Source: an uncultured Glaciecola sp. (GTDB taxonomy: Bacteria > Pseudomonadota > Gammaproteobacteria > Enterobacterales > Alteromonadaceae). Taken from it: DNA of 64,000 bases. The notes below the pieces were generated by a model. It made no database searches, was not told where the DNA came from, and saw nothing but the letters and a program-made list of their open reading frames with translations. Each line of letters begins with the position of its first letter. Within the stretch, counting starts at the first letter, position 1. Shown piece by piece: positions 1-64,000 of this stretch. The stretch is taken from positions 349 through 64,348 of the forward strand of contig CAZUON010000005.1 of assembly GCA_964621345.1 (NCBI GenBank), written 5' to 3'. The position numbers were made by a program, and so were the translations under genes.

Positions 1-217
1 CTACTTTGTTGTACACATTAAACCATTCAGGATGGTGTTTTAGTTTTTCAGCCCAAATTGCGATTTGTGACATCCAACCAAACGCACGAATAAAACTCTT
101 AAACTTAAAGGTTTTACTCAACTTGCCCTCTTCTACAACCCACGGCGTATCGCCACTTAATTGATTCAATTGTTCGAGTGCATTTGCTATTTCGCTTTGC
201 TCTAACCGTTTGGTCAT
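1..217 (-). CDS. phhB: Pterin-4-alpha-carbinolamine dehydratase (PCD/DCoH family). The 5' part only; the gene runs off the window.
   Basis: Not in the ORF track. The reverse strand from ATG at 217-215 reads [77 protein letters not shown]-x-NVYN is the PCD family signature. AGGAG lies 8 nt upstream. Confidence 0.8.
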
Positions 218-278
218 TTTCAAACTCCTTTATTACTCTAAATACCGAAAATTGCGTGTTATTAATTATCTAAAACGT

Positions 279-303
279 AAAAAGCCCCAAGTTGGGGCTT
301 TTT
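279..303 (-). terminator. Rho-independent terminator downstream of the TonB-dependent receptor
   Basis: AAAAAGCCCCAAGTTGGGGCTTTTT is a GC stem flanked by an A-run and a T-run, so it could work in both directions. It lies 30 nt past the stop at 334. Confidence 0.6.
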
Positions 304-333
304 GTCGGGTCTAATTTATGTTGTGCTGTTTAT

Positions 334-3015
334 CTAAAATTCAACCGCTAAACGCACATATAACTGACGTCCACGTGGGTCATGAACCTTTGAGTCAAAG
401 CCAGCATTGGTAAACACCTGCGGAGGCTCCTCGTCAAATAAGTTGATGCCACCAAGAGTTAACACGTAACTTGTTTGAGTATCCATCAAAGTGCCTACAT
501 CAACCGTAAATTGAGCATCTACGGTAACATGACTATCGATTTCACGGAAACCATTGCCATCGTCAGCTAAATTTTGGTCATCATCGTAACTGCTAATGTA
601 TCGAACAAACACATTCGCACTATAGGCTTGATGACGCCATCCTAAACCAGCGTTCGCTCGCAATTCAGGCGACGATACACCGATATTGGTAAAGTTACGA
701 CGACCTGCACCATCTATTTCGCCCGCTTGAGGGTCAATTAGATCATACGACGTAATGTAGGTCGCTGTTAGGTTAGGCACAAAGCTACCAAAGTCAGTAT
801 CTATTTTATAGCTTGTGACAAAGTCAAAGCCGTTAGTTGTCAGTTCACTAGCGTTAACGAAGGTGTTATTGACTTGCACCAATGGACCGTTTAGCGGGTC
901 TCCAGCGCGTATAATACGGTCAGGGTCTTGAGGGTTTGCATTCAAGATAGCTTGTGCGCTTTCTTGAATAATTAGCTCTTCAAAATCAAAGTTCCAATAA
1001 TCAACCTCAATAGACCAATCATCAAGCGGCTCAAAAGAAAATCCAATGTTATAGGCTTGAGATTCTTCAGGAACGAGTTGGTCATTACCTGCGGTTCTCA
1101 CTGCGGCAAAGGCATTTGCACCACCAATTAGTGGGTCACTTAACTGTTGCAGGGATGTCGCACCACCATTTCGCATGAAGACCGAAGGCGCTCTGAATGA
1201 AGTTGAAATAGAACCACGCAGAGAGAAATCATCAGTCGCGCGATAGTTAAATGCTAACTTAGGATCAAGTGTATCACCAATAGTACCGCCGTAATCTTCG
1301 TAACGAAGGGCCACTTGAATATCAAGGTCATCGGTCACTGGTAACGCGATTTCAGCAAATGCTGCCCATACATCTAGGCTGTCGGCAAAATCAGGGTTAC
1401 CGATAACAAAGGTAAATGAATCTTGGTTAGATAATGCATCATAGTCTTGGGCTAAAGACTCATCACGATATTGCATACCTACCGCTAAGCCGGCAACGCC
1501 TCCATCCATATCAAATACGTCAAATGATGCAAATCCCTCATATACCTCAAGCGTTGACTTAGAGTCAATTACTTGCTGGCCAGAAAACGAATCAATTACA
1601 TTTTGGCTATTTGGTAATGTGGTGAAACTTGTTGCAAAAGGGTTGAAGTATTCACAGTTGCCTTGGCCTGGGGTACCTGTAATTGGGTCACAGCCTTGTC
1701 CACCTAAACCATTTAATGCAAGAGAAAACTCGGTACTAATAACGTCTTCTACAGAAAATAAGAAGTCGTTAGTTGCGTTGGTGTAACTGACTTCCCAGAA
1801 ACCATCATCTAACTCACCTTGCAACATGGTATTAAAGCGGAAAGTGTCTGATTCAGTATTAGCTGGATCTGCTTCAAAACCGTTACCTTCAGCACGACCA
1901 AAAAACACTACAGCCTGACCAAATGGGTTACTAGGATGAGTGGCAGGAACCAAGGGTCCGGTTAGAATTGGGAAACTAGGTGCGCCGCCACGCTCAGCAC
2001 GATTTCGCGCGTAACTGATTTCTGAAGACCACGTTAAGCTGTCTGATATCTCGTAATTTGCTTTTACGTAGGCATTTACGCGTGTCTCGTCTGGCACATA
2101 AGAATATCCAGGTCCGAAGTCAAATCCACATAAACCGATGTCAAGACCAGGGACGGTTCCAGGCGGTGCTAAAAGTTGTGGGAAGCCGCCAAATTCTGCA
2201 CAGCCAAAGGGGTCAATAACGGGCGTTCCAGCTAATGGACCTTGTGTGAAGAAATATGCGCCGGGATTTCCTAAGGCACTGGTATCATCTTGCGGGCGAG
2301 ACAAACGACGGTCTGATAAAAACATAGGGGAGCGATTCGTATAGCTTAACGCGGCAACAATACTTCCTTTGTCAGACGTAGCTCCCCATAAGCCTTGGAG
2401 TACATATTCTTTGTTATCACCATGAGCGCCATCTTGATAGTCAACCGTGACTTTAGCTCCATCGTAATTACGTTTTGTAATAAAGTTAACGACACCAGCA
2501 ACAGCATCAGAACCATAAAGTGCAGAAGCACCATCTTTTACGATTTCAACTCGGTCAATCGCAATCATTGGCACTAAAGAGCTGGTATCAACAAAATTTA
2601 AACCTTCATTGGTTTGTTGTGATGTCACCACTTGGCGTTTATTGTTTAAGAGTACTAAGGTTGACGCAACCCCTAACCCTCTCAGGTTGATATTGGAAGT
2701 ACCAGCGGTAGCATTTTGTGTAAATGCATCAGGCGTATTCTCTGAGCCCGTATTAATCGTGAGTGTTTGCGTAATGTCCGCAATATTTTTTGCGCCGATC
2801 GCGTCAATCGCGACACTGTCGACAATAGATAACGGTGAAGGTGATTCAAAGTTTTCGCTTCGTCTCACAAAACTACCGGTTACCATAATCAATTCGACTT
2901 CAGAATTTTCTGCACTGTTATCGTCATTGGCCTGCGCGATAACCATTGACGGAGCTAGCGAGAGCTGTGCTGCGACTAGCGCTGCAATAGCTGTTTTTTT
3001 GCCAGTAAACTTCAT
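334..3015 (-). CDS. TonB-dependent outer-membrane receptor
   Basis: 893 aa. Signal peptide MKFTGKKTAIAALVAAQLSLAPSMVIAQA. Plug-domain motifs (IDRVEIVKDGASALYGSDAVAGVVNFITK), a long beta-barrel-type sequence and a C-terminal Phe (RLAVEF). Confidence 0.9.
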   Translation of the reverse strand: MKFTGKKTAIAALVAAQLSLAPSMVIAQANDDNSAENSEVELIMVTGSFVRRSENFESPSPLSIVDSVAIDAIGAKNIADITQTLTINTGSENTPDAFTQNATAGTSNINLRGLGVASTLVLLNNKRQVVTSQQTNEGLNFVDTSSLVPMIAIDRVEIVKDGASALYGSDAVAGVVNFITKRNYDGAKVTVDYQDGAHGDNKEYVLQGLWGATSDKGSIVAALSYTNRSPMFLSDRRLSRPQDDTSALGNPGAYFFTQGPLAGTPVIDPFGCAEFGGFPQLLAPPGTVPGLDIGLCGFDFGPGYSYVPDETRVNAYVKANYEISDSLTWSSEISYARNRAERGGAPSFPILTGPLVPATHPSNPFGQAVVFFGRAEGNGFEADPANTESDTFRFNTMLQGELDDGFWEVSYTNATNDFLFSVEDVISTEFSLALNGLGGQGCDPITGTPGQGNCEYFNPFATSFTTLPNSQNVIDSFSGQQVIDSKSTLEVYEGFASFDVFDMDGGVAGLAVGMQYRDESLAQDYDALSNQDSFTFVIGNPDFADSLDVWAAFAEIALPVTDDLDIQVALRYEDYGGTIGDTLDPKLAFNYRATDDFSLRGSISTSFRAPSVFMRNGGATSLQQLSDPLIGGANAFAAVRTAGNDQLVPEESQAYNIGFSFEPLDDWSIEVDYWNFDFEELIIQESAQAILNANPQDPDRIIRAGDPLNGPLVQVNNTFVNASELTTNGFDFVTSYKIDTDFGSFVPNLTATYITSYDLIDPQAGEIDGAGRRNFTNIGVSSPELRANAGLGWRHQAYSANVFVRYISSYDDDQNLADDGNGFREIDSHVTVDAQFTVDVGTLMDTQTSYVLTLGGINLFDEEPPQVFTNAGFDSKVHDPRGRQLYVRLAVEF

Positions 3016-3216
3016 AAATCATCCCCTAGTGTGGAAGTGCACCACTTCAATCAGCGGTGTTATTATTGGTATATCTTATACAACTACGCTTTATACTAGG
3101 AAATGATCAAGGCTTTGTAAATTTTTTGTTACTTATGTGTAAGTATTTTTTATTCGCATGGTCTGACCAGCTTGAAGAAAAATCACAAAAACGTGTAGTA
3201 GCTTTTAAGCTGTCAA

Positions 3217-3663
3217 CTACAGACGTGGTATAACGAGCATTAAAAAGCTTCCCACCAAAGCAGGTTTATCCCGCCCTTCTATGCGTACGCTGGTGTTAAA
3301 CTTATGTAAATAACCACTGCTCTTTTTCTCAATCTCAATTAACGAAAAATCAAATTTTATTTTGTCTTCAACACGCACAGGCTCAAGATAACGAAGTGAA
3401 TCAATGCCGTAATTTAACATCGTGAATTTTTTGTCGTCTACACTCACACATTCAGCAAACATCTTTGGCATTAGCGCCGCTGTTAAAAAACCATGAGCAA
3501 TAGGCACCTTAAATGGGCTTTCTTTGGCACAGCGCTCAGCATCGAGATGAATCCATTGAAAGTCTTGCGTAGCTTGCGCAAATTCTGCCACTTTTTGTTG
3601 GCTTACCTGAAACCATTCAGGAGACGATAAACTCACTCCCACATTCAATTCAGAAATATCCAT
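3217..3663 (-). CDS. MaoC-like (R)-specific enoyl-CoA hydratase / hot-dog fold dehydratase
   Basis: 148 aa. FAQATQDFQWIHLDAERCAKESPFKVPIAHGFL matches the MaoC dehydratase motif (D-x-N/Q-P/W-IH ... AHG). Confidence 0.8.
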   Translation of the reverse strand: MDISELNVGVSLSSPEWFQVSQQKVAEFAQATQDFQWIHLDAERCAKESPFKVPIAHGFLTAALMPKMFAECVSVDDKKFTMLNYGIDSLRYLEPVRVEDKIKFDFSLIEIEKKSSGYLHKFNTSVRIEGRDKPALVGSFLMLVIPRL

Positions 3664-3725
3664 ATTAATCCTATTTTATTACTGTTTTTAATTGAAAACA
3701 CCTTATACTATTAACAGCAGTGATA

Positions 3726-3764
3726 ATTCAATTGATTATTCGAATAACAAAATATTGAATTGAT
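3726..3764. promoter_or_regulatory. Candidate LysR-type operator in the divergent MaoC/LysR intergenic region
   Basis: ATTCAATTGAT (3726-3736) and ATTGAATTGAT (3754-3764) are a 10/11 direct repeat. The first contains the palindrome TCAATTGA and sits in an ATTC-N12-GAAT dyad. Confidence 0.25.
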
Positions 3765-3816
3765 GAATGTTCTACTTTGAGCGCTCAATACCAAGCAAGA
3801 AATAATGGAGAAGTAC

Positions 3817-4719
3817 ATGAATTTACATCGTATTGATTTAAACCTATTCGCTGTATTCGATGCGATCTACACCGCTGGTAGTTTAACAAAAGCTGCTGAT
3901 GTACTGTGCATAACGCAACCTGCGGTGAGTAATTCATTAGCGCGCTTGAGAGACATGCTCAACGATCCTCTTTTTGTTAGAACCGGACATTCAATGACGC
4001 CAACACCGGTTGCTCAAAATATCATTGTGCCCGCACGTGAAGCACTCGGTTTGCTGCGCAAAAGCGTTCAACAAAGCCATGTGTTTGAACCTGAAAGCTC
4101 CACCAAGGAATTTCATTTCTCTAGCCGAGACTTATTAGAGGTGAGCATCATGCCTCGCTTAATGGCACGCTTACAAAACTTGTCACCAAACATTACGCTA
4201 ACCAACTATGAAGTCGCCCGTAATAGTGTGGTATCTGGAATGGCGAGCGGTAGTTTAGACTTTTTTGCTGATGCCTCTACATTTACCGACCCTCACCTTA
4301 AAAAACAACAAATAGCACAAGATAGATTTGTTGTGCTTGCCCGTAAAAATCACCCTCTTCTACAAAAAGGACTGACTTTAGACGCGTTTTTAAAATTGGG
4401 TCACATCAATGTGTCCAACCGCCGACGAGGCGCAGGCCCTGTGGATATCGCACTTGATAAACTTGGCGAGAAGCGCAAAGTTGTTATGCGCTCACAACAC
4501 TTTTTAACCGTACCTAGCGCCATCGTTAAAACCGATATGATTGCATGTATTCCCTATCATTTAGCAAAACACTATGATTTAGCAATGTATGAAATACCTT
4601 TCGATATTCCCCCAATCGAATACTACTTATATTGGCATTTGAGCGCAGATCATGATGCAGCGCATCGCTGGATGAGAGAGCAAATTGCTGAAGTAGCAAA
4701 GGCGTATAACCCTGAATAA
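3817..4719 (+). CDS. LysR-family transcriptional regulator
   Basis: N-terminal HTH (MNLHRIDLNLFAVFDAIYTAGSLTKAADVLCITQPAVSNSLARLR) plus a LysR substrate-binding domain. I prefer the ATG at 3817 (GGAG 6 nt upstream) over the track start at 3805. Confidence 0.9.
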   Translation: MNLHRIDLNLFAVFDAIYTAGSLTKAADVLCITQPAVSNSLARLRDMLNDPLFVRTGHSMTPTPVAQNIIVPAREALGLLRKSVQQSHVFEPESSTKEFHFSSRDLLEVSIMPRLMARLQNLSPNITLTNYEVARNSVVSGMASGSLDFFADASTFTDPHLKKQQIAQDRFVVLARKNHPLLQKGLTLDAFLKLGHINVSNRRRGAGPVDIALDKLGEKRKVVMRSQHFLTVPSAIVKTDMIACIPYHLAKHYDLAMYEIPFDIPPIEYYLYWHLSADHDAAHRWMREQIAEVAKAYNPE

Positions 4720-4846
4720 GCCAGGTCAACTTAGTCAGCTTTAGGTATATTCTTTTACACCTTATTATGGGTATGGGCGTTGTCATGTAGTCCTATTTAC
4801 ATAAAACTGCGCGGGTTTAAAATAACTCAGTAAAAGGTCCACTACC

Positions 4847-5242
4847 ATGAAGAAATTTACACGTATTTTAGCAGTTTCTGCATGCGCAATAAGCGCTATT
4901 AGTTTCAACGCGAATGCCAGTATTGAAACTGCACTAGCAAACATTTGCAATATTGTGCAAAGCGATGACAAATCAGAGTTACGAAAAAAAATGCGAGATG
5001 TGCAGTCAAACTATTCAATGAAGCTTGGCGACTATTACGATGGCATAAGCTGTAACGGGAATAGTCTTATACGCACGGCGCTATTGAGTAACGCGACAAA
5101 AGCAGGTACTTTGCTTGTTAAAAAAATGCCTAAATCGAAATTAGGCGAACCCGAAACCGACGGCATCCTTCTCACTGACTGGATTGCTAGCAATGGGCTT
5201 GATAGCAGTGAAATTGCTGTAGTAGTAAAAGAAAGAATGTAG
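4847..5242 (+). CDS. Small secreted protein of unknown function (DUF3718-like from memory, unverified); paralog of 12461-12853
   Basis: 131 aa. Signal peptide MKKFTRILAVSACAISAISFNANA. Long shared blocks with the 12461 ORF (ALANIC-IV--DDKSELRKKM, GTLLVKKMPK, EPETDG). Confidence 0.6.
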   Translation: MKKFTRILAVSACAISAISFNANASIETALANICNIVQSDDKSELRKKMRDVQSNYSMKLGDYYDGISCNGNSLIRTALLSNATKAGTLLVKKMPKSKLGEPETDGILLTDWIASNGLDSSEIAVVVKERM

Positions 5243-5296
5243 CTTGGGTTAAGTTTAAGGGTTTAATACCTTAGGTGAATTTACATGCAGAGATAG

Positions 5297-5336
5297 TACT
5301 TGAGCGTTGCAGATAAGTCGGCGCTCAAGTAATTTT
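5297..5336 (+). terminator. Possible terminator hairpin after the 4847 gene
   Basis: TACTTGAGCG-(15 nt)-CGCTCAAGTA is a 10-bp stem followed by ATTTT. The loop is long, so the call is tentative. Confidence 0.4.
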
Positions 5337-5346
5337 ACCAAACTTT

Positions 5347-6234
5347 TTAAGCATGAAAATCTTTAATTTCAACAATCACTTTTTCAGCTTCTTGGTGATG
5401 TAACCAATGATTGGCATTCTCAAATTTAACTAGTGTTAAATTCTCTATCCAATCTTCCATACCGTTTAATACCTCAGGTACAAAAGCAGTATCTTTCATA
5501 CCCCACAATACCTGCGTGGCTACTTTAATCTCAATCTTAGGCAATTTGACCTTTGTGTTTACACGAATGCGTTGAGTCACTAGTTGCGGCATATTTTTAT
5601 AATAGGCAAATGATTGCTCCATGGAAAATCGGTCAGACCATTGCATTAAATAAGCCCGTTGTTGTTGCTGCGACAAGCCCTTAAATACTCTACCATAAAG
5701 ACCTTTTAGCATGCGATGCTCATTCGCACTTGTTATATCAAAGGCGTTGTCACTTATTAAATCGCTAATGTAATCAGAGTTCGCTTGTTGTGCAGGATTG
5801 TGCGCCATTTCCCGCGTAAACGCAGTTGGGTGCGCCGCATTTAAGATTGTGAGCTTATAAAATTGTCGTTTATGAAAGGCCACTAAAGGCCATGCAATCA
5901 CCCCACCCCAGTCGTGTGCCACAAGGTGCACTTTACCGTTATCACTAATCGCATCGATAAACTCAGACATCACATCTACTAAGTGCGGAATGTTGTAATC
6001 TTCAATTTCATCAAAACCAAGAGATCCATTATAACCCGGTAAATCAGGGGCAATGACGCAAAAATCAGTCGATAAGGCTTGTATATAATGCTCCCAAGTC
6101 CAGCTATTTTCTGGGAAGCCATGCAGCAATACAATAATAGGTTTTTGAATATTGTCATTGAGAGGGTCTTGTCCCTCAACACATAAATACTGAATAGTAG
6201 TATCGCTGATCTGGACCGTTCGCATGTCTATCAT
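5347..6234 (-). CDS. Alpha/beta-fold hydrolase (epoxide-hydrolase-like subfamily)
   Basis: 295 aa. HGFPENSWTWEHY oxyanion region, nucleophile elbow AHDWGG and a C-terminal NANHWLHHQE (catalytic His). Confidence 0.85.
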   Translation of the reverse strand: MIDMRTVQISDTTIQYLCVEGQDPLNDNIQKPIIVLLHGFPENSWTWEHYIQALSTDFCVIAPDLPGYNGSLGFDEIEDYNIPHLVDVMSEFIDAISDNGKVHLVAHDWGGVIAWPLVAFHKRQFYKLTILNAAHPTAFTREMAHNPAQQANSDYISDLISDNAFDITSANEHRMLKGLYGRVFKGLSQQQQRAYLMQWSDRFSMEQSFAYYKNMPQLVTQRIRVNTKVKLPKIEIKVATQVLWGMKDTAFVPEVLNGMEDWIENLTLVKFENANHWLHHQEAEKVIVEIKDFHA

Positions 6235-6319
6235 TTTATTTGTCCTGCTTGCTCTTTCGCTAACGTTAACATAACTATTTTAAGTAGCTTAGCATGCTTT
6301 ATTTACGATGTTCATCCCG

Positions 6320-6350
6320 AAAAAAAGCCAGATTAACAAAATAATCTGGC
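6320..6350 (-). terminator. Rho-independent terminator after the 600-aa acyl-CoA dehydrogenase
   Basis: On the minus strand: GCCAGATTA-loop-TAATCTGGC followed by T7. It lies 38 nt past the stop at 6388. Confidence 0.6.
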
Positions 6351-6387
6351 TCGGGTTTTACATAATATTTAGGTGAAGTTTGCGAGT

Positions 6388-8190
6388 CTATTTACCAACT
6401 GAAAACAAAGCTTCGTCCATTTGCATCAGGTTTTCACTACCTGAGTTTATCGCCGAAACTAACGAACGCGTTCGGGTCAGCATTCGGTCAAAGTAGAATT
6501 TAGCGGTCATTAATTTTGCCCGGTAAAAGTCTTCTTCACTGGTGCCTTCATCTAACTTCTGCTGAGCGGTCACAGCCATTTGTAGCCAAAAATAGCCAAC
6601 AGTGACATAGCCTGCATACATCAAATAGTCTACCGATGCTGCACCTAGCTCATCAGGATTTGATTGTGCCGCCTGAGCAATATCGTTACTCAATTGTAAC
6701 CACTCATCTACGTGAGAGTCGATAGCGTTTGCCCAAGCATTAAACTGTGACTTGTCGCGCAGGCTCGCACAATAGGTTTTCATTTCGGTTGCAAATACTT
6801 TTAGTAACTCACCTTTAGAGCCAATCACTTTGCGAGCCAACAGGTCTATGGCTTGGATGCCAGTAGTTCCCTCATACATCGTGCAAATTCGCGTATCTCG
6901 AGCTAACTGCTCCATACCCCACTCTTTAATATAACCGTGGCCACCGTATACTTGCATACCGTAACTGGTCGCTTCTTGTGCGGTTTCAGTTAAGAAGGCT
7001 TTAACGATAGGTGTCAACAATGCTAGTTTTGCTTCAGCAATTTGTTTAGCTTGGTCATCGTCAGAGTATAAGGTAGTGTCTACCATCTTCATGCAGTAAG
7101 CAGCCATCGCACGCTTACCCTCCGCTAAAGACTTCTGCGTCAATAGCATGCGTCTAACGTCTGGGTGAACGATAATCGGGTCAGCGGGGCCTTCGTTGTT
7201 TTTCTTGCCGGTTAATGAACGAAATTGTAAGCGGTCTTTTGCGTATGCTAGCGCGCCCTGATAAGCTGCTTCGGTAGCAGAGAGCCCTTCCATTCCAGTA
7301 CCGATTCTGGCGATATTCATAAAGGTAAACATACATTGCAAACCACGGTTTGCCTCGCCCACTAAAAAGCCCTTAGCGCCATCGAAGTTCATTACGCAAG
7401 TCGCACTCGCCTTAATACCCATTTTATGCTCAATAGACCCGCATTTAACGGTGTTTCTATCGAGAATATTACCTTGTGCGTCCACATTAAATTTTGGCAC
7501 TAAAAATAACGATATTCCCTTTGTACCAGCCGGTGCGTCTGGTAGTCTCGCAAGCACTAAGTGAACGATGTTGTCGGACATGTCATGCTCACCCGCCGAT
7601 ATAAATATCTTCGTACCGGTGAGGCTATAGCTGCCATCATCATTTGGCTCAGCCTTACACTTCAACATACCTAGGTCGGAACCACAGTGTGATTCTGTTA
7701 AGCACATAGTGCCAGTCCAAGAGCCTTCTATTAGACGTGTTAAATAAATTTCTTGTTGCTCTGGTGTGCCGTTTGCTTTTAAGGTTTCCATGCAACCTTG
7801 GCTCAAACCTGGATACATCGCCCAAGAATGATTAGCACCTGAGAACCATTCAGCCATCGTCGTTGATAAGGAGTAAGGTAGTCCTTGACCACCGTGCTCA
7901 ACCGGGTGCGCCATTGAAGGCCAGCCACCATCCACGTATTGTTTGTAAGCTTCTTTAAAACCCGGCGGCGTGGTTACAACACCATCGTCAAATTGACAGC
8001 CTACTTCGTCACCCACTTGGTTTAACGGGGCCAATACGTTTTCAGCAAATTTAGCCGCTTCATCGTATATTGCGCGAATGAGATCATCAGTGGCATCTTC
8101 AAAGCCTAGTTGCTGATAATGTGCTTCCATGTCCAATAATTCTTGCGTGACAAATAACGTATCTCGTTGTGTCGCTTTATAGTTCTGCAT
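6388..8190 (-). CDS. Long-form acyl-CoA dehydrogenase (about 600 aa, with an extra C-terminal domain)
   Basis: ACAD motifs: CLTESHCGSDLG, KIFISAGEHD, YGGHGYIKEWGMEQLARDTRICTMYEGTTGIQ. The N terminus MQNYKATQRDTLFV is typical of this long subfamily. Confidence 0.9.
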   Translation of the reverse strand: MQNYKATQRDTLFVTQELLDMEAHYQQLGFEDATDDLIRAIYDEAAKFAENVLAPLNQVGDEVGCQFDDGVVTTPPGFKEAYKQYVDGGWPSMAHPVEHGGQGLPYSLSTTMAEWFSGANHSWAMYPGLSQGCMETLKANGTPEQQEIYLTRLIEGSWTGTMCLTESHCGSDLGMLKCKAEPNDDGSYSLTGTKIFISAGEHDMSDNIVHLVLARLPDAPAGTKGISLFLVPKFNVDAQGNILDRNTVKCGSIEHKMGIKASATCVMNFDGAKGFLVGEANRGLQCMFTFMNIARIGTGMEGLSATEAAYQGALAYAKDRLQFRSLTGKKNNEGPADPIIVHPDVRRMLLTQKSLAEGKRAMAAYCMKMVDTTLYSDDDQAKQIAEAKLALLTPIVKAFLTETAQEATSYGMQVYGGHGYIKEWGMEQLARDTRICTMYEGTTGIQAIDLLARKVIGSKGELLKVFATEMKTYCASLRDKSQFNAWANAIDSHVDEWLQLSNDIAQAAQSNPDELGAASVDYLMYAGYVTVGYFWLQMAVTAQQKLDEGTSEEDFYRAKLMTAKFYFDRMLTRTRSLVSAINSGSENLMQMDEALFSVGK

Positions 8191-8281
8191 TAGTAGTACT
8201 CGCTCTAATTATCTGTTGTTTTTAATGTTCAGTTTTTGATATTCAAATTCACGATGAGCCACACATATCATGGCTACATCA

Positions 8282-10393
8282 TTATTTATTTAATGAAGAA
8301 AACGACTTATTTTGCTCAACTAAGTCAAGCAGCAGTTTAGATGGTGCAAACCACTGTTTACCATACTCACCTAAGCTGCTTTGATAATGTTGCATACGCG
8401 CTAACACATTACTTAATCCAACCTCGTCTGCATACTGCATGGGGCCGCCTCTGAATACGGGGAAGCCGTAGCCATATACATAAATTACGTCAATATCACT
8501 GGCTCTTTGGGCAATGCCTTCTTGTAGGATATTTGCCCCTTCGTTGATTAACGGATAGATGCAGCGTTCCAGAATTTCCTGATCGCTAATTTCACGTTGT
8601 TCAATGCCTAACTCTTTTGCTTTACGAGCAGCAATTTCCATTACGCTTGGGTCAAATATTGGCTTGCGTTGGCCTGGCTCGTAGTTGTAAACACCTTTGC
8701 CAACTTTCAGCCCTACTCGACCGGCTTCGACCAGCTCGTCGGCAACAACGCAGTAGCTTGGGTCATGTTCGATAAACGCTTTTCGCGATTGGCGTACAAA
8801 GTAGCCGATATCTAAGCCAGCCATATCACCCATCGTAAATGGTCCCATTGGCATGCCCAGTTGCATGATGACACGGTCTACTTGTTCAGGTGTTGCGCCC
8901 TCAAGCATTAAACGATTCGCTTCACGGCCGTAAACTTCAATCATTCGATTGCCCACAAAGCCAAAACACACTCCGACTAATACGCCAACTTTTCGAATAG
9001 TCTTGGCTAACTTCATCGCCGTTTTAATCACTTCGTCTGAAGTTTTATCGGCGCGTACAATTTCCAATAACTTCATCACGTTTGCAGGCGAGAAAAAGTG
9101 CAGACCAATCACATCCTCTGGACGAGAAGTTGATTCGGCAATTTCATTTATGTCTAACGTTGAAGTGTTCGACGCAAGTATTGCACCGGGCTTACAGACT
9201 TTATCAAGCGCTGAGAATACTTCTTTTTTAACCGACATTTTTTCAAATACCGCCTCAATCACCAAGTCAACATCAGCAAGGGCTTCATAATCAGTCGCTC
9301 CGCTCAATAACGCCATTCGTTGCTCAACTTGGTCTTGGGTAAGCTTGCCCTTTTTAGCTGAGTTTTCGTAGTTACGACGAATCACTTGCAGGCCTTTATC
9401 AAGCGCTTCTTGCTTGAGCTCTAACATCAGCACAGGAATACCGGCATTTGCAAAATTCATTGCAATCCCGCCGCCCATAGTACCTGCACCGATAATAGCA
9501 ACTTGCTTTATACTTCGTTCTTGTGTGGTTTTTTGGAGTCCAGGCACATGACTCGCCGCCCGCTCAGCAAAGAAAAAGTGCTGTTGGGCTCGCGCTTGGG
9601 GTGTTTCTAAACATTGCATAAAGAGCTTTGATTCCTCTTTAAGCCCTTTATCAAAACTGAGCTCGTAGGCAGCTTTGACAGCTTCAACACACTTTAATGG
9701 AGCAAAAAATCCCTTCGATTTCTTCGCTACTTGCTCGGCGTATGCCTCGAATAAACCTTGTGTTTCAGCTGTCATAGTCAAATCTATTTTTGAAACTGGA
9801 CGAGGACCTTGGGTAAGGGCAGTTGCTGCAAACGCCTTTGCACTGTCGAGTAGGGCCTCCGGTGATTCTACAAGTGACTCAAAAACCCCATTTAGCTTCA
9901 CTACAGGGGTTGGCGCACCAGATACAATCATATCAAGTGCAGTTTTAGCATCGAGTAATCGAGGTAGGCGTTGCGTGCCGCCCGCACCGGGTAAAATTCC
10001 TAAATGCACTTCGGGTAATCCGACTTTATTTGCGCTCACGCTAAAGCGATAATGACAAGCTAAGGCAAGCTCCAAACCACCGCCAAAGGCACTCCCCCCT
10101 AAGGCAGCAATTACTGGTTTAGGTGAGTTTTCGATAAAATTAAGCACCTCTGGCAACATAGGCTCCAGATTTCCTCCAGAAAACTCACTGATATCTGCTC
10201 CCGCGCTGAATAAGGGCAAGGCACTAGCAATAATTATTGCTGTGACATCCGACTCATCTAATGCCGCTTGTACTGCTAACATAAGACCTTGCCTAACAGC
10301 CTGAGACAAAGCGTTTACAGGTGCATTATTTAACGTGATTACAGCAAGATTATCGGTTTTTTCAATGGCTACGCATGCGCTATCAATTTGCAT
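8282..10393 (-). CDS. Fused enoyl-CoA hydratase / 3-hydroxyacyl-CoA dehydrogenase (FadB/FadJ-like multifunctional enzyme)
   Basis: 703 aa. N-terminal crotonase fold (FSAGADISEF, GGGLELALACHYR). Central Rossmann motif VAIIGAGTMGGGIA and a 3HCDH C-terminal domain. Confidence 0.9.
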   Translation of the reverse strand: MQIDSACVAIEKTDNLAVITLNNAPVNALSQAVRQGLMLAVQAALDESDVTAIIIASALPLFSAGADISEFSGGNLEPMLPEVLNFIENSPKPVIAALGGSAFGGGLELALACHYRFSVSANKVGLPEVHLGILPGAGGTQRLPRLLDAKTALDMIVSGAPTPVVKLNGVFESLVESPEALLDSAKAFAATALTQGPRPVSKIDLTMTAETQGLFEAYAEQVAKKSKGFFAPLKCVEAVKAAYELSFDKGLKEESKLFMQCLETPQARAQQHFFFAERAASHVPGLQKTTQERSIKQVAIIGAGTMGGGIAMNFANAGIPVLMLELKQEALDKGLQVIRRNYENSAKKGKLTQDQVEQRMALLSGATDYEALADVDLVIEAVFEKMSVKKEVFSALDKVCKPGAILASNTSTLDINEIAESTSRPEDVIGLHFFSPANVMKLLEIVRADKTSDEVIKTAMKLAKTIRKVGVLVGVCFGFVGNRMIEVYGREANRLMLEGATPEQVDRVIMQLGMPMGPFTMGDMAGLDIGYFVRQSRKAFIEHDPSYCVVADELVEAGRVGLKVGKGVYNYEPGQRKPIFDPSVMEIAARKAKELGIEQREISDQEILERCIYPLINEGANILQEGIAQRASDIDVIYVYGYGFPVFRGGPMQYADEVGLSNVLARMQHYQSSLGEYGKQWFAPSKLLLDLVEQNKSFSSLNK

Positions 10394-10647
10394 AAAGAAA
10401 TCCTAATTAATTTCGGTATTAACATAAGATTAACGCAAAGTCTGTCTATCAGCCCAATTTATTGATTTAATGTTGATTAATAACGAAAGCTAATGATTGT
10501 TAGGTAGTTGTAAGGCATCGCGGGCATCACTTACTCGTTCTAACGATTAAAAATACAAATAATTGATACTACATTGTCAGTTTAATGAATTGTGCGTTTT
10601 CACTGTTTACCGATATACTGTTAATAAATTGTAAATAAATGGTGAAC

Positions 10648-11562
10648 ATGAAGATTCTTAAAACACCCTCTGAGCGATTTGAAGCACTGGCCGGTTATAG
10701 CTTTCAACCAAACTATCTTGATGTTGGCGAACCAGAGCAAAGCCTGATGATGCATTATGTGGACTATGGTAAAAAAGACGCGCCGGTCATACTCATGCTA
10801 CATGGCCAACCTACTTGGAGTTACTTATATCGGAAAATGATATGTAAAGCTGAGGCTGAGGGCTATCGCGTTATTGCGCCTGATTTGATCGGCTTTGGAA
10901 AGTCTGACAAATTTGCCTCGCAAAGCCCCTATACATATGCCAATCACTTGATGTGGCTCGAACGTTTATTGCTAGCGCTGAAAATTACCGATGTTCATTT
11001 AATATGCCAAGACTGGGGTGGCCTGTTAGGCCTGCGACTGCTTGTAAAATTCCCCGATTTATTTGCTAGCGTGGTTGCTGCAAATACAATGCTACCAACT
11101 GGAGAGCATCCACCAGGTGAGGCATTTTTAAAGTGGCAAGCGTTTTCGCAAAACGTAGAGCATTTCGAGGTAGGCAAAGTCATACAAAATGCCACCGTAA
11201 ATGACATGATTAGCGAGGTTATTATGGCCTACGATGCGCCCTTTCCAAGTGAAGAATACAAATGTGGGGTCAGGAAATTTCCAATGTTGGTACCCATATC
11301 AATTGACGATCCTGAAAGCGAAAATAACCGCAAGGCATGGCAAGTACTCATGACCTTAGACAAACCGTTTTTAACTGCGTTTAGCGATAATGATCCTATT
11401 ACCGCTGGTGGCGATAAAATTATGCAAAAGCTCATACCCGGATGCAAAGGACAACCTCACGTCGTAATTAAAGGAGGCGGGCATTTTCTTCAGGAAGATG
11501 TTGGTGAGCAGTTAATACAACACGCACTCTCATTTTTTAAAAAGGTAAATGTAAATGGATAA
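10648..11562 (+). CDS. Haloalkane dehalogenase, HLD-I (DhlA-like)
   Basis: MKILKTPSERFEALAGYSFQPNYLD, LHGQPTWSYLYRKMI, VIAPDLIGFGKSDK, nucleophile CQDWGG and GGGHFLQED closely parallel Xanthobacter DhlA as I remember it. I prefer the ATG at 10648 over 10639. Confidence 0.85.
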   Translation: MKILKTPSERFEALAGYSFQPNYLDVGEPEQSLMMHYVDYGKKDAPVILMLHGQPTWSYLYRKMICKAEAEGYRVIAPDLIGFGKSDKFASQSPYTYANHLMWLERLLLALKITDVHLICQDWGGLLGLRLLVKFPDLFASVVAANTMLPTGEHPPGEAFLKWQAFSQNVEHFEVGKVIQNATVNDMISEVIMAYDAPFPSEEYKCGVRKFPMLVPISIDDPESENNRKAWQVLMTLDKPFLTAFSDNDPITAGGDKIMQKLIPGCKGQPHVVIKGGGHFLQEDVGEQLIQHALSFFKKVNVNG

Positions 11563-12319
11563 ACTTCTCGATTTTTCAGACTCTGTAGGTCTAATCACTG
11601 GTGCAGGAAGCGGTTTTGGTAGAGCCCTAGCCATGGCGCTACATGAGCGCGGTGCGAAGCTAGTTCTAACGGATATAAACGAAAGCGGTTTGCAATCTAC
11701 CGCCTCTTTATTACCCGATAGCAGTAAGGTCCTAACGATAGCATGTGATGTCGCACAAGAAGATAGCTCAATAGACAGTGTCGCCTTGGCCATGAAGGAA
11801 TTTGGCCGCCTCGATTTTGCGGTAAACAACGCAGGTATCGCCCACCCTCAGGGTCCTATGCATGAAATGACAAATGAAATTTATGACAGCCAGTTTGCGG
11901 TAAACGTGAAAGGTGTTGGCTTTGGCATTAAACATCAAGCTAAGGTAATGTTAAAGCAAGGTTCAGGACATATTCTGAATATCAGCTCGGTGGCAGGCTT
12001 AGGCGGTGCGCCTAAAGGTGGAGCTTATAGCGCGGCAAAGCATGCTGTTATTGGTTTAAGCAAAACTGCCGCCATTGAATACGCAAGATACAATGTAAGG
12101 GTGAACACGATATGCCCTTTCTTTAGCCCTACCGACATCATGAATATTGAAGGCTTAAGTACTCAGGCTGAAAAAGATAAACTTGGGTTAGGTGCGCCCA
12201 TCAAACGTATCAGCACAATAGATGAAATAGTCAACGTTATGGTACTCATCTTGTCCCCTGCCAATACCTACATGACAGGCCAGTCTATTGCCATTGATGG
12301 TGGCGTTACTGCTTGGTAA
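11555..12319 (+). CDS. Short-chain dehydrogenase/reductase (SDR)
   Basis: 254 aa. TGAGSGFG cofactor motif, NNAG, and the catalytic S...YSAAK. The start overlaps the dehalogenase stop by 8 nt. Confidence 0.9.
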   Translation: MDKLLDFSDSVGLITGAGSGFGRALAMALHERGAKLVLTDINESGLQSTASLLPDSSKVLTIACDVAQEDSSIDSVALAMKEFGRLDFAVNNAGIAHPQGPMHEMTNEIYDSQFAVNVKGVGFGIKHQAKVMLKQGSGHILNISSVAGLGGAPKGGAYSAAKHAVIGLSKTAAIEYARYNVRVNTICPFFSPTDIMNIEGLSTQAEKDKLGLGAPIKRISTIDEIVNVMVLILSPANTYMTGQSIAIDGGVTAW

Positions 12320-12460
12320 GCAACCGATAACAACATCCGAATACGCTTAGCCACGAATGAAACCGTATTGTGCAACATACCCTAGTATCGATACATGGTC
12401 TTTTACCCCGTTTGATTTGTTTTATGCTTAGTCATGAAATAACCAAACGGAGTAAACATC

Positions 12461-12853
12461 ATGTTGAAAAAGATACTTATACCGTTACTCGCAATTGCAC
12501 CACTTTCATTCTCTACGCCTGCCAGCGCTGAGATTGAGGCGGCACTTGCAAACATCTGCGAAATTGTAAAAACAGATGACAAAAGCGAGTTACGTAAGAA
12601 AATGAAAAACGTACGTTCTAATTACCAAATGCAGTTGCGTGATTATTACAACGGCATTAGTTGTGGCGGCAACAGCCTGATAAAACTAGCGATTTTAAAT
12701 AACGCAGTGGACGCAGGCACCTTATTGGTGAAAAAAATGCCAAAAAAGCTTTTAGCGGAGCCGGAAACGGACGGTAAAACCTTGTCTGCTTGGATTAACG
12801 AGCAAGGCCTAGCCGACAATGCCGTTGCGAAAGAGCTCTTAGATAGAATATAG
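12461..12853 (+). CDS. Small secreted protein, paralog of 4847-5242 (DUF3718-like, unverified)
   Basis: 130 aa. Signal peptide MLKKILIPLLAIAPLSFSTPASA. Collinear similarity to the 4847 ORF across the whole mature protein. Confidence 0.6.
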   Translation: MLKKILIPLLAIAPLSFSTPASAEIEAALANICEIVKTDDKSELRKKMKNVRSNYQMQLRDYYNGISCGGNSLIKLAILNNAVDAGTLLVKKMPKKLLAEPETDGKTLSAWINEQGLADNAVAKELLDRI

Positions 12854-12914
12854 CAGTTTTCACATATGTTGATATACAGTTCAACATGGTAGGCAAAGGC
12901 AACTTTGCCATTAG

Positions 12915-12939
12915 TGGCCCCTTTACGGGGCCATTTTTT
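12915..12939 (+). terminator. Rho-independent terminator
   Basis: TGGCCCC-TTTAC-GGGGCCA followed by TTTTTT. Confidence 0.65.
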
Positions 12940-12988
12940 ATTCTGCGCTGTTGTGAAAAGCTCTAGGAGATAGTACTGAGTCCCCGGT

Positions 12989-13963
12989 TTAAGGGACGAT
13001 TACGACCTTTCCTTTTACCTGACGATTCGTTACTTTGTCGATGGCTTTGACAGCGTCTTTTAGAGCAAACGCTTCGTCGATGTGTACTTTCACTTTTCCT
13101 TTTGCATACCAGGTAATTAGCTCTTCCATATTCGCAATAAAGGTTTGTGGCTCATGTGCAACAAAGGATCCCCAAAATACACCAACGACAGAATAGCCTT
13201 TCACTAAGGCCAAGTTGACTGGGAACTTAGGAATATCACCACCAGCAAAGCCGATAATTAACAAGCGACCGCCCCAAGCGACAGAGCGTGAACAGGCATG
13301 AAAAATATCGCCTCCAACACACTCATATACAACATCAACACCTTTGCCATTAGTCAATGACTTTACCGCGTCTTTTAAGTCTTGCTCACTGTAATTAATG
13401 GTATGTTCTGCGCCATTATGTTTTGCGACTTCGCATTTTTCATCACTGGAGCAAGCAGCAATAACCGTCGCGCCCATTTCTTTTGCTATTTGGACCGCCG
13501 CTAACCCTGTCCCACCAGCTGCTCCCGTAACTAAAAGGGTCTCGCCTGGTTGTATTTGTGCGCGTTGTTTCAGTGCATGATGCGCAGTTGCATGCGCAGT
13601 TACAAGCCCAGCTGCTTCTTCTAAAGGGATCAAATCAGGTATTGGCATCACCTGCGATGCAGGTACTGCGACCTTCTCTGCATATCCACCTAAACTGCAA
13701 ATACCTAAGACTCTCATACCCACTTTTAAGTGCTTAACCCCCTCACCAACTTCACTTACCGTACCGGCCACTTCCGTTCCTGGGATAAAGGGCAACTCAG
13801 GTTTCAATTGGTACAAACCCTGCACTAATAGGCTGTCAGGAAAGTTAACCCCTGCAGCGGCAACGTCAATCACCACCTGCGCTTTGCCCGCTTTAGGCAC
13901 TTCAAAATCTTCATATTTTAAATCTGATACGGGAGCAAAGTCATGACACACGATTGCTTTCAT
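12989..13963 (-). CDS. NADPH:quinone oxidoreductase / zeta-crystallin-type medium-chain dehydrogenase
   Basis: 324 aa. GVNFPD, PFIPGTEVAGTV and the cofactor motif VTGAAGGTGLAAVQIAK. Confidence 0.9.
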   Translation of the reverse strand: MKAIVCHDFAPVSDLKYEDFEVPKAGKAQVVIDVAAAGVNFPDSLLVQGLYQLKPELPFIPGTEVAGTVSEVGEGVKHLKVGMRVLGICSLGGYAEKVAVPASQVMPIPDLIPLEEAAGLVTAHATAHHALKQRAQIQPGETLLVTGAAGGTGLAAVQIAKEMGATVIAACSSDEKCEVAKHNGAEHTINYSEQDLKDAVKSLTNGKGVDVVYECVGGDIFHACSRSVAWGGRLLIIGFAGGDIPKFPVNLALVKGYSVVGVFWGSFVAHEPQTFIANMEELITWYAKGKVKVHIDEAFALKDAVKAIDKVTNRQVKGKVVIVP

Positions 13964-14039
13964 TTGGTCTACCTTTATTAAATAGCTGTTAAAAAAAGCC
14001 TTACTTATAAAAGGCTTCCATACTTAATTACGTATATTA

Positions 14040-15272
14040 TTATGCTTGTTTTGCCGCTTGTGCCTGAATCAGGTTTCGTCCTAATTGCATCATATGCACC
14101 TGGTCTGGACCATCGGCTAAGCGGATCGTACGGGCGTATGCTAATGTAGCCGACAAAATAGTATCTTGCGAAGTACCTGCAGCCCCATGTAGCTGGATCG
14201 CCTCGTCTATCACTTCACACGCCATTTTAGGGGCAACAATTTTAATTGCTGCGATGATATTCTTCGCTACTTTGTTGCCATAACGGTCCATTTGATCGGC
14301 CGCTTTTAAGGTCAGTAATCTCGCCTGCTCAATTTTACAATACATCTGCGAGATACTCTCTCTGACACTTTGTTGCTTTGACAAGGGCTGACCAAAAGCA
14401 ATACGTTGTTCAACTCGCTCACATGCCATATCTAAAGCTCTTTGTGCACAGCCAATCAGACGCATACAGTGGTGAATCCTTCCTGGTCCTAAACGTCCTT
14501 GCGCAATCTCAAAGCCCCGGCCCTCTCCAAGTATGAGATTTTCAGCAGGCACGCGTACATTTTCAAACAACACTTCGGCATGTCCAATGGGCTCGTCCAA
14601 ATAGCCCATAGCCGACATCGCCCTAACAACGGTTACGCCTTGTGTATCTAAGGGAACTAAAATTTGTGATTGTTGAGCATGACGGGGCGCTGTCGTATCA
14701 GTTTTCCCCATCACTATTAGTATCTTACAATTGTCGTTCATAGCACCACTGGTATACCATTTACGGCCATTGATTACGTATTCATCGCCATCTCTAGTAA
14801 TTGATGTCTCGATATTAGTCGCATCAGAAGATGCGACATCAGGCTCTGTCATGGCAAAGCCTGAGCGAATTTCACCTGCTAGCAACGGCATTAGCCATTG
14901 GGATTTTTGTGCGTCACTGCCATACTTTGCTAATACCTCCATGTTTCCGGTATCAGGCGCGCTGCAATTAAAGATTTCGCCACTGAACATGACCCTCCCC
15001 ATTTGCTCACACAAGGGCGCATACTCCAAATTAGTCAGGCCTGCACCAAGCGGTAAATATTCGCTCGGTAAAAATAGGTTCCATAAACCAGCCGCTTTCG
15101 CTTTTGCCTTTAGCTCTTCCATCATGGCAGGCGTTTGCCACATACTGGGTGTACTGGCGTTGCTTGCGACTGCATCATGATATTGTTGTTCAACAGGATA
15201 AACGTGTTCATCCATAAAGGCGTTTAATTGATTTAATAGGCCTTGGGTTTTTTCACTGTAATCGAAGTTCAT
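14040..15272 (-). CDS. Acyl-CoA dehydrogenase, FadE2 / ACAD10-ACAD11-like subfamily
   Basis: 410 aa. [55 protein letters not shown] is nearly the ACAD10/11-type signature as I recall it. Confidence 0.88.
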
Positions 15273-15288
15273 AATCGTTGACCTTATA

Positions 15289-15948
15289 CTAGCTGTAGGT
15301 AATGAGATGTTGACGCTCTAAATCATCAAGATGTGGCACGTTATTAAAACTACTTAGCTGTGCGGACGATGAATTAAAGTAAATATGATGAATACTGGTG
15401 TTTTTTATCTGTAAATTGAAGTCTATTGCTTTAGGGATACTCAAACCGAGTAATTGCATCAAACAAATTGCAATCGCCCCCCCCGATGACACTACCAACA
15501 CACGCTTATTTGGAGAGTCAAAAACGTTTTGAGCCGCTTTGTTCACACGCCCTTCAAAATGTGACCAATGCTCCGGTAGCTCGCCAAGTCCTTGTTCTGA
15601 CCATGCCACCATGGCCGATTTAAGAACTCGATACCAATCGCTGCGCGGAGAATCCTTTGCAGGCGTATGTTCTGGGTGTTTTTTTAAATACGCATTAACT
15701 ACCGCGTTAAAATCAAATTCGTTCCAGCCTGCATCTACCTCAAAGTTGTTACTGTGCCCAACGATTCCTTGTGCTGTCTCTTTATGACGTACCATGTTAC
15801 CGGTGAGTACTTGGTCAAAATTAATATTACGGGTTTTGAAGTAGTCGCCTAGTAAGCGGCTTTGCTCATGCCCAAGCTTGCTTAGCTTATCGTAATTTTC
15901 ACTTCCAAAAGATGCTTGCGCGTGTCGGATTAAATATAGTTCAGCCAT
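15289..15948 (-). CDS. Histidine phosphatase family protein (phosphoglycerate-mutase-like)
   Basis: 219 aa. N-terminal LIRHAQAS (RHG-type catalytic motif). It lies 16 nt downstream of the ACAD and is probably co-transcribed. Confidence 0.85.
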
Positions 15949-16138
15949 AAGTGTCCATATTAGACTATGTTAAATTGAGGTTAATGGTTTTTATACACTA
16001 AAGGTAATTGATTGTGTTGATATAATGGCATTCATCAAAAATATGCATTTTGTTAATCGAGATCAATATTCGCCCTCGCCGCCTGCGATAGTATCCATCG
16101 TTATAATATCTTAATAGTGCGTAAAGCGAGTAAAGCCA

Positions 16139-17527
16139 GTGGCAGACAACATCAACGATTACTTCGACCAAAAAGTCATGCAAAAATACAACACCGCTGG
16201 ACCTCGTTATACCTCTTACCCCACCGCGATTGCCTTTGAAGCACTTGATGATGGCGCTTTACTAACAAATGCCCTTAGCACACTTAGTCAAAGTGAAAAC
16301 GCCAACAAGTTATCCTTGTATATGCATATTCCTTTTTGTCACTCACTTTGCTACTACTGCGGCTGTAATAAGATTGTGACCCGTCATGCCCACAAGGCAG
16401 ATATTTATCTAGACTATTTAATTAAAGAAATTCAACAGCAAGCAATCGCTGCAAAGGGGTGTAAGGTCGATAGCTTACATTTAGGTGGCGGAACCCCTAG
16501 CTTTCTAAGTACGGAGCAAATGAGCCGTTTAATTGATGTCACCCGCGATGCCTTTGATTTTGTTGAAGCGCCTGAGCTCAGCATAGAAATAGATCCAAGA
16601 AAAATTGAGCTGAACTACATTGATGTGCTCGCTACCTTAGGCTTTACTCGACTTAGTATTGGTGTACAAGATATTGATAAAACCGTTCAGCAAAGTATTA
16701 ATCGAGTGCAGAGTACGGTTTTTATTCGAGACTTAATAACACGAGCCCGAGCACTTAACTTTAGCTCAATTAATGTTGATTTAATTTATGGTCTTCCTCA
16801 TCAAAATCAGGAGAGCTTTCAATGCACCCTTGATGAAATGAAAACCATGAACCCTGATCGTATTTCATTATTTAGTTATGCGCATATGCCGCAACTCTTT
16901 GCGGCCCAGCGAAAAATTAAAGATGAATGGATGCCAAGCCCTAGTGAAAAGTTCAGTCTGTTTCGCCAAGCAATTAGTCAATTGAGCGAGCAAGGCTATG
17001 AGTGCATTGGCATGGACCATTTCGCAAAACCCGAAGATGAACTTAGCATCGCGAAAAATGAAAAGCGTTTGTATCGAAACTTCCAAGGTTATACCACTAA
17101 CCAAGGAGTCAGTACCTTAGGGCTAGGTGTATCGGCCATCAGCAGTATCAACGATGTGTACATTCAGAATCACAAAGACCTCAAAGCTTACTATTGCGCC
17201 ATTGATGAAAAGCAAAATGGCATGGTAAAAGGCATCCAGTTGACGCAAGACGACCTTGTTCGTCGGGCTCTTATTCATGGTTTAATGTGTAATTTCAGCA
17301 TCGATAAATTCGCATTTGCGAAACAACATGATATCGACTTTGACCAATACTTTGCCACTAGCCTTAAGAACTTGCAGCCGTTTATTGACGATAAACTCAT
17401 TACCCATACCGATGGCGACATCATCATTCACGACAGAGGCCGCTTAATAGTGCGTAATATCTGCATGAGCTTTGACCAATACCTCAATAAACCCTTGCAT
17501 CAGACTCGTTACTCAAGAGTAATTTAA
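16139..17527 (+). CDS. hemN: Oxygen-independent coproporphyrinogen III oxidase (radical SAM)
   Basis: QKYNTAGPRYTSYPTA, radical-SAM CHSLCYYCGC and GGGTPSFL. The GTG start at 16139 gives an N terminus of the same length as E. coli HemN. Confidence 0.92.
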   Translation: MADNINDYFDQKVMQKYNTAGPRYTSYPTAIAFEALDDGALLTNALSTLSQSENANKLSLYMHIPFCHSLCYYCGCNKIVTRHAHKADIYLDYLIKEIQQQAIAAKGCKVDSLHLGGGTPSFLSTEQMSRLIDVTRDAFDFVEAPELSIEIDPRKIELNYIDVLATLGFTRLSIGVQDIDKTVQQSINRVQSTVFIRDLITRARALNFSSINVDLIYGLPHQNQESFQCTLDEMKTMNPDRISLFSYAHMPQLFAAQRKIKDEWMPSPSEKFSLFRQAISQLSEQGYECIGMDHFAKPEDELSIAKNEKRLYRNFQGYTTNQGVSTLGLGVSAISSINDVYIQNHKDLKAYYCAIDEKQNGMVKGIQLTQDDLVRRALIHGLMCNFSIDKFAFAKQHDIDFDQYFATSLKNLQPFIDDKLITHTDGDIIIHDRGRLIVRNICMSFDQYLNKPLHQTRYSRVI

Positions 17528-17555
17528 ATGCTCAGTTAAGCCGTTCAATGGATAT

Positions 17556-17585
17556 AAAAAAGCCCAACGTAGTTGGGCTTTTTTA
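17556..17585. terminator. Bidirectional rho-independent terminator between convergent hemN and the metalloprotease
   Basis: AAAAAAGCCCAACGTAGTTGGGCTTTTTT. Confidence 0.7.
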
Positions 17586-17590
17586 TTTGA

Positions 17591-19978
17591 TTAAATGGGT
17601 GAGCCAGGTGGCAGTGGTATGATTTTCATACTTAACGGCCACTCGCCATGGTCCCAATAATGCTCTATGTGTTTTTGCAAAACGCGAGATTGTGGGTCGC
17701 GCTTCTGTTTAGAAACGTCACTATGAAACTCAACCAATTGCGCTTGTAAAGCCACTTTCGCCTCGGGTGCCAAAATGTCTGAGCGCAAGGTATCAAAAAA
17801 TACGCTTAATGCAACGTAACGAATACGCGACTCCAAGGCATCCTCCCCGTCAATATAAATAAGGCGAGTAAAGACCCTATCAATAATTTCCGAGACCGAA
17901 GGTATTTCGTTGTCCATGCTATGTTGGTAAGCCACTCTGTTTAAGCGTTCAGGATTGAGCAAAATGCTAAGCGAATAGGCAGCCGCAGATTCTGCCGCAG
18001 TCACGGGATCAAAAGCAATCCCCATGCGCGAGCCCATGCTCTCTCTATTACGTTGACTACCATAGGCTTTTGGTGGTAATAAGCTAAGCAGTTTAGGAGA
18101 CAACATTAAATAATCAGAACTCGCGCTTTGCAACATAAGCTCCAAGGCTTGACGCTGAATATCGGCATCCACTGGCACAACTTTTTTAGGACTGTCCCAT
18201 GTGGATTTTACTGAATACTCATATTCAATGCCTGAGATTTGTTTAACCAGAGCATCAAGTTGATAGCGATGTGAATAATATATCGGTACCAAGCGCTCCT
18301 CAAGTTGCGATAGCGGCTCTCCAAAGGGTAATGAATTCAAACCAAAATTACGCAGGGCGAATTCACGCAATTCACTCACACGAGTAAACTCTTCAATCGG
18401 GTCTGCCCCATTATCCCAAAGGTGACCATCAGCAGATGCTCTTTTGGGAATGCGAGCGTCGGGGTCAGACTTATACAAAAAACCCGCATCTTTGGCGCGT
18501 GCTACCAAATTTTCTAGTTCAACATTCTCATCTACGCCCTCAGCAAAATCCTGATAACCGTAGTTGACTACATACTTGTCCCATTCCCCGATACCCTTAT
18601 CGTAGGCATTAGATAAATTCACTTTGCCATTGTCTAATGTCACTAACGGGTGAGGATAATCCATCACCGAGGCGCGGTCATTTTCACTTGCTGCAAAATT
18701 ATGTGCAATCCCAATGGTATGCCCCACTTCATGCGCCGAAAGCTGGCGAATACGGTCAAGGGCAAGGGATAATTGTTCACTCGTATCACTATTTTGTGAC
18801 GTAAAAGGACTGGTCAATCCAAGGGCAATTAAATAATCTTGGCGCACTCTCAAAGAGCCTAGTGTGACATGTCCTTTGATGATTTCGCCGGTGCGCGGGT
18901 CAACGACTGAGCTACCATACGACCACCCTCGAGTGGCCCTGTGCACCCATTGAATGACGTTGTAGCGCACATCCATTGGGTCAGCATCTTGCGGTAACAC
19001 TTTAACCTGAAAGGCATTTTCATAACCGGCGGCAGCAAAGGCTTGATCCCACCACAAAGCGCCCTCTCTAAGAGCAGTCATCACCGGCTCAGGAATACCA
19101 GGGTCCAGATAATAGACAATCGGCTCAACGGCTTCGCTAACCGCGGCCTTCGGGTCTTTTTTTGCTAAACGATGACGAGGGATATATTTAACTTCCATAT
19201 TCTCTTCAATGGCCGCACTGTAGTCTTGGTAACTATGCTTCCAAAAGCCAGAAAAGGGATGAAATTTGCGAGGCGTATAGTTATCGTCAGGTAACTGAAT
19301 AAATGAGTGATGCAAGTGCACAGTCACGCTTTTTGCGTCAGGACTAACATCTTGGATATATTGCCCGCTAGGTGAGCCTGCAAAGGTCACTAGTGCTTCT
19401 AACTCGGTATTTTCAGGGAAGGCTTTTGTACGGTTTAAATACACACCGCTGCGGCTCTTATCTACAGAGTAACTCCCTTGCCCACTGTTACTTAGGCGGT
19501 CACTAATGCCGTGAATATCAGACAATAAAAAATCGGTGTAGTCAAAACTGAGGCTGTTGTCGCTTTCAGATGAAATGGTAAAGCCGGCAATGACTGAGTC
19601 GGCAAACGCTTCGTCAATGCTTAAGCGCTCTGCATCGTTGCTAGAACTTGCACGGTAATCGGTGTTAACTTGTTGGAGCAAAACTTTATTACCAAAACGC
19701 ACAAATTTGACTAAACGCGTTTCGCCCAATTGTCCGCGGTCTAAACCAATATCATTGGAGCCGATACCACGAGGTAGGCTGCTTTGGAACAGCATTTCTT
19801 GATTCAATTGGGAGTGTTCAAGGCGCAAGTGCAACGAGTCACTGCCTTTATCGTAGATAATATCCACAAAGCCTGAAAATTCTTGTTCATTTGCTACGCT
19901 TTTACCCTGCAGCAGTAAGGTGCAAAAAAACAACATAAACAAAGCGCTTAAAGAGTTACGCATAACCATCTTTCTCAC
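17591..19978 (-). CDS. Secreted zinc-dependent metalloprotease (large DUF5117/DUF4953-type family, from memory)
   Basis: 795 aa. Signal peptide, and HEVGHTIGIAHNF (HExxH) followed by SVMDYP. Confidence 0.8.
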   Translation of the reverse strand: MRKMVMRNSLSALFMLFFCTLLLQGKSVANEQEFSGFVDIIYDKGSDSLHLRLEHSQLNQEMLFQSSLPRGIGSNDIGLDRGQLGETRLVKFVRFGNKVLLQQVNTDYRASSSNDAERLSIDEAFADSVIAGFTISSESDNSLSFDYTDFLLSDIHGISDRLSNSGQGSYSVDKSRSGVYLNRTKAFPENTELEALVTFAGSPSGQYIQDVSPDAKSVTVHLHHSFIQLPDDNYTPRKFHPFSGFWKHSYQDYSAAIEENMEVKYIPRHRLAKKDPKAAVSEAVEPIVYYLDPGIPEPVMTALREGALWWDQAFAAAGYENAFQVKVLPQDADPMDVRYNVIQWVHRATRGWSYGSSVVDPRTGEIIKGHVTLGSLRVRQDYLIALGLTSPFTSQNSDTSEQLSLALDRIRQLSAHEVGHTIGIAHNFAASENDRASVMDYPHPLVTLDNGKVNLSNAYDKGIGEWDKYVVNYGYQDFAEGVDENVELENLVARAKDAGFLYKSDPDARIPKRASADGHLWDNGADPIEEFTRVSELREFALRNFGLNSLPFGEPLSQLEERLVPIYYSHRYQLDALVKQISGIEYEYSVKSTWDSPKKVVPVDADIQRQALELMLQSASSDYLMLSPKLLSLLPPKAYGSQRNRESMGSRMGIAFDPVTAAESAAAYSLSILLNPERLNRVAYQHSMDNEIPSVSEIIDRVFTRLIYIDGEDALESRIRYVALSVFFDTLRSDILAPEAKVALQAQLVEFHSDVSKQKRDPQSRVLQKHIEHYWDHGEWPLSMKIIPLPPGSPI

Positions 19979-20118
19979 AATTTACCTCTTTATCTATATA
20001 ACGATTAAACAAAGCTTGATCTACATCATCACTCTATCGGGTTCATGAGGCTATAGTAAGATTACATAATTGCTATACGCTAATTATTGCATCTTTGACT
20101 TAAAGGCATCACAACAAT

Positions 20119-20523
20119 ATGGCAGATTCCGTTATCGACATTCACTATGCAAAGACACAGGTACCAGCATCTCAACTGCTGACCTTAGTGCTAGATGAGC
20201 ATACTGATGTCGCTATGTCTGACCGCCCTATCTTTGGAACTACAGTCACCATTCGAGATGACATTGAATCACTCATCGGTAGTGTATTGCAAGCGGGATT
20301 GATTTTAGGCTGGTTAAACTATGTCGATGTGACGAAGTTTGCTTGTATTACTGAAGATAAACACTACCAAGAAGCGAGTCACTATTTTAAAGCCGAATCT
20401 AACCAGTTACTGATAACGCGGCCGCTTTTACTTCATAAAGTAGATGCTAGCATGAGTCATAGCAAACAGCTGTTTATCTTCTCTAGCCCCAATGCGAAGG
20501 TATCGTCAATTCGAAATGCTTAA
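20119..20523 (+). CDS. Hypothetical protein (weak call)
   Basis: 134-aa ORF with no motifs I recognise. No clear SD. Kept only because the region is otherwise empty. Confidence 0.3.
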   Translation: MADSVIDIHYAKTQVPASQLLTLVLDEHTDVAMSDRPIFGTTVTIRDDIESLIGSVLQAGLILGWLNYVDVTKFACITEDKHYQEASHYFKAESNQLLITRPLLLHKVDASMSHSKQLFIFSSPNAKVSSIRNA

Positions 20524-20900
20524 CTTGCCCAAAGCGTTCACTATACGAACTGCTTTGTAATGTTGCGCTTTTATTGTTCTTTTTGTTTTTACAACAAGTG
20601 TTAAATAGACATTGCAAAGTGATGGGAGGCAGTCCGGCACTTGCTGGACACGAGCAAGCACCGAACTAACACTTTGATGAGAAAAGCCATTCCATGGTTT
20701 TCTATCAAAGCACACACAACATCTATTGCTTAGCAAAATTACTGCCATTATTATTTTTCTTTTAATTTCAACCACTTAGTGCATTCAAGCTTCAAGAAGC
20801 CTGCCTATGCTCAACTAATTTGGTGCAATTGAATTGCTGTACGCACCAAAAAAACGCGCTATCATATGATACATATTACAATGCGAAGGAATTAGTATTT

Positions 20901-21356
20901 ATGCAACAAGTTGAAGTAAAGATTCTCGATGATCGAATTGGCAAGGACATTCCACTCCCAACATATGCAACTGAAGGCTCTGCAGGCATCGATTTAAGAG
21001 CCTGTATCGACCAGGATGTCACCTTACAACCCGGGCAGACCGAATTAATCCCTACCGGTATCGCGATTCACATGAAAAACACAAATATGGCGGCTACCAT
21101 ATTGCCCCGCTCAGGTTTAGGGCATAAAAAAGGCATTGTGTTAGGCAATCTGGTGGGTTTAATTGACTCTGACTATCAGGGACAACTATTCATATCTTGC
21201 TGGAATAGAGGGCAAGAGGCATACACAATTGAGCCAGCAGAGCGTATTGCACAGTTAGTATTTCTTCCTATCATTCAACCACGATTTGTTGTGGTTGACG
21301 ATTTTGCTAGCAGTGAGCGTGGTGAAGGTGGATTTGGCTCTTCGGGCAGCCAATAA
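20901..21356 (+). CDS. dut: dUTP diphosphatase
   Basis: [51 protein letters not shown] and [14 protein letters not shown] at 20901 with AAGGA 10 nt upstream. The track's 20820 start adds an implausible extension. Confidence 0.93.
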
Positions 21357-21387
21357 CATGCGTATTTAAAGTGTATTCGTACTCAAT

Positions 21388-21418
21388 AAAAAGGGCAGTC
21401 ACTGGAGACTGCCCTTTT
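21388..21418. terminator. Bidirectional terminator between convergent dut and the acyl-CoA ligase
   Basis: AAAAAGGGCAGTC-ACTGGA-GACTGCCCTTTT. Confidence 0.7.
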
Positions 21419-21444
21419 ACGTTATCTTTTGCTTAGCACCTTAT

Positions 21445-23166
21445 TTACGCATCGTGCCATACGATTTTATCTTGGTAATCGCCCAAGATAATCGGTGCAA
21501 ATCGCTCCTCAATGACATGACGTTTTACTTTTAAAGTAGGTGTGAGTAAATCATTTTCAATCGACCATTCTTGTGAAAATACGACCATACGGTCGAGGCG
21601 CTGATGGCTTTCAAGTTTCACATTTAGGCTGTTAAGCGTTTGTGTTAAAGACGCACTTATATCGTCTTTATTTTGTCGACGCGCCTCCTCAGATAAAACC
21701 AATAATGCGATAGGTTGTGGTAAGCCAGTTCCCGTCACGCAAACTTGCTCAACAATAGGATTTTCCATGATTTTGGCTTCAATCGGCGCTGGGGTAACAT
21801 ACTTTCCTTTTTCAGTTTTGAAAATATCTTTAAGCCGCCCAGTAATTCGCACGTACCCTTCAGAATCGATTTCACCTTTGTCACCAGTTCGCAGATATCC
21901 ATCGTTGGTGAATACGCCACTGGTTTTTTCTTGATCTTTATAATAGCCAATCATGTTGCAAGGCGACTTCACCTGAATCTCACCGTCTTCAGCGATGCGG
22001 ATATCAACGCCTTCATAGGCTTGGCCAATGCAGCCAATTTTGTCATGTCTAAAAGGTACGCTACTGGTGCCGTAAGCACAGTTTTCAGTCATTCCCCACC
22101 CTTCAGATATATTGATACCTATTTTGCTAAACCATTCTATGGTCGCCGGAGCAAGCGGTGCTGAGCCTGACGCCCAAAGACGTGCAGAACCAAGCCCTAA
22201 CTGCTCTCTTATTTTTGCTGCTACTTTTTTGCCAACAAAGGGAATACTTAACAAGAAATTAAGTTTCTTCTGGGGAATTTTACCCAATACGCCCATCTGA
22301 AACTTCGTCCAAAGTCTTGGTACTGAGATAAATAAAGTAGGTTGGCAACTTTTAACATCGCGGGCAAAAGTGTCTAAAGACTCAACAAAGTGCAGCGTCA
22401 TTCCCGAATAAAAACTGGCAAGCTCTACTAATACTCGCTCAGTAATGTGGGCAAGTGGTAGGTAGCTCATGATTCTATCGTCAGCGTTGACCGTGAGTGC
22501 ACTCAAGGAGCTTTGGGCAGCCCAACAAATCGTCTGATAGGTATGCACAACGCCCTTGGGCTGGCCCGTACTACCGGAGGTATAAATGATGGTCATAATT
22601 TCATTCATATCTGGCACAGGGCTTTCATTTAAAGGCAAGATATCGGTAAATTCTTCCCACGAATGAGCGCCAGGCAGGTCTGGGTAAGGAAGATTGACAC
22701 TCACGATATCTTTAGACGCTAACACTTCTTTAACAGCATCTACACTGTCGAGCTTACCGATAAATAGCAATGGACACTGCGAATGCTCTAGTACATAACT
22801 AATGGTATCGCTGCCGGCGGTCGCAAATATGGGCACCGAAATATGGCCTGCCATCATGATCCCCAAATCGGTGATGATCCACTCAGCAGTATTTTTTGCC
22901 AACACCGCAATACGGGTGCCAGACTCGTAATTCATACTTTTTAGCTTTGCCGCTACTTTGCGTGCTTCTGTTGCAGTTTCTGCCCACGTATAGGTACGCG
23001 TTTTCTCGCCGGCTAATGGCTGAGTTAGATATAGTTGCGAAGGATGCTCAGTCTCCCATTTGTAAAGCATACTTAGTGGAGAGTTTATTGCTTGTTGTGT
23101 TTGTACATTGTTGTTGGCGCTTATGTGCGCTGCTTCAGCATTCAGGTTGTCTAAGGGCATGGGCAT
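21445..23166 (-). CDS. Long-chain fatty-acid--CoA ligase (AMP-dependent synthetase)
   Basis: 573 aa. AMP-binding motif IIYTSGSTGQPKGV, plus GWGMTE, YLRTGDKG and KGKYVTPAPIE. Confidence 0.9.
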   Translation of the reverse strand: MPMPLDNLNAEAAHISANNNVQTQQAINSPLSMLYKWETEHPSQLYLTQPLAGEKTRTYTWAETATEARKVAAKLKSMNYESGTRIAVLAKNTAEWIITDLGIMMAGHISVPIFATAGSDTISYVLEHSQCPLLFIGKLDSVDAVKEVLASKDIVSVNLPYPDLPGAHSWEEFTDILPLNESPVPDMNEIMTIIYTSGSTGQPKGVVHTYQTICWAAQSSLSALTVNADDRIMSYLPLAHITERVLVELASFYSGMTLHFVESLDTFARDVKSCQPTLFISVPRLWTKFQMGVLGKIPQKKLNFLLSIPFVGKKVAAKIREQLGLGSARLWASGSAPLAPATIEWFSKIGINISEGWGMTENCAYGTSSVPFRHDKIGCIGQAYEGVDIRIAEDGEIQVKSPCNMIGYYKDQEKTSGVFTNDGYLRTGDKGEIDSEGYVRITGRLKDIFKTEKGKYVTPAPIEAKIMENPIVEQVCVTGTGLPQPIALLVLSEEARRQNKDDISASLTQTLNSLNVKLESHQRLDRMVVFSQEWSIENDLLTPTLKVKRHVIEERFAPIILGDYQDKIVWHDA

Positions 23167-23284
23167 TCCAAATAATTCTCATAATTGTTACATAACATTC
23201 ACATACGAATAATAATGCAAGATTGCTCAATATAAACAACTGATTTTTTATGATAATTACGCAGTTTTTTCAGTGATAACGCTA

Positions 23285-26200
23285 TTAGCCTTTAGTTTCG
23301 CCGTTTCTGGGCGTATTTGATTGGAGATTTACCACGTTCATTGGCGAATTTTGATGATTATTAAACCAAGCTTTAGACAACATTGGGAAGGTTTGTTCTA
23401 CCGGGACGGGGCGTGAAAAATAATACCCTTGAACAAGTTTGCATTTACTGCTTAAAAAATAATTAAACTGTTCTTTTGTTTCCACCCCTTCAGCCACCGT
23501 ATCAACCTTTAAAAGCTCAGCCATTACTAAGGTTGAAAAGACGATTGATGATGAAGTGTCATCGCTAATTACATCATCAACAAAGGATTTATCAAGTTTG
23601 AGCACGTCTATCGGAAAATCTTTTAGGTATTTGAGCGACGAGTAACCCGTACCAAAGTCATCTAAGGCTATTTTAAAGCCATATGCACGAAGTGCATTCA
23701 TGTACCCCACACTTATTTCGCTATTTTCCATCAATAAACTTTCAGTGATTTCAAAACGAATAGCGCTCACAGGTAAATGGTACTTATGCAAAAGCCCCAT
23801 TACCATTTCCGCATTAAATGCGCGTTTAAAGTGTTTAGCAGACAGATTAATTGATACATACCCGCTAAACCCCTCTTTATACCAACGATGTAAATCGACC
23901 ATAGCGCATTCAATGGCTTGCTCTGTCATCTCTATGATGCAATCGATTTGCTCTGCAATAGGGATAAATACATCCGGTGGTATAAGATTACCCTCATCAA
24001 TCCAGCGCAATAAGAGTTCAAAACCTTCTGTTTTCGCCGTTTTAAGATTGACGATGGGTTGATAATAGTTAACAAAATCGCGCTGCAGCAACGCCACTTT
24101 TATTTTACTTTCTAATAAGATGTCGGCGTGTGCCTTTTCATCCATTGCAGATGCATAATACGCGAAGGTATTTTTTCCGTTTTCTTTTGCTTGGTACATG
24201 GCAATATCTGCGTTGCGGATAAGTTGCTGTGCATCCGTTGCATGCTCTGGGTACATAGCTATACCGATGCTCGCTGATAGATTAATCGATTGCTGTCCTA
24301 TCGGAATCGGTCGCATCAGCAGTTGAAGCAAATCGCTACAAAGCTTTTCTATGGATGCGCGGTCTTTTATCTCGCTCAACACCACCACAAATTCATCACC
24401 GCCAAGTCGGGAAACACAGTCCTGGCCTCTAAATTTACTGCTCAAACGTTGTGAAATTTCAATTAGTACTTTATCACCCGCCTGATGACCAAAGCTGTCA
24501 TTGATTGGCTTAAATCTGTCCAAATCTATAAATAATACTGCTAGTTTTTCTAGATGACGCTTTGAGTAATGAATGGATTGCTTTAACCGTTCCACCAACA
24601 AAGCACGATTTACTAAACCAGTGAGCGCATCATAGTTAGTCAGCTTTTGAAGCTCTTGTTGAGCCTGAATTTGTTCACTGATATCGGTAAAAATACAAAG
24701 GTAGTGATCGACATTAAATTGATTCTCAAGATGTGGGATTGCTTTGACATCCGCAAGCAGCGTCATTTTGTTCCCGTTGATGAGAATTGACGCCTCAGTT
24801 TTGTATCGTTCGCCCGCTTTTAGACTTAATAATTGATTATTTAAAAGCTTGAGCTCACTTTTATGTTCTTCGTTGATGCGTTTGATTTGCCCACCTAAAG
24901 GACGCCTATCGTCAATACCAAATGCTTGCATAAATGATGGATTCGCAGCCTTCGGATTTAATTTTTTATTTAAAATTAACACCCAATCACGAGTATGATT
25001 AAACGCCTCACCGAATACTTTTAGTTTCTCTTTAGCCGCCATCTCTGACGTTAGATTGGTATAGGTACCACTGACCGTTCTCACCCCATTTTTGAGTATT
25101 TTAAGGCTACCCACATCTCGATACCAAAGCTGCTTCCCATCTCCTCTAATCAAGCGGTAGGTTATGTCCAATAACTTATCATCCTTGGCAACAAAGCGCT
25201 CCCAATGTTTTAAATATGGCTTTTGGTCCTCTGGATGAAGCAACTCAACAAAATCATTAAAATCAATCGCCTCATAATTTAGCTTCAAATCCTCAATCAG
25301 ACGTGGACCATGGAAAGTATCTGTATCACTTTGCCACTCCCAAATATCAGCATTGCTCGCTTTTAGAGCATTGGTTAGACGTGTATTGTAATCAGCAACC
25401 TTACGACCCGCTTCATGCAGGACTTTTTGAGTCTGGAAGCGTCGCCACAATAAGGTGATTACGATAATCAACACCAAACCAGCAAACGCCATTACAAACA
25501 ATGGCGAAATATGCGCAGCATGCTTTACGCGCACATCAATAGACGCCTTTGCCTGCTCTTTGTCGGCTACATTAGCGTTCAGTATCTCAATCGTATAATC
25601 ACCAGACTCTAGCGTAGGTAATAATATTTCATTACTAGTAACCGGTGGATAGGTCGTTACTCTCCCATCGTCAATGATACGATATTGATAAGTATTCAAA
25701 TTCGCTTTATCAAAATTTAACATGTTGTACTTGAGCGTTAGTCCAACATCGTCTTCATCTAACTCTATTCGTTGACCGCTTAAGTTGGAATACGGAAGGT
25801 TGAGCTCTCTGTTGGCAAGGGAGATCGCCGTAATAACCGGTGCTTGAGAGCTCCGTTTGTACTGTTTCTTTAATTCGTCAGGGCTAAAAATCGTAAATCC
25901 AAGATTTCCACCATATACCAACTTACCATCGGCTAACGCGACCGAAGCCCCCTCATTAAACTCCGATGAGGCTAAACCACTGACATAACCAAAACTTTTT
26001 ACAACTTCGTCGGTGGTCGAGAGCATATGAACACCGGAATGTGACGAGAACCAAATATCCCCTGCAGCATCCAGAGATAAGCTATAAACGGTATTGGTGG
26101 GTAATAGATTTTGCTTATTGAATAGCGCTAATTGAGAGAAGTTTTTACCATTTAATTTATAAAGACCAATCCCCAAATAAGACAGCCAAAAGTTATCACG

Positions 26201-27955
26201 GTCATCCCGTAGCCAACTGCTTGGGGTAGTCATAATGTTTGCACCGTCTTTTGCCGCAGAATGAAGCAAGCGAAGCGCTCTAGTATCGGGGTCAATGCCC
26301 CAGAGCTCTGCCGCGGTAGAGAGCAATATTTGCTGACTTCCTGCATCAAAGCCCAAGAAGCTTGCAGTGGAAGCGGATGCTAAATGCAAGCTTCCATCAC
26401 GAAGTGGGAGTGTAAACACCTCATCATTTGCAAGGTCTAGCCTGATTATTCCATCATCATTACTCAACCAAATAATGTTCGTACTTTGAGCAAATAAGGA
26501 GAATACAAAACTGTTAAGCGCAGCCTGAACATTTTCGCCAAAGCGAGTGTTTGGTAGTGCTTCCCCTGATGCAATATCAAATTCAACGACCCCCTCACCG
26601 TGCGTTAACCATAAAGATTCACGGGTTCGTGCATTAATTTCATAAATATCGGACTCGCTGTAACTTAATCGACCGCCATCATTAACTAAAAACTGACTAA
26701 TAGACCCCGTGTTTAAATCATATTTGTTGAGACCGTTGCTTGTTCCAATCCACAGGGCATCGTTTGAATGCTGAAACAAGCTATGCACTACATTATGGCT
26801 TAGTCTATCTTCAGCATTCATTTTAGTTGTGGCAAACACGTTATTAAAAGACAGGCTATTAGGCGACCACATCATGGCACCGCTTTTATACGTGGCAAAC
26901 CATAAATTCCCTAAATCGTCGGCCTCAATCTCCATAATGTCTGACGTAGAAAGCACCTGATACTGCTTGTTTAGCTCAAACAAATAATCGAGTTGCTCTC
27001 CTTCTACACTGGTTTCGTAAAGACCAATATCGGTTGCAACGTAAATTTCATCAAAACGCCCTGGTTGTATGTCCCAAATATTTCTAGTTTCATTAAGCAC
27101 CTCTATCGTTGGTGGATCCCATGCATCAAAAATGTATTTAAGTGCGCCGCCAATATCAAGCTTGTACAAACCTTCGACCGTCCCTACCCATAGTTTTACC
27201 TCATCGGGAGAGAATAAAAGTTTTACGTTATTTGCACTTTCACTTGTATTGTTTGTATGCAGGACCAGATGCAAAATACCGCTGACACTATCTAAAGCCC
27301 ATAGGTGTTTTGTTGTGCCTATAAAATAAATATTCTTGTGTGGATAGAGGCTTCTTATACTCTCTCCATTTAATACTTGCTGATCCGATAATTCAAAAAT
27401 AGTCTGCAATTCATTGCTCTGGCTATCAAGGCGATAAACGCCTTCATTTAGCGCAATAATGACGTTATTTTGATTATCTCTGAGAATCACATCTGCATAT
27501 TGTGGCCACTGCGAATCAAAACGATAACTTTTGTTAATCACAGACGTGGTTTCGCCGCTTTGCTTGTCAAACTTCAAAATACCTGAAAGCCCCGTGGAAA
27601 GAAGCAAATAACGCTCATCGTATTCAAATATCGTGTACACGGGGTTGTTCTCTAAAATGCCGTCGCGACCTCTGATATTGATAGTGTCTACGCCATCATG
27701 GCGGTCCAAACCATCATCATTACCAATCCACAAAAAGCCTTCACTATCAACGAGGAGTGCTTCAACGCTATCTTGAGATAAACCGTTATTAGTGTCTAAA
27801 TATGTGAGTCTAGGAGACGTGATACTGGGGCTAACATTTGCTGCTTCGGCATATATTGAGAATATAAGGATGACCAAGCATATACTTAACAAAGCAAGCT
27901 TGCGAAGAGAGATAAAATACTGCGGTGTACGCGTCGATAAAACAAGCGCCATCAT
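23285..27955 (-). CDS. Sensor diguanylate cyclase/phosphodiesterase. Periplasmic two-component-regulator propeller repeats with a Y_Y_Y-type domain, then TM, PAS, GGDEF and EAL.
   Basis: 1556 aa. About 800 aa of repeated propeller-like units (LWIGT.. GL..), TM LFVMAFAGLVLIIVITLLW, and PAS regions. GGDEF is intact (RLGGDEFVV). The EAL domain has ELLLRW, DDFGTGYSSL, KLDKSF, EGVET and QGYYFSRP. Confidence 0.9.
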   Translation of the reverse strand: MMALVLSTRTPQYFISLRKLALLSICLVILIFSIYAEAANVSPSITSPRLTYLDTNNGLSQDSVEALLVDSEGFLWIGNDDGLDRHDGVDTINIRGRDGILENNPVYTIFEYDERYLLLSTGLSGILKFDKQSGETTSVINKSYRFDSQWPQYADVILRDNQNNVIIALNEGVYRLDSQSNELQTIFELSDQQVLNGESIRSLYPHKNIYFIGTTKHLWALDSVSGILHLVLHTNNTSESANNVKLLFSPDEVKLWVGTVEGLYKLDIGGALKYIFDAWDPPTIEVLNETRNIWDIQPGRFDEIYVATDIGLYETSVEGEQLDYLFELNKQYQVLSTSDIMEIEADDLGNLWFATYKSGAMMWSPNSLSFNNVFATTKMNAEDRLSHNVVHSLFQHSNDALWIGTSNGLNKYDLNTGSISQFLVNDGGRLSYSESDIYEINARTRESLWLTHGEGVVEFDIASGEALPNTRFGENVQAALNSFVFSLFAQSTNIIWLSNDDGIIRLDLANDEVFTLPLRDGSLHLASASTASFLGFDAGSQQILLSTAAELWGIDPDTRALRLLHSAAKDGANIMTTPSSWLRDDRDNFWLSYLGIGLYKLNGKNFSQLALFNKQNLLPTNTVYSLSLDAAGDIWFSSHSGVHMLSTTDEVVKSFGYVSGLASSEFNEGASVALADGKLVYGGNLGFTIFSPDELKKQYKRSSQAPVITAISLANRELNLPYSNLSGQRIELDEDDVGLTLKYNMLNFDKANLNTYQYRIIDDGRVTTYPPVTSNEILLPTLESGDYTIEILNANVADKEQAKASIDVRVKHAAHISPLFVMAFAGLVLIIVITLLWRRFQTQKVLHEAGRKVADYNTRLTNALKASNADIWEWQSDTDTFHGPRLIEDLKLNYEAIDFNDFVELLHPEDQKPYLKHWERFVAKDDKLLDITYRLIRGDGKQLWYRDVGSLKILKNGVRTVSGTYTNLTSEMAAKEKLKVFGEAFNHTRDWVLILNKKLNPKAANPSFMQAFGIDDRRPLGGQIKRINEEHKSELKLLNNQLLSLKAGERYKTEASILINGNKMTLLADVKAIPHLENQFNVDHYLCIFTDISEQIQAQQELQKLTNYDALTGLVNRALLVERLKQSIHYSKRHLEKLAVLFIDLDRFKPINDSFGHQAGDKVLIEISQRLSSKFRGQDCVSRLGGDEFVVVLSEIKDRASIEKLCSDLLQLLMRPIPIGQQSINLSASIGIAMYPEHATDAQQLIRNADIAMYQAKENGKNTFAYYASAMDEKAHADILLESKIKVALLQRDFVNYYQPIVNLKTAKTEGFELLLRWIDEGNLIPPDVFIPIAEQIDCIIEMTEQAIECAMVDLHRWYKEGFSGYVSINLSAKHFKRAFNAEMVMGLLHKYHLPVSAIRFEITESLLMENSEISVGYMNALRAYGFKIALDDFGTGYSSLKYLKDFPIDVLKLDKSFVDDVISDDTSSSIVFSTLVMAELLKVDTVAEGVETKEQFNYFLSSKCKLVQGYYFSRPVPVEQTFPMLSKAWFNNHQNSPMNVVNLQSNTPRNGETKG

Positions 27956-28119
27956 GGACTACCAAGTGTTAACTATACTGAGCTCTAAAACGTATGCATT
28001 AGTGACTTTAACGCACGGTTAATATAGCTTATATCACATTGGAATTGAATATACCAATACGCGCTACCCCTTATCATTTCTGTGTTACATTAAACTTGCT
28101 ACTAAAGTATATATTTTTC

Positions 28120-29487
28120 TTAGTTATCTATTGCTATACGTCTTGCACTAACAAAATTACGCTTTATGGCGGTTTGTGGTTTTAATACAAATAGGTCGCC
28201 ATTCTTACCGACCAAGTGCTTGTGAACGCCAGCCTGTTTTGCTACTTCTGCATTGGCTTGCATATGCTCTGCCTCTCCATGGACGGGTATTGCAATAGCG
28301 GGTTTTACAAGCGAATACATGTCTGATAAGTCGCCTTGATTAGGATGGCCGGATGCATGAATAATTTCATCTGTATTTTCAGACTGAAAGACATCAACTT
28401 TGCGTTCAACGAGTTTATTCACAATATTAGCAATAGGCTTTTCGTTACCAGGGATAACGATACTACTGAAGATCACGCAATCCCCCTCTTCTAAGTCGCA
28501 GTCACGGTGTTCATTACTGGCGAGTTTCGCCAGGCCAGCACGAGGTTCTCCCTGACTGCCCGTAGCGATAATCATTACTTCGTGAGCAGGCAAGTATCCA
28601 ATATGCCGGCGGTGAGTGAGTTTGAGTTCTTCAGGCCAATAACCGCAGCGCCGAGCAACACTCACCATATTTTCTAATGAGCGCCCGAAAAGGGCTGCAT
28701 AGCGCCCCGCATCGTTCGCTATTTTCACAAGCGTAATCAAACGTGCTACGTTACTGGCAAAGCAGCTAACCACCACACGTCCTTTTGCTCGGCTTATAAT
28801 CTTGCCTAGGCCTTTTTCGCATGATTTCTCAGAACGGGAGTAACCGGGTTTTAGCGCGTTAGTCGAGTCACAGACCATGGCCAATATATTGTCTTGTTGT
28901 AAATCACTGAAGCGCTTAGCATCAAAAGGCTTGCCCAAAACAGGTTGTGCATCGATTTTCCAATCCGCGGTATGAAATATACTGCCCAAGGCGGTGGTAA
29001 TTTTAATCGCCTGGGGTTCAGGTAGCGAGTGAGTAATATCTAACCAGCTTACCGTAAATGGCCCTATGTCTAAGCTCGTATTAGGTGCAACGACAACAAT
29101 GGGTAAATTCTCAAAGACTCCTCGTTGATAAAACTTGCGTTTTAAGACCTCCGCGGTAAAGGGCGTTGCATAAATAGGACAACCTAGGTTAGGCCAAAGA
29201 GCAGTAACTGCGCCAATATGATCCTCGTGGGCATGCGTTAACACCAATCCACATAAGCTGTCTTTTCTTGACTCAATAAAACTTGGGTCTGCAGCGACAA
29301 CATCGTACTTTTTTACGCCCGTTCTATTGTCATCTTCTGGGTTTAGTGGCGACTGAAAGGTGGCACCGCAATCTACCATTAGCCAAGACTGACTGTGGCC
29401 ATACAGATTCATATTCATGCCAATTTCTCCGGTACCCCCTAATGGGAGAAACCAGAGTTCTTGTGCGGTCGGTAAGTTTGAATCCAT
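28120..29487 (-). CDS. RNase J-like metallo-beta-lactamase / beta-CASP family hydrolase
   Basis: 455 aa. LPLGGTGEIGMN, HAHEDHIG and ASGH. It ends soon after the beta-CASP motifs, with no long C-terminal domain. Confidence 0.75.
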   Translation of the reverse strand: MDSNLPTAQELWFLPLGGTGEIGMNMNLYGHSQSWLMVDCGATFQSPLNPEDDNRTGVKKYDVVAADPSFIESRKDSLCGLVLTHAHEDHIGAVTALWPNLGCPIYATPFTAEVLKRKFYQRGVFENLPIVVVAPNTSLDIGPFTVSWLDITHSLPEPQAIKITTALGSIFHTADWKIDAQPVLGKPFDAKRFSDLQQDNILAMVCDSTNALKPGYSRSEKSCEKGLGKIISRAKGRVVVSCFASNVARLITLVKIANDAGRYAALFGRSLENMVSVARRCGYWPEELKLTHRRHIGYLPAHEVMIIATGSQGEPRAGLAKLASNEHRDCDLEEGDCVIFSSIVIPGNEKPIANIVNKLVERKVDVFQSENTDEIIHASGHPNQGDLSDMYSLVKPAIAIPVHGEAEHMQANAEVAKQAGVHKHLVGKNGDLFVLKPQTAIKRNFVSARRIAIDN

Positions 29488-29687
29488 AATAGCGAGGCAA
29501 ATTCCTAATGTTGGTTTGGATGTATCGGGTATAGCGCTTTAATATCGGATTAATTACGTCAAATTTCGATTAGCCGATCGTAAATCATTTCGCTTTTTCA
29601 CTATTTGTTTTAAGGTTCGCAATCTTGTCATTTAATGATTATCCTTAATTCATTCTTAGTTCATTGTTAACGCTAATTAGTTTTATT

Positions 29688-30395
29688 ATGTCACAGACTT
29701 CCCAGCGTAATTTTACGCTCGATGTAGCCCGAACCACTGCAATAGTGTTAATGGTTATCTTTCATTTTATTTATGATTTGCGTTTATTTGCCTTTGTCAC
29801 TTGGAATATCCCCGACGGCGAAGGCTGGATTCAATTTAGATGGGTAATTGTGACCTTGTTTTTTCTTGCCTTAGGGATATCTCTGAGCTTTACCCACAAA
29901 GAACGAATACGCTATAAAAAACTATTTAAACGCGTCGCGCAAATTAGCGCGGGGGCGCTGATTATTTCTATTGGCAGTTATATTTTTGTACGCGAAAATT
30001 GGATTTTTTTTGGCGTATTGCATTTTTTGGCACTCGCCAGTTTGCTGTGTGTAGGTTTTGCCAATAAACCAAAACTCAGCTTTTTGATTGGGCTTGGCTT
30101 TTTCGCCCTTGCCTCAACTCAATGGCTCATTCCTCGCTGGCCTTTTCACCTGTTATTTAACAATTTGCCTGCATATACAAATGACTTCGTAGCAATTGTC
30201 CCATGGCTGGGCATGGTCTTTTTTGGCATCAGTTTAGGCCATAACTCATGGTTTAAAAGCGACCCCTTGAAAGCGATGCGTACAAAATCTTATGCCAATT
30301 ATTTAGTATGGCCAGGACAGCATAGTTTAATGATTTATCTGCTGCATCAGCCGATTATGATTGCGTTGGTATATTTGTTTTATCGCGCACTCTAA
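29688..30395 (+). CDS. Multi-pass membrane protein, DUF1624 / heparan-alpha-glucosaminide N-acetyltransferase-like
   Basis: RNFTLDVARTTAIVLMVIFHF resembles the DUF1624 N-terminal motif. About 7 hydrophobic segments. I prefer the ATG at 29688 over the TTG at 29664. Confidence 0.55.
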   Translation: MSQTSQRNFTLDVARTTAIVLMVIFHFIYDLRLFAFVTWNIPDGEGWIQFRWVIVTLFFLALGISLSFTHKERIRYKKLFKRVAQISAGALIISIGSYIFVRENWIFFGVLHFLALASLLCVGFANKPKLSFLIGLGFFALASTQWLIPRWPFHLLFNNLPAYTNDFVAIVPWLGMVFFGISLGHNSWFKSDPLKAMRTKSYANYLVWPGQHSLMIYLLHQPIMIALVYLFYRAL

Positions 30396-30448
30396 AAGCT
30401 CAAGTTTTTCAATACTTTCGGCTGCATTGAACATCGTTTTACGAACTG

Positions 30449-30880
30449 CTACCAAACGCCGTATGGTAAGGGTTTCGGTTGTTCCCTTACAAAGGTAAAT
30501 TGATATTTATTTTCCACTTGCTGGGTTATCACATCCCAGTTCAAAGCTTCAAAAGTTTGCGAAAAATTAAAACTCAAAAGCGGCGCATCAATAGAAGAAA
30601 TGTAATGCATCTGGGTATCTAAACTGCGCTGGCTTAATACCTCATATTGCTCATATTCTTTAAAACGTGTGGCATATACCATTACCTGGTTGACCTGTTG
30701 AGGAGTGAAATTATCAAATACCAAAACAAAGTCGCTATCACCTATCGCGTCATTGTTTAATATTGAATCGTTTAACAGGCTATTGGCAAATACGAGGGGG
30801 GAATAAGACAAATATACTGCCAATACTAAGCTTACAAGCACCTTGGCAGGCGAAAATCGAGAGCCTAACTGCATTGTCAT
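30449..30880 (-). CDS. Hypothetical secreted protein (last gene of the 30.4-45.4 kb cluster)
   Basis: Signal peptide MTMQLGSRFSPAKVLVSLVLAVYLSYSPLVFA. I prefer the ATG at 30880 over the TTG at 30922. No recognisable family. Confidence 0.45.
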   Translation of the reverse strand: MTMQLGSRFSPAKVLVSLVLAVYLSYSPLVFANSLLNDSILNNDAIGDSDFVLVFDNFTPQQVNQVMVYATRFKEYEQYEVLSQRSLDTQMHYISSIDAPLLSFNFSQTFEALNWDVITQQVENKYQFTFVREQPKPLPYGVW

Positions 30881-30976
30881 ATTGTGCCTAACCTCAACAT
30901 TCTGGTTTATTGCTGCCTGCAATGGTTTTTATGTTTGTGCTTTGGCAACAATATAAAGCGTAACTTGTTAGATAAA

Positions 30977-31954
30977 TTATAGACGGCAAGGCTGAGCATA
31001 GCCATCAAATATTAACCATTTACCGCTTAGTTGTCGGCCATTTAATATCATGTTTTGAATATATAAACGCCTACCAACTAGATCATATTGCCCCAAAAAC
31101 TGACTGAGCTTGGCATCTTCCAATGCATTGACTAAATTTGCCGACAGCGCGCGGTCAAAATGCAGGGGATATACCCTTATCAGAGCTTGATTAGGCGCAT
31201 AGGCTTGTTTTAATTGACGCTCTCTACTGCCCACCTCACCCGAAATGCGTCTTAATAAATGACTAGCTTGTTTAGGCATCGGCGTCAGAGGCATGAGCTC
31301 ATGACCGCCGGAGTGAGGGTTTAGAGATGCCAGACCAATACCCACGCATTGATATAAAAATGTGACCACTTGGTCGCGGATACTTGCCTGCGTTGGCAAT
31401 GAAATACTAACTTCACTATGAGAAAAATCTGCTAAAACACTGTCTATTTGCTGTTGTCTTTGAGTTTCAGTGAGGGTAGATGTAGATATCTCGGTGTTAC
31501 TGGAGCGCACTCCCTCAAGTGTTTCTTTCTCTGGGAATACATTTTTTGTATCGCTATTCACCGTACTTTGAGTGGCCGTTTCGACAACATTGCTTGGGCT
31601 TTGTTGAACTATTTTAGCGTGTATTTGTTGTGCGGAGTGTTTAAAAGAATGAGTATGTTGATTAGCATTTGACGAGGCCTGATTATCAACCGGTACAGCA
31701 GGCAACTCTACACTTACAACACGTAGCATCTTTTTATTCGCTTCGGGCATCTCAGGTGTGATAGTAGGCTTTGGTTTTAGGGGCGCTGATGTTGTTTCAT
31801 TTAGCTTCTTTGGGTCACTTTTTTCATCTAAATAGCGCTCTAAAAAGGAATCTAATATAAAAATAACTATCAGCATGGCAACACATGCAAATCCCCATTT
31901 TTTACTGAGTACACTGTGCTTAACATGCTGATAGTTTGTCGCTCTATAGAACAT
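30977..31954 (-). CDS. Hypothetical bitopic membrane protein with a TonB-like layout: N-terminal TM anchor, Pro/Lys-rich spacer and C-terminal globular domain
   Basis: TM WGFACVAMLIVIFIL, spacer TSAPLKPKPTITPEMPEANKK, a Ser/Thr/Gln-rich linker, then a roughly 150-aa C-terminal domain. The architecture resembles TonB; no TonB C-terminal motif is recognised. Confidence 0.45.
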   Translation of the reverse strand: MFYRATNYQHVKHSVLSKKWGFACVAMLIVIFILDSFLERYLDEKSDPKKLNETTSAPLKPKPTITPEMPEANKKMLRVVSVELPAVPVDNQASSNANQHTHSFKHSAQQIHAKIVQQSPSNVVETATQSTVNSDTKNVFPEKETLEGVRSSNTEISTSTLTETQRQQQIDSVLADFSHSEVSISLPTQASIRDQVVTFLYQCVGIGLASLNPHSGGHELMPLTPMPKQASHLLRRISGEVGSRERQLKQAYAPNQALIRVYPLHFDRALSANLVNALEDAKLSQFLGQYDLVGRRLYIQNMILNGRQLSGKWLIFDGYAQPCRL

Positions 31955-31973
31955 TTTTGCCTACTTTAAAAAG

Positions 31974-32618
31974 CTAAAGAGGTGTGCGTTGCAGAGCACT
32001 CAAAGCAGCAAACTGTCTTTTTTGTGCTAGATCCCGAAGCAAGGCCTGCTGCTGCAAACGTTTGTTTTGTGAACGGCGCGCAGCATCATTCACAGAGTCG
32101 TTTGCTGAGTAAAGTGCGTTGTTTGTGTTCTGCGCTTCGACTTGCACATTGTTTTGAGGTATCGCCATTAAGGATTCTTTTGATGAATCAGATATCAGTG
32201 TTTTTGCAGGCTGTAGTTTAACCACCGAACGACTTTCATTATGCTCAATGCCGGCGATTTCTGAGCTAGCGATGTGTGTAACTGACGTATCCGTAGCTTG
32301 CGACTGAGTTTTTGCCCTTGCAGGTAATGCGTTTGCTGCTCGAGCTTCCTCATTTTCACTTTTGAAAGAAGCGTTATTACCCTTGTTCTTTATAATTTCT
32401 AATTGTGCCAGCATGCTTTGCTGCGCCGCCTGCAAGTCGCTAATATCAGCCTCAATTTGTGCCAAGCTTTGCGCGGACTCCTCAGACTCAAGAGTATTGG
32501 CAATGGTACTTTGTAAAGCCGTATTTGTTGATGATGTGCGAAAGACATCTGCATTAAGAGATGACGCAACTAAGTAAGCGGCTCCCGCCAAGCTGATAAT
32601 AAAAAATAGAATTTTCAT
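31974..32618 (-). CDS. Hypothetical membrane-anchored or secreted coiled-coil protein (TolA-like composition)
   Basis: MKILFFIISLAGAAYLVASS, then an Ala/Gln/Glu-rich helical sequence. ATG at 32618 has GGAG 8 nt upstream, so I prefer it to the GTG at 32627. Confidence 0.5.
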   Translation of the reverse strand: MKILFFIISLAGAAYLVASSLNADVFRTSSTNTALQSTIANTLESEESAQSLAQIEADISDLQAAQQSMLAQLEIIKNKGNNASFKSENEEARAANALPARAKTQSQATDTSVTHIASSEIAGIEHNESRSVVKLQPAKTLISDSSKESLMAIPQNNVQVEAQNTNNALYSANDSVNDAARRSQNKRLQQQALLRDLAQKRQFAALSALQRTPL

Positions 32619-32664
32619 ATTGTTCACTCCAAATATTCGTTTGAGACGCTTGCGTAATTTAAGG

Positions 32665-33201
32665 CTAGGATTGCTCGCTATACTTCGTGCATAAAATACT
32701 GATTATTGCTCTAAACAACGTCGCAACCGGTAAACCCACAACAGTGGTCATAAAGGCCATAGAAAACTGCGCGGTTAATTGCCCAATAATCCCCTGCACG
32801 CTTTCTGGGGTGAGAGTTTGGTTCGATAAACTGCCTATCCCTAAACTGATCCCCAACAAGGTAAATGTCAGCGCAAGGGTTGAAATACCATTTGCTGCCT
32901 GTAAACCAATTTCTGCCCACAGTGCATGGCCTTTAGCCCTATATAGCTGAAATACAGAAACACTCGCTAAGGCGCTAAGCCCACTAAATAAAATAAGAAA
33001 GCTCATGCCAAACAAACGCTCAACGTGCAATAAAATATCTGCCAAGGTCATTTGCGTAACAAAGCTGACTATTGCAAGTACAATCATTGCGCTGCCAATA
33101 GCTGCGTAAGCGTATTTTGCACCTTGGCGAATATTAAGCGGAATAGACACTTCAACCGAAGCAGCGCTCGCTTTTGCATGACTGCTCTGTTGTAAAAACA
33201 T
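32665..33201 (-). CDS. Minimal MotA/TolQ/ExbB-like proton-channel family protein
   Basis: 178 aa with 4 hydrophobic segments. TFTLLGISLGIGS parallels PF(V/I)GLFGTVWGI of ExbB/TolQ, and MAFMTTVVGLPVATLF parallels EAL(I/L)ATAIGL-AAIPA. It lacks the long cytoplasmic loop of canonical ExbB/TolQ. The start overlaps the upstream stop (TAATG). Confidence 0.45.
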   Translation of the reverse strand: MFLQQSSHAKASAASVEVSIPLNIRQGAKYAYAAIGSAMIVLAIVSFVTQMTLADILLHVERLFGMSFLILFSGLSALASVSVFQLYRAKGHALWAEIGLQAANGISTLALTFTLLGISLGIGSLSNQTLTPESVQGIIGQLTAQFSMAFMTTVVGLPVATLFRAIISILCTKYSEQS

Positions 33202-33602
33202 TATCTGTAGCCTGCTGATGCACTCATTACTGAGGCAGTATCAAAGTTCACTTGATCTAGCCACTGCGCACTCGCACTGAGCTCTTTTTCTGCGCCTGCA
33301 TGCACCAAGAAGGTTAATTCGTAAGCAGAAAATGCGCGTTTGACCTGTGGGCTTTGCGACGCCATGAGTCTTTCATCTCGAATGACCATGCGTTCCATGT
33401 CGCTTAAATGGCGCTGACGCTTCTGTACTTTCGCCAAACGCTCCTCAAAGGCTAAGTCTGCACTTAACATATCGTTAATTAAGGCCGAACGTTCACGTTC
33501 TAAATTGTTCAATGAAAGCGTGTTGTCTTTAGCAGAAGCACCTGTGATCATGCCTATACATAGTGCTGCACAAGTTAAGCTTTTTATAGTATTGAGTTTC
33601 AT
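33201..33602 (-). CDS. Hypothetical periplasmic helical protein
   Basis: 133 aa. Signal peptide MKLNTIKSLTCAALCIGMITGASA. Charged helical sequence. Confidence 0.55.
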   Translation of the reverse strand: MKLNTIKSLTCAALCIGMITGASAKDNTLSLNNLERERSALINDMLSADLAFEERLAKVQKRQRHLSDMERMVIRDERLMASQSPQVKRAFSAYELTFLVHAGAEKELSASAQWLDQVNFDTASVMSASAGYR

Positions 33603-33660
33603 ATTAGTGCCTTTTTTATATTGATAGCTTCGTCGGTGATGTCTTTATCACGAAGGGTAA

Positions 33661-34560
33661 TTAAAGAAATAAATCAACAGATTTGGCCGGTGTCGTCATC
33701 GGTTGTGCTAACACGTCGCCATCAAGCTGCTGGTCACTTATTGCGTATTCCAAAGACTGCGCATCTAGCGCGACGAGTTTAGACATATAACTGAGCATCA
33801 AACCCTCTTGGTCAAGCAATGACTGCTCACTAGAGGCCTGAATTAATAGTTGTCTGATGTATTCTTCGGTACTGACTTCAATGCCGTCCACCGTTGCCGC
33901 CATGCTGGCCTGATGAGAGCTAATGGCTGTTTTTAATTGCTCAATTTTTGCTAAGTTCTTGGCAAATTCATCAGCATAAGGACTCTGCGCGGTATAGCCT
34001 TGCGCCGAAATGGTTTCATCCACTTGTGCCATGACTTTTTCCATACGCTGGCGAGCGGCTTCTTGTTGTTGTTTGAGGATGAACTTTCCTTCATTTTGCT
34101 GGCGATTAGCAGCTTGATACATTTTTTCGAGTACGTTTTGATACACGTCGATTTTTTGGTTAAGTGCATCTTGACGCAGTTCATGGCCTAATTGCATGTC
34201 ATCCAAAAAACTAGATTTCAGCTGCACCAAACTGACTTTTTCATCAATCATTTCGTTATCGCCAGAGCTAGCTACTAATTCTTGTACCGCTTTTATTTGA
34301 CTACTTTGCTCGCCAATTGCCTGCTCTAAACTGAGTAACTGTGACGCCATTGGAGACATATTAAAGTCTTGCTGAATACGTTTTTCAATTAGATTCGCTG
34401 GTAGCTCAATTAATGATTCTGCAGACACGGGCTGCCAGTCATGGTGATCGCTTTGTTGACTAGCGGTTGTAAAGGCGTTGTTTGCAAATGCGGTATTGAT
34501 GCTCGCTGCTAACATGGTCATCGCCATAAAACGGGTAATGTGCATTTTTGAAAAGCGCAT
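33661..34560 (-). CDS. Hypothetical periplasmic coiled-coil protein
   Basis: 299 aa. Signal peptide MRFSKMHITRFMAMTMLAASINTAFA. Long Gln/Glu/Leu-rich heptad-like stretches. Confidence 0.6.
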   Translation of the reverse strand: MRFSKMHITRFMAMTMLAASINTAFANNAFTTASQQSDHHDWQPVSAESLIELPANLIEKRIQQDFNMSPMASQLLSLEQAIGEQSSQIKAVQELVASSGDNEMIDEKVSLVQLKSSFLDDMQLGHELRQDALNQKIDVYQNVLEKMYQAANRQQNEGKFILKQQQEAARQRMEKVMAQVDETISAQGYTAQSPYADEFAKNLAKIEQLKTAISSHQASMAATVDGIEVSTEEYIRQLLIQASSEQSLLDQEGLMLSYMSKLVALDAQSLEYAISDQQLDGDVLAQPMTTPAKSVDLFL

Positions 34561-34624
34561 ATTAGTGATCCTCTTATCGGTGAATAAAGTCGCTGATGTT
34601 GATTACAAAGCTTGAATAAAAACG

Positions 34625-35170
34625 CTATTGCAAAGACCATTGGCGAGCACGCTGTAATTCAGAGCGCAATGTTGGGTTGATGTTAAGCATCGCTAATTGT
34701 CGGTTTGACAACTTGCTATCAAGCAGTGCAGTGGCGGTATCAATAAAGGAGGTATAATCGTCAAACACAAGATCTTGTTGCGCAAAACGCTGCCTGAATT
34801 CATCTAGCGAAGCTTGTGCCATCTCGAGATGACCGCTTTTTACGTAGTTCACTACTGCAATCGCGTTTAACTGCATGCCCAGTTCATTGTCAGGATGTGT
34901 AGGAAAAAATCGAATGTTGTCGATGCATCTATTAGCTTGATTGGCTAAGGCCATAAAATGTGCTGGACTTGCAGAAGTCCGCACCGCCTGCTCTCGCTGA
35001 TTAACCTGTTGCGAACAACTGTTATCGATACGCTGACCAAGCGAGTAGGCTTGCTCTACTGGCGCAGTTCGCGTCTCGTTAGTGCTCGAACAACCCGCAG
35101 CAGCAAAACATGCTAATGCGCCAATATATAGATGCTTTAATTGAGTATTGCTAAACATATTCATCCCCAT
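34625..35170 (-). CDS. Hypothetical lipoprotein
   Basis: Lipobox-like ACFAAAGC|SS after a hydrophobic region. The true start may be the third ATG at 35158 (MFSNTQLKH...), which has GGGGA upstream. Confidence 0.6.
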   Translation of the reverse strand: MGMNMFSNTQLKHLYIGALACFAAAGCSSTNETRTAPVEQAYSLGQRIDNSCSQQVNQREQAVRTSASPAHFMALANQANRCIDNIRFFPTHPDNELGMQLNAIAVVNYVKSGHLEMAQASLDEFRQRFAQQDLVFDDYTSFIDTATALLDSKLSNRQLAMLNINPTLRSELQRARQWSLQ

Positions 35171-35261
35171 TCGTTTGTTATAAATGGCTATGAAACGTTT
35201 AGGGGATTTTTTTAATTATCTTAAAAATTTATTTTAACTTTTTATTTTTAACTTTTTAATA

Positions 35262-36020
35262 CTACTTTTCTAATGTGGATTCGTTGACCACTGCGTTATC
35301 TTCAGCGTTCAGCTTCGCGTCAACTTCTGCAGCAAGCCTCTGCGTTAATTGAGGCACTATGTGCGTAAAGTCTTTGTGTAGGTAATGGTATAAAGACTCC
35401 TCACCTATATCTTGAGAGTGCCACATATCTTGTTTTGCCAAGAGGGTGTCGTCAATTAACACCTCACTTACTGCAATGGCATCCACTCGGCCATTGAGAA
35501 ATAAATTGAAAAGTAATTTTCGCTCAGACACTTCAAATAAAGGTACCGATACCTCTCGTTTTTTTAATAAGTTTTGCAACCCCACAAACCCTGACACCGT
35601 TGCCAATTGCGTAATCGTCTCCAAACTACAATCACCGCAGCGCTCAGAATTGACTAAGAGCACAATTTTAAATCGTTTTAACGCAACGGGTATTTGAATC
35701 AAGCCTTTTAACTTAGGTTGATTTACACGTGCCATTAAGCCTGACAAACGACCTTCAGTCGCTTCCACATAGCTTCTTTTTAGCGGGTGGTTGATGTACG
35801 TTACTTCGTAACCTAAGGAATGGTAGGCAGTTTCTATCGTATGTTGAACATCTTGATGAAAATCCAATGCCGATAACTTATCAAAATATACGTGTTTATC
35901 TTCTGAATTTTTATTTGTTTTTAGTGGCTGAAAGTGAGGTGGCTTTGGTGGCATACAAAAAGCTGCGCACGCAAGCTGCAACAATGTAATTATCAAAACA
36001 AACTTTGATGATGTGTTCAT
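35262..36020 (-). CDS. Secreted protein, possibly type-2 periplasmic-binding fold (SBP family 3-like)
   Basis: ATG at 36020 has GGAGG 5 nt upstream; the track's GTG at 36047 is rejected. Signal peptide MNTSSKFVLIITLLQLACAAFC. It has the general P-x-R / GRVD pattern of orphan solute-binding-like proteins. The family call is weak. Confidence 0.4.
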   Translation of the reverse strand: MNTSSKFVLIITLLQLACAAFCMPPKPPHFQPLKTNKNSEDKHVYFDKLSALDFHQDVQHTIETAYHSLGYEVTYINHPLKRSYVEATEGRLSGLMARVNQPKLKGLIQIPVALKRFKIVLLVNSERCGDCSLETITQLATVSGFVGLQNLLKKREVSVPLFEVSERKLLFNLFLNGRVDAIAVSEVLIDDTLLAKQDMWHSQDIGEESLYHYLHKDFTHIVPQLTQRLAAEVDAKLNAEDNAVVNESTLEK

Positions 36021-36131
36021 ATGCCCTCCATAATTATATTCGAGCACTGAGTAAGACAGAATAAAACTGTTTAAAATTTCATCAGCAGTTAAATTAGCAT
36101 AATTACCAGCAATTTTGTGAAATCAATTTGG

Positions 36132-37484
36132 CTAGAGTTCCAAACTGTGACGAACCATGTCAATTTCAAGCCCTTGCTTTGTTTGCCATTCTAGTAGCAA
36201 TTCTAAACTGATGGGCTGTTGTTGTTGGTGAAGTCGCTGGAGGTAGGCTTCTAAACTTTGCCTATCACTGCGATCTGCAGCTTGTTTAAAGACCAGTAGG
36301 AAGTACTCACGAGAAGTCTCTTGCCACTGCGGGAGTGGGATTTTGAAATGCATAATGCTTGAGTCATCAGCATTATCAGAGATATTTGTTGTTGCCAGTG
36401 GAAGCAATGCATAGGAGTCGGCGACCAACCAAACATCGCTTGGTAAAACTTCTAAGTATTCAAAGCTCACCTGCAACGCGCACAACGTTGATAACTTTAG
36501 CGGCCTAAAACGAATCAATGACTGTGGGGCTTGTTGTTGTGACAATCGCGTATTGCTTGCGGCATCGCATCTGTCTAATACTTTTTGTTCGTAGCTAAGG
36601 CGCACTTGTTGAGTTTTGTTGGCATGAAACACCCCTACTTTGAGCGTCCAAAGCACTGCAATCAAACCGACAATGAGGCACACTATTGCCAATTTTCGCT
36701 GTTTATCTTTTGAGCCTTTAAAGAACGCAGCAAACATTGAGGTTAAAGAGTTATCGCCGGCTTGCGCTGGGTTTGAAGGTTTTGCACGCGAAATAAGTGT
36801 CCCGAAGGTATTTACAAGCTGATGGGTGGTTTGACTCGCTGCGTTGTTAGCCGCTTTAAATAGCCCAGAGCTAATTGCCATCGGCGCCTTTTTGACCGGA
36901 CCTAGACCACTTTGAGTAATATGGCCCTGCTCTAGTAACCACTGCTCTGCGTTTGCAATATTCGATATTGGAGTAAGGGCAAATGGAATATCGGGTAATG
37001 GTTGACGATAATTCTCTTCAGGTACAAAAAAAGACACTCGGCAGTGTTGTTGCTGCCATTGAATAATCGTTTTTTGCGCTTGTAAACATTTTTGCGCCAA
37101 ATGACTCACTAAGCGAACATCTGCATTAACGGCATCTATTTCACCGCTTGCGATAATCACTTTATCCCCTGGCGCCACCTTACCATTACCTAGTGTATTA
37201 CTTGCCGCCAAGATATGCGCAAGTGCAGCACCAAGCTGCCAGCTTTGTCCTTGATGGAGCTCGGTTCCAAGTACCATATGATAGCTATCGTGACCAAAAT
37301 ACCCTGCAAGGGGGCTAACGCTTTTATCTACAAAGTGACGATAATCAGGGGTGATAGCAGAGAGTTTTGAGCCTCCGGCAATGCTTACAAACGATGCGAG
37401 GGACTCCCCGTTACGATGCACAAGTGCCGGTATGGAAACTAAGCCTGTAGTGCTGGCAATAAAAAGATGTACAGGCTCTGACAT
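36132..37484 (-). CDS. Bitopic membrane protein with an N-terminal cytoplasmic Lon(S16)-protease-like motif pair, a TM segment and a periplasmic C-terminal domain
   Basis: 450 aa. GQSWQLGAALAHILAA (Ser81) and VIIASGEIDAVNADVRLVSHLAQKCLQA (Lys132) resemble the GPSAG...(A/S)MTGEI...GG-KEK arrangement of Lon. TM LAIVCLIVGLIAVLWTLKVGVF. The start lies 3 nt after the upstream stop. Confidence 0.45.
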   Translation of the reverse strand: MSEPVHLFIASTTGLVSIPALVHRNGESLASFVSIAGGSKLSAITPDYRHFVDKSVSPLAGYFGHDSYHMVLGTELHQGQSWQLGAALAHILAASNTLGNGKVAPGDKVIIASGEIDAVNADVRLVSHLAQKCLQAQKTIIQWQQQHCRVSFFVPEENYRQPLPDIPFALTPISNIANAEQWLLEQGHITQSGLGPVKKAPMAISSGLFKAANNAASQTTHQLVNTFGTLISRAKPSNPAQAGDNSLTSMFAAFFKGSKDKQRKLAIVCLIVGLIAVLWTLKVGVFHANKTQQVRLSYEQKVLDRCDAASNTRLSQQQAPQSLIRFRPLKLSTLCALQVSFEYLEVLPSDVWLVADSYALLPLATTNISDNADDSSIMHFKIPLPQWQETSREYFLLVFKQAADRSDRQSLEAYLQRLHQQQQPISLELLLEWQTKQGLEIDMVRHSLEL

Positions 37485-37487
37485 TAA

Positions 37488-38081
37488 TTAAAAGGTCACG
37501 TAAAGGTGGGCGTTAATATTAGTTAATTGCGCAAAATGATCACTGTGTGGCTTCATCAAAGCAGAGAACTCACCCTGCTGGTTTGCCTCATTCAGTATAA
37601 CAACCCCTATTTCGTCATCGGTCTCACTGTGCAAGTAAGCCTGCTTTGGCAATACGCGCGCGCCACCTGTTAAATCATGGTCAAAAACAGGGTTGTGCAA
37701 GGTCATATTAACCTGTGCGGTATCATGCTCAATAATTTTCATGCTCAGGGTAAATCTCTCATCTTTTCGCTCAAAGGCATGCTCATTGGTACTGGCCGCA
37801 ATTTGTCGAGGGCTTTGTAAGCGCGCAATTTGCTTCAAAACAAAACGATACTTACGCCGATAATCTATCGATTGGTTAATGATACTTAAGTGTTCGTTAG
37901 ACGCAAGCGCTTGTGGCTCTCTCACGCAGTGCACTATGTCGGTAAAGCTCAATTTTCTACTTAAGCGTTTACCTTCTATTGTTAAGCGCTGGGCACCTCG
38001 TAATTGCTCATATTCTTGCAAAGCAATAAAGACTTGTTCATCTATGGGCGCAGTCGCCCTTGGTGTATAGGTCTCACTCAT
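37488..38081 (-). CDS. Hypothetical cytoplasmic protein
   Basis: 197 aa. ATGA start/stop overlap with the upstream gene. No TM segment and no recognisable motif. Confidence 0.55.
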   Translation of the reverse strand: MSETYTPRATAPIDEQVFIALQEYEQLRGAQRLTIEGKRLSRKLSFTDIVHCVREPQALASNEHLSIINQSIDYRRKYRFVLKQIARLQSPRQIAASTNEHAFERKDERFTLSMKIIEHDTAQVNMTLHNPVFDHDLTGGARVLPKQAYLHSETDDEIGVVILNEANQQGEFSALMKPHSDHFAQLTNINAHLYVTF

Positions 38082-39739
38082 TCCATCATCCTCCGTCTCA
38101 ACTCATCACTGAATATGAAACCGTCAGCACGATATTTTTCGTTTAATACAGACGTTGATGAAAATAAATGCATATTTGTATGAATAAAACGCGCCAATAC
38201 TTTTGATAAATCTATTAAAAGTAATATGCCGTCGACGTAATCTTGGTTGTTTTTCAAACGAGTAGCGTCGGTGAAACCTTGACGATTATTCTGCTGATAT
38301 GCTTTTTTGCATGCCTTTATAAGTGCAGGTGTTTGCAATATGTGCTCAATTATTTGGGCCTGCGTTATAGATAACTGCGGCGCGTCCAATGCGTTTTTAC
38401 CTTTGCCTATATCAATTGCTATATCAGCCTCTTTAGCAAACTCATTAAGCACTTCGTTATTAGCAGCCAGTAACTCGATGCATACTTCATCTATCTCTGA
38501 AGCTACTTGACTGGTAGATACCCTTTCCTCTCTCTGCAATAAAAATATATGCAGGACTGCATAGAAGTTCAGGCGATTAAGCTCTTTTTGTGCCATTAAT
38601 TTTTGTACAAAATCCCAATACTGATTCTCTTGTATAGGACTAAATAGCGTAGCATCGAGTTTTTTATTCCGCTGCGCTTGAATACACTTTGCTTGCACGG
38701 CACCAAAAACATCGTAACGCACCACTGTCAAAGGAAATCGTAGGCATAGCTCTGGGAAATCAGCAATTAAACTTAAGCGATGAGCTTGTTGTTTACTTAA
38801 AAGCTTCGGGGTGTCGCATAAGGCCTCTACATCAATTGTTTGTTGTACATAGCTATCAACGATTTCAAAGATCTCTTCTGCTAACACTTGCGTGTCGGCA
38901 TCCTCTGCATATGAAATTGCGCTTCTTGCTCGGGTACTTTGAATCGCTTGTTCAAATTGCAACACATCTCGGGTAAGCGTTGTTAGTTTTTCAGCCCCCT
39001 CTTTGCCAGCACAGAATTGCCAAAATTGAAAAACGCCCTCATCGTCAAAATCATTCCTATCTTGTGATTTTAGCCACTGCGTCATTTGTAAAAACTTTGA
39101 CTGTGACTTTGCCGGTGGCAAGTGCGCTTTCAAATAGCCATAAATGTCTTTTTGCAGCAGCAAAGCAAAACTCTGAATACCGTTAAAACCTTTGCCATTT
39201 AAATGCTCATACGCCTGGTCGAACACGTTTGGCAAAATACTCACCAGCCACTCCATTAGCGCTGCGAGTAAATTAGCACGTGTACTATGAATACTAAATG
39301 AATGCTGATGTATGGTGAGTTGTAAGACCGCTCTGCTTTCGCTTATTTGCATATCAATGCTGGCCTGAGTCAACGGGCACTGACAGTGTTCGGTATTGGT
39401 AAAATACGCTTGCATCGCATGTGCAGTAACGACTTCATCTATGTAGAAGTAGTTAAACAATGCGTTTTCAACCGAGTTGTTAGTTAGCGCCCAGCAAAGA
39501 TGCGACAGTTCAAAACATACATTTGCATAATGGCGACACGCAATATGCTGCGCCAGTTTGTCGATAGTTTTGGGAGAAAATTTATTACGAGAGCCTTTGC
39601 TGCTAGCCTTGGAGCTTGTGTGTTTATCGATGCGGTAAAAAGGCGTTTCTCGCAGCATGGCAAAATCAGCCATCAGGGATTCACTTACATTCACTGCAAA
39701 TTGATTGTCACTTTGCGCGCTTGACCCTTGCTCGGTCAT
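38078..39739 (-). CDS. Hypothetical cytoplasmic, probably all-helical protein
   Basis: 553 aa. ATGA overlap with the FHA gene stop. No TM segment and no recognisable motif. Confidence 0.6.
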   Translation of the reverse strand: MTEQGSSAQSDNQFAVNVSESLMADFAMLRETPFYRIDKHTSSKASSKGSRNKFSPKTIDKLAQHIACRHYANVCFELSHLCWALTNNSVENALFNYFYIDEVVTAHAMQAYFTNTEHCQCPLTQASIDMQISESRAVLQLTIHQHSFSIHSTRANLLAALMEWLVSILPNVFDQAYEHLNGKGFNGIQSFALLLQKDIYGYLKAHLPPAKSQSKFLQMTQWLKSQDRNDFDDEGVFQFWQFCAGKEGAEKLTTLTRDVLQFEQAIQSTRARSAISYAEDADTQVLAEEIFEIVDSYVQQTIDVEALCDTPKLLSKQQAHRLSLIADFPELCLRFPLTVVRYDVFGAVQAKCIQAQRNKKLDATLFSPIQENQYWDFVQKLMAQKELNRLNFYAVLHIFLLQREERVSTSQVASEIDEVCIELLAANNEVLNEFAKEADIAIDIGKGKNALDAPQLSITQAQIIEHILQTPALIKACKKAYQQNNRQGFTDATRLKNNQDYVDGILLLIDLSKVLARFIHTNMHLFSSTSVLNEKYRADGFIFSDELRRRMME

Positions 39740-41967
39740 TGTGCAATCCCCATATTGTAGATGGGTGAATATTGCTCAATGCGAATGTGTTGATGCTTCC
39801 ACTTAAGCTCACAAGGCAGTACAAGCGGCACTTGTCCATGCAACACTTCATTGTTGTAGGTAATAGGATTATTAAACAGGTGTTCGTTTTCGGCGCTACT
39901 CAGTGGTATTAAGCTGGCATGAGTCCCTAAGACGATTTTAGCTAGCACGATATTATTTCTATTTTGCATCGCATCTACTTCGCTTACCAACATAATCGCG
40001 TCGGTATGGGAATCTACTGCCAATACAAAGTGTGATTGAGTTAAGGCTAAAGATGACCGCATCGCGCTCACGTAATCAGGCCAAGCCTTTGCTAAATCGG
40101 TAATATCCAGTGTATGTTGAAGTTGTTTTTGTATCCTTAAATGAAGCAATGTATGACCCGAATCTATATCGACCTTAAGCTTTACTGCGTTTATTTCAGA
40201 GTTGGCACCTAAATAAATATAATCACCGTTGTGCAAAGGCTCTTCCAGAGTTAATAGCGCCTTTGACTGCAAAAAACTACCATTTTTGCTCTGCTGATCT
40301 TGTATGTAAAAGGCGCCATTGTGCATACTTACTCGGCACTGCCCACCAATACGAGAAAGCGCTTTATGATTAATGGGGAACTCAATTGTGTTGTCTGCCA
40401 CACTGAATGACGAATGAGCAAGCGCTGTGCTTGCGCGGCCTATTTCTGCGGCCTTACTCGTACTAACTAAGCAAGTATTGCCCGTTAACAGGTCATTCAA
40501 AATTACCTGATGGTGCGCTTGTGCAAAATCGATATTAATTTTGTGAATTAAGCGCTTAATTGCCTTATGCTGACGCTTCAGCTTTTTTTCTCCAGCACTC
40601 GCTTCTAAGGCTTGATATGCCTGACGTAGAGCCTTAATAGGTTGCTTACGGCGATAGTTATTCATCGCTTTAGCAACTTTATTACGAACCCATTGCTCTT
40701 TATCACTTAAGGCTTTTTGATTTGCCTCTTGCTTTGCGATTTTGTTCATCAGCGTCTTTGCTTGCACTGCATCGCTATTTAAGTTTAGCGCTTTACTGAT
40801 AAATAACTTTGCTGTGGTGTGATCTCCCGCTTCGAAAAACATACTGGCTTGCTTCTCTAAATCATTCGATTCACGCTGTAATCTCTGCCAGTAAGAGCCC
40901 TGGTTGCGCCACTGTGTTTGTAAAAAGAACCAAGGTGCTTTTGCCCTGTTGTAAATATCTAGCCATTGTGTCACCGCTTTTTTTTCTGCAAGCGCTTCAA
41001 GTTGATAATGATATACCTGCCTTTTTATCAATAGAATAACCAAAGCCACTGCAATACATACAAACAGCAAAGTATTAAGTAATGAGGGGGTATATGGGCT
41101 GCCAATACGAGTGACCACAAAGGCCTGCTCTGTTTGCTGATACTCATTTACAACATCAATATTCTGATCTTGGAAAAACCGTAACAGTAAATGATTAAAC
41201 TGCGACTCTGTTAAGCTCGAAGTCACCGCGAATTGCGTTTTAACTGTCGGTAAATAACGTGACCATACACTGGCCTCTTTTTCACTGCTTGTTAACTGCA
41301 GGCTGGTATCTAGCGTTTCTGATAATACAAAGCTTGCAAACGGCGCCACTTCATCAAGAGCAAAGCCTTTAAGCAGCAAAGTAAAATCGTTATGTTTGGG
41401 GCTTTGTTGAAGGCGCAGGCTAATCACCCGCCCCATATCTTTAGACAAACTCTTTACTTGTCTGCCACTGATGTTATTTAAATTGCCGCCTAATACATTT
41501 AAAGTGAATGAGTCGTAAGTTTGAAATGATACTGGGTCAATCAGTGTTGCACCCAAAACATATTCATTTTGTCTTAGTGCTAAATGATAAAATAAAACCA
41601 ATTCGACTTCAGGAGCCTCATTTGCCACTTTTTGTAAAAGCGCTTGCTTGCTTTGCATCGCGCATAAATTTTGCTCACATGTTGCAAATACTCGCTCGGG
41701 GGCAATGGGCGCATACATTGCCCTACGAAGCTCCCCACTAATCCCCTCTCTAATGGCAATAACAAAACTCGAATCTGCAATAACCTGTGTTGAGTTTGAT
41801 AGGTTTATATCATCATGCAAAGGGATATCGGGGATGAGCATTATCTGCCATGTGCTAGCTTCGACACGGCCTAGGGCAGCAAAAAATAAACAAGCCATTA
41901 GGATTATCGCTTGTCTAATTGTTAATGTTTTAGGTATTCTCAACCTTGTTTTAATCGCTATTCTCAC
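39736..41967 (-). CDS. Bitopic membrane protein: periplasmic N-terminal domain, TM, cytoplasmic helical/TPR-like region and C-terminal FHA domain
   Basis: 743 aa. GTG start overlaps the kinase stop by 17 nt. N-terminal signal/anchor IILMACLFFAALGRVEAS. Second TM LLNTLLFVCIAVALVILLI. FHA-like AEIGRAS...ALSRIGGQCRVSMHNGAFYIQDQQSKNGSFL...LHNGDYIYLG. Confidence 0.6.
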   Translation of the reverse strand: MRIAIKTRLRIPKTLTIRQAIILMACLFFAALGRVEASTWQIMLIPDIPLHDDINLSNSTQVIADSSFVIAIREGISGELRRAMYAPIAPERVFATCEQNLCAMQSKQALLQKVANEAPEVELVLFYHLALRQNEYVLGATLIDPVSFQTYDSFTLNVLGGNLNNISGRQVKSLSKDMGRVISLRLQQSPKHNDFTLLLKGFALDEVAPFASFVLSETLDTSLQLTSSEKEASVWSRYLPTVKTQFAVTSSLTESQFNHLLLRFFQDQNIDVVNEYQQTEQAFVVTRIGSPYTPSLLNTLLFVCIAVALVILLIKRQVYHYQLEALAEKKAVTQWLDIYNRAKAPWFFLQTQWRNQGSYWQRLQRESNDLEKQASMFFEAGDHTTAKLFISKALNLNSDAVQAKTLMNKIAKQEANQKALSDKEQWVRNKVAKAMNNYRRKQPIKALRQAYQALEASAGEKKLKRQHKAIKRLIHKINIDFAQAHHQVILNDLLTGNTCLVSTSKAAEIGRASTALAHSSFSVADNTIEFPINHKALSRIGGQCRVSMHNGAFYIQDQQSKNGSFLQSKALLTLEEPLHNGDYIYLGANSEINAVKLKVDIDSGHTLLHLRIQKQLQHTLDITDLAKAWPDYVSAMRSSLALTQSHFVLAVDSHTDAIMLVSEVDAMQNRNNIVLAKIVLGTHASLIPLSSAENEHLFNNPITYNNEVLHGQVPLVLPCELKWKHQHIRIEQYSPIYNMGIAQ

Positions 41968-44458
41968 GCTTAACCAATCTAAACCCTGTGGTAGTTGACC
42001 GCGCCGTTTTTAGCAAACGAACCATAGGTCTTTGTGCTATCTGTTGTTTTTCATCTCGCCATGAACCGCCCACCACCGGTGCTTGGTCACATCTTTGGCG
42101 TTTAAGTTTGACGTCTTGCCAACAGTCTTGCAACCATTCTTGTGCATTACCATAAACGTGATACAAACCACGAGAAGACGGCATAAGGCTATTAACTGCT
42201 ACACTGCTTTGCGCGCCATCAGACGACCCTAAACCCTGACGATGCTGTGCTAAACAATTTTTACAATGAAGGGCGTCTGGCCAATCTGCCACGTTTGGGC
42301 TTTTATATGCAAAATTAAGCCAGGTGGCCATGCTAGGCAGGCTAAATTCGCTTTGCAAGTAATTGTTAATAAAAGGGATAAAGTCTTCTTGAATATCAAA
42401 CCAACTAACATTTACGACCGGGTGCTGCGGATGATTGAGCCGCTTTCGTATATCGCTGGTACTGTTAATTCTTACGCTTCTACATTGCCCCGCATTGACA
42501 CAAGCTTGCCATAGTTGCTGACTGACCTCTGTACTCATTACAAATATTGATGCGGCAGCTTCATCGCTATCGATTGCGCCCTCACTAGAAAAAGACTTAA
42601 TTTTACGAAATTCAATCGGGATGACTTGTTTTGTTTTTACATCAATCACCTCGTATTTTAGCACCTCTGCTTGCGCCGAAAACGTATTATTTTTTGCTAG
42701 AGCAAGCACGTCTTCAGAACTATCGTCCTTAAACTGTGCTGGTGTTGTATCGTTTCTTAAACTTGATATGTAGTCACGGTCGATGACAGTTGTTTGATTT
42801 GGGTAGTCGGCGTCTACTCCCTTTGGCTCGCCAGTGTGCAAAGCATTTTGAACAAGCTTCATTTTCTCGGAGTTTGTACTTGTAATCTCAACACTGTCTC
42901 TATTCTCTTCATAATCGTTGAGTACAAAATACTGTAAGCTCAGAGCAAAGATAATGAGGCAAGCGGTAATGACAGCAATCGTTTTTGTTTTTCCGAAAGC
43001 TGACTTCTTCGCTTTTCCCTCTAGCGCTCCATTTGAATCCACTATTTTAAAATTACGCTCAACACATGCGCAGAGTTGCTCCCGAGTGCCCGCATTTGAA
43101 CTTAGGCCTTGTTCTAAAAAAGTTGCGTATTGAGTTTTGCTCAGCGTGTTATCTTTACCTTGTTGGTAGTGCTTTAATGCTAATGTCCATGCTAAAAATT
43201 CTTTATAATTTGCGAGATTATTCGAATATGCGTTTGGGGCACGAGAATCTGCGCTACTAAGATCATCAAGCGCTTCATCAATGAGGCTTTGCACCACTAA
43301 ACTCGCGCCTTCAATTTTGTTATCTAAAGCGTGTGTTTTTGCCAGCGCTGAAACATCGAACTGGGCAAGGTGGCCATCAAGTTTTAACCGTTCAACAATA
43401 TCGAACTTGAGGTTTTTTAGAGGTTGGCTAAGTGCGCTATTGTGCGAGAATGCTTGGGTAGCCTCTATGTTTGTATCGGCGTTTAGTTGTGAGTCATGTA
43501 GGGATGATTCAGCTTTGTTAGCATGAGTATCTGGTGAGTTCTTTTGATGCAAATACTCGTTATCCGTACTCACCGCTTCAGTGAAGGCCTTAATTAAAGC
43601 ATCTGCACTTGTATAGCGTTGCCTGGAGTCGCGACTCAAACCAGTTTTCAATACCGCTTTTAAAGTGGGCAACTGACACAGTGTTTCATTGCTTTGCAGC
43701 GAATCGCCGGCAGTTTTGTCGGCATTAAGCACCTGCCCACATATTATTTTAAAAGCCAAAGAACAAAGACTATAAATATCGCTGGCAATTGTTAGCTGCA
43801 ATACTCCCTCTGCTTGCTCCGGACTCATATAGGCTGGAGTGCCGCTTCGCTCTGGAACAGGGCCAGTAAATTTCTCACTTTCCAACTCAACTACCGAGGC
43901 ATAATCAATCAACAGCCATGTTTGCTCATCTGTATTTGTAAGGCTGTGCATTAACATAATGTTGTTTGGGCTAATATCTCCATGAATGCGCTTTTGTTTG
44001 TGTAATAAGGTTAAAGGCAAGGCAAGTTGCTTTAAAATATGTGAGCAAAAGCTCATACGTTCAGGGAGCGGCGCATCATAGGATGATAAATATTGCTGAA
44101 GGGTTTGCGCATAATAGGGCGTAACAAAATACGGGAATGGACCAACACGTCCCTCAAAGGTGATGCGATGGTCAAAGCCCTCATCTTGTAGAGCTTTAAT
44201 GTATTGTATTTCGCGCTCTATGCACTTAGTACCCTTTGCAGATTGGGCAATTTTAAGCGCGTAATACGTCTTATCTTTGTCACTTTGAAGCTGATACACA
44301 GCACTGTCTGCGCTCTCATAAAGAGCGCGTAAGATACGATAACCTTCTATGTGAATATTACTGTGCGTCATAACATGCTTGTTAATGATGTGCCGCATTG
44401 CTACATGGCATTGCCATTGCTTTGACACAATATTGCTCGAGTAATAACACTTATGCAA
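41951..44458 (-). CDS. Transmembrane Hanks-type Ser/Thr protein kinase with a C-terminal extracytoplasmic FGE/SUMF1 (formylglycine-generating-enzyme-like) domain
   Basis: Kinase motifs YYALKIA (Lys), REIQYIKAL (Glu), IHGDISPNNIML (catalytic loop, HGD not HRD), LIDYASV (DFG position) and GTPAYMSPEQ. TM IAVITACLIIFALSLQYFVL. FGE motifs HPVVNVSWFD, SLPSMATW, GLYHVYGNAQEWLQDCW, VVGGSWRD and TTGFRLV. The track start is a TTG; ATGs at 44398 or 44371 are alternatives. Confidence 0.85.
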   Translation of the reverse strand: MHKCYYSSNIVSKQWQCHVAMRHIINKHVMTHSNIHIEGYRILRALYESADSAVYQLQSDKDKTYYALKIAQSAKGTKCIEREIQYIKALQDEGFDHRITFEGRVGPFPYFVTPYYAQTLQQYLSSYDAPLPERMSFCSHILKQLALPLTLLHKQKRIHGDISPNNIMLMHSLTNTDEQTWLLIDYASVVELESEKFTGPVPERSGTPAYMSPEQAEGVLQLTIASDIYSLCSLAFKIICGQVLNADKTAGDSLQSNETLCQLPTLKAVLKTGLSRDSRQRYTSADALIKAFTEAVSTDNEYLHQKNSPDTHANKAESSLHDSQLNADTNIEATQAFSHNSALSQPLKNLKFDIVERLKLDGHLAQFDVSALAKTHALDNKIEGASLVVQSLIDEALDDLSSADSRAPNAYSNNLANYKEFLAWTLALKHYQQGKDNTLSKTQYATFLEQGLSSNAGTREQLCACVERNFKIVDSNGALEGKAKKSAFGKTKTIAVITACLIIFALSLQYFVLNDYEENRDSVEITSTNSEKMKLVQNALHTGEPKGVDADYPNQTTVIDRDYISSLRNDTTPAQFKDDSSEDVLALAKNNTFSAQAEVLKYEVIDVKTKQVIPIEFRKIKSFSSEGAIDSDEAAASIFVMSTEVSQQLWQACVNAGQCRSVRINSTSDIRKRLNHPQHPVVNVSWFDIQEDFIPFINNYLQSEFSLPSMATWLNFAYKSPNVADWPDALHCKNCLAQHRQGLGSSDGAQSSVAVNSLMPSSRGLYHVYGNAQEWLQDCWQDVKLKRQRCDQAPVVGGSWRDEKQQIAQRPMVRLLKTARSTTTGFRLVKRENSD

Positions 44459-44516
44459 ATAGCTTGCCTATAAGCATTTGAAACAAATACGCAATTTCAA
44501 TAAGAGGCTTATTGTA

Positions 44517-44930
44517 TTAATCAGGCATATTGAGCAAAAACTTTTGCTCCCACTGCGATACTTTCATTGCTATGGTGTCGGTTGTGCTAGTACCCTCTTT
44601 TGCAGCTTGCTCGCGGGGCAAGTGCTTAGTCGTTGCACCAGCAGTGAAGCGCAATGCATTATGCATTTTCAAAGCCGACAAGGTGTTTTTGTGTTCCAAG
44701 GCTTGATGAGCATTGCTACTTGCCAATGCATATGGCATTTGTTTAATAATTTGCGTACTTTGTCGTTCAGCGCTCTCAAGCGTATCTAGCTCAATCAATA
44801 GTTGCAGTAAAATAATAAAAAGCAAACCCAGCAACAGCATAATAACAAGCGCTACGTAACTTCTTTTTTTTATCCGTTTATTATTGCTAGAACTATTATT
44901 TGTCGAATAACCGTTGGTCGAATTACGCAA
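44517..44930 (-). CDS. Hypothetical single-pass membrane protein (weak call)
   Basis: 137 aa with a TTG start. Asn/Ser-rich N terminus, KRIKKR, then TM YVALVIMLLLGLLFIILLQLLI. Same strand as the cluster, 8 nt after the upstream stop. Confidence 0.35.
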   Translation of the reverse strand: MRNSTNGYSTNNSSSNNKRIKKRSYVALVIMLLLGLLFIILLQLLIELDTLESAERQSTQIIKQMPYALASSNAHQALEHKNTLSALKMHNALRFTAGATTKHLPREQAAKEGTSTTDTIAMKVSQWEQKFLLNMPD

Positions 44931-44938
44931 AATGATAC

Positions 44939-45445
44939 CTACTTTGTTTGCTGTGAGTAAGATTTTGTTTTAAAGGCTTGTTCCCAATTCTGATCCATAG
45001 CGGTAATTTGCACGGCCTTATGGGCAAAGTCTTTGTGAACTTGCATGACCTCAGCAAAAGAGAGGTTTGGTAGTACTGCGACAACGGTTGTTTTATCAGG
45101 ATCGACATTGCTAGGTGAGTGCTCAACTAAGGCAGTATCGTAATAGCTACCCTCATAATAAAAAATAAAGCTTATTTGCTCTTGTACTACTGGGCTTGAA
45201 GATAGCTCTTGTTGCGTTGTTTTTGAAGCTTGTTCTGCCAAACTGAGCCTGTTTTGTGCCTGCATTGCTTGGGTGTTTTGGCTCTGCTCTGTTGTCGCCA
45301 GATCTGATATCTGCTCACCGGTCATTGACAAAAGTGCAAGGATCAATAAAGAAAAAAATGCCATAGACAAACCTAGGGCTACTTCAGTCATTGCTTGCGT
45401 ATTGTTATCACTCGCTGTATTTATAGATTTCATTAGTTGTCTCAT
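44939..45445 (-). CDS. Hypothetical single-pass membrane protein, possibly an ExbD/TolR-like stator partner (first gene of the cluster)
   Basis: 168 aa. QAMTEVALGLSMAFFSLLILALLSM has an acidic residue just before or inside the TM, as in ExbD/TolR/MotB. The C-terminal ISFIFYYEGSYYD...TTVVAVLPNLSFAEVMQVHKDF...VQITAMD loosely resembles the ExbD periplasmic domain pattern. Confidence 0.4.
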   Translation of the reverse strand: MRQLMKSINTASDNNTQAMTEVALGLSMAFFSLLILALLSMTGEQISDLATTEQSQNTQAMQAQNRLSLAEQASKTTQQELSSSPVVQEQISFIFYYEGSYYDTALVEHSPSNVDPDKTTVVAVLPNLSFAEVMQVHKDFAHKAVQITAMDQNWEQAFKTKSYSQQTK

Positions 45446-45531
45446 ATTTATCGATCTTTAGCTTGTGCATAAGGGTATGAAACGATTAGAAAGAATTTTA
45501 TAAAACGACTTATAATAAAAAAGGAAAATCC

Positions 45532-47640
45532 ATGTTAAAAGCAACCCGCCGCGCTAAGGCTTTGTCGCTCGCAATTGTTATGGGCCTAACTGCGCTTAGT
45601 CCGTTTGTTGCAGTGGCAAACGCTGGGAATAATAACGTTTTAGACTACCAAGACGTATTCGATTTAGAAGTAGCAGCTAACCCAGTGTTCAGCGCTGATG
45701 GCAAACATGTTATGTATGAACGCGTGAGCATGGATGTGATGAGCGACAGCCGCCGTACTGATATATGGCAAATTAATCTTGGCTCCGGTGCACACACTCC
45801 CCTTTTTGGTGCTAACGCAGGCTTTAGTAATCCACGTAATGTGACCGTATCGCCCGATGGCAAACGTATTGCCTTTGTCGCTAACGATGAAACCGGCGCG
45901 CAAATATTTACCGCTTACACCAATTCTAGCGTCATTAGCCAAATCACTCATTTGCAGCAATCGCCTAGCAATATCACTTGGTCTCCCGATGGCAAACACA
46001 TTGCATTTAGTATGTTTACACCTACTGCGCAGAAACCCATATTTACCGATATGCCAGCAAAGCCAGACAGCGCCCAATGGGCAGGAACTGCAAGAGTAAT
46101 AGATAAAACACTCTACCGCCGCGATGGTTCTGGTTACGTAAAACATGGCTTTGACCATATTTACGTTGTACCTAGCGACGGCGGTACGCCTCGTCAGTTA
46201 ACACAAGGCGATTTTCATCACAACGGCACGCTCGCTTGGCATCCAGAACAAAACGTCATTTATTTTAGCGCTAATCGTTCAAAGAACTGGGAGCTAGAGC
46301 CCTATGAAGCCAATATTTACAGTGTTGACATAAACGACGGCAGAATTAGCGAAATCACCAACGTAGCGGGTCCTGAAAGTAACCCCATGGTGTCGAAGAA
46401 TGGTGAGCACTTGGTATTTAATTGGGTCAACGACCGCAAGTTGTCTTATCAAGTCAATCAAATTATGTTGCTAGATTTAGAAAACCCTGACGACATTAAC
46501 TCTCTGACCCCAGACCTTGACCGCCAAATTCAAAGCGTAAAATGGCAAGACGATGATTTGGTGTTTAGCTACATCGACGGCGGCGAGACCCTTCTTGCAA
46601 AACTAAGCCTGCGTGGCAAGATGAAAAAGCTAGACCTGAATATTGGCGGACAGTCTGTTGGCCGTCCTTATACCTCAGGAGATTTCGCAACCGCCAATAA
46701 CGGTAGTTTGGTCATCGTTGAGGATAACAGCAATCAACCTGGCGACTTAGTGCTAGTCAAAGGCAAAAAGAAAACCCCGCTAACAAATTTAAATGCAGAC
46801 GTGTTTGACCATATCTCAAGCGCAACTATCGAAACTATTAGTGTGCGCTCTAGTATTGACCAACGCCCTATTGATGCTTGGATTGCCTATCCTCCGGGGT
46901 TTGATAGTTCAAGCAAAAAAAAATATCCACTTATTATAGAAATCCATGGCGGCCCACATGCGGCTTACGGCGATACGTTTTCGATGGAAGTGCAGCTAAT
47001 GGCAGCAAAAGGCTATGCAGTAGTATGGTCTAACCCAAGAGGCTCTTCTTCCTACGGTGAAGATTTTGGTAATACGATTCATCATAATTACCCATCTGAT
47101 GACTATCAAGACCTGATGGATGTAGTAGATGCAACGATTGCTACCGGTAATATAGATAGTGATAACTTGTTTATAACCGGTGGCTCTGGTGGTGGTGTAC
47201 TTACCGCATGGAGTATTGGTAAAACTAAGCGGTTCTCGGCCGCGGTGGTCGCTAAACCGGTAATCAATTGGTTAAGCTTTGCACTGACCGCCGATGCCTA
47301 CCCGTTCTTTACGCAGTATTGGATGCAAGACATGCCGTGGAATATTGCAGATAAACTTTGGGCGCGTTCACCCTTGTCTTTGGTGGGGAATGTCACGACT
47401 CCTACCATGATGCTTACTGGCGAAGCAGATTACCGTACCCCCATGAGTGAAACAGAACAGTATTATCATGCACTACGCTTGCAACAAATACCTTCTGTGA
47501 TGGTAAGAATACCCGGTGCATCCCACGGTATTGCAGCACGTCCTAGCCATCTCATTCAAAAGGTAGGGAATATTGTGAGTTGGTTTGACCGTTATAATAC
47601 ACAAGTGAATTCTGCAGAGCTTTTGTCTATTCAAAAGTAA
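45532..47640 (+). CDS. Secreted S9-family serine peptidase (prolyl oligopeptidase / acylaminoacyl-peptidase type) with N-terminal beta-propeller
   Basis: 702 aa. Signal peptide. WD40-like/TolB-like repeats (SPDGK x4). Catalytic triad context ITGGSGGG (Ser), GEADYRTP (Asp) and GASHGI (His). Confidence 0.9.
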   Translation: MLKATRRAKALSLAIVMGLTALSPFVAVANAGNNNVLDYQDVFDLEVAANPVFSADGKHVMYERVSMDVMSDSRRTDIWQINLGSGAHTPLFGANAGFSNPRNVTVSPDGKRIAFVANDETGAQIFTAYTNSSVISQITHLQQSPSNITWSPDGKHIAFSMFTPTAQKPIFTDMPAKPDSAQWAGTARVIDKTLYRRDGSGYVKHGFDHIYVVPSDGGTPRQLTQGDFHHNGTLAWHPEQNVIYFSANRSKNWELEPYEANIYSVDINDGRISEITNVAGPESNPMVSKNGEHLVFNWVNDRKLSYQVNQIMLLDLENPDDINSLTPDLDRQIQSVKWQDDDLVFSYIDGGETLLAKLSLRGKMKKLDLNIGGQSVGRPYTSGDFATANNGSLVIVEDNSNQPGDLVLVKGKKKTPLTNLNADVFDHISSATIETISVRSSIDQRPIDAWIAYPPGFDSSSKKKYPLIIEIHGGPHAAYGDTFSMEVQLMAAKGYAVVWSNPRGSSSYGEDFGNTIHHNYPSDDYQDLMDVVDATIATGNIDSDNLFITGGSGGGVLTAWSIGKTKRFSAAVVAKPVINWLSFALTADAYPFFTQYWMQDMPWNIADKLWARSPLSLVGNVTTPTMMLTGEADYRTPMSETEQYYHALRLQQIPSVMVRIPGASHGIAARPSHLIQKVGNIVSWFDRYNTQVNSAELLSIQK

Positions 47641-47836
47641 ATAATGTAAAACGATGCTTGACCATGCTCATGGTCAGGCATTTACTCTCCTACAAAAAAT
47701 CGCTCGCTCTGAAGTAACATAATTTTCATATTCCGTAACACTTTTCACACTAATACATATTCTCTTTTAATCATAAGCTTGCTAACTTAGTGAAAAACTA
47801 CGCCATCAATTAATATTCGTTAAGAGGGAAGCTGAC

Positions 47837-48745
47837 GTGCTTAAAATTAGTCAAGTATCAAAAACCTACGCCAACGGCGTTCACGCGCTAAAAAATGTTG
47901 ACCTAAATATCGCAAAGGGCATGTTTGGTCTGTTAGGCCCCAACGGCGCTGGCAAATCGAGCTTAATGCGTACTATCGCCACTTTGCAACAGCCAGACTC
48001 GGGTAGCATTATGTTTGATAATGTAGATGCGATAAATCAGCCACAAGAGCTGCGTAAGCGCCTTGGGTATTTACCACAAGACTTTGGCGTCTACCCCCGT
48101 ATAAGCGCGTATCATTTGCTTGATCATTTAGCCATTCTAAAGGGCATCGAAAATAAAGCCGAGCGACGAGAAACTGTAGACGGCTTACTCGCGCATACCA
48201 ACCTCTTTCAGTTTCGTAAACGTGCGGTCAGTGGATTTTCAGGCGGTATGAGACAACGTTTTGGTATTGCTCAGGCCTTACTCGGCGACCCTGACTTACT
48301 GATTGTAGATGAGCCTACCGCAGGGCTTGACCCAGAAGAACGTAACCGCTTTCACAATTTGTTGGTGAGCTTGGGTAGAGACAAAGTCATTATATTATCG
48401 ACTCATATTGTAGATGATGTATCGGAGCTGTGCGAAGACATGGCCGTCTTAGGCCAAGGACAAATACTCTTACAAGGCAACCCCATCAGCGTCACACAAA
48501 GTCTAGAGGGTAAAATTTGGCGTAAAACCGTGCAGCCTCACGAATTAGACGATATCTCAAGCGATCTAGATATCTTATCCACTCGTTTGTTCGCCGGGCG
48601 CAGCGTCGTCCATGTAGTGGCAAACAGTCAACCTGAAGGCTTTGAGCAGGCTCCAGCCACTTTAGAGGACGTATACTTTAATACACTAGCAGGTGGTGCT
48701 CGCAGCACTGGGCAAAGCACTTCTCACCAAAATAGCGCAGCTTAG
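47837..48745 (+). CDS. ABC transporter ATP-binding protein (ABC-2 type)
   Basis: Walker A GPNGAGKSS, signature SGGMRQR, Walker B LLIVDEPTAGLD and H-loop STH. GTG start. Confidence 0.92.
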   Translation: MLKISQVSKTYANGVHALKNVDLNIAKGMFGLLGPNGAGKSSLMRTIATLQQPDSGSIMFDNVDAINQPQELRKRLGYLPQDFGVYPRISAYHLLDHLAILKGIENKAERRETVDGLLAHTNLFQFRKRAVSGFSGGMRQRFGIAQALLGDPDLLIVDEPTAGLDPEERNRFHNLLVSLGRDKVIILSTHIVDDVSELCEDMAVLGQGQILLQGNPISVTQSLEGKIWRKTVQPHELDDISSDLDILSTRLFAGRSVVHVVANSQPEGFEQAPATLEDVYFNTLAGGARSTGQSTSHQNSAA

Positions 48746-48754
48746 GAGTCAATC

Positions 48755-51700
48755 ATGCTTTTTAATATGATGCGCTTCGAATGGCGCTATTTTACCCAGC
48801 AACCTTCTTTTATTGTTACCAGTTTAATCTTTTTTCTCTTACCGTTTCTCGCGGTCACGATTGAAAACGTGCAAATCGGTTCGTCATCTAATGTGAATAT
48901 CAACAGTCCTCATGCGATTGCACAGGCCTTACTGATATTCGCTGTTTTTGGTATGTTTTTGGTCGTTAACTTTGTAGCCAACACTGCAATGCGTAACGAT
49001 TTAAGCACTATGAATGAGATAGTGATCAGTAAACCACTTTCGACCTTTCAATATCAGCTTGGACGATTTTTAGGGGCTTATTTAGTTTGCTTAACCGTTT
49101 TTGCCATGATACCCCTGGCCTTGTTAATTGGGTCTATCATGCCATGGCTTGACCAAGAGCGCTTAGGCCCCGTTATCCTCAGCCATTATATTGTGCCTTA
49201 TGTGGTTTTTTCGATGACGACCTTGTTTGTTTTATCAAGTATCTTTTATGCAGCCGCACTGCGTTTTAAAAGCATGATGGCGGTTTACCTATTGGCATTA
49301 GGCATATTTATGCTATACGCCATTTCAGGGCAAATTTTTACCGAACCTGACCAACGTCAGTGGTTAGCGATACTTGACCCCTTTGGTTTGAACGTTTATG
49401 GCGATGTAGTGCGCTACTGGACCCCTATTGAGCGAAACACCCAAGTTATAAGTCTTGATCAGACGGTATTGCTCAACAGAGGCCTATGGATTGGGATTGG
49501 CTTGTTGGTGATGTTTGGCTTAGGGCGCTTTTTCTCTCCTTTAGGGCTACAAGCACCATCTGCGAGTAAGCGCACTCAAGGTAGCATTGACCCTGCAATG
49601 CTAAACAACAAAATTGATAGCTCTTATTCAAATGATCATCCTAGTTTAGCCTTTATAACTCGCGTAAAGTTTGAAATGAAGCAGGTCTTTCTCTCCCCTG
49701 CCTTCGGGATTTTAATGGTCTTTTGTGTCTTTTCATTGATATCACAACTTGTTGATCCACCAAACATTTATGGCGCAGCAAACTGGCCATTAACGCAATA
49801 CATGGTTGAAATGATCCAAAATGCCTTTGGCTTATCCTTGATTATTGTAATCACCTATTACACCGCAGAAGTCGTATGGCGAGAACGTACTGTGGGTATG
49901 GGCGATATTATCGATAGTATGCCGGTATCCAATTTTACCTTTTGGTTTTCAAAGTTCATTGCAGTGAGTCTGGTGGTTGTAGCGGTCCAGCTTGCTGGTA
50001 TGTCAGCAACCTTGCTTTATCAACTAAGCACTGGATTTTTGCAGTTTAATATCAGCCAATACCTCATTTCTTTGTTTTATTTCCAAGCACTCCCTTGGAT
50101 TTTGTTAGTGGTGCTTGCTTTCTTAATCCAAGCCCTCAGCCCTGGTAAGTATGTGGGTATGCTGATTTTTGTTGGCTTCTTTTTTGTATCACTTGCATTT
50201 TCAGAGCTTGGTCTTGAACACAACATGTTCAACTACAGCGCCTCTCCTTTTATGCAATATTCGGATATGAATGGTTATGGCTGGTTTTTAGTTACGCAAA
50301 ACTACTATATGTTGTATTGGGGAGCACTTGCGGTGGTCTTCAGTGCTATTAGTTATGCATGTTGGCAACGAGGACCAGAGAGCTCCTTAAAAACTCGTTT
50401 ATCTATGTTGAGCTATCATTTAGGTAGTGCTGGGAGAACACTTGTAATTTTGGGTACAGTCTTGTTTATTGGTATGGGAACGGTGATTCATTACAACACA
50501 ACCGTGACCAACGAATTTGTTACTAACGAAGAAGGTTTGCAGTTGCGGACTGAGTACGAAAAACAATATGCCCAATACGAAGATGCCCCCCTCCCGATGA
50601 TCACAGCTATGAATATCGACGCCGCTATATTTCCACAGCAGCGAAAAATTGAAATCATGGCGGATATGACCTTGGTAAATAAAACTGAGAAAAACATTGA
50701 CCGATTTTTGGTGAATCTGCCACGCTTTTCGTCAGACATCATTTTACAAATTGGGCAAGGCAAGTTAGAAAGCGTTAATGAAGACTTTAACAACGCTTGG
50801 TATATATTAGACGAAGCCCTCGCGCCAGGACAGACTGTTGATGGGAAAATTCGTTTGGTACGCCAGCATTTTGGCTTTAAAGACCGTGGCGAGGATACCA
50901 CCCTTGTTAAAAACGGTACTTTTATTAACAACTTCGAGTTATTGCCCACCTTTGGCGTTAATACCTCATTGTATTTAAGCGATAAACATGAGCGCAGAAA
51001 ACGCGACTTACCGCCGCCAAAGCGCGCGTACGATTTAGAAGATAGCAGTCGTTATAACGAGAGCTTTTTTGGTCCTAATGTTGGCTTAATTGATTTTTCA
51101 GCCACTTTATCGACAAGTGAAGACCAAATTGCTATTGCACCGGGCTATTTAGAAAAGTATTGGACTGAGGGCGAACGCAACTATTTCCGCTACGAAATGG
51201 ACAGCCCCATGATCAATTTCTTTAATATTATGTCGGGCGATCTTGAGGTCAAAAGTGAGATCCATAAAGGCGTAGATATCACGGTATACTACCATCGTGA
51301 CCATGCGTGGAATGTGGATCGTATGATTGAATCAACAAAGGACTCACTCGACTTGTTTACCGAGGCTTTTGGACCCTATCAACATAAGCAATTGCGGATC
51401 ATTGAGTTCCCGGGTTATCGCCGCTTTGCGCAAAGTTTTGCCAATACAGTACCTTACTCTGAGCGCATAGGTTTTATAAGCGATTTACGAGATAAAAATG
51501 AGATAGACCCTGTCTACTATATCACCGCGCATGAAGTGGCTCATCAATGGTTTGGGCATCAACTTAATGCTGCAAATGTGCAAGGTAGCGCGATCATCTC
51601 TGAGGCTTTATCGCAATACGCGTCTTTGCAGGTGATGCAGAAAAAGTACGGAGAGGACAAAATTCGTAAGTTCTTGAGTTTTGAGCTCGACAGCTATTTA

Positions 51701-52312
51701 CGCGGACGTACTCAAGAGAACATAGGCGAAATGCCTCTGATGCGCTCCGAAAACCAGCAGTATATTCATTATCGTAAAGGTTCTGTAGTAATGATGGCTA
51801 TCGCTGATCGTATTGGTATGGATGCGCTTAATACGGCACTTGCCGAATTAATTGCTAGGTTTAAGTTTTCTGAGACGCAACAAGCTACCACGTTAGACTT
51901 ACTCGCGGCGATCAAAAAACATGCTGATGAGAGTCATCACGCGTTTATCGAACAACAGTTTGCCCAAATCACCTTGTATGATCTTCGCCTAGAGGAAGCT
52001 GAAATAAGCGAACAAGCAGGACAGTATGAAGTGACCTTAGCCATCGAAACAGCGCAGTTTAATGCCAGTGCAGATGGTGAGGAGAATCAGGAAGATTTTG
52101 AAGACTACGTCGACATCGTTTTATTTGCAGAAGACCCAGATGATTTTGCAATAGATAACGAAATTCTGTATCGCCAGAAGCATTTACTTACACAAGGTAG
52201 CAATACACTTAGCATTACACTAGATAGTAAGCCAAAGTATGCCGCAGTGGATCCCTTTATTCGTTATATTGACCGGGAGACTCGGGATAATGTAAGGATG
52301 TTAAAGGATTAA
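48755..52312 (+). CDS. Fusion protein: N-terminal polytopic ABC-2-type permease region plus C-terminal M1-family (aminopeptidase N-like) zinc metallopeptidase domain
   Basis: 1185 aa. The first roughly 560 aa are highly hydrophobic with many TM segments. The C-terminal part has HEVAHQWFGH...SEALSQY (HExxH plus a distal Glu). It lies 9 nt after the ATPase gene. Confidence 0.85.
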   Translation: MLFNMMRFEWRYFTQQPSFIVTSLIFFLLPFLAVTIENVQIGSSSNVNINSPHAIAQALLIFAVFGMFLVVNFVANTAMRNDLSTMNEIVISKPLSTFQYQLGRFLGAYLVCLTVFAMIPLALLIGSIMPWLDQERLGPVILSHYIVPYVVFSMTTLFVLSSIFYAAALRFKSMMAVYLLALGIFMLYAISGQIFTEPDQRQWLAILDPFGLNVYGDVVRYWTPIERNTQVISLDQTVLLNRGLWIGIGLLVMFGLGRFFSPLGLQAPSASKRTQGSIDPAMLNNKIDSSYSNDHPSLAFITRVKFEMKQVFLSPAFGILMVFCVFSLISQLVDPPNIYGAANWPLTQYMVEMIQNAFGLSLIIVITYYTAEVVWRERTVGMGDIIDSMPVSNFTFWFSKFIAVSLVVVAVQLAGMSATLLYQLSTGFLQFNISQYLISLFYFQALPWILLVVLAFLIQALSPGKYVGMLIFVGFFFVSLAFSELGLEHNMFNYSASPFMQYSDMNGYGWFLVTQNYYMLYWGALAVVFSAISYACWQRGPESSLKTRLSMLSYHLGSAGRTLVILGTVLFIGMGTVIHYNTTVTNEFVTNEEGLQLRTEYEKQYAQYEDAPLPMITAMNIDAAIFPQQRKIEIMADMTLVNKTEKNIDRFLVNLPRFSSDIILQIGQGKLESVNEDFNNAWYILDEALAPGQTVDGKIRLVRQHFGFKDRGEDTTLVKNGTFINNFELLPTFGVNTSLYLSDKHERRKRDLPPPKRAYDLEDSSRYNESFFGPNVGLIDFSATLSTSEDQIAIAPGYLEKYWTEGERNYFRYEMDSPMINFFNIMSGDLEVKSEIHKGVDITVYYHRDHAWNVDRMIESTKDSLDLFTEAFGPYQHKQLRIIEFPGYRRFAQSFANTVPYSERIGFISDLRDKNEIDPVYYITAHEVAHQWFGHQLNAANVQGSAIISEALSQYASLQVMQKKYGEDKIRKFLSFELDSYLRGRTQENIGEMPLMRSENQQYIHYRKGSVVMMAIADRIGMDALNTALAELIARFKFSETQQATTLDLLAAIKKHADESHHAFIEQQFAQITLYDLRLEEAEISEQAGQYEVTLAIETAQFNASADGEENQEDFEDYVDIVLFAEDPDDFAIDNEILYRQKHLLTQGSNTLSITLDSKPKYAAVDPFIRYIDRETRDNVRMLKD

Positions 52313-52321
52313 CAAATGAAT

Positions 52322-52354
52322 AAAAAAACGCCCTCAATTGAGGGCGTTATTCTT
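52322..52354. terminator. Bidirectional terminator between convergent genes
   Basis: AAAAAAACGCCCTC-AATT-GAGGGCGTTATTCTTT. Confidence 0.6.
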
Positions 52355-52375
52355 TAACCAATATACGTTTAACGC

Positions 52376-54772
52376 TTAGTCAAAGTAAGCTCTAAAAGTA
52401 AGACCAACCGTTCGTGGCTCACCAATACGATAGCCTAAACGCGCTCGCCCGCCGCGCTCTCTATCGAATGACAACAAAGCATTTTCATCAAATACATTAT
52501 TGATATAGAAAAGTAGTTCATACTCATCGTATACCAGTCCTGCACTGATATTCAAAGTGTCATATTCGTCTAAGGTTAAGTCAACTTGAGTCACTTCCAA
52601 ACCAGTTGCACCACCAAAAGGTAGGCCCGATTGGAAACTACCAGCCCCCGCAACTTGGTCGCTAGGTTGAGTAATTCTATCTCCTACAAACTGATATGAG
52701 CCTTGAATATAGGTGCTAGTGGAACCAAGAAGCGGCTCTTCAAATTCGTAGGTAGTTGAAATAGCGAAAGAAGACTCTGGAACCGATGCTAAACGATTAC
52801 CCTCTGCAACTCCGCCCAATACATCACCATTACTGTCAAACACCGTACTACCAAATTCGGCGTTTATAAAGCTTCCTGCCAATGATAGGAATAAGTTTTT
52901 GGTTGCTTGGCGAGTAATTTCAAATTCAATACCTTGGGTTGATGCCTCAGGAACGTTAAACGATATTCGCGAAGAACAAGAGCCCGCGTCCAGCGTTACT
53001 TGCAAATCTTCAATATCTGAATAGAAAGTTGATATATTTGCACTCCAACCTTTACCCGATGACTTCATCCCAAGTTCATAGTTAGTCAGTGTTTCATCGT
53101 CGTAATCCTGAAATCCACCAAAAACGTCCAAATCTTGTGGATTACATAAACTCTCGTTTAATGGGTCATTAACGCCGCCTAAACGAAAACCTTGAGAGAC
53201 TTGAGCATTAAGATTTACTGTATCGTTAAGTTCGTACTGCGCAATTACCCTAGATGTAAAACCATCAGACTCTGTAGCATCGGTCTGGTCATCGCCATTC
53301 GAAAATAAGCCGCCAGTGGTGAAGCGTCTTGTTTCTTCATAGTCATACCAACGACTACCGACTGTAACAATTAACTTTTCGGTGAAAGCATAGTTAATCT
53401 CCCCGAATACAGCGGTTTGCTCCAAATCGTAGGGTAAAGAAGCGTTATATGGAGAATCAGGACCAAAACCATTAGCGACCGCAGCTGATGTTCCATCACC
53501 CAAAGTGGCATCTGTAACAGCATCATAACCAGGAGTAGGAAGTCGTTGACTATAGCTACGCTCGGTATCAGAGCTAAACGCACCAACGACCCATTGCAAA
53601 TCACTATCGGTATTGGATGCAGCGCGAAGCTCAAAAGTATCCTGTTCGACTTGTGTTCTATCTAACAAATTGGATGGAAGCGTAATGGATGAATCTGGGA
53701 AGCCTAAATCTATACTTACGCTGCCGGTTAGCGCGCTGGCATCTCGACTCATCAAAATATCGCGGTCTGTATAGCTATATACAAAGGTAATATCAGCAAT
53801 ATTTGTTTCATATTCGGCAGTGAGGTCAGCAATTAAGGTATCGTCTTCAAAACCTTCTTCAAGCAATAAAAATTGCTCTTGCTCATTGAATGTGACAGGA
53901 GGACGAGTTGTCGTATACGGATTGGCAAACAGGTTAAATGCCTCTTGTCTGTTTGAACCATTCACGCTGATGTTTTGCAGTATTAGACGAGGCGTAATCG
54001 TCAGCTCATCTGTTGGGGTGTATTTGAAAGCAATGCGACCACCAAGTCTAAAGCCATCATTGACGTCCTCTTTTATACTGCCATCTTCTCCTAATGCGTC
54101 GACAAAACCTGCATAATCGGTTCGATAAAATACCGCTCTCATTGCTAAGGTATCGTCAACTAATGGAACATTTACCATACCTTTTACATGATTCCCAACG
54201 CCGCCATCGGTTTGAGAGTTAAGATTGACCTCAACTTTTCCCTCAAAACTATCCATCTCAGGTTGGTTGGTAATATAGCGCAAAGTACCACCGATAGAGC
54301 CGGAGCCAAATAATGTACCCTGTGGACCTCGCAAAGTCTCTACCCTACTTAAATCAAAAAAATCCAAATCAGGGGTAAACAATGAAAGGGAAATAACACT
54401 TTCATCTAAATAAATCCCAACTTGTTCTTTAACTCCGGGCTGATCCCTTACAATTTGCCCTGCAGAAACACCTCGCATCGATACCTGACTTTGACCAGGA
54501 CCTAAATTTTGAATCGAAACACTGGCAATGTTCCGTGAGATATCTTCAAGGGTAGTCGCTCCAGAACGTTCAATATCTTTTTGAGTTTGAGCATTGATAG
54601 AAAATGGCACATCTTCAATAGCAAGTGAGCGTTTGGTGGCAGTAACAATGATTTTTTCTACATCATCGTCGTTTTCATCCGGAGCTTGAGCATAAGCGGG
54701 GCTGCAAAATACGCTTGCGAGCGCAAGACCAATAAGGCTTTTTCGAAACATAAAGTGTTTTGTGTGTGTCAT
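52376..54772 (-). CDS. TonB-dependent outer-membrane receptor
   Basis: 798 aa. Signal peptide ending AYA, TonB-box-like EKIIVTAT and plug motifs (RVETLRGPQGTLFGSGSIGGTLRYIT). The C terminus is FRAYFD, with an extra Asp after the usual terminal aromatic residue. Confidence 0.9.
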   Translation of the reverse strand: MTHTKHFMFRKSLIGLALASVFCSPAYAQAPDENDDDVEKIIVTATKRSLAIEDVPFSINAQTQKDIERSGATTLEDISRNIASVSIQNLGPGQSQVSMRGVSAGQIVRDQPGVKEQVGIYLDESVISLSLFTPDLDFFDLSRVETLRGPQGTLFGSGSIGGTLRYITNQPEMDSFEGKVEVNLNSQTDGGVGNHVKGMVNVPLVDDTLAMRAVFYRTDYAGFVDALGEDGSIKEDVNDGFRLGGRIAFKYTPTDELTITPRLILQNISVNGSNRQEAFNLFANPYTTTRPPVTFNEQEQFLLLEEGFEDDTLIADLTAEYETNIADITFVYSYTDRDILMSRDASALTGSVSIDLGFPDSSITLPSNLLDRTQVEQDTFELRAASNTDSDLQWVVGAFSSDTERSYSQRLPTPGYDAVTDATLGDGTSAAVANGFGPDSPYNASLPYDLEQTAVFGEINYAFTEKLIVTVGSRWYDYEETRRFTTGGLFSNGDDQTDATESDGFTSRVIAQYELNDTVNLNAQVSQGFRLGGVNDPLNESLCNPQDLDVFGGFQDYDDETLTNYELGMKSSGKGWSANISTFYSDIEDLQVTLDAGSCSSRISFNVPEASTQGIEFEITRQATKNLFLSLAGSFINAEFGSTVFDSNGDVLGGVAEGNRLASVPESSFAISTTYEFEEPLLGSTSTYIQGSYQFVGDRITQPSDQVAGAGSFQSGLPFGGATGLEVTQVDLTLDEYDTLNISAGLVYDEYELLFYINNVFDENALLSFDRERGGRARLGYRIGEPRTVGLTFRAYFD

Positions 54773-54841
54773 GTTATCTTCCTTAATTATTGTGTGTATT
54801 CAACTATAAGATTGACAAACAAATACTGAAAATTCCAGTTT

Positions 54842-54864
54842 TAATTATATTTATCATATAATTA
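54842..54864. promoter_or_regulatory. Perfect 9-bp inverted repeat, a candidate operator upstream of the TonB-dependent receptor
   Basis: TAATTATAT-TTATC-ATATAATTA lies 70-90 nt upstream of the start at 54772. It is AT-rich and Fur-box-like in composition, but I cannot score it. Confidence 0.2.
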
Positions 54865-54993
54865 GACACAATACAGTCTTACAGAACACGGCATGAACCA
54901 ATCTAGCATTACACAATCTGCGCTATGCCATTACTTGGATAATGAATAAAGGGGATTTATTTCTTGAGGAGCGTGACGATTAGCGGCGCTATT

Positions 54994-56037
54994 TTAAAGG
55001 GTCATTTCGCCGCGCAGGTTTGTACTCATTAGAGCTTGTTGTTGTTCAAAGTTGAGATGATTTTGACTTAACACATAATGAAGTTTTGCAAGTGCAGCTT
55101 CTGGGGTAATGTCTTTTCCAGAGACCACCTCTGTTTGCTGTATTAGCTTCCCATTCGCATAGCCCGACATATCGACTTTGCCACGAATACATTGGGTACA
55201 ATTTAATACAATAATTTCTTTCTCACGCGCTAATTTTAATTGCTTTAACAGTGCAGGGTTTGACGGTGCATTACCGACGCCATATGTCAGTAAAATAAGC
55301 GCTTTTACTGGTTGTTGCAGTACATTTGCAAGCAGCTCAGTACTCATTCCCGGATAGAGGGTCAACATCCCTACTGCTTGGCTCTGAATATCGGCCACCA
55401 CTAAGTCATCAAAGTGAGCCGGCGCTGATTTGATGTCTACGTGAGATTGAATATGAATACCTGCATCTAACAACGATGGATAATTGGGTGAATCAAAGGC
55501 ATGAAAACCATCTGCATTGACCTTACGGGCGCGATTTCCTCTGAAAAGGCTATTATTGAAGAATAAACTCACCTCACCAATCGCGTAATTTGCTGCAATG
55601 AACAGTGCATTGAGCAAGTTAGCTTGTCCGTCTGAACGAAGCTGTGCTAGCGGAATTTGCGAACCGGTGACAATCACAGGCTTTGCCAAGTTTTCGAACA
55701 TAAACGACAATGCAGAGGCTGTGTAGGCCATGGTGTCTGTACCATGCAAAATAATAAAGCCGTCGTAATCGTGATAATTGGCCTTAATGTCATTCGCAAT
55801 GAGTTGCCAATCAGCTGGCACCATGTCGCTTGAATCAATCAAGCTATCGTATTCGTGCAAGGTAAATTGAGGCATCTCAGGGCGATGAAATTCTGGTAGA
55901 TTAGCTAAAGTCTCAGTTAAAAACCCTGCAACAGGCACAAATCCCTTGTCAGAAGCCTGCATACCGATGGTACCTCCGGTGTATGCAATATAAATACGCT
56001 TTGCTTTATTCACCGATTGCTCAGCTTGTTTAGTCAT
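54994..56037 (-). CDS. ansA: L-asparaginase, type I (cytoplasmic)
   Basis: 347 aa. IAYTGGTIGM active-site motif and HGTDTM. ATGA overlap with the upstream DUF349 gene stop. Confidence 0.9.
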   Translation of the reverse strand: MTKQAEQSVNKAKRIYIAYTGGTIGMQASDKGFVPVAGFLTETLANLPEFHRPEMPQFTLHEYDSLIDSSDMVPADWQLIANDIKANYHDYDGFIILHGTDTMAYTASALSFMFENLAKPVIVTGSQIPLAQLRSDGQANLLNALFIAANYAIGEVSLFFNNSLFRGNRARKVNADGFHAFDSPNYPSLLDAGIHIQSHVDIKSAPAHFDDLVVADIQSQAVGMLTLYPGMSTELLANVLQQPVKALILLTYGVGNAPSNPALLKQLKLAREKEIIVLNCTQCIRGKVDMSGYANGKLIQQTEVVSGKDITPEAALAKLHYVLSQNHLNFEQQQALMSTNLRGEMTL

Positions 56038-58892
56038 TTCACACCATATAGCACTTTTAAGGTTGGCAGCAATGCAAGGTCCGCACTAGATAGAGGCCCT
56101 CTTGCAATCCATTCAGTTAGCAATGCGTCGGCATCGGGTAGGCTGTGCCCTTGTAACTTCGACGCCATTAATTTGAGCTGCACACTCTTTTTTGCTTCAG
56201 AATCATTGGTGGTGTTATTGCCAGCAGCATCAGAAAACATGATATTTGCTGCCAATAACAATTCTTCCCGCGACAATTCAGCCATAATATTTGAAGAGTT
56301 AGTCGCCGCACTCTTCACAATAAAAGCTTGCTTGAACTTGGCAGGTAAAGCACTAAGTTGCTCATCGTCGAGGGGTTTCGAATAGGTAGCAAGGACATCA
56401 AACACATGCTGCATTTGTGCTTTAGACTTATCGTCTTGCAAGCGCTCGAGTTTGTTTTGATACGCTTTTTTGCAGCTACTTAGCGTTGCATTAAAACCTG
56501 TCTGCTTTGCCTTTGGCGCTCTGGCGACAAGCGCTGCGACCTCAGCAATACTAGCAGCAACTTCGCTAAGCGATTTGCCATCTTGAGCTAGCTCTACTTG
56601 CGCTTTTAGAGTTGATAGTGCTTCGCTTGTCAAGTTTGACTGGGTTTCATCTTCTGCTTTTTGCGCTTCAATGCTCATATTTAAACGCGCAAAGATCACA
56701 TCGTTTGCTTTTCTAAACGCTTCCCACAACGCATTGTCCTTTTTCGCACCACTGAATCCAATATTCTTCCACTGACTTTGCAATGATTTAGCACTTGCAA
56801 CTGCAGCTTCAATATCTTCTAACTCAGCGAGAGCGCTAGCCTTATCAATGAGACTTTGCTTTAACTGTGCGTTATTGTCATAAAAGGCATTCACCTTTGC
56901 TTGCAATGGTTTAAGTTTCGCTAAATACCCTTTGTGAAGCTTGTTGCGAGCACGCTTGTCCATTTCGCCTAGCTTACGATACTGCTGTGATATCGCCGCT
57001 AGGTGTTTACTTAATACGTTTATTTGTTCAACACTGCTTAAAGCATCAAGGGCTTCTAACACTTGCTCGCCTTTTTGTAGATTGTGTTCCCTTTGCTTAT
57101 CTTGCGCTTCAAAATGGGTTCTACATGGCGCAAAAGCAGCCTCTATAGCCATATCAAATTCTTTGTTAAGACTATCGTCCTCGTCGTTGTGAAGCCGACC
57201 TAACGAGTTATATTCTGTGCGATATTGCCTTACTAACGCAGCACGCGCGCTAACGTCAATTTCATTGTTGTCGGCCAACGCCTTAGCAGCTACTATCAGC
57301 TCTGGTTTGCGCGGCGTTGCTATGTAAGATTGCCAATCTTGTAACTCGCTTACGGCATTTTCGCTTTCTTCAAATTTACGACTTAGCGATGTACTTGCCC
57401 CTACAGCACTGCAAGTATCATACAAGGTCTTTGCGGCCCTAAAAGTTGCAATCGCGGCTTTATATTTACCTTGCTCAATCATACGCAAACAAGCGGCCAA
57501 CTTACTAAAACAACGCTTTTCTTCACGTGCTTTTGCTTCACGCTCTTGCTTTTTATGAGCATTACGCTCTGCCTTAATTGCTTGCCAAGTAGCCATTCGG
57601 GCGGCACTTGTGCCCTTTTGAACTAGGTTTTCTAACTGTTTAGCTAATGCAGCATAACCTTGCTCGTCAGCACTCTGTAATAGCGTTTTGTTTGTAACGT
57701 CTTCAAGCTCAGAACTAAGCAGATGCTTTACCTGCTCTAAAAGTGCATCAATCTGACCATTTCGTGCGATTTGCTCAGGTAATGCTTTAAGTAAAGTAAG
57801 ATTATCTTCAAAGCTTTTTCTAACCGTATTGAGGTCGCGTTGATGTTGTTTGCTCTGACGGTTCAAAGACTCTACATTTACTGCCACTTGCAAGTCGTTA
57901 AGCTCTAGATCTAAATCCTCTATTGCTCGGGTAAGCAATTCAGTCTGACTCTCTAATTGCGTGTCAGTGTCACTCTGACATAGCAAGTTAACCTGCCCGG
58001 CGATGGTTTCCATTCTATTTTGAATATCGCTTATGCTATCGTTTAGGGCCTTGCTATGGAGCTGCGATTGGTACTCGGGCTCCAATTGCGCCAAACGCTT
58101 ATCGACTTTTTCTTTGATGTACAAATATTTAGAGGACAGCTGAGTCGAATCCTCTTCGCTTAAACATAAAAACTCTTGTTTAATCTCAACAAACTCGCTC
58201 TGCAACTGTTGCTTTTGACGCGTAATCGCCTCAAAGTCATTTAGCTCATACAATGCCAACAAGCGACTGTTTATAAGCGTTGCCGCCGCTTTTACTTTTA
58301 CAGGTTTGGCCGCAGCTTCAGCTATTTCGTTTAGTTTGACCGCGATATCAGAGGCGATATCAATTGAGTTACCGAGCTTGCTATAGCGCTTGAGCCTTTT
58401 CTCGTCGGTAGTCGATGCAATAATATGACGTTTCTGAGCATCAGTAGCACGCTCACAGTAGAAACGTTTAAGCTCCTGTTCGTTACAGATTTGCAAAGCG
58501 CTTGTTACGCACAATTCGCTATGCTCTTGCAAACGGAGACTAGAAAAGAGCATCGTTTTTAATAAGTCGTTGTGCTTTAACTGCTTAACAATATCAAAGA
58601 ACAATGTGTCACTCGCTTGTTGCGGGTCCTCAATTAGCTTCAATACTTTTGCTTTCGCTTGTACTTTTACCTCGTTCTTAAAATGCGTTTCGTAAGCTTT
58701 TAAATAGAGCGTAAAAGAAGCTAGTGCCTCTAGCGCAGCCATACTCACCGATACACACTCGTCGTTAAATGCAAGTTCATGCAGTATTTGCTTGTCTTTT
58801 TCTTGTTGTGGATTAAGCGTTTTAATCGCGCTTAAGCGCACGTCGGCATCGGCATGCGTATGCGCCTTTTTGAAAAGTTTTTTAAATATCAT
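56034..58892 (-). CDS. Large coiled-coil protein, DUF349-repeat family
   Basis: 952 aa, highly helical and Ala/Lys/Glu/Gln-rich. Recurring W..F...N/D units (LWEAFRKANDVIFARL, WQAIKAERNAHKK) typical of DUF349 as I recall it. Confidence 0.7.
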   Translation of the reverse strand: MIFKKLFKKAHTHADADVRLSAIKTLNPQQEKDKQILHELAFNDECVSVSMAALEALASFTLYLKAYETHFKNEVKVQAKAKVLKLIEDPQQASDTLFFDIVKQLKHNDLLKTMLFSSLRLQEHSELCVTSALQICNEQELKRFYCERATDAQKRHIIASTTDEKRLKRYSKLGNSIDIASDIAVKLNEIAEAAAKPVKVKAAATLINSRLLALYELNDFEAITRQKQQLQSEFVEIKQEFLCLSEEDSTQLSSKYLYIKEKVDKRLAQLEPEYQSQLHSKALNDSISDIQNRMETIAGQVNLLCQSDTDTQLESQTELLTRAIEDLDLELNDLQVAVNVESLNRQSKQHQRDLNTVRKSFEDNLTLLKALPEQIARNGQIDALLEQVKHLLSSELEDVTNKTLLQSADEQGYAALAKQLENLVQKGTSAARMATWQAIKAERNAHKKQEREAKAREEKRCFSKLAACLRMIEQGKYKAAIATFRAAKTLYDTCSAVGASTSLSRKFEESENAVSELQDWQSYIATPRKPELIVAAKALADNNEIDVSARAALVRQYRTEYNSLGRLHNDEDDSLNKEFDMAIEAAFAPCRTHFEAQDKQREHNLQKGEQVLEALDALSSVEQINVLSKHLAAISQQYRKLGEMDKRARNKLHKGYLAKLKPLQAKVNAFYDNNAQLKQSLIDKASALAELEDIEAAVASAKSLQSQWKNIGFSGAKKDNALWEAFRKANDVIFARLNMSIEAQKAEDETQSNLTSEALSTLKAQVELAQDGKSLSEVAASIAEVAALVARAPKAKQTGFNATLSSCKKAYQNKLERLQDDKSKAQMQHVFDVLATYSKPLDDEQLSALPAKFKQAFIVKSAATNSSNIMAELSREELLLAANIMFSDAAGNNTTNDSEAKKSVQLKLMASKLQGHSLPDADALLTEWIARGPLSSADLALLPTLKVLYGVK

Positions 58893-59175
58893 TTTGTTTA
58901 AATCGAGCTATAGGCGTTTCGTTGGCGCTTGCTTGTTTCATTTCTTGTTGCATTTCGCTGCGGCTTTTTTGCACTATTTCACCGTCTTTTCCTACGGTCA
59001 TGTGCTGGTCAGACTGTTCAACCTTACTTTGATACAACAACACCGCTTGCATCGCATTTTCTTTTTGCTCTTCGCTTAATTTGCTTCCATCAGGCCATTT
59101 ACCCGTTTCAACCGCTTGTCTCAAATTGTTATAAATTTGAGGTGTCATTGCCGCAACTAACTGCTCAACTTCCAC
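58882..59175 (-). CDS. yeaC: YeaC-like protein (DUF1315)
   Basis: 97 aa. MTPQIYNNLRQAVETGKWPDGSKLSEEQKENAMQAVLLYQ matches the YeaC family pattern. The stop overlaps the DUF349 start by 11 nt. Confidence 0.75.
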   Translation of the reverse strand: MEVEQLVAAMTPQIYNNLRQAVETGKWPDGSKLSEEQKENAMQAVLLYQSKVEQSDQHMTVGKDGEIVQKSRSEMQQEMKQASANETPIARFKQNDI

Positions 59176-59179
59176 TTGT

Positions 59180-59512
59180 CTAACCCCTTTTTGCCAATGT
59201 GACCCTGACCCTATTTACCGCATACCAAATAAAGCCTAAGGCGGTAACCGCTACCGATATATTATACATCAACACGCCTTCTTCGGTGTTGGGAAAATCA
59301 CCTAAAAATACAAAATAAGCGCCTACTACAAATACTAAAATTGCTAACATAGATTGATTTTGCAAACTATGCAGTTTTTGATAACGCTCATTGTTTAATT
59401 TTCGCTGAATATCCTCGGCGCTAGTGTCGCCCAATGACAAATTACAGTGCGGGCAGGTTTTGCCCTTATCAGACATTGGTTTTTTACAGGCAGGACAATT
59501 TGTAATCGCCAT
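59180..59512 (-). CDS. Zinc-ribbon membrane protein (hypothetical)
   Basis: 110 aa. CPACKK...CPHC zinc ribbon followed by two hydrophobic helices. It lies 4 nt upstream of yeaC. Confidence 0.5.
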   Translation of the reverse strand: MAITNCPACKKPMSDKGKTCPHCNLSLGDTSAEDIQRKLNNERYQKLHSLQNQSMLAILVFVVGAYFVFLGDFPNTEEGVLMYNISVAVTALGFIWYAVNRVRVTLAKRG

Positions 59513-59610
59513 TTAAACTCCCACTTTACTCACCACACTACATGGCTATATTTTTATGTTTAAAGATATTTCGCTGCGCTTACAACAACGCAAACACGCA
59601 CGTTGCATAC

Positions 59611-59642
59611 AAAAAAGGCTAACCCTCGGGTTAACCTTTTTT
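59611..59642. terminator. Rho-independent terminator after the symporter gene
   Basis: AAAAAAGGCTAACCCTCGGGTTAACCTTTTTT is an imperfect hairpin flanked by A6 and T6. It lies 15 nt past the stop at 59657. Confidence 0.55.
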
Positions 59643-59656
59643 ATGCAGCAAAGGCT

Positions 59657-61318
59657 CTATTTGTTCACTTTTTCCCAGTAATCATTGACCGATTGCTTCA
59701 TCTCTTTTCTTAGCATCATGATACCAAATAGATTGGGCAGCGTCATAACCACAATTGCTACCGCAGACAATGCCCACACTAGGGTCGTATCTGAAATCGC
59801 AGCCCAAAAGAAACCGGCAACGTACAATACTCGATAAGGCATAACTGATGCAGGCCCTAACAAATAAGTCATTGCTCTATCGCCATAATATGACCATGCG
59901 ATTGCGGTTGAGAAAGCGAATAAGAGCAAGCCTACCGAGACGATATACTTTCCGTATTCACCAAAGAAGCCTTTGGTAAATGCGATAGCAGTCAAGTTTG
60001 CTGAATGTACTAAAGACTTACCTACCACCACTATATTGGCACGATTAATTTCGCCGTCTGCAATTTGCAAGGTACCAGTAAATGGGTCGTCTGGGGAGCC
60101 TACGTGGAAGGTTACATCTTCGGCAAAAGATCGTGCATTTATTAAAGTGTAGCCTCCGGTTACCGCAACACCATTAACTACCTGAATTTCGCCATTGTAT
60201 TGTTCTACAGAAGCACCTTCGTAGTCATTTAAAAATTGATACATCGCCGTAACGTCATCTTGTTTTGATTCTGTGTACTCACCTGAAATAAACTGCATAT
60301 CAGAACGGTCGAAAACGTTTTCATGCTTTTGATTCCAAACCCCTGAAGATAAAATAACTAGGCCGGTAACCGTACAGATTATGATGGTATCAATAAACGG
60401 TTCGAGTATTGAAACCATACCCTCAGACACAGGCTCTTTTGTTTTTGCAGCAGCATGGGCAATGGGTGCAGAGCCCTGTCCGGCTTCGTTTGAAAACAGG
60501 CCACGGTTAACACCTCGGTTAAATGCGTAAGCTAATGATGCTCCTAAGAAACCACCTGCAGCCGCTGAACCGGTAAAGGCATCGCTGATAATCGCAACAA
60601 AAGCGGGACCGATATTGCCAAAGTTTGCAAAGATAACAGCAAATGCACCAATCATATAAATTGCGGCCATAAACGGAACAATTTTAGATGTAACTGCAGC
60701 AATACGCTTAATTCCGCCAATTATGACCAAACCTAGCAGAATAGCTAATACACCACCAACATAGGCAGGCTGAAAGCCAAAGGTGGACTCAATACTGGTA
60801 GCAATACCGTTACTTTGTGGTAAGTTTCCGGTACCAAATGAACTGATCACCGTGGCGACCGCGAAGGCTACCGCAAGCCACTTCATGTTCAAGCCTCTAT
60901 CCATATAATACATTGGGCCGCCGGCCATGGTGCCATCGTCTGTTTTGACACGATATTTATGCGACAAAGTCACTTCCACAAACTTAGTGGTCATACCCAA
61001 AAACGCCGTTGCCCACATCCAAAATAGTGCTGCCGGACCGCCTAAAAAGATAGCAAATGCAACGCCACTTATATTGCCCGTCCCAACGGTACCAGAGAGC
61101 GCCGTTGTAAGGCTTTGAAAATGTGTTGTATCGCCTGGCTCATCGCCTTTATCAAATTTGCCGGTAACCACACGCCAAGCATGTTTAAAAAAGCGAATTT
61201 GAGGGAATTTTAAATAAATAGTAAAAAACGCACCAACACCTAGCAAAACAAAGGGAAACCACTTAGCTCCCCCTAAATAGCCGTCGAGCATATTAAAAAA
61301 ATTGAGTATGGCATCCAC
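59657..61318 (-). CDS. Alanine/glycine:cation symporter (AGCS family)
   Basis: 553 aa. [49 protein letters not shown] and AWSYYGD are AGCS signatures. It contains a roughly 100-aa hydrophilic insertion (see findings). Confidence 0.9.
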
Positions 61319-61339
61319 TGTAGTCTTCCTTTTTTATTA

Positions 61340-62467
61340 TTATCTGAGTTGTTTGCTAACGGCACGAATTGCCACTAATAAATCTTCGCCAAGTTGCTCA
61401 CAGCGAACTGTTGACCATCCGTAACTATTGTCAGGTAAATCTGCGTTGTCTTTAAACGGCATTTCTAGCGTGTAAGATAAGCAATCAAACTTGTGCCCTA
61501 CTGCATTACAGGCAACAGTAAGATTTGCCTCACCAGGTGCATCTTTATCATAACCGAATTCATCCTGAAACTCAGGAGTGGTGGCCATTAAGCTTTGTTT
61601 GAAGGTGTTTTCCAATGCGGCTATACGTGCATTGTAGTTTGGATTGCCTTCGGTACCCGCAACGAAATTATATGGCAGAGCTTCGTCGCCATGAATATCT
61701 AAAAACAAATCGACACCGGTTTGCTCCATCTTGTTAAGTACGTGGTAAACCTCCGGGCTTTTGTCGAGACTTGGCGCGGCCCATTCGCGGTTTAGGTTAA
61801 CACCTACCGCATTAGTGCGAAGATGCCCGCGCGCACTACCGTCTGGGTTCATATTAGGCACGACATAAAAGACGTTATCTGCAAGTAGCGCTCTAGCAGT
61901 GCCGTCGTCTTCATCAAGTAAGCGGCGCAATAGGCCTTCGATGAGCCATTCTGCCATGGTTTCACCTGGGTGTTGCCGAGCTGTTATCCAGACCTTATTT
62001 TTACCTGCATCGGCATCGCCAATCACAAGTAAGTTAAGCTCTCGACCATCAAGACTTGTACCTAAAAGCTCATGCTCGCAGTCATAGTGCATTTGTGCTT
62101 GTGCAATTAAATTAAGGTGCTGTTCATAACTGTAGGGAGCAAAATAAGCAAAATAAATGCTGCTGTATTCCGGTGTAAAATCAATCGTGAGTGTATCACC
62201 GTCGAATGAGCTAGCGACGCGAAACCACTCTTCACGGTCGTAGGACGCAACTGCCTGATAATCTTGCCAGCCATCGGGGTAGGCAGATTTTGCTAAGTCA
62301 TTAATACAAATCTTATGATTAACAAAAGCTTGAGTGTGTAATTTAAAATGAAACCATTGGTAAAAGTCTGATTGATTGTCTTTGTTGATGCTGAGCTGAA
62401 TATCTTCTGGGGACTGGGCGCTAATTACCCTTATATTTCCGCTGTCGAATTGGCTATTTATTATCAT
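61340..62467 (-). CDS. M14-family zinc carboxypeptidase, cytosolic-carboxypeptidase (CCP/Nna1, M14D)-like
   Basis: 375 aa with no signal peptide. N-terminal FDSGNI beta-sandwich motif and zinc ligands in ARQHPGETMAEW and LDIHGDE. Confidence 0.85.
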   Translation of the reverse strand: MIINSQFDSGNIRVISAQSPEDIQLSINKDNQSDFYQWFHFKLHTQAFVNHKICINDLAKSAYPDGWQDYQAVASYDREEWFRVASSFDGDTLTIDFTPEYSSIYFAYFAPYSYEQHLNLIAQAQMHYDCEHELLGTSLDGRELNLLVIGDADAGKNKVWITARQHPGETMAEWLIEGLLRRLLDEDDGTARALLADNVFYVVPNMNPDGSARGHLRTNAVGVNLNREWAAPSLDKSPEVYHVLNKMEQTGVDLFLDIHGDEALPYNFVAGTEGNPNYNARIAALENTFKQSLMATTPEFQDEFGYDKDAPGEANLTVACNAVGHKFDCLSYTLEMPFKDNADLPDNSYGWSTVRCEQLGEDLLVAIRAVSKQLR

Positions 62468-62770
62468 TTTTTGTGCCTAAAAACTTTTTTTAAAAGTGTA
62501 ACACAAGCTAACTAAAATCGAGAAAAAAGATATTAAACTTGGTCATCAACCGACCTCAAAAACACTGTCTGTGCGCTTTTGCGCTTGAAAGTAAATATAG
62601 TTTACGTTGAGTAATCATCATTTTTGAGCGGGTTGCAATTTGCTTAACGCCTAGTGTACTCTAAACATGAAATATATACTTTAGTATAGATAAATCAGCA
62701 AAAAGCATGAACATTGGCTTAACACAAAAGGCTTTGCATTACTAAAGAGACCTTAACTCACGGGAATATT

Positions 62771-63256
62771 TTGCAAAATATTAAGGTAGCTCATCACCGC
62801 GACCAGTTAAAGGTCCTAATTGTTGACGATGCCCCCAGCATTGTTCGTATTATTAGTGAAAGTATTAAGTTGCTTGCAAAGATAATTGTTGCAAAAGATG
62901 GTGGGCGGGCCCTTTCTTTGGTTAAGCATGAACGCCCTGACCTAGTCCTGCTCGACATTCAAATGCCCCACCTAAATGGATTAGATGTCTGTAAGGCAAT
63001 AAAGTCTGACCCCGAAATCTGGGATACCCGCATTATGTTCGTCACCGCAGAATCGCACCCTGAAACCGAATTAGAAGCACTTGGTTTAGGCGGTATCGAC
63101 TTTATTAGCAAACCGATCAATTCTGCAATTTTACGCACCCGCGTACAAAGCCAGCTCATCGCCATTAAACGCACAAAAGAGCTAATTGACGCGCGTAACG
63201 AACTCCATGGCCTAATTTCCACCCTTCCCGTCTTTGTTTCTTATTGGTCACGATAG
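62771..63256 (+). CDS. Response-regulator receiver (REC) domain protein, ending at an in-frame TAG inside the start of a PAS domain
   Basis: TTG start. LIVDDAPS, phospho-acceptor context LVLLDIQMPHLNG, and FISKPIN (conserved Lys). The last residues LISTLPVFVSYWSR look like the first strand of a PAS domain. Confidence 0.8.
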   Translation: MQNIKVAHHRDQLKVLIVDDAPSIVRIISESIKLLAKIIVAKDGGRALSLVKHERPDLVLLDIQMPHLNGLDVCKAIKSDPEIWDTRIMFVTAESHPETELEALGLGGIDFISKPINSAILRTRVQSQLIAIKRTKELIDARNELHGLISTLPVFVSYWSR

Positions 63257-64000
63257 TTAATTAATACCTACAGCAACGATTGTGAAGGAAAATGGTTCAG
63301 CCTTAAACCTCATGAACTCAGCAATTTGTTTTTGTCGACACTTTTTGAACCAGACGTGCATGAAGCACTGCAGCCAAATATAGATAAGGTTCTATGGGGC
63401 CAAAATAATATAACAGAAGTAGTGTTATCGCCTTTCAACGGGGCGAAACGGTACGCGCAATTGTCATTTATTAACAAACCATTGTTTGACGGAGTAGAAG
63501 GGTTTATTTTAGTCATTAGCGATGTTACCGAACGTAAGGTATCAGAACTCAAATTATTGGAAGACAAAGACAACATTGATATTACTTTGCGTTCGATTGG
63601 TGATGGGGTAATCGCAACCGACCTTGAAGGTAAGGTCACCTTTATTAATCCCGTTGCTGAACATATAACAGGCTATTTAGACGATAGCGCCGCTGGTCTT
63701 GAAATCGAAACGGTCATGCAATTGCGTGATGCCTTTACCCAAGAGACAGTGGTAAACCCTGTGCGTTTGGCAATAAAAGAAAATCGAGTGGTAGAAATGC
63801 CACTCGATACAACGATGCAAACAAAGCAAGGCGAGTTACTCTACATTGAGGATTCTGCTGCGCCCATCACCAACAAAGAAGGTGCACTTGTTGGCGCTAT
63901 CTTAGTATTCCATGATGTTAGTCAACAAAAAGCGGCCTCGCAACGCATGGTAAAACTTGCTACAGAGGATAGTCTTACTGAGTTACCGAACCGCGTATTG
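63257..64000 (+). pseudogene. In-frame continuation of the REC gene after the TAG: rest of PAS1, PAS2 and the start of a GGDEF domain. It runs off the window. The gene is either disrupted or needs readthrough.
   Basis: Same frame as 62771-63256 and open to position 64000: LINTYSNDCEGKWFSLKPHEL...ILVISDVTERK...LRSIGDGVIATDLEGKVTFINPVAEHITG...GAILVFHDVSQQKAASQRMVKLATEDSLTELPNRVL. The D-x-LT-x-LPNR linker precedes GGDEF domains. No ATG occurs for about 150 codons after the stop. Confidence 0.6.

Follow-up and report, generated by a model that had tools for sequence, protein, structure and literature searches.

A phospho-signalling-associated envelope gene cluster of Glaciecola, possibly representing a previously undescribed system of marine Alteromonadales

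Introduction

The described bacterial systems closest to the gene cluster reported here are the Tol-Pal (TolQ-TolR-TolA-TolB-Pal) and Ton (ExbB-ExbD-TonB) systems, the T6SS threonine-phosphorylation pathway (PpkA-PppA-Fha1, TagQRST) and Zorya. Single components also resemble Lon (MEROPS S16) and the 'Proteo1' family of bacterial Ser/Thr kinases. Proteo1 kinases consist of a kinase domain, a transmembrane (TM) segment and a C-terminal FGE-sulfatase domain; the survey describing them covers kinase architecture only and reports neither a function nor an associated gene system (bioRxiv 10.1101/2025.01.12.632604).

The cluster occupies positions 30449-45445 of the window, a 64,000-nucleotide stretch of a contig from an uncultured Glaciecola sp., and contains 15 minus-strand ORFs, g01-g15 (Table 1). 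Its part list is similar in outline to those of Tol-Pal and Ton: g12 is a small polytopic protein of the inner membrane whose polar TM helices are conserved, g01 crosses the membrane once and has a conserved acidic residue at the cytoplasmic TM end and a small periplasmic domain, g13 and g14 are membrane-anchored proteins in which a long variable linker precedes a C-terminal domain, g10 and g11 are soluble periplasmic proteins, and g09 is a lipoprotein. An ATPase is encoded neither by those systems nor by this cluster. However, significant homology to PF01618, PF02472, TonB_C, TolA, TolB or OmpA/Pal is absent, the candidate A and B genes (g12 and g01) lie 12 kb apart, g12 is without any cytoplasmic domain, and the cluster adds a g05/g06 platform, a Lon-like domain, a kinase and an FHA domain.

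The likeness to the T6SS pathway lies in a TM Hanks kinase with a periplasmic sensor together with an FHA protein, both encoded among the genes for the envelope machine that they presumably control, and in the lipoprotein, the periplasmic accessory proteins and, in the Paraglaciecola variant, a PP2C phosphatase. In contrast, the cluster contains no T6SS core gene of any kind, the protein that carries its FHA domain is anchored in the membrane and has a periplasmic domain of its own (in Colwellia the FHA domain is fused to the Lon-like domain), and the sensor is an FGE-fold domain, not vWA. Zorya shares the concept of a divergent MotAB-like membrane unit combined with cytoplasmic proteins of otherwise unknown fold, and ZorA is among the Foldseek matches of g12, but no ZorA-D model matched the 10 proteins scanned with PADLOC, the long ZorA tail and nuclease or helicase effectors are absent, and the genes show chromosomal vertical inheritance, not location in defence islands.

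About 110 residues of the g07 N-terminal domain align with Lon, including the Ser-Lys dyad and a downstream xxVPxxN motif. Compared with Lon and the ATPase-less Lon-like proteins (BrxL, YcbZ/LonH, YlbL-type), g07 lacks AAA+, PDZ and a Lon_C match, and its Lon-like domain is N-terminal in a membrane-anchored protein bearing a periplasmic domain. The domain architecture of g03 matches that of Proteo1 (bioRxiv 10.1101/2025.01.12.632604).

Results

Gene organisation and family searches

The first-pass annotation, made from the sequence alone, had described a fifteen-gene same-strand envelope cluster with at least 12 envelope products. All 15 ORFs were recovered at the coordinates given there, and on re-reading, every junction it described was confirmed: the 17-nt overlap of g03 and g04, the ATGA overlaps of g04/g05 and g05/g06, the 3-nt gap between g06 and g07, the TAATG overlap of g11/g12 at 33201, and the 19-nt gap at 31955-31973. 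The two largest gaps, of 84 nt and 91 nt, flank g08. A hydropathy scan and inspection of N-termini assigned 13 of the 15 products a TM segment, a signal peptide or a lipobox, leaving only g05 and g06 as cytoplasmic-looking. The gene set is bounded by unrelated housekeeping genes.

Table 1. Features of the cluster, with positions in the window
Feature	Position	Strand	Length (aa)	Description	Basis
g01	44939..45445	-	168	N-terminal TM (22-40), then small periplasmic alpha/beta domain	hydropathy
g02	44517..44930	-	137	single-TM protein (TM 28-46), poorly conserved	hydropathy, ortholog search
g03	41951..44458	-	835	Hanks Ser/Thr kinase, TM, periplasmic FGE-sulfatase-fold domain	Pfam, hydropathy
g04	39736..41967	-	743	two-TM FHA protein	Pfam, PDB profile, hydropathy
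g05	38078..39739	-	553	cytoplasmic, mostly helical	AF2 model, homolog clusters
g06	37488..38081	-	197	cytoplasmic, translationally coupled to g05 (ATGA overlap)	gene order
g07	36132..37484	-	450	N-terminal Lon (S16)-like domain, TM 265-283, periplasmic C-terminal domain	hhalign, hydropathy
g08	35262..36047	-	261	secreted protein between modules	homolog search
promoter match	35231..35259	-		sigma-70-like, upstream of g09	9/12 consensus matches
g09	34625..35170	-	181	lipoprotein	signal peptide and conserved Cys
g10	33661..34560	-	299	secreted helical periplasmic protein	cross-locus comparison
g11	33201..33602	-	133	secreted periplasmic, translationally coupled to g12 (TAATG)	gene order
g12	32665..33201	-	178	four-helix inner-membrane protein, candidate minimal MotA/ExbB-type channel	AF2, Foldseek
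g13	31974..32627	-	217	N-terminal TM anchor, linker, C-terminal helix	hydropathy, alignment
g14	30977..31954	-	325	N-terminal TM anchor, linker, C-terminal domain	hydropathy, alignment
g15	30449..30922	-	157	secreted protein	HMM, hhalign

Across the cluster, Pfam, NCBIfam, PADLOC (10 of the proteins) and PHROGs returned only generic kinase, FGE and FHA matches. Three domains are recognisable, Pkinase and FGE-like in g03 and FHA in g04, and the proteins are named 'hypothetical protein' in every source. Pfam, NCBIfam and other family searches detected no ATPase in any variant examined, and no OmpA/Pal-like, TolB-like, TonB_C or outer-membrane barrel component was found. These generic matches, together with a g05 that has no structural neighbour, agree with the earlier statement that the cluster maps to no described system.

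Conservation and gene order

The genes are found together, in several orders, at over 25 independent loci, so the arrangement is not accidental. All except g08 (14 genes) recur in Glaciecola and Ningiella, and most of these recur, reordered, in Colwellia, Paraglaciecola and unassigned metagenome contigs. One metagenome contig is labelled as an Acidiferrobacterales MAG and is probably mis-binned. Two modules can be distinguished, A (g01-g07) and B (g09-g15), in four arrangements: colinear; interrupted, with module B separating the kinase from g05; divergent; and split. The modules are neighbours in three orders, namely the Glaciecola type, the Colwellia type (B inside A) and the divergent pair of the L022 type, and are at separate loci in Paraglaciecola. 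The module that the kinase accompanies is A in Glaciecola and B in Paraglaciecola, and g01 paralogs occur with both modules. Co-conservation of the two halves, on which the reading as one cluster depended, was thus borne out by three joined arrangements and one gene fusion. In many species the chromosomal location and the housekeeping genes on either side are shared, indicating vertical inheritance and not defence-island mobility.

Signalling and Lon-like proteins

In g03, the Pkinase (Pfam, E=2.8e-16) and FGE-sulfatase (E=2e-18) domains are separated by a TM segment at 494-512, with the kinase cytoplasmic and the FGE-sulfatase-fold domain periplasmic, as the first-pass annotation had proposed. 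Translation probably begins inside the ORF, at the ATG of residue 30. Conserved kinase features comprise the catalytic Lys, the HxD..N loop and the DFx Asp, and a search for the Cys pair after the GGSW motif of the FGE-like domain found none; this domain is predicted to be non-catalytic. In Colwellia and Paraglaciecola, the g03-type kinase additionally bears a peptidoglycan-binding domain.

The g04 protein consists of an N-terminal signal/TM, a periplasmic domain some 260 aa long, another TM and a cytoplasmic part with a helical TPR-like region, the FHA domain (Pfam E=5e-7; PDB profile matches down to 1.9e-5) and a C-terminal domain. It had been described as ending in an FHA domain; the domain itself was recovered, but at residues 509-587 of 743 and not at the C-terminus. 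The pThr-binding residues G510, R511, S538, R539, N562 and G563 are invariant. Residues 189-288, within the periplasmic domain, have a paralog in g15 (hhalign P=2e-4). Sel1 repeats take the place of the FHA domain in Paraglaciecola g04, and a fusion in Colwellia joins g04 and the g07 N-domain in one polypeptide. A PP2C phosphatase, earlier noted as missing, is indeed absent from this cluster, but the Paraglaciecola version encodes one, and in L024 it completes the signalling triad.

The N-terminal domain of g07 is cytoplasmic and without an ATPase module, and its periplasmic C-terminal domain bears a conserved Cys pair. Aligned with the protease domain of E. coli Lon (sequence confirmed to be that of PDB 1rr9), the N-domain gave hhalign P=0.001 over 112 columns, with a score of 28.5 against 12.7+/-2.3 for 150 shuffles (about 7 SD above), none of which reached it. 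S81 and K132 of g07 correspond to S679 and K722 of Lon and are invariant in 17 orthologs, supporting the Ser/Lys pair recognised earlier in this bitopic protein. Searches of Pfam (including Lon_C) and of PDB with HMMER gave no match, so the prediction of a Lon-like Ser-Lys protease domain rests on one profile-to-sequence alignment and on residue conservation.

Other module A proteins

For g05, the AF2 model is confident (pLDDT 80.8), and Foldseek against PDB and BFVD returned no structural neighbour (best E=0.2, TM<=0.14). Its homologs form only 16 clusters among 5.8 billion proteins, with no match in Pfam, NCBIfam, PADLOC or PHROGs. It is the signature protein of module A, and its model corresponds to no known fold. 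In all variants g06 follows g05, and family searches gave no match for it.

The g01 protein was found in every variant of the system. D13, T20, E21 and the entire TM segment are invariant in 16 orthologs, E21 being an acidic residue at the cytoplasmic end of the single TM segment. In L024, where the modules are split, a g01 paralog adjoins module B. Orthologs of g02 are restricted to Glaciecola-type loci; its position is taken by an SLT lytic transglycosylase (Pfam 4.5e-26; L014, L018 and L022) in three lineages, Paraglaciecola, Colwellia and the L022 variant, where SLT is an integral member, as in other wall-crossing machines.

Module B and the module junction

The g08 protein has no homolog in any related locus, and in L003 and L005 unrelated DNA is inserted at the same module junction; g08 is a strain-specific insertion and probably does not belong to the system. 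The promoter match upstream of g09 may mean that module B is transcribed from there as a second unit, but is weak evidence because the region has fewer promoter-like sites than shuffled sequence.

In all orthologs of g09, the signal peptide is followed by a conserved Cys (lipobox AAGC, ASGC, TAGC or ISAC) with no Asp at +2, and g09 is probably an outer-membrane lipoprotein. Its identity across loci is 39-72%, and it has a weak BamD-like match (E=0.007). The most conserved member is g10 (50-84% identity across loci), whose C-terminal end is almost invariant in the alignment (...DLFL-COOH); it is represented by 272 clusters, all of Alteromonadales-like source and none with a Pfam domain, and a PDB profile search was empty. 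The g11 gene is invariably directly upstream of g12, and g13 comes after g12 in all variants. A variable Q/S-rich linker in g13 precedes a conserved C-terminal helix (KRLQQQALLRDLAQK...), and in g14 a variable P/T/Q-rich linker precedes a conserved C-terminal domain that spans some 150 aa. The earlier description of g14 as TonB-shaped holds for its TonB/TolA-like outline but not for homology, since family searches gave no TonB_C or TolA match. The g15 protein is a short member of a periplasmic family of about 300 aa, paralogous to the g04 periplasmic domain, and its HMM matches proteins of about 300 aa in L012, L014, L017, L018 and L021.

Evidence for an ion-driven part

The AF2 model of g12 (pLDDT 84) has four long helices in a MotA-like topology, with TM3 and TM4 near-invariant and rich in Thr/Ser/Gly/Pro. 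Among the top 50 Foldseek matches in PDB, 33 are PomA, MotA, ZorA, TolQ or ExbB chains (A subunits of 5:2 motors), with no single match significant (best E=0.22, TM<=0.38). Sequence and profile comparisons gave no significant link of g12 to MotA/ExbB/TolQ (Pfam MotA_ExbB, E=0.069; ExbB/TolQ profile, hhalign P=0.023) or of g01 to ExbD/TolR/MotB (ExbD/TolR profile, hhalign P=0.099; Pfam ExbD matched by 1 of 16 orthologs, E=0.11). A family HMM of 120 g12 members retrieved just 159 relatives among 1.84 billion representatives. Known A/B motor pairs are nearly all encoded adjacently, whereas other genes separate g12 from g01 in the window.

The first-pass annotation had assigned g12 as a MotA/TolQ/ExbB-like channel and g01 as a possible ExbD/TolR-like partner. 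Neither was established, the weak Foldseek matches being the sole positive result for the channel, and the proposed PMF-energised machine is therefore not established either. The topology and TM3/TM4 of g12, the dominance of motor chains in Foldseek, E21 of g01 and the g01 paralog beside module B are suggestive of an ion-driven part, in which g01 is a candidate ion-binding 'B' subunit, ExbD/TolR/MotB-like by shape only.

Discussion

Our best reading, held tentatively and at somewhat below even confidence as a whole, is that the cluster is a previously undescribed envelope system of marine Alteromonadales, forming a new phospho-gated trans-envelope complex that is possibly ion-driven.

It is rather unlikely that the genes instead serve envelope-stress signalling and regulated proteolysis without a motor, with kinase/FHA and g07 as a transmembrane cascade and g12 and the periplasmic proteins as sensors or scaffolds. 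The sole confident functions are indeed signalling (kinase, FHA, PP2C in L024) and proteolysis (the Lon-like dyad), and the motor assignment fails every significance test. However, both the kinase and the FHA domain are absent from L022 and from the Paraglaciecola module A, which keep the remaining genes, indicating that signalling is an accessory layer. In addition, a transcription factor, sigma/anti-sigma pair or other obvious output is lacking in every variant, and a lytic transglycosylase with six or seven periplasmic/lipoprotein parts exceeds usual sensor needs.

Less probable still is a new secretion or surface-structure assembly apparatus, in which g05/g06 would be the cytoplasmic sorting platform for an exported or anchored substrate (protein, polysaccharide or vesicle) encoded elsewhere. 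The parts are those of a trans-envelope assembly, including an SLT enzyme, a lipoprotein and a novel-fold cytoplasmic platform, and are under Thr-phosphorylation control as in T6SS, which is consistent with this, but the variants examined lack an ATPase, secretin, outer-membrane barrel, pilin, glycosyltransferase or candidate substrate gene.

Zorya-like anti-phage defence appears improbable. Here a motor-like g12/g01 sensor, with wall contact through SLT or peptidoglycan binding, would respond to phage-induced envelope damage and switch on g05, g06 and the Lon-like g07 as effectors in the cytoplasm. The best g12 Foldseek matches include ZorA chains, g03-related kinases are present in defence models (mad6, PD-T4-6), and BREX also includes a Lon-like protease. 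Against this, PADLOC matched only a generic kinase domain in the 10 proteins scanned, no match was found in PHROGs, viral contigs or plasmids, nuclease, helicase, NTPase or NADase domains are absent, and the shared chromosomal site points to vertical inheritance; the phage-sensing role offered earlier as an alternative is accordingly disfavoured.

That two unrelated operons merely lie side by side in this genome is very improbable: the 84-nt and 91-nt gaps, promoter-like site and strain-specific g08 between g07 and g09, the unrelated DNA at the junction in L003 and L005 and the separate Paraglaciecola loci favour it, but it is largely refuted by co-localisation kept through rearrangements, with modules adjoining in three gene orders, a kinase that switches module between Glaciecola (A) and Paraglaciecola (B), and g01 paralogs beside both.

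Under the preferred reading of a phospho-gated trans-envelope complex, module A (g01, g02 or SLT, g04, g05, g06 and g07) would form a cytoplasmic platform on the inner membrane, made of the novel-fold g05, g06 and the membrane-tethered, ATPase-less Lon-like Ser-Lys domain of g07, and tied to periplasmic domains via g01, g04 and g07, all three of them anchored in the membrane. Module B (g09-g15) would span the periplasm with g12, the linker proteins g13/g14, the helical g10/g11/g15 and the lipoprotein g09. The periplasmic FGE-like domain of g03 may sense an envelope or peptidoglycan-related cue, upon which the kinase would phosphorylate threonine on a system component. The FHA domain of g04 would read the pThr and assemble or activate the g05/g06/g07 platform, with proteolysis by the Lon-like domain as a possible irreversible switch. 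The platform would then control module B, where g12 and g01 may act as a minimal ion-conducting unit, and energy or force would be sent across the periplasm to the lipoprotein end, in a Tol-Pal/Ton-like manner, for envelope remodelling or maintenance. As judged from gene order and chromosomal position, the system is kept together in marine Alteromonadales and appears to be vertically inherited.

Architecture and Boundaries of the Cluster

Fifteen ORFs of 133–835 aa each, numbered here g01 to g15 from the highest coordinate to the lowest, lie on the minus strand of the window, and the short gaps and overlaps described for them in the first-pass annotation were all present in the sequence. The genes for g03 (kinase/FGE protein) and g04 (FHA protein) overlap by 17 nt, as re-read from the sequence, ATGA overlaps join g04/g05 and g05/g06, the g11/g12 junction reads TAATG, and gaps of 3 nt and 19 nt separate g06/g07 and g13/g14. 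The gaps bordering g08 (84 and 91 nt) were larger than the others described. By a hydropathy scan with inspection of the N-termini, 13 of the 15 products carry a TM segment, signal peptide or lipobox, in line with the earlier claim of at least 12 envelope-located products, and only g05 and g06 look cytoplasmic.

The cluster is flanked by genes encoding an HGSNAT-type acyltransferase (other strand), an RNase J-like protein, a GGDEF/EAL protein, an S9 peptidase and an ABC transporter, and since these are unrelated housekeeping genes, the boundaries were placed at g01 and g15. The GGDEF/EAL protein (1556 aa, with Reg_prop β-propeller repeats and PAS) is encoded 2.5 kb downstream and is probably unrelated to the cluster, because its adjoining position is conserved only in the closest relative (L001). 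In a promoter and terminator scan of the region, promoter-like sites were fewer than in shuffled sequence, so that the scan was uninformative; one such site lies near the g07–g09 junction.

Coordinates of the cluster and of features in the window and in related loci (L numbers)
Feature	Sequence	Coordinates	Strand
Fifteen-ORF cluster	window	30449-45445	minus
g01	window	44939-45445	minus
g03, longest ORF	window	41951-44458	minus
g08	window	35262-36047	minus
Promoter-like site	window	35231-35259	
g10	window	33661-34560	minus
g15	window	30449-30922	minus
GGDEF/EAL protein	window	23285-27955	minus
RND efflux pair at g07–g09 junction	L003	13496-17847	opposite
Unrelated small ORFs at g07–g09 junction	L005	13700-18000	
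Broken g05 and g06	L017	9971-11971	
g07/g04 fusion	L018/L019	14943-17837	
g12/g14-like pair	L020	3963-7986	
DUF4384/faint CsgG-like gene	L021	2746-3822	
DUF4384/faint CsgG-like gene	L022	17531-18747	
PP2C and tandem kinase/FGE genes before g09	L024	1814-8035	

Conservation and Gene Orders

In a scan of one genome per species, 17 loci were found in Glaciecola, Ningiella, Paraglaciecola and one Acidiferrobacterales-labelled contig. A metagenome scan added six more, and neighbourhoods of g12 relatives led to Colwellia and more distant contigs. Gene orders were obtained by running HMMs of each family against all loci. The genes are best described as two modules, A (g01–g07) and B (g09–g15), a division drawn from these orders.

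Gene orders in related loci
Type	Gene order	Remark
(i) Glaciecola-type	g01-g02-g03-g04-g05-g06-g07, then g09...g15	at least 12 loci
(ii) Colwellia	g01-SLT-(g15-like, 300 aa)-g03-g09...g14-g05-g06-(g07 N-domain fused to FHA-bearing g04)	
(iii) L022/L023	g09-g12 and two genes; other strand g07-(154 aa)-g05-SLT-g01	no kinase/FHA
(iv) Paraglaciecola, split, locus one	(g15-like)-(g04-like, Sel1 repeats replacing FHA)-g01-SLT-g05-g06-g07	
(iv) Paraglaciecola, split, locus two	(g04-like with FHA)-PP2C-two kinase/FGE-g09...g14	g01 paralog beside g14

The modules are united in three different ways, with shared paralogs, and the kinase is exchanged between them. Three lineages have an SLT lytic transglycosylase as an integral part of the set, and in Glaciecola the poorly conserved g02 occupies its place. 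Independent occurrence of the two halves had been named beforehand as the outcome that would break up the system; the halves proved to be co-conserved and joined in three arrangements. That the two modules adjoin merely by chance is thus scarcely credible, being contradicted by their rearranged co-localisation.

The earlier view of all fifteen genes as one system did not hold for g08, a unique 261-aa secreted protein (GC 0.40). It is best read as a strain insertion, because it has no counterpart in any related locus and because the same junction holds unrelated DNA elsewhere: L003 has an RND efflux pair there, and L005 a number of unrelated small ORFs, some of them transposase-like fragments. 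Between g07 and g09, where the modules meet, lies an insertion hot spot that is probably also an operon boundary.

Several loci deviate in detail. In Paraglaciecola aquimarina KCTC 32108 (L017), g05 is split over three ORFs of 102, 142 and 312 aa and g06 over two, which suggests frameshifts or decay of module A in this strain, or errors of assembly. Next after g07 in the same locus comes a YdbH-like intermembrane lipid-transport gene. In L020, a distant g12/g14-like pair lies amid IS21/IstB, DDE transposase, DNA methylase and DUF4928 genes; the pair represents a copy that was disrupted or else a mobile setting for part of module B, and this was the sole hint of mobility seen. The same system with Glaciecola-type flanks was seen on contigs labelled Acidiferrobacterales (L007), Kangiellaceae or Alphaproteobacteria (proteins P0038 and P0039); these odd MAG labels probably reflect errors of binning or taxonomy and not a wide host range.

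Family Searches across the Cluster

Among all 15 proteins, Pfam recognised Pkinase and FGE-sulfatase in g03 and FHA in g04, the rest being below threshold. NCBIfam (all 15 proteins), PADLOC and PHROGs (10 proteins each) added nothing but generic kinase matches, and in PADLOC these concerned g03 only, with none for the other nine proteins of a set that comprised all but five small periplasmic proteins. No recurrent family was found by Pfam in 51 orthologs of the small proteins, and no AAA/P-loop match in g07 or elsewhere in the cluster. HMMER profile searches of the PDB with the g12, g01, g07, g04 and g10 families returned FHA matches only. In public sources, all cluster proteins are named 'hypothetical protein'. 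All-against-all hhalign comparison of the cluster families revealed a single paralogy, between the periplasmic part of g04 and g15; this part is also paralogous to a ~300-aa periplasmic protein of other variants.

The Kinase and FHA Proteins

The kinase, FGE-type and FHA domains named in the first-pass annotation were all recovered by Pfam. For g03, the matches were Pkinase (E=2.8e-16) and FGE-sulfatase (PF03781, E=2e-18), and K69, D161, N166 and D185 (catalytic Lys, HxD..N loop and DFx Asp) are conserved in 11 orthologs; the protein accordingly has the Hanks-type Ser/Thr kinase fold with its catalytic residues. In the longest g03 ORF, the TTG start lies 29 codons before an ATG (MTHSNIH...), and the real protein is probably about 806 aa, because orthologs align only from about this internal ATG.

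In the FGE domain of g03, no Cys was present in the segment after the GGSW motif in any of the 11 orthologs, where we take the catalytic Cys pair of a true FGE to lie (C336/C341 in human SUMF1). A formylglycine-generating enzyme was therefore rejected: the fold is there without the Cys pair, and the domain would instead serve in periplasmic binding or sensing.

The FHA domain of g04 was matched by Pfam (5.4e-7) and by a PDB profile search that returned 43 FHA structures (best 1.9e-5). Its pThr-binding residues G510, R511, S538, R539, N562 and G563 are invariant and H534 nearly so, and g04 thus has the FHA fold with its phospho-threonine-binding residues conserved. A kinase survey lists the kinase-TM-FGE architecture in its 'Proteo1' family, with no function given, and reports that kinases of this family may instead carry DUF4384 at the C-terminus (bioRxiv 10.1101/2025.01.12.632604). 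Genes with DUF4384 and faint CsgG-like matches adjoin distant versions of the system (L021 and L022), which may hint at how the g04 and g15 periplasmic domains fold.

The reported lack of a PP2C phosphatase held for the window but not for every related locus. In L024 (uncultured Paraglaciecola), PP2C and two tandem kinase/FGE genes precede module B, one of the latter also carrying PG_binding_1, and a phosphatase therefore exists in the wider family of the system. From residue conservation and gene content, the kinase/FHA layer, with PP2C in some lineages, is functional-looking and is dispensable in some lineages.

The Lon-Like Domain of g07

The conserved part of the 450-aa protein g07 is the N-terminal ~190 residues, in which G79, S81, W82, H90, A112, G114, K132, P155 and N158 are invariant in 17 orthologs. 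HMMER searches with g07 against Pfam Lon_C and the PDB were negative. By hhalign, the g07 family profile was aligned to the E. coli Lon proteolytic domain (sequence confirmed identical to PDB 1rr9) over 112 columns with P=0.001, S81 being aligned to Lon S679, K132 to K722 and the xxVPxxN motif to LIPFEN of Lon. The score was 28.5; 150 shuffles of the Lon sequence gave 12.7 ± 2.3 (highest 19.6), and its reversal gave 10.0.

The Lon S16-like Ser/Lys pair proposed earlier for this protein is thus in register with Lon and invariant in 17 orthologs, and we accept a Lon (S16)-like domain with intact dyad; catalytic activity would follow by inference. The domain comes without an ATPase module and is anchored in the membrane through a TM segment (265–283) that precedes a periplasmic domain with a conserved Cys pair. 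A LonA/LonB holoenzyme was rejected, the AAA+ module being absent. In the Colwellia MAG and a metagenome contig (L018/L019), a 964-aa fusion protein contains the g07 Lon-like N-domain and most of g04 including FHA, a Rosetta-stone arrangement that ties the Lon-like domain directly to the FHA protein.

Candidate Motor Proteins g12 and g01

The AF2 monomer of the 178-aa protein g12 (pLDDT 84, 120 homologs used) contains four long helices with MotA-like topology. Its TM3 and TM4 hardly vary between homologs and abound in Thr, Ser, Gly and Pro, with T112, T114, S119 and P158 invariant and T152 and T153 nearly so. Of its best 50 Foldseek matches in the PDB, 33 were PomA, MotA, ZorA, TolQ or ExbB, none of them individually significant (best E 0.22, TM at most 0.38). 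The match to Pfam MotA_ExbB (PF01618) had E=0.069 and 13.3 bits against a cut-off of 22.9; such a match was obtained for just 2 of 10 orthologs and for no member of a further 10 from the family, and a transitive link through distant family members failed, as none reaches PF01618. When 1.84 billion representatives were searched with an HMM of 120 g12 relatives, only 159 proteins scored at E≤0.001, and the family is therefore small. Three g12 orthologs are named 'MotA/TolQ/ExbB domain-containing' in UniRef, a name that the current Pfam model does not reproduce.

Profiles of ExbB/TolQ (15 sequences) and ExbD/TolR (12 sequences) were built from genes of ten plasmid loci. In hhalign, g12 matched the former over 27 columns without significance (P=0.023); against small ExbB2-type proteins P was 0.42, and a relaxed alignment put the conserved motifs in register. 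Comparisons by hhalign of g12 and g01 with E. coli ExbB, TolQ, MotA, ExbD and TolR were not significant, and the PDB profile search with g12 was empty.

For g01, E21 (with D13 and T20) is invariant and directly precedes the single TM segment (22–40). In MotB, ExbD and TolR, an essential Asp occupies the corresponding position. No significant match was obtained to either Pfam ExbD (PF02472; E=0.11, in 1 of 16 orthologs) or the ExbD/TolR profile (P=0.099). The two candidate genes lie at opposite ends of the cluster, 12 kb apart; where the modules are split, a g01 paralog adjoins module B, seen only in L024, convergent just after g14.

For the first-pass proposal of a MotA/ExbB-like channel, the topology of g12 and the make-up of its Foldseek list speak in favour and the profile scores against; for the ExbD-like partner, the acidic residue before the TM segment speaks in favour and the profile scores against. 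A relation of g12 and g01 to MotA/ExbB and ExbD is a plausible but unproven analogy that falls short of family membership, and the ion-motor element of the best explanation is doubtful.

Other Envelope and Platform Proteins

For the 553-aa protein g05, a set of 5.8 billion proteins yielded only 16 clusters. Its model, a confident one (pLDDT 80.8), is helical with one small three-stranded sheet, and Foldseek found no neighbour in the PDB or BFVD (best E 0.2, TM at most 0.14). The most conserved protein is g10, secreted and helical, with 50–84% identity across loci and 272 clusters, all from Alteromonadales-like sources; the PDB profile search with it was empty. Its homologs end in a nearly invariant ...(V/A)DLFL-COOH, which could be a docking peptide, for example for a TPR/PDZ-type partner such as the lipoprotein g09.

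g09 has a conserved lipobox Cys with no Asp at +2 and, under the Lol rule, should be a lipoprotein of the outer membrane. g13 and g14 are each anchored at the N-terminus, continue in a variable low-complexity linker and close with a conserved helix or domain; the TonB-shaped protein described before can be recognised in their TolA/TonB-like outline, but not in domain content.

Comparison with Described Systems

In its part list, the cluster is closest to Tol-Pal/Ton. Membership was rejected, since no TonB_C/TolA C-domain, TolB β-propeller or Pal OmpA-like lipoprotein was found in cluster proteins or orthologs and g12 and g01 are not adjacent in the window. In regulation, the closest analogy is the T6SS threonine-phosphorylation pathway; kinase and FHA are present, but no T6SS core family was matched by Pfam or NCBIfam, and this candidate was likewise set aside. 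The earlier statement that T6SS core, OmpA/Pal and TolB are missing agrees with these searches. ATPase-less Lon-like proteins are the closest analogy of g07.

Zorya is a further analogy, through a divergent motor combined with unassigned cytoplasmic proteins. A Zorya-like defence system is nevertheless very improbable, as the genes occupy a fixed chromosomal site, their housekeeping flanks are conserved across species, and neither defence models (apart from generic kinase ones) nor PHROGs, searched with 10 proteins each, nor plasmids and viral contigs gave a match; membership in any catalogued anti-phage system was rejected on the same grounds.

The literature on the combination of parts held nothing relevant apart from the kinase survey and a MotAB evolution paper (background), so that neither it nor the family libraries contradicted the first impression that no known system is recognisable. 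Because the defining features of the closest systems were not found, save the generic kinase, FHA, FGE-fold and Lon-dyad features, we rate the system, as judged from sequence, as outside every described kind. More sensitive searches (HHpred, AFDB) might tie single parts to known families.

Proposed Working and Alternatives

The tentatively preferred reading is a phospho-gated trans-envelope complex in which a platform controls module B. A periplasmic cue would bind the FGE-like domain of the kinase g03, in some lineages also with a peptidoglycan-binding domain, and the FHA domain of g04 would read the phospho-threonine mark. g04 would then assemble or activate a g05/g06/g07 platform, with Lon-like proteolysis as a switch, and the platform would control module B, spanning the periplasm to the lipoprotein g09. 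As in Tol-Pal/Ton, ions flowing through g12/g01 might supply module B with energy.

A fuller version, a new trans-envelope machine with a reduced 5:2-type motor (g12 without cytoplasmic domain, plus g01), a novel-fold g05/g06 platform with a membrane-anchored, ATP-independent Lon-like protease and an FHA-read Thr-phosphorylation switch, is unlikely as a whole. A pure signalling and regulated-proteolysis pathway, which would draw on the kinase, FHA and Lon-like parts, also seems unlikely; the cluster set includes a wall-cutting enzyme (SLT, in some lineages) and neither an ATPase nor a transcription factor. A new secretion or surface-assembly apparatus, its substrate encoded elsewhere, is more improbable still.

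Significance

Eleven of about fourteen proteins are without a detectable family and at least one is without a known fold. A machine with such a reduced motor, if real, would add a fourth functional branch to the ion-driven envelope motors, next to Mot, Ton/Tol and Gld/Zor, and would be possibly the most reduced relative of the MotA/ExbB motor, bearing on motor evolution and on minimal periplasmic force transduction. It would also be a natural case of Ser/Thr-kinase–FHA control of an envelope machine outside T6SS and a new context for ATPase-less Lon-like domains. Even without a motor, genetics and cryo-ET have a clear target in this gene set, conserved as it is through repeated rearrangement. 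The system is confined to a single group of marine bacteria; on the preferred reading, a whole family of heterotrophs common in the sea, among them Glaciecola, Paraglaciecola and Colwellia, would carry an undescribed multi-protein complex that spans the envelope.
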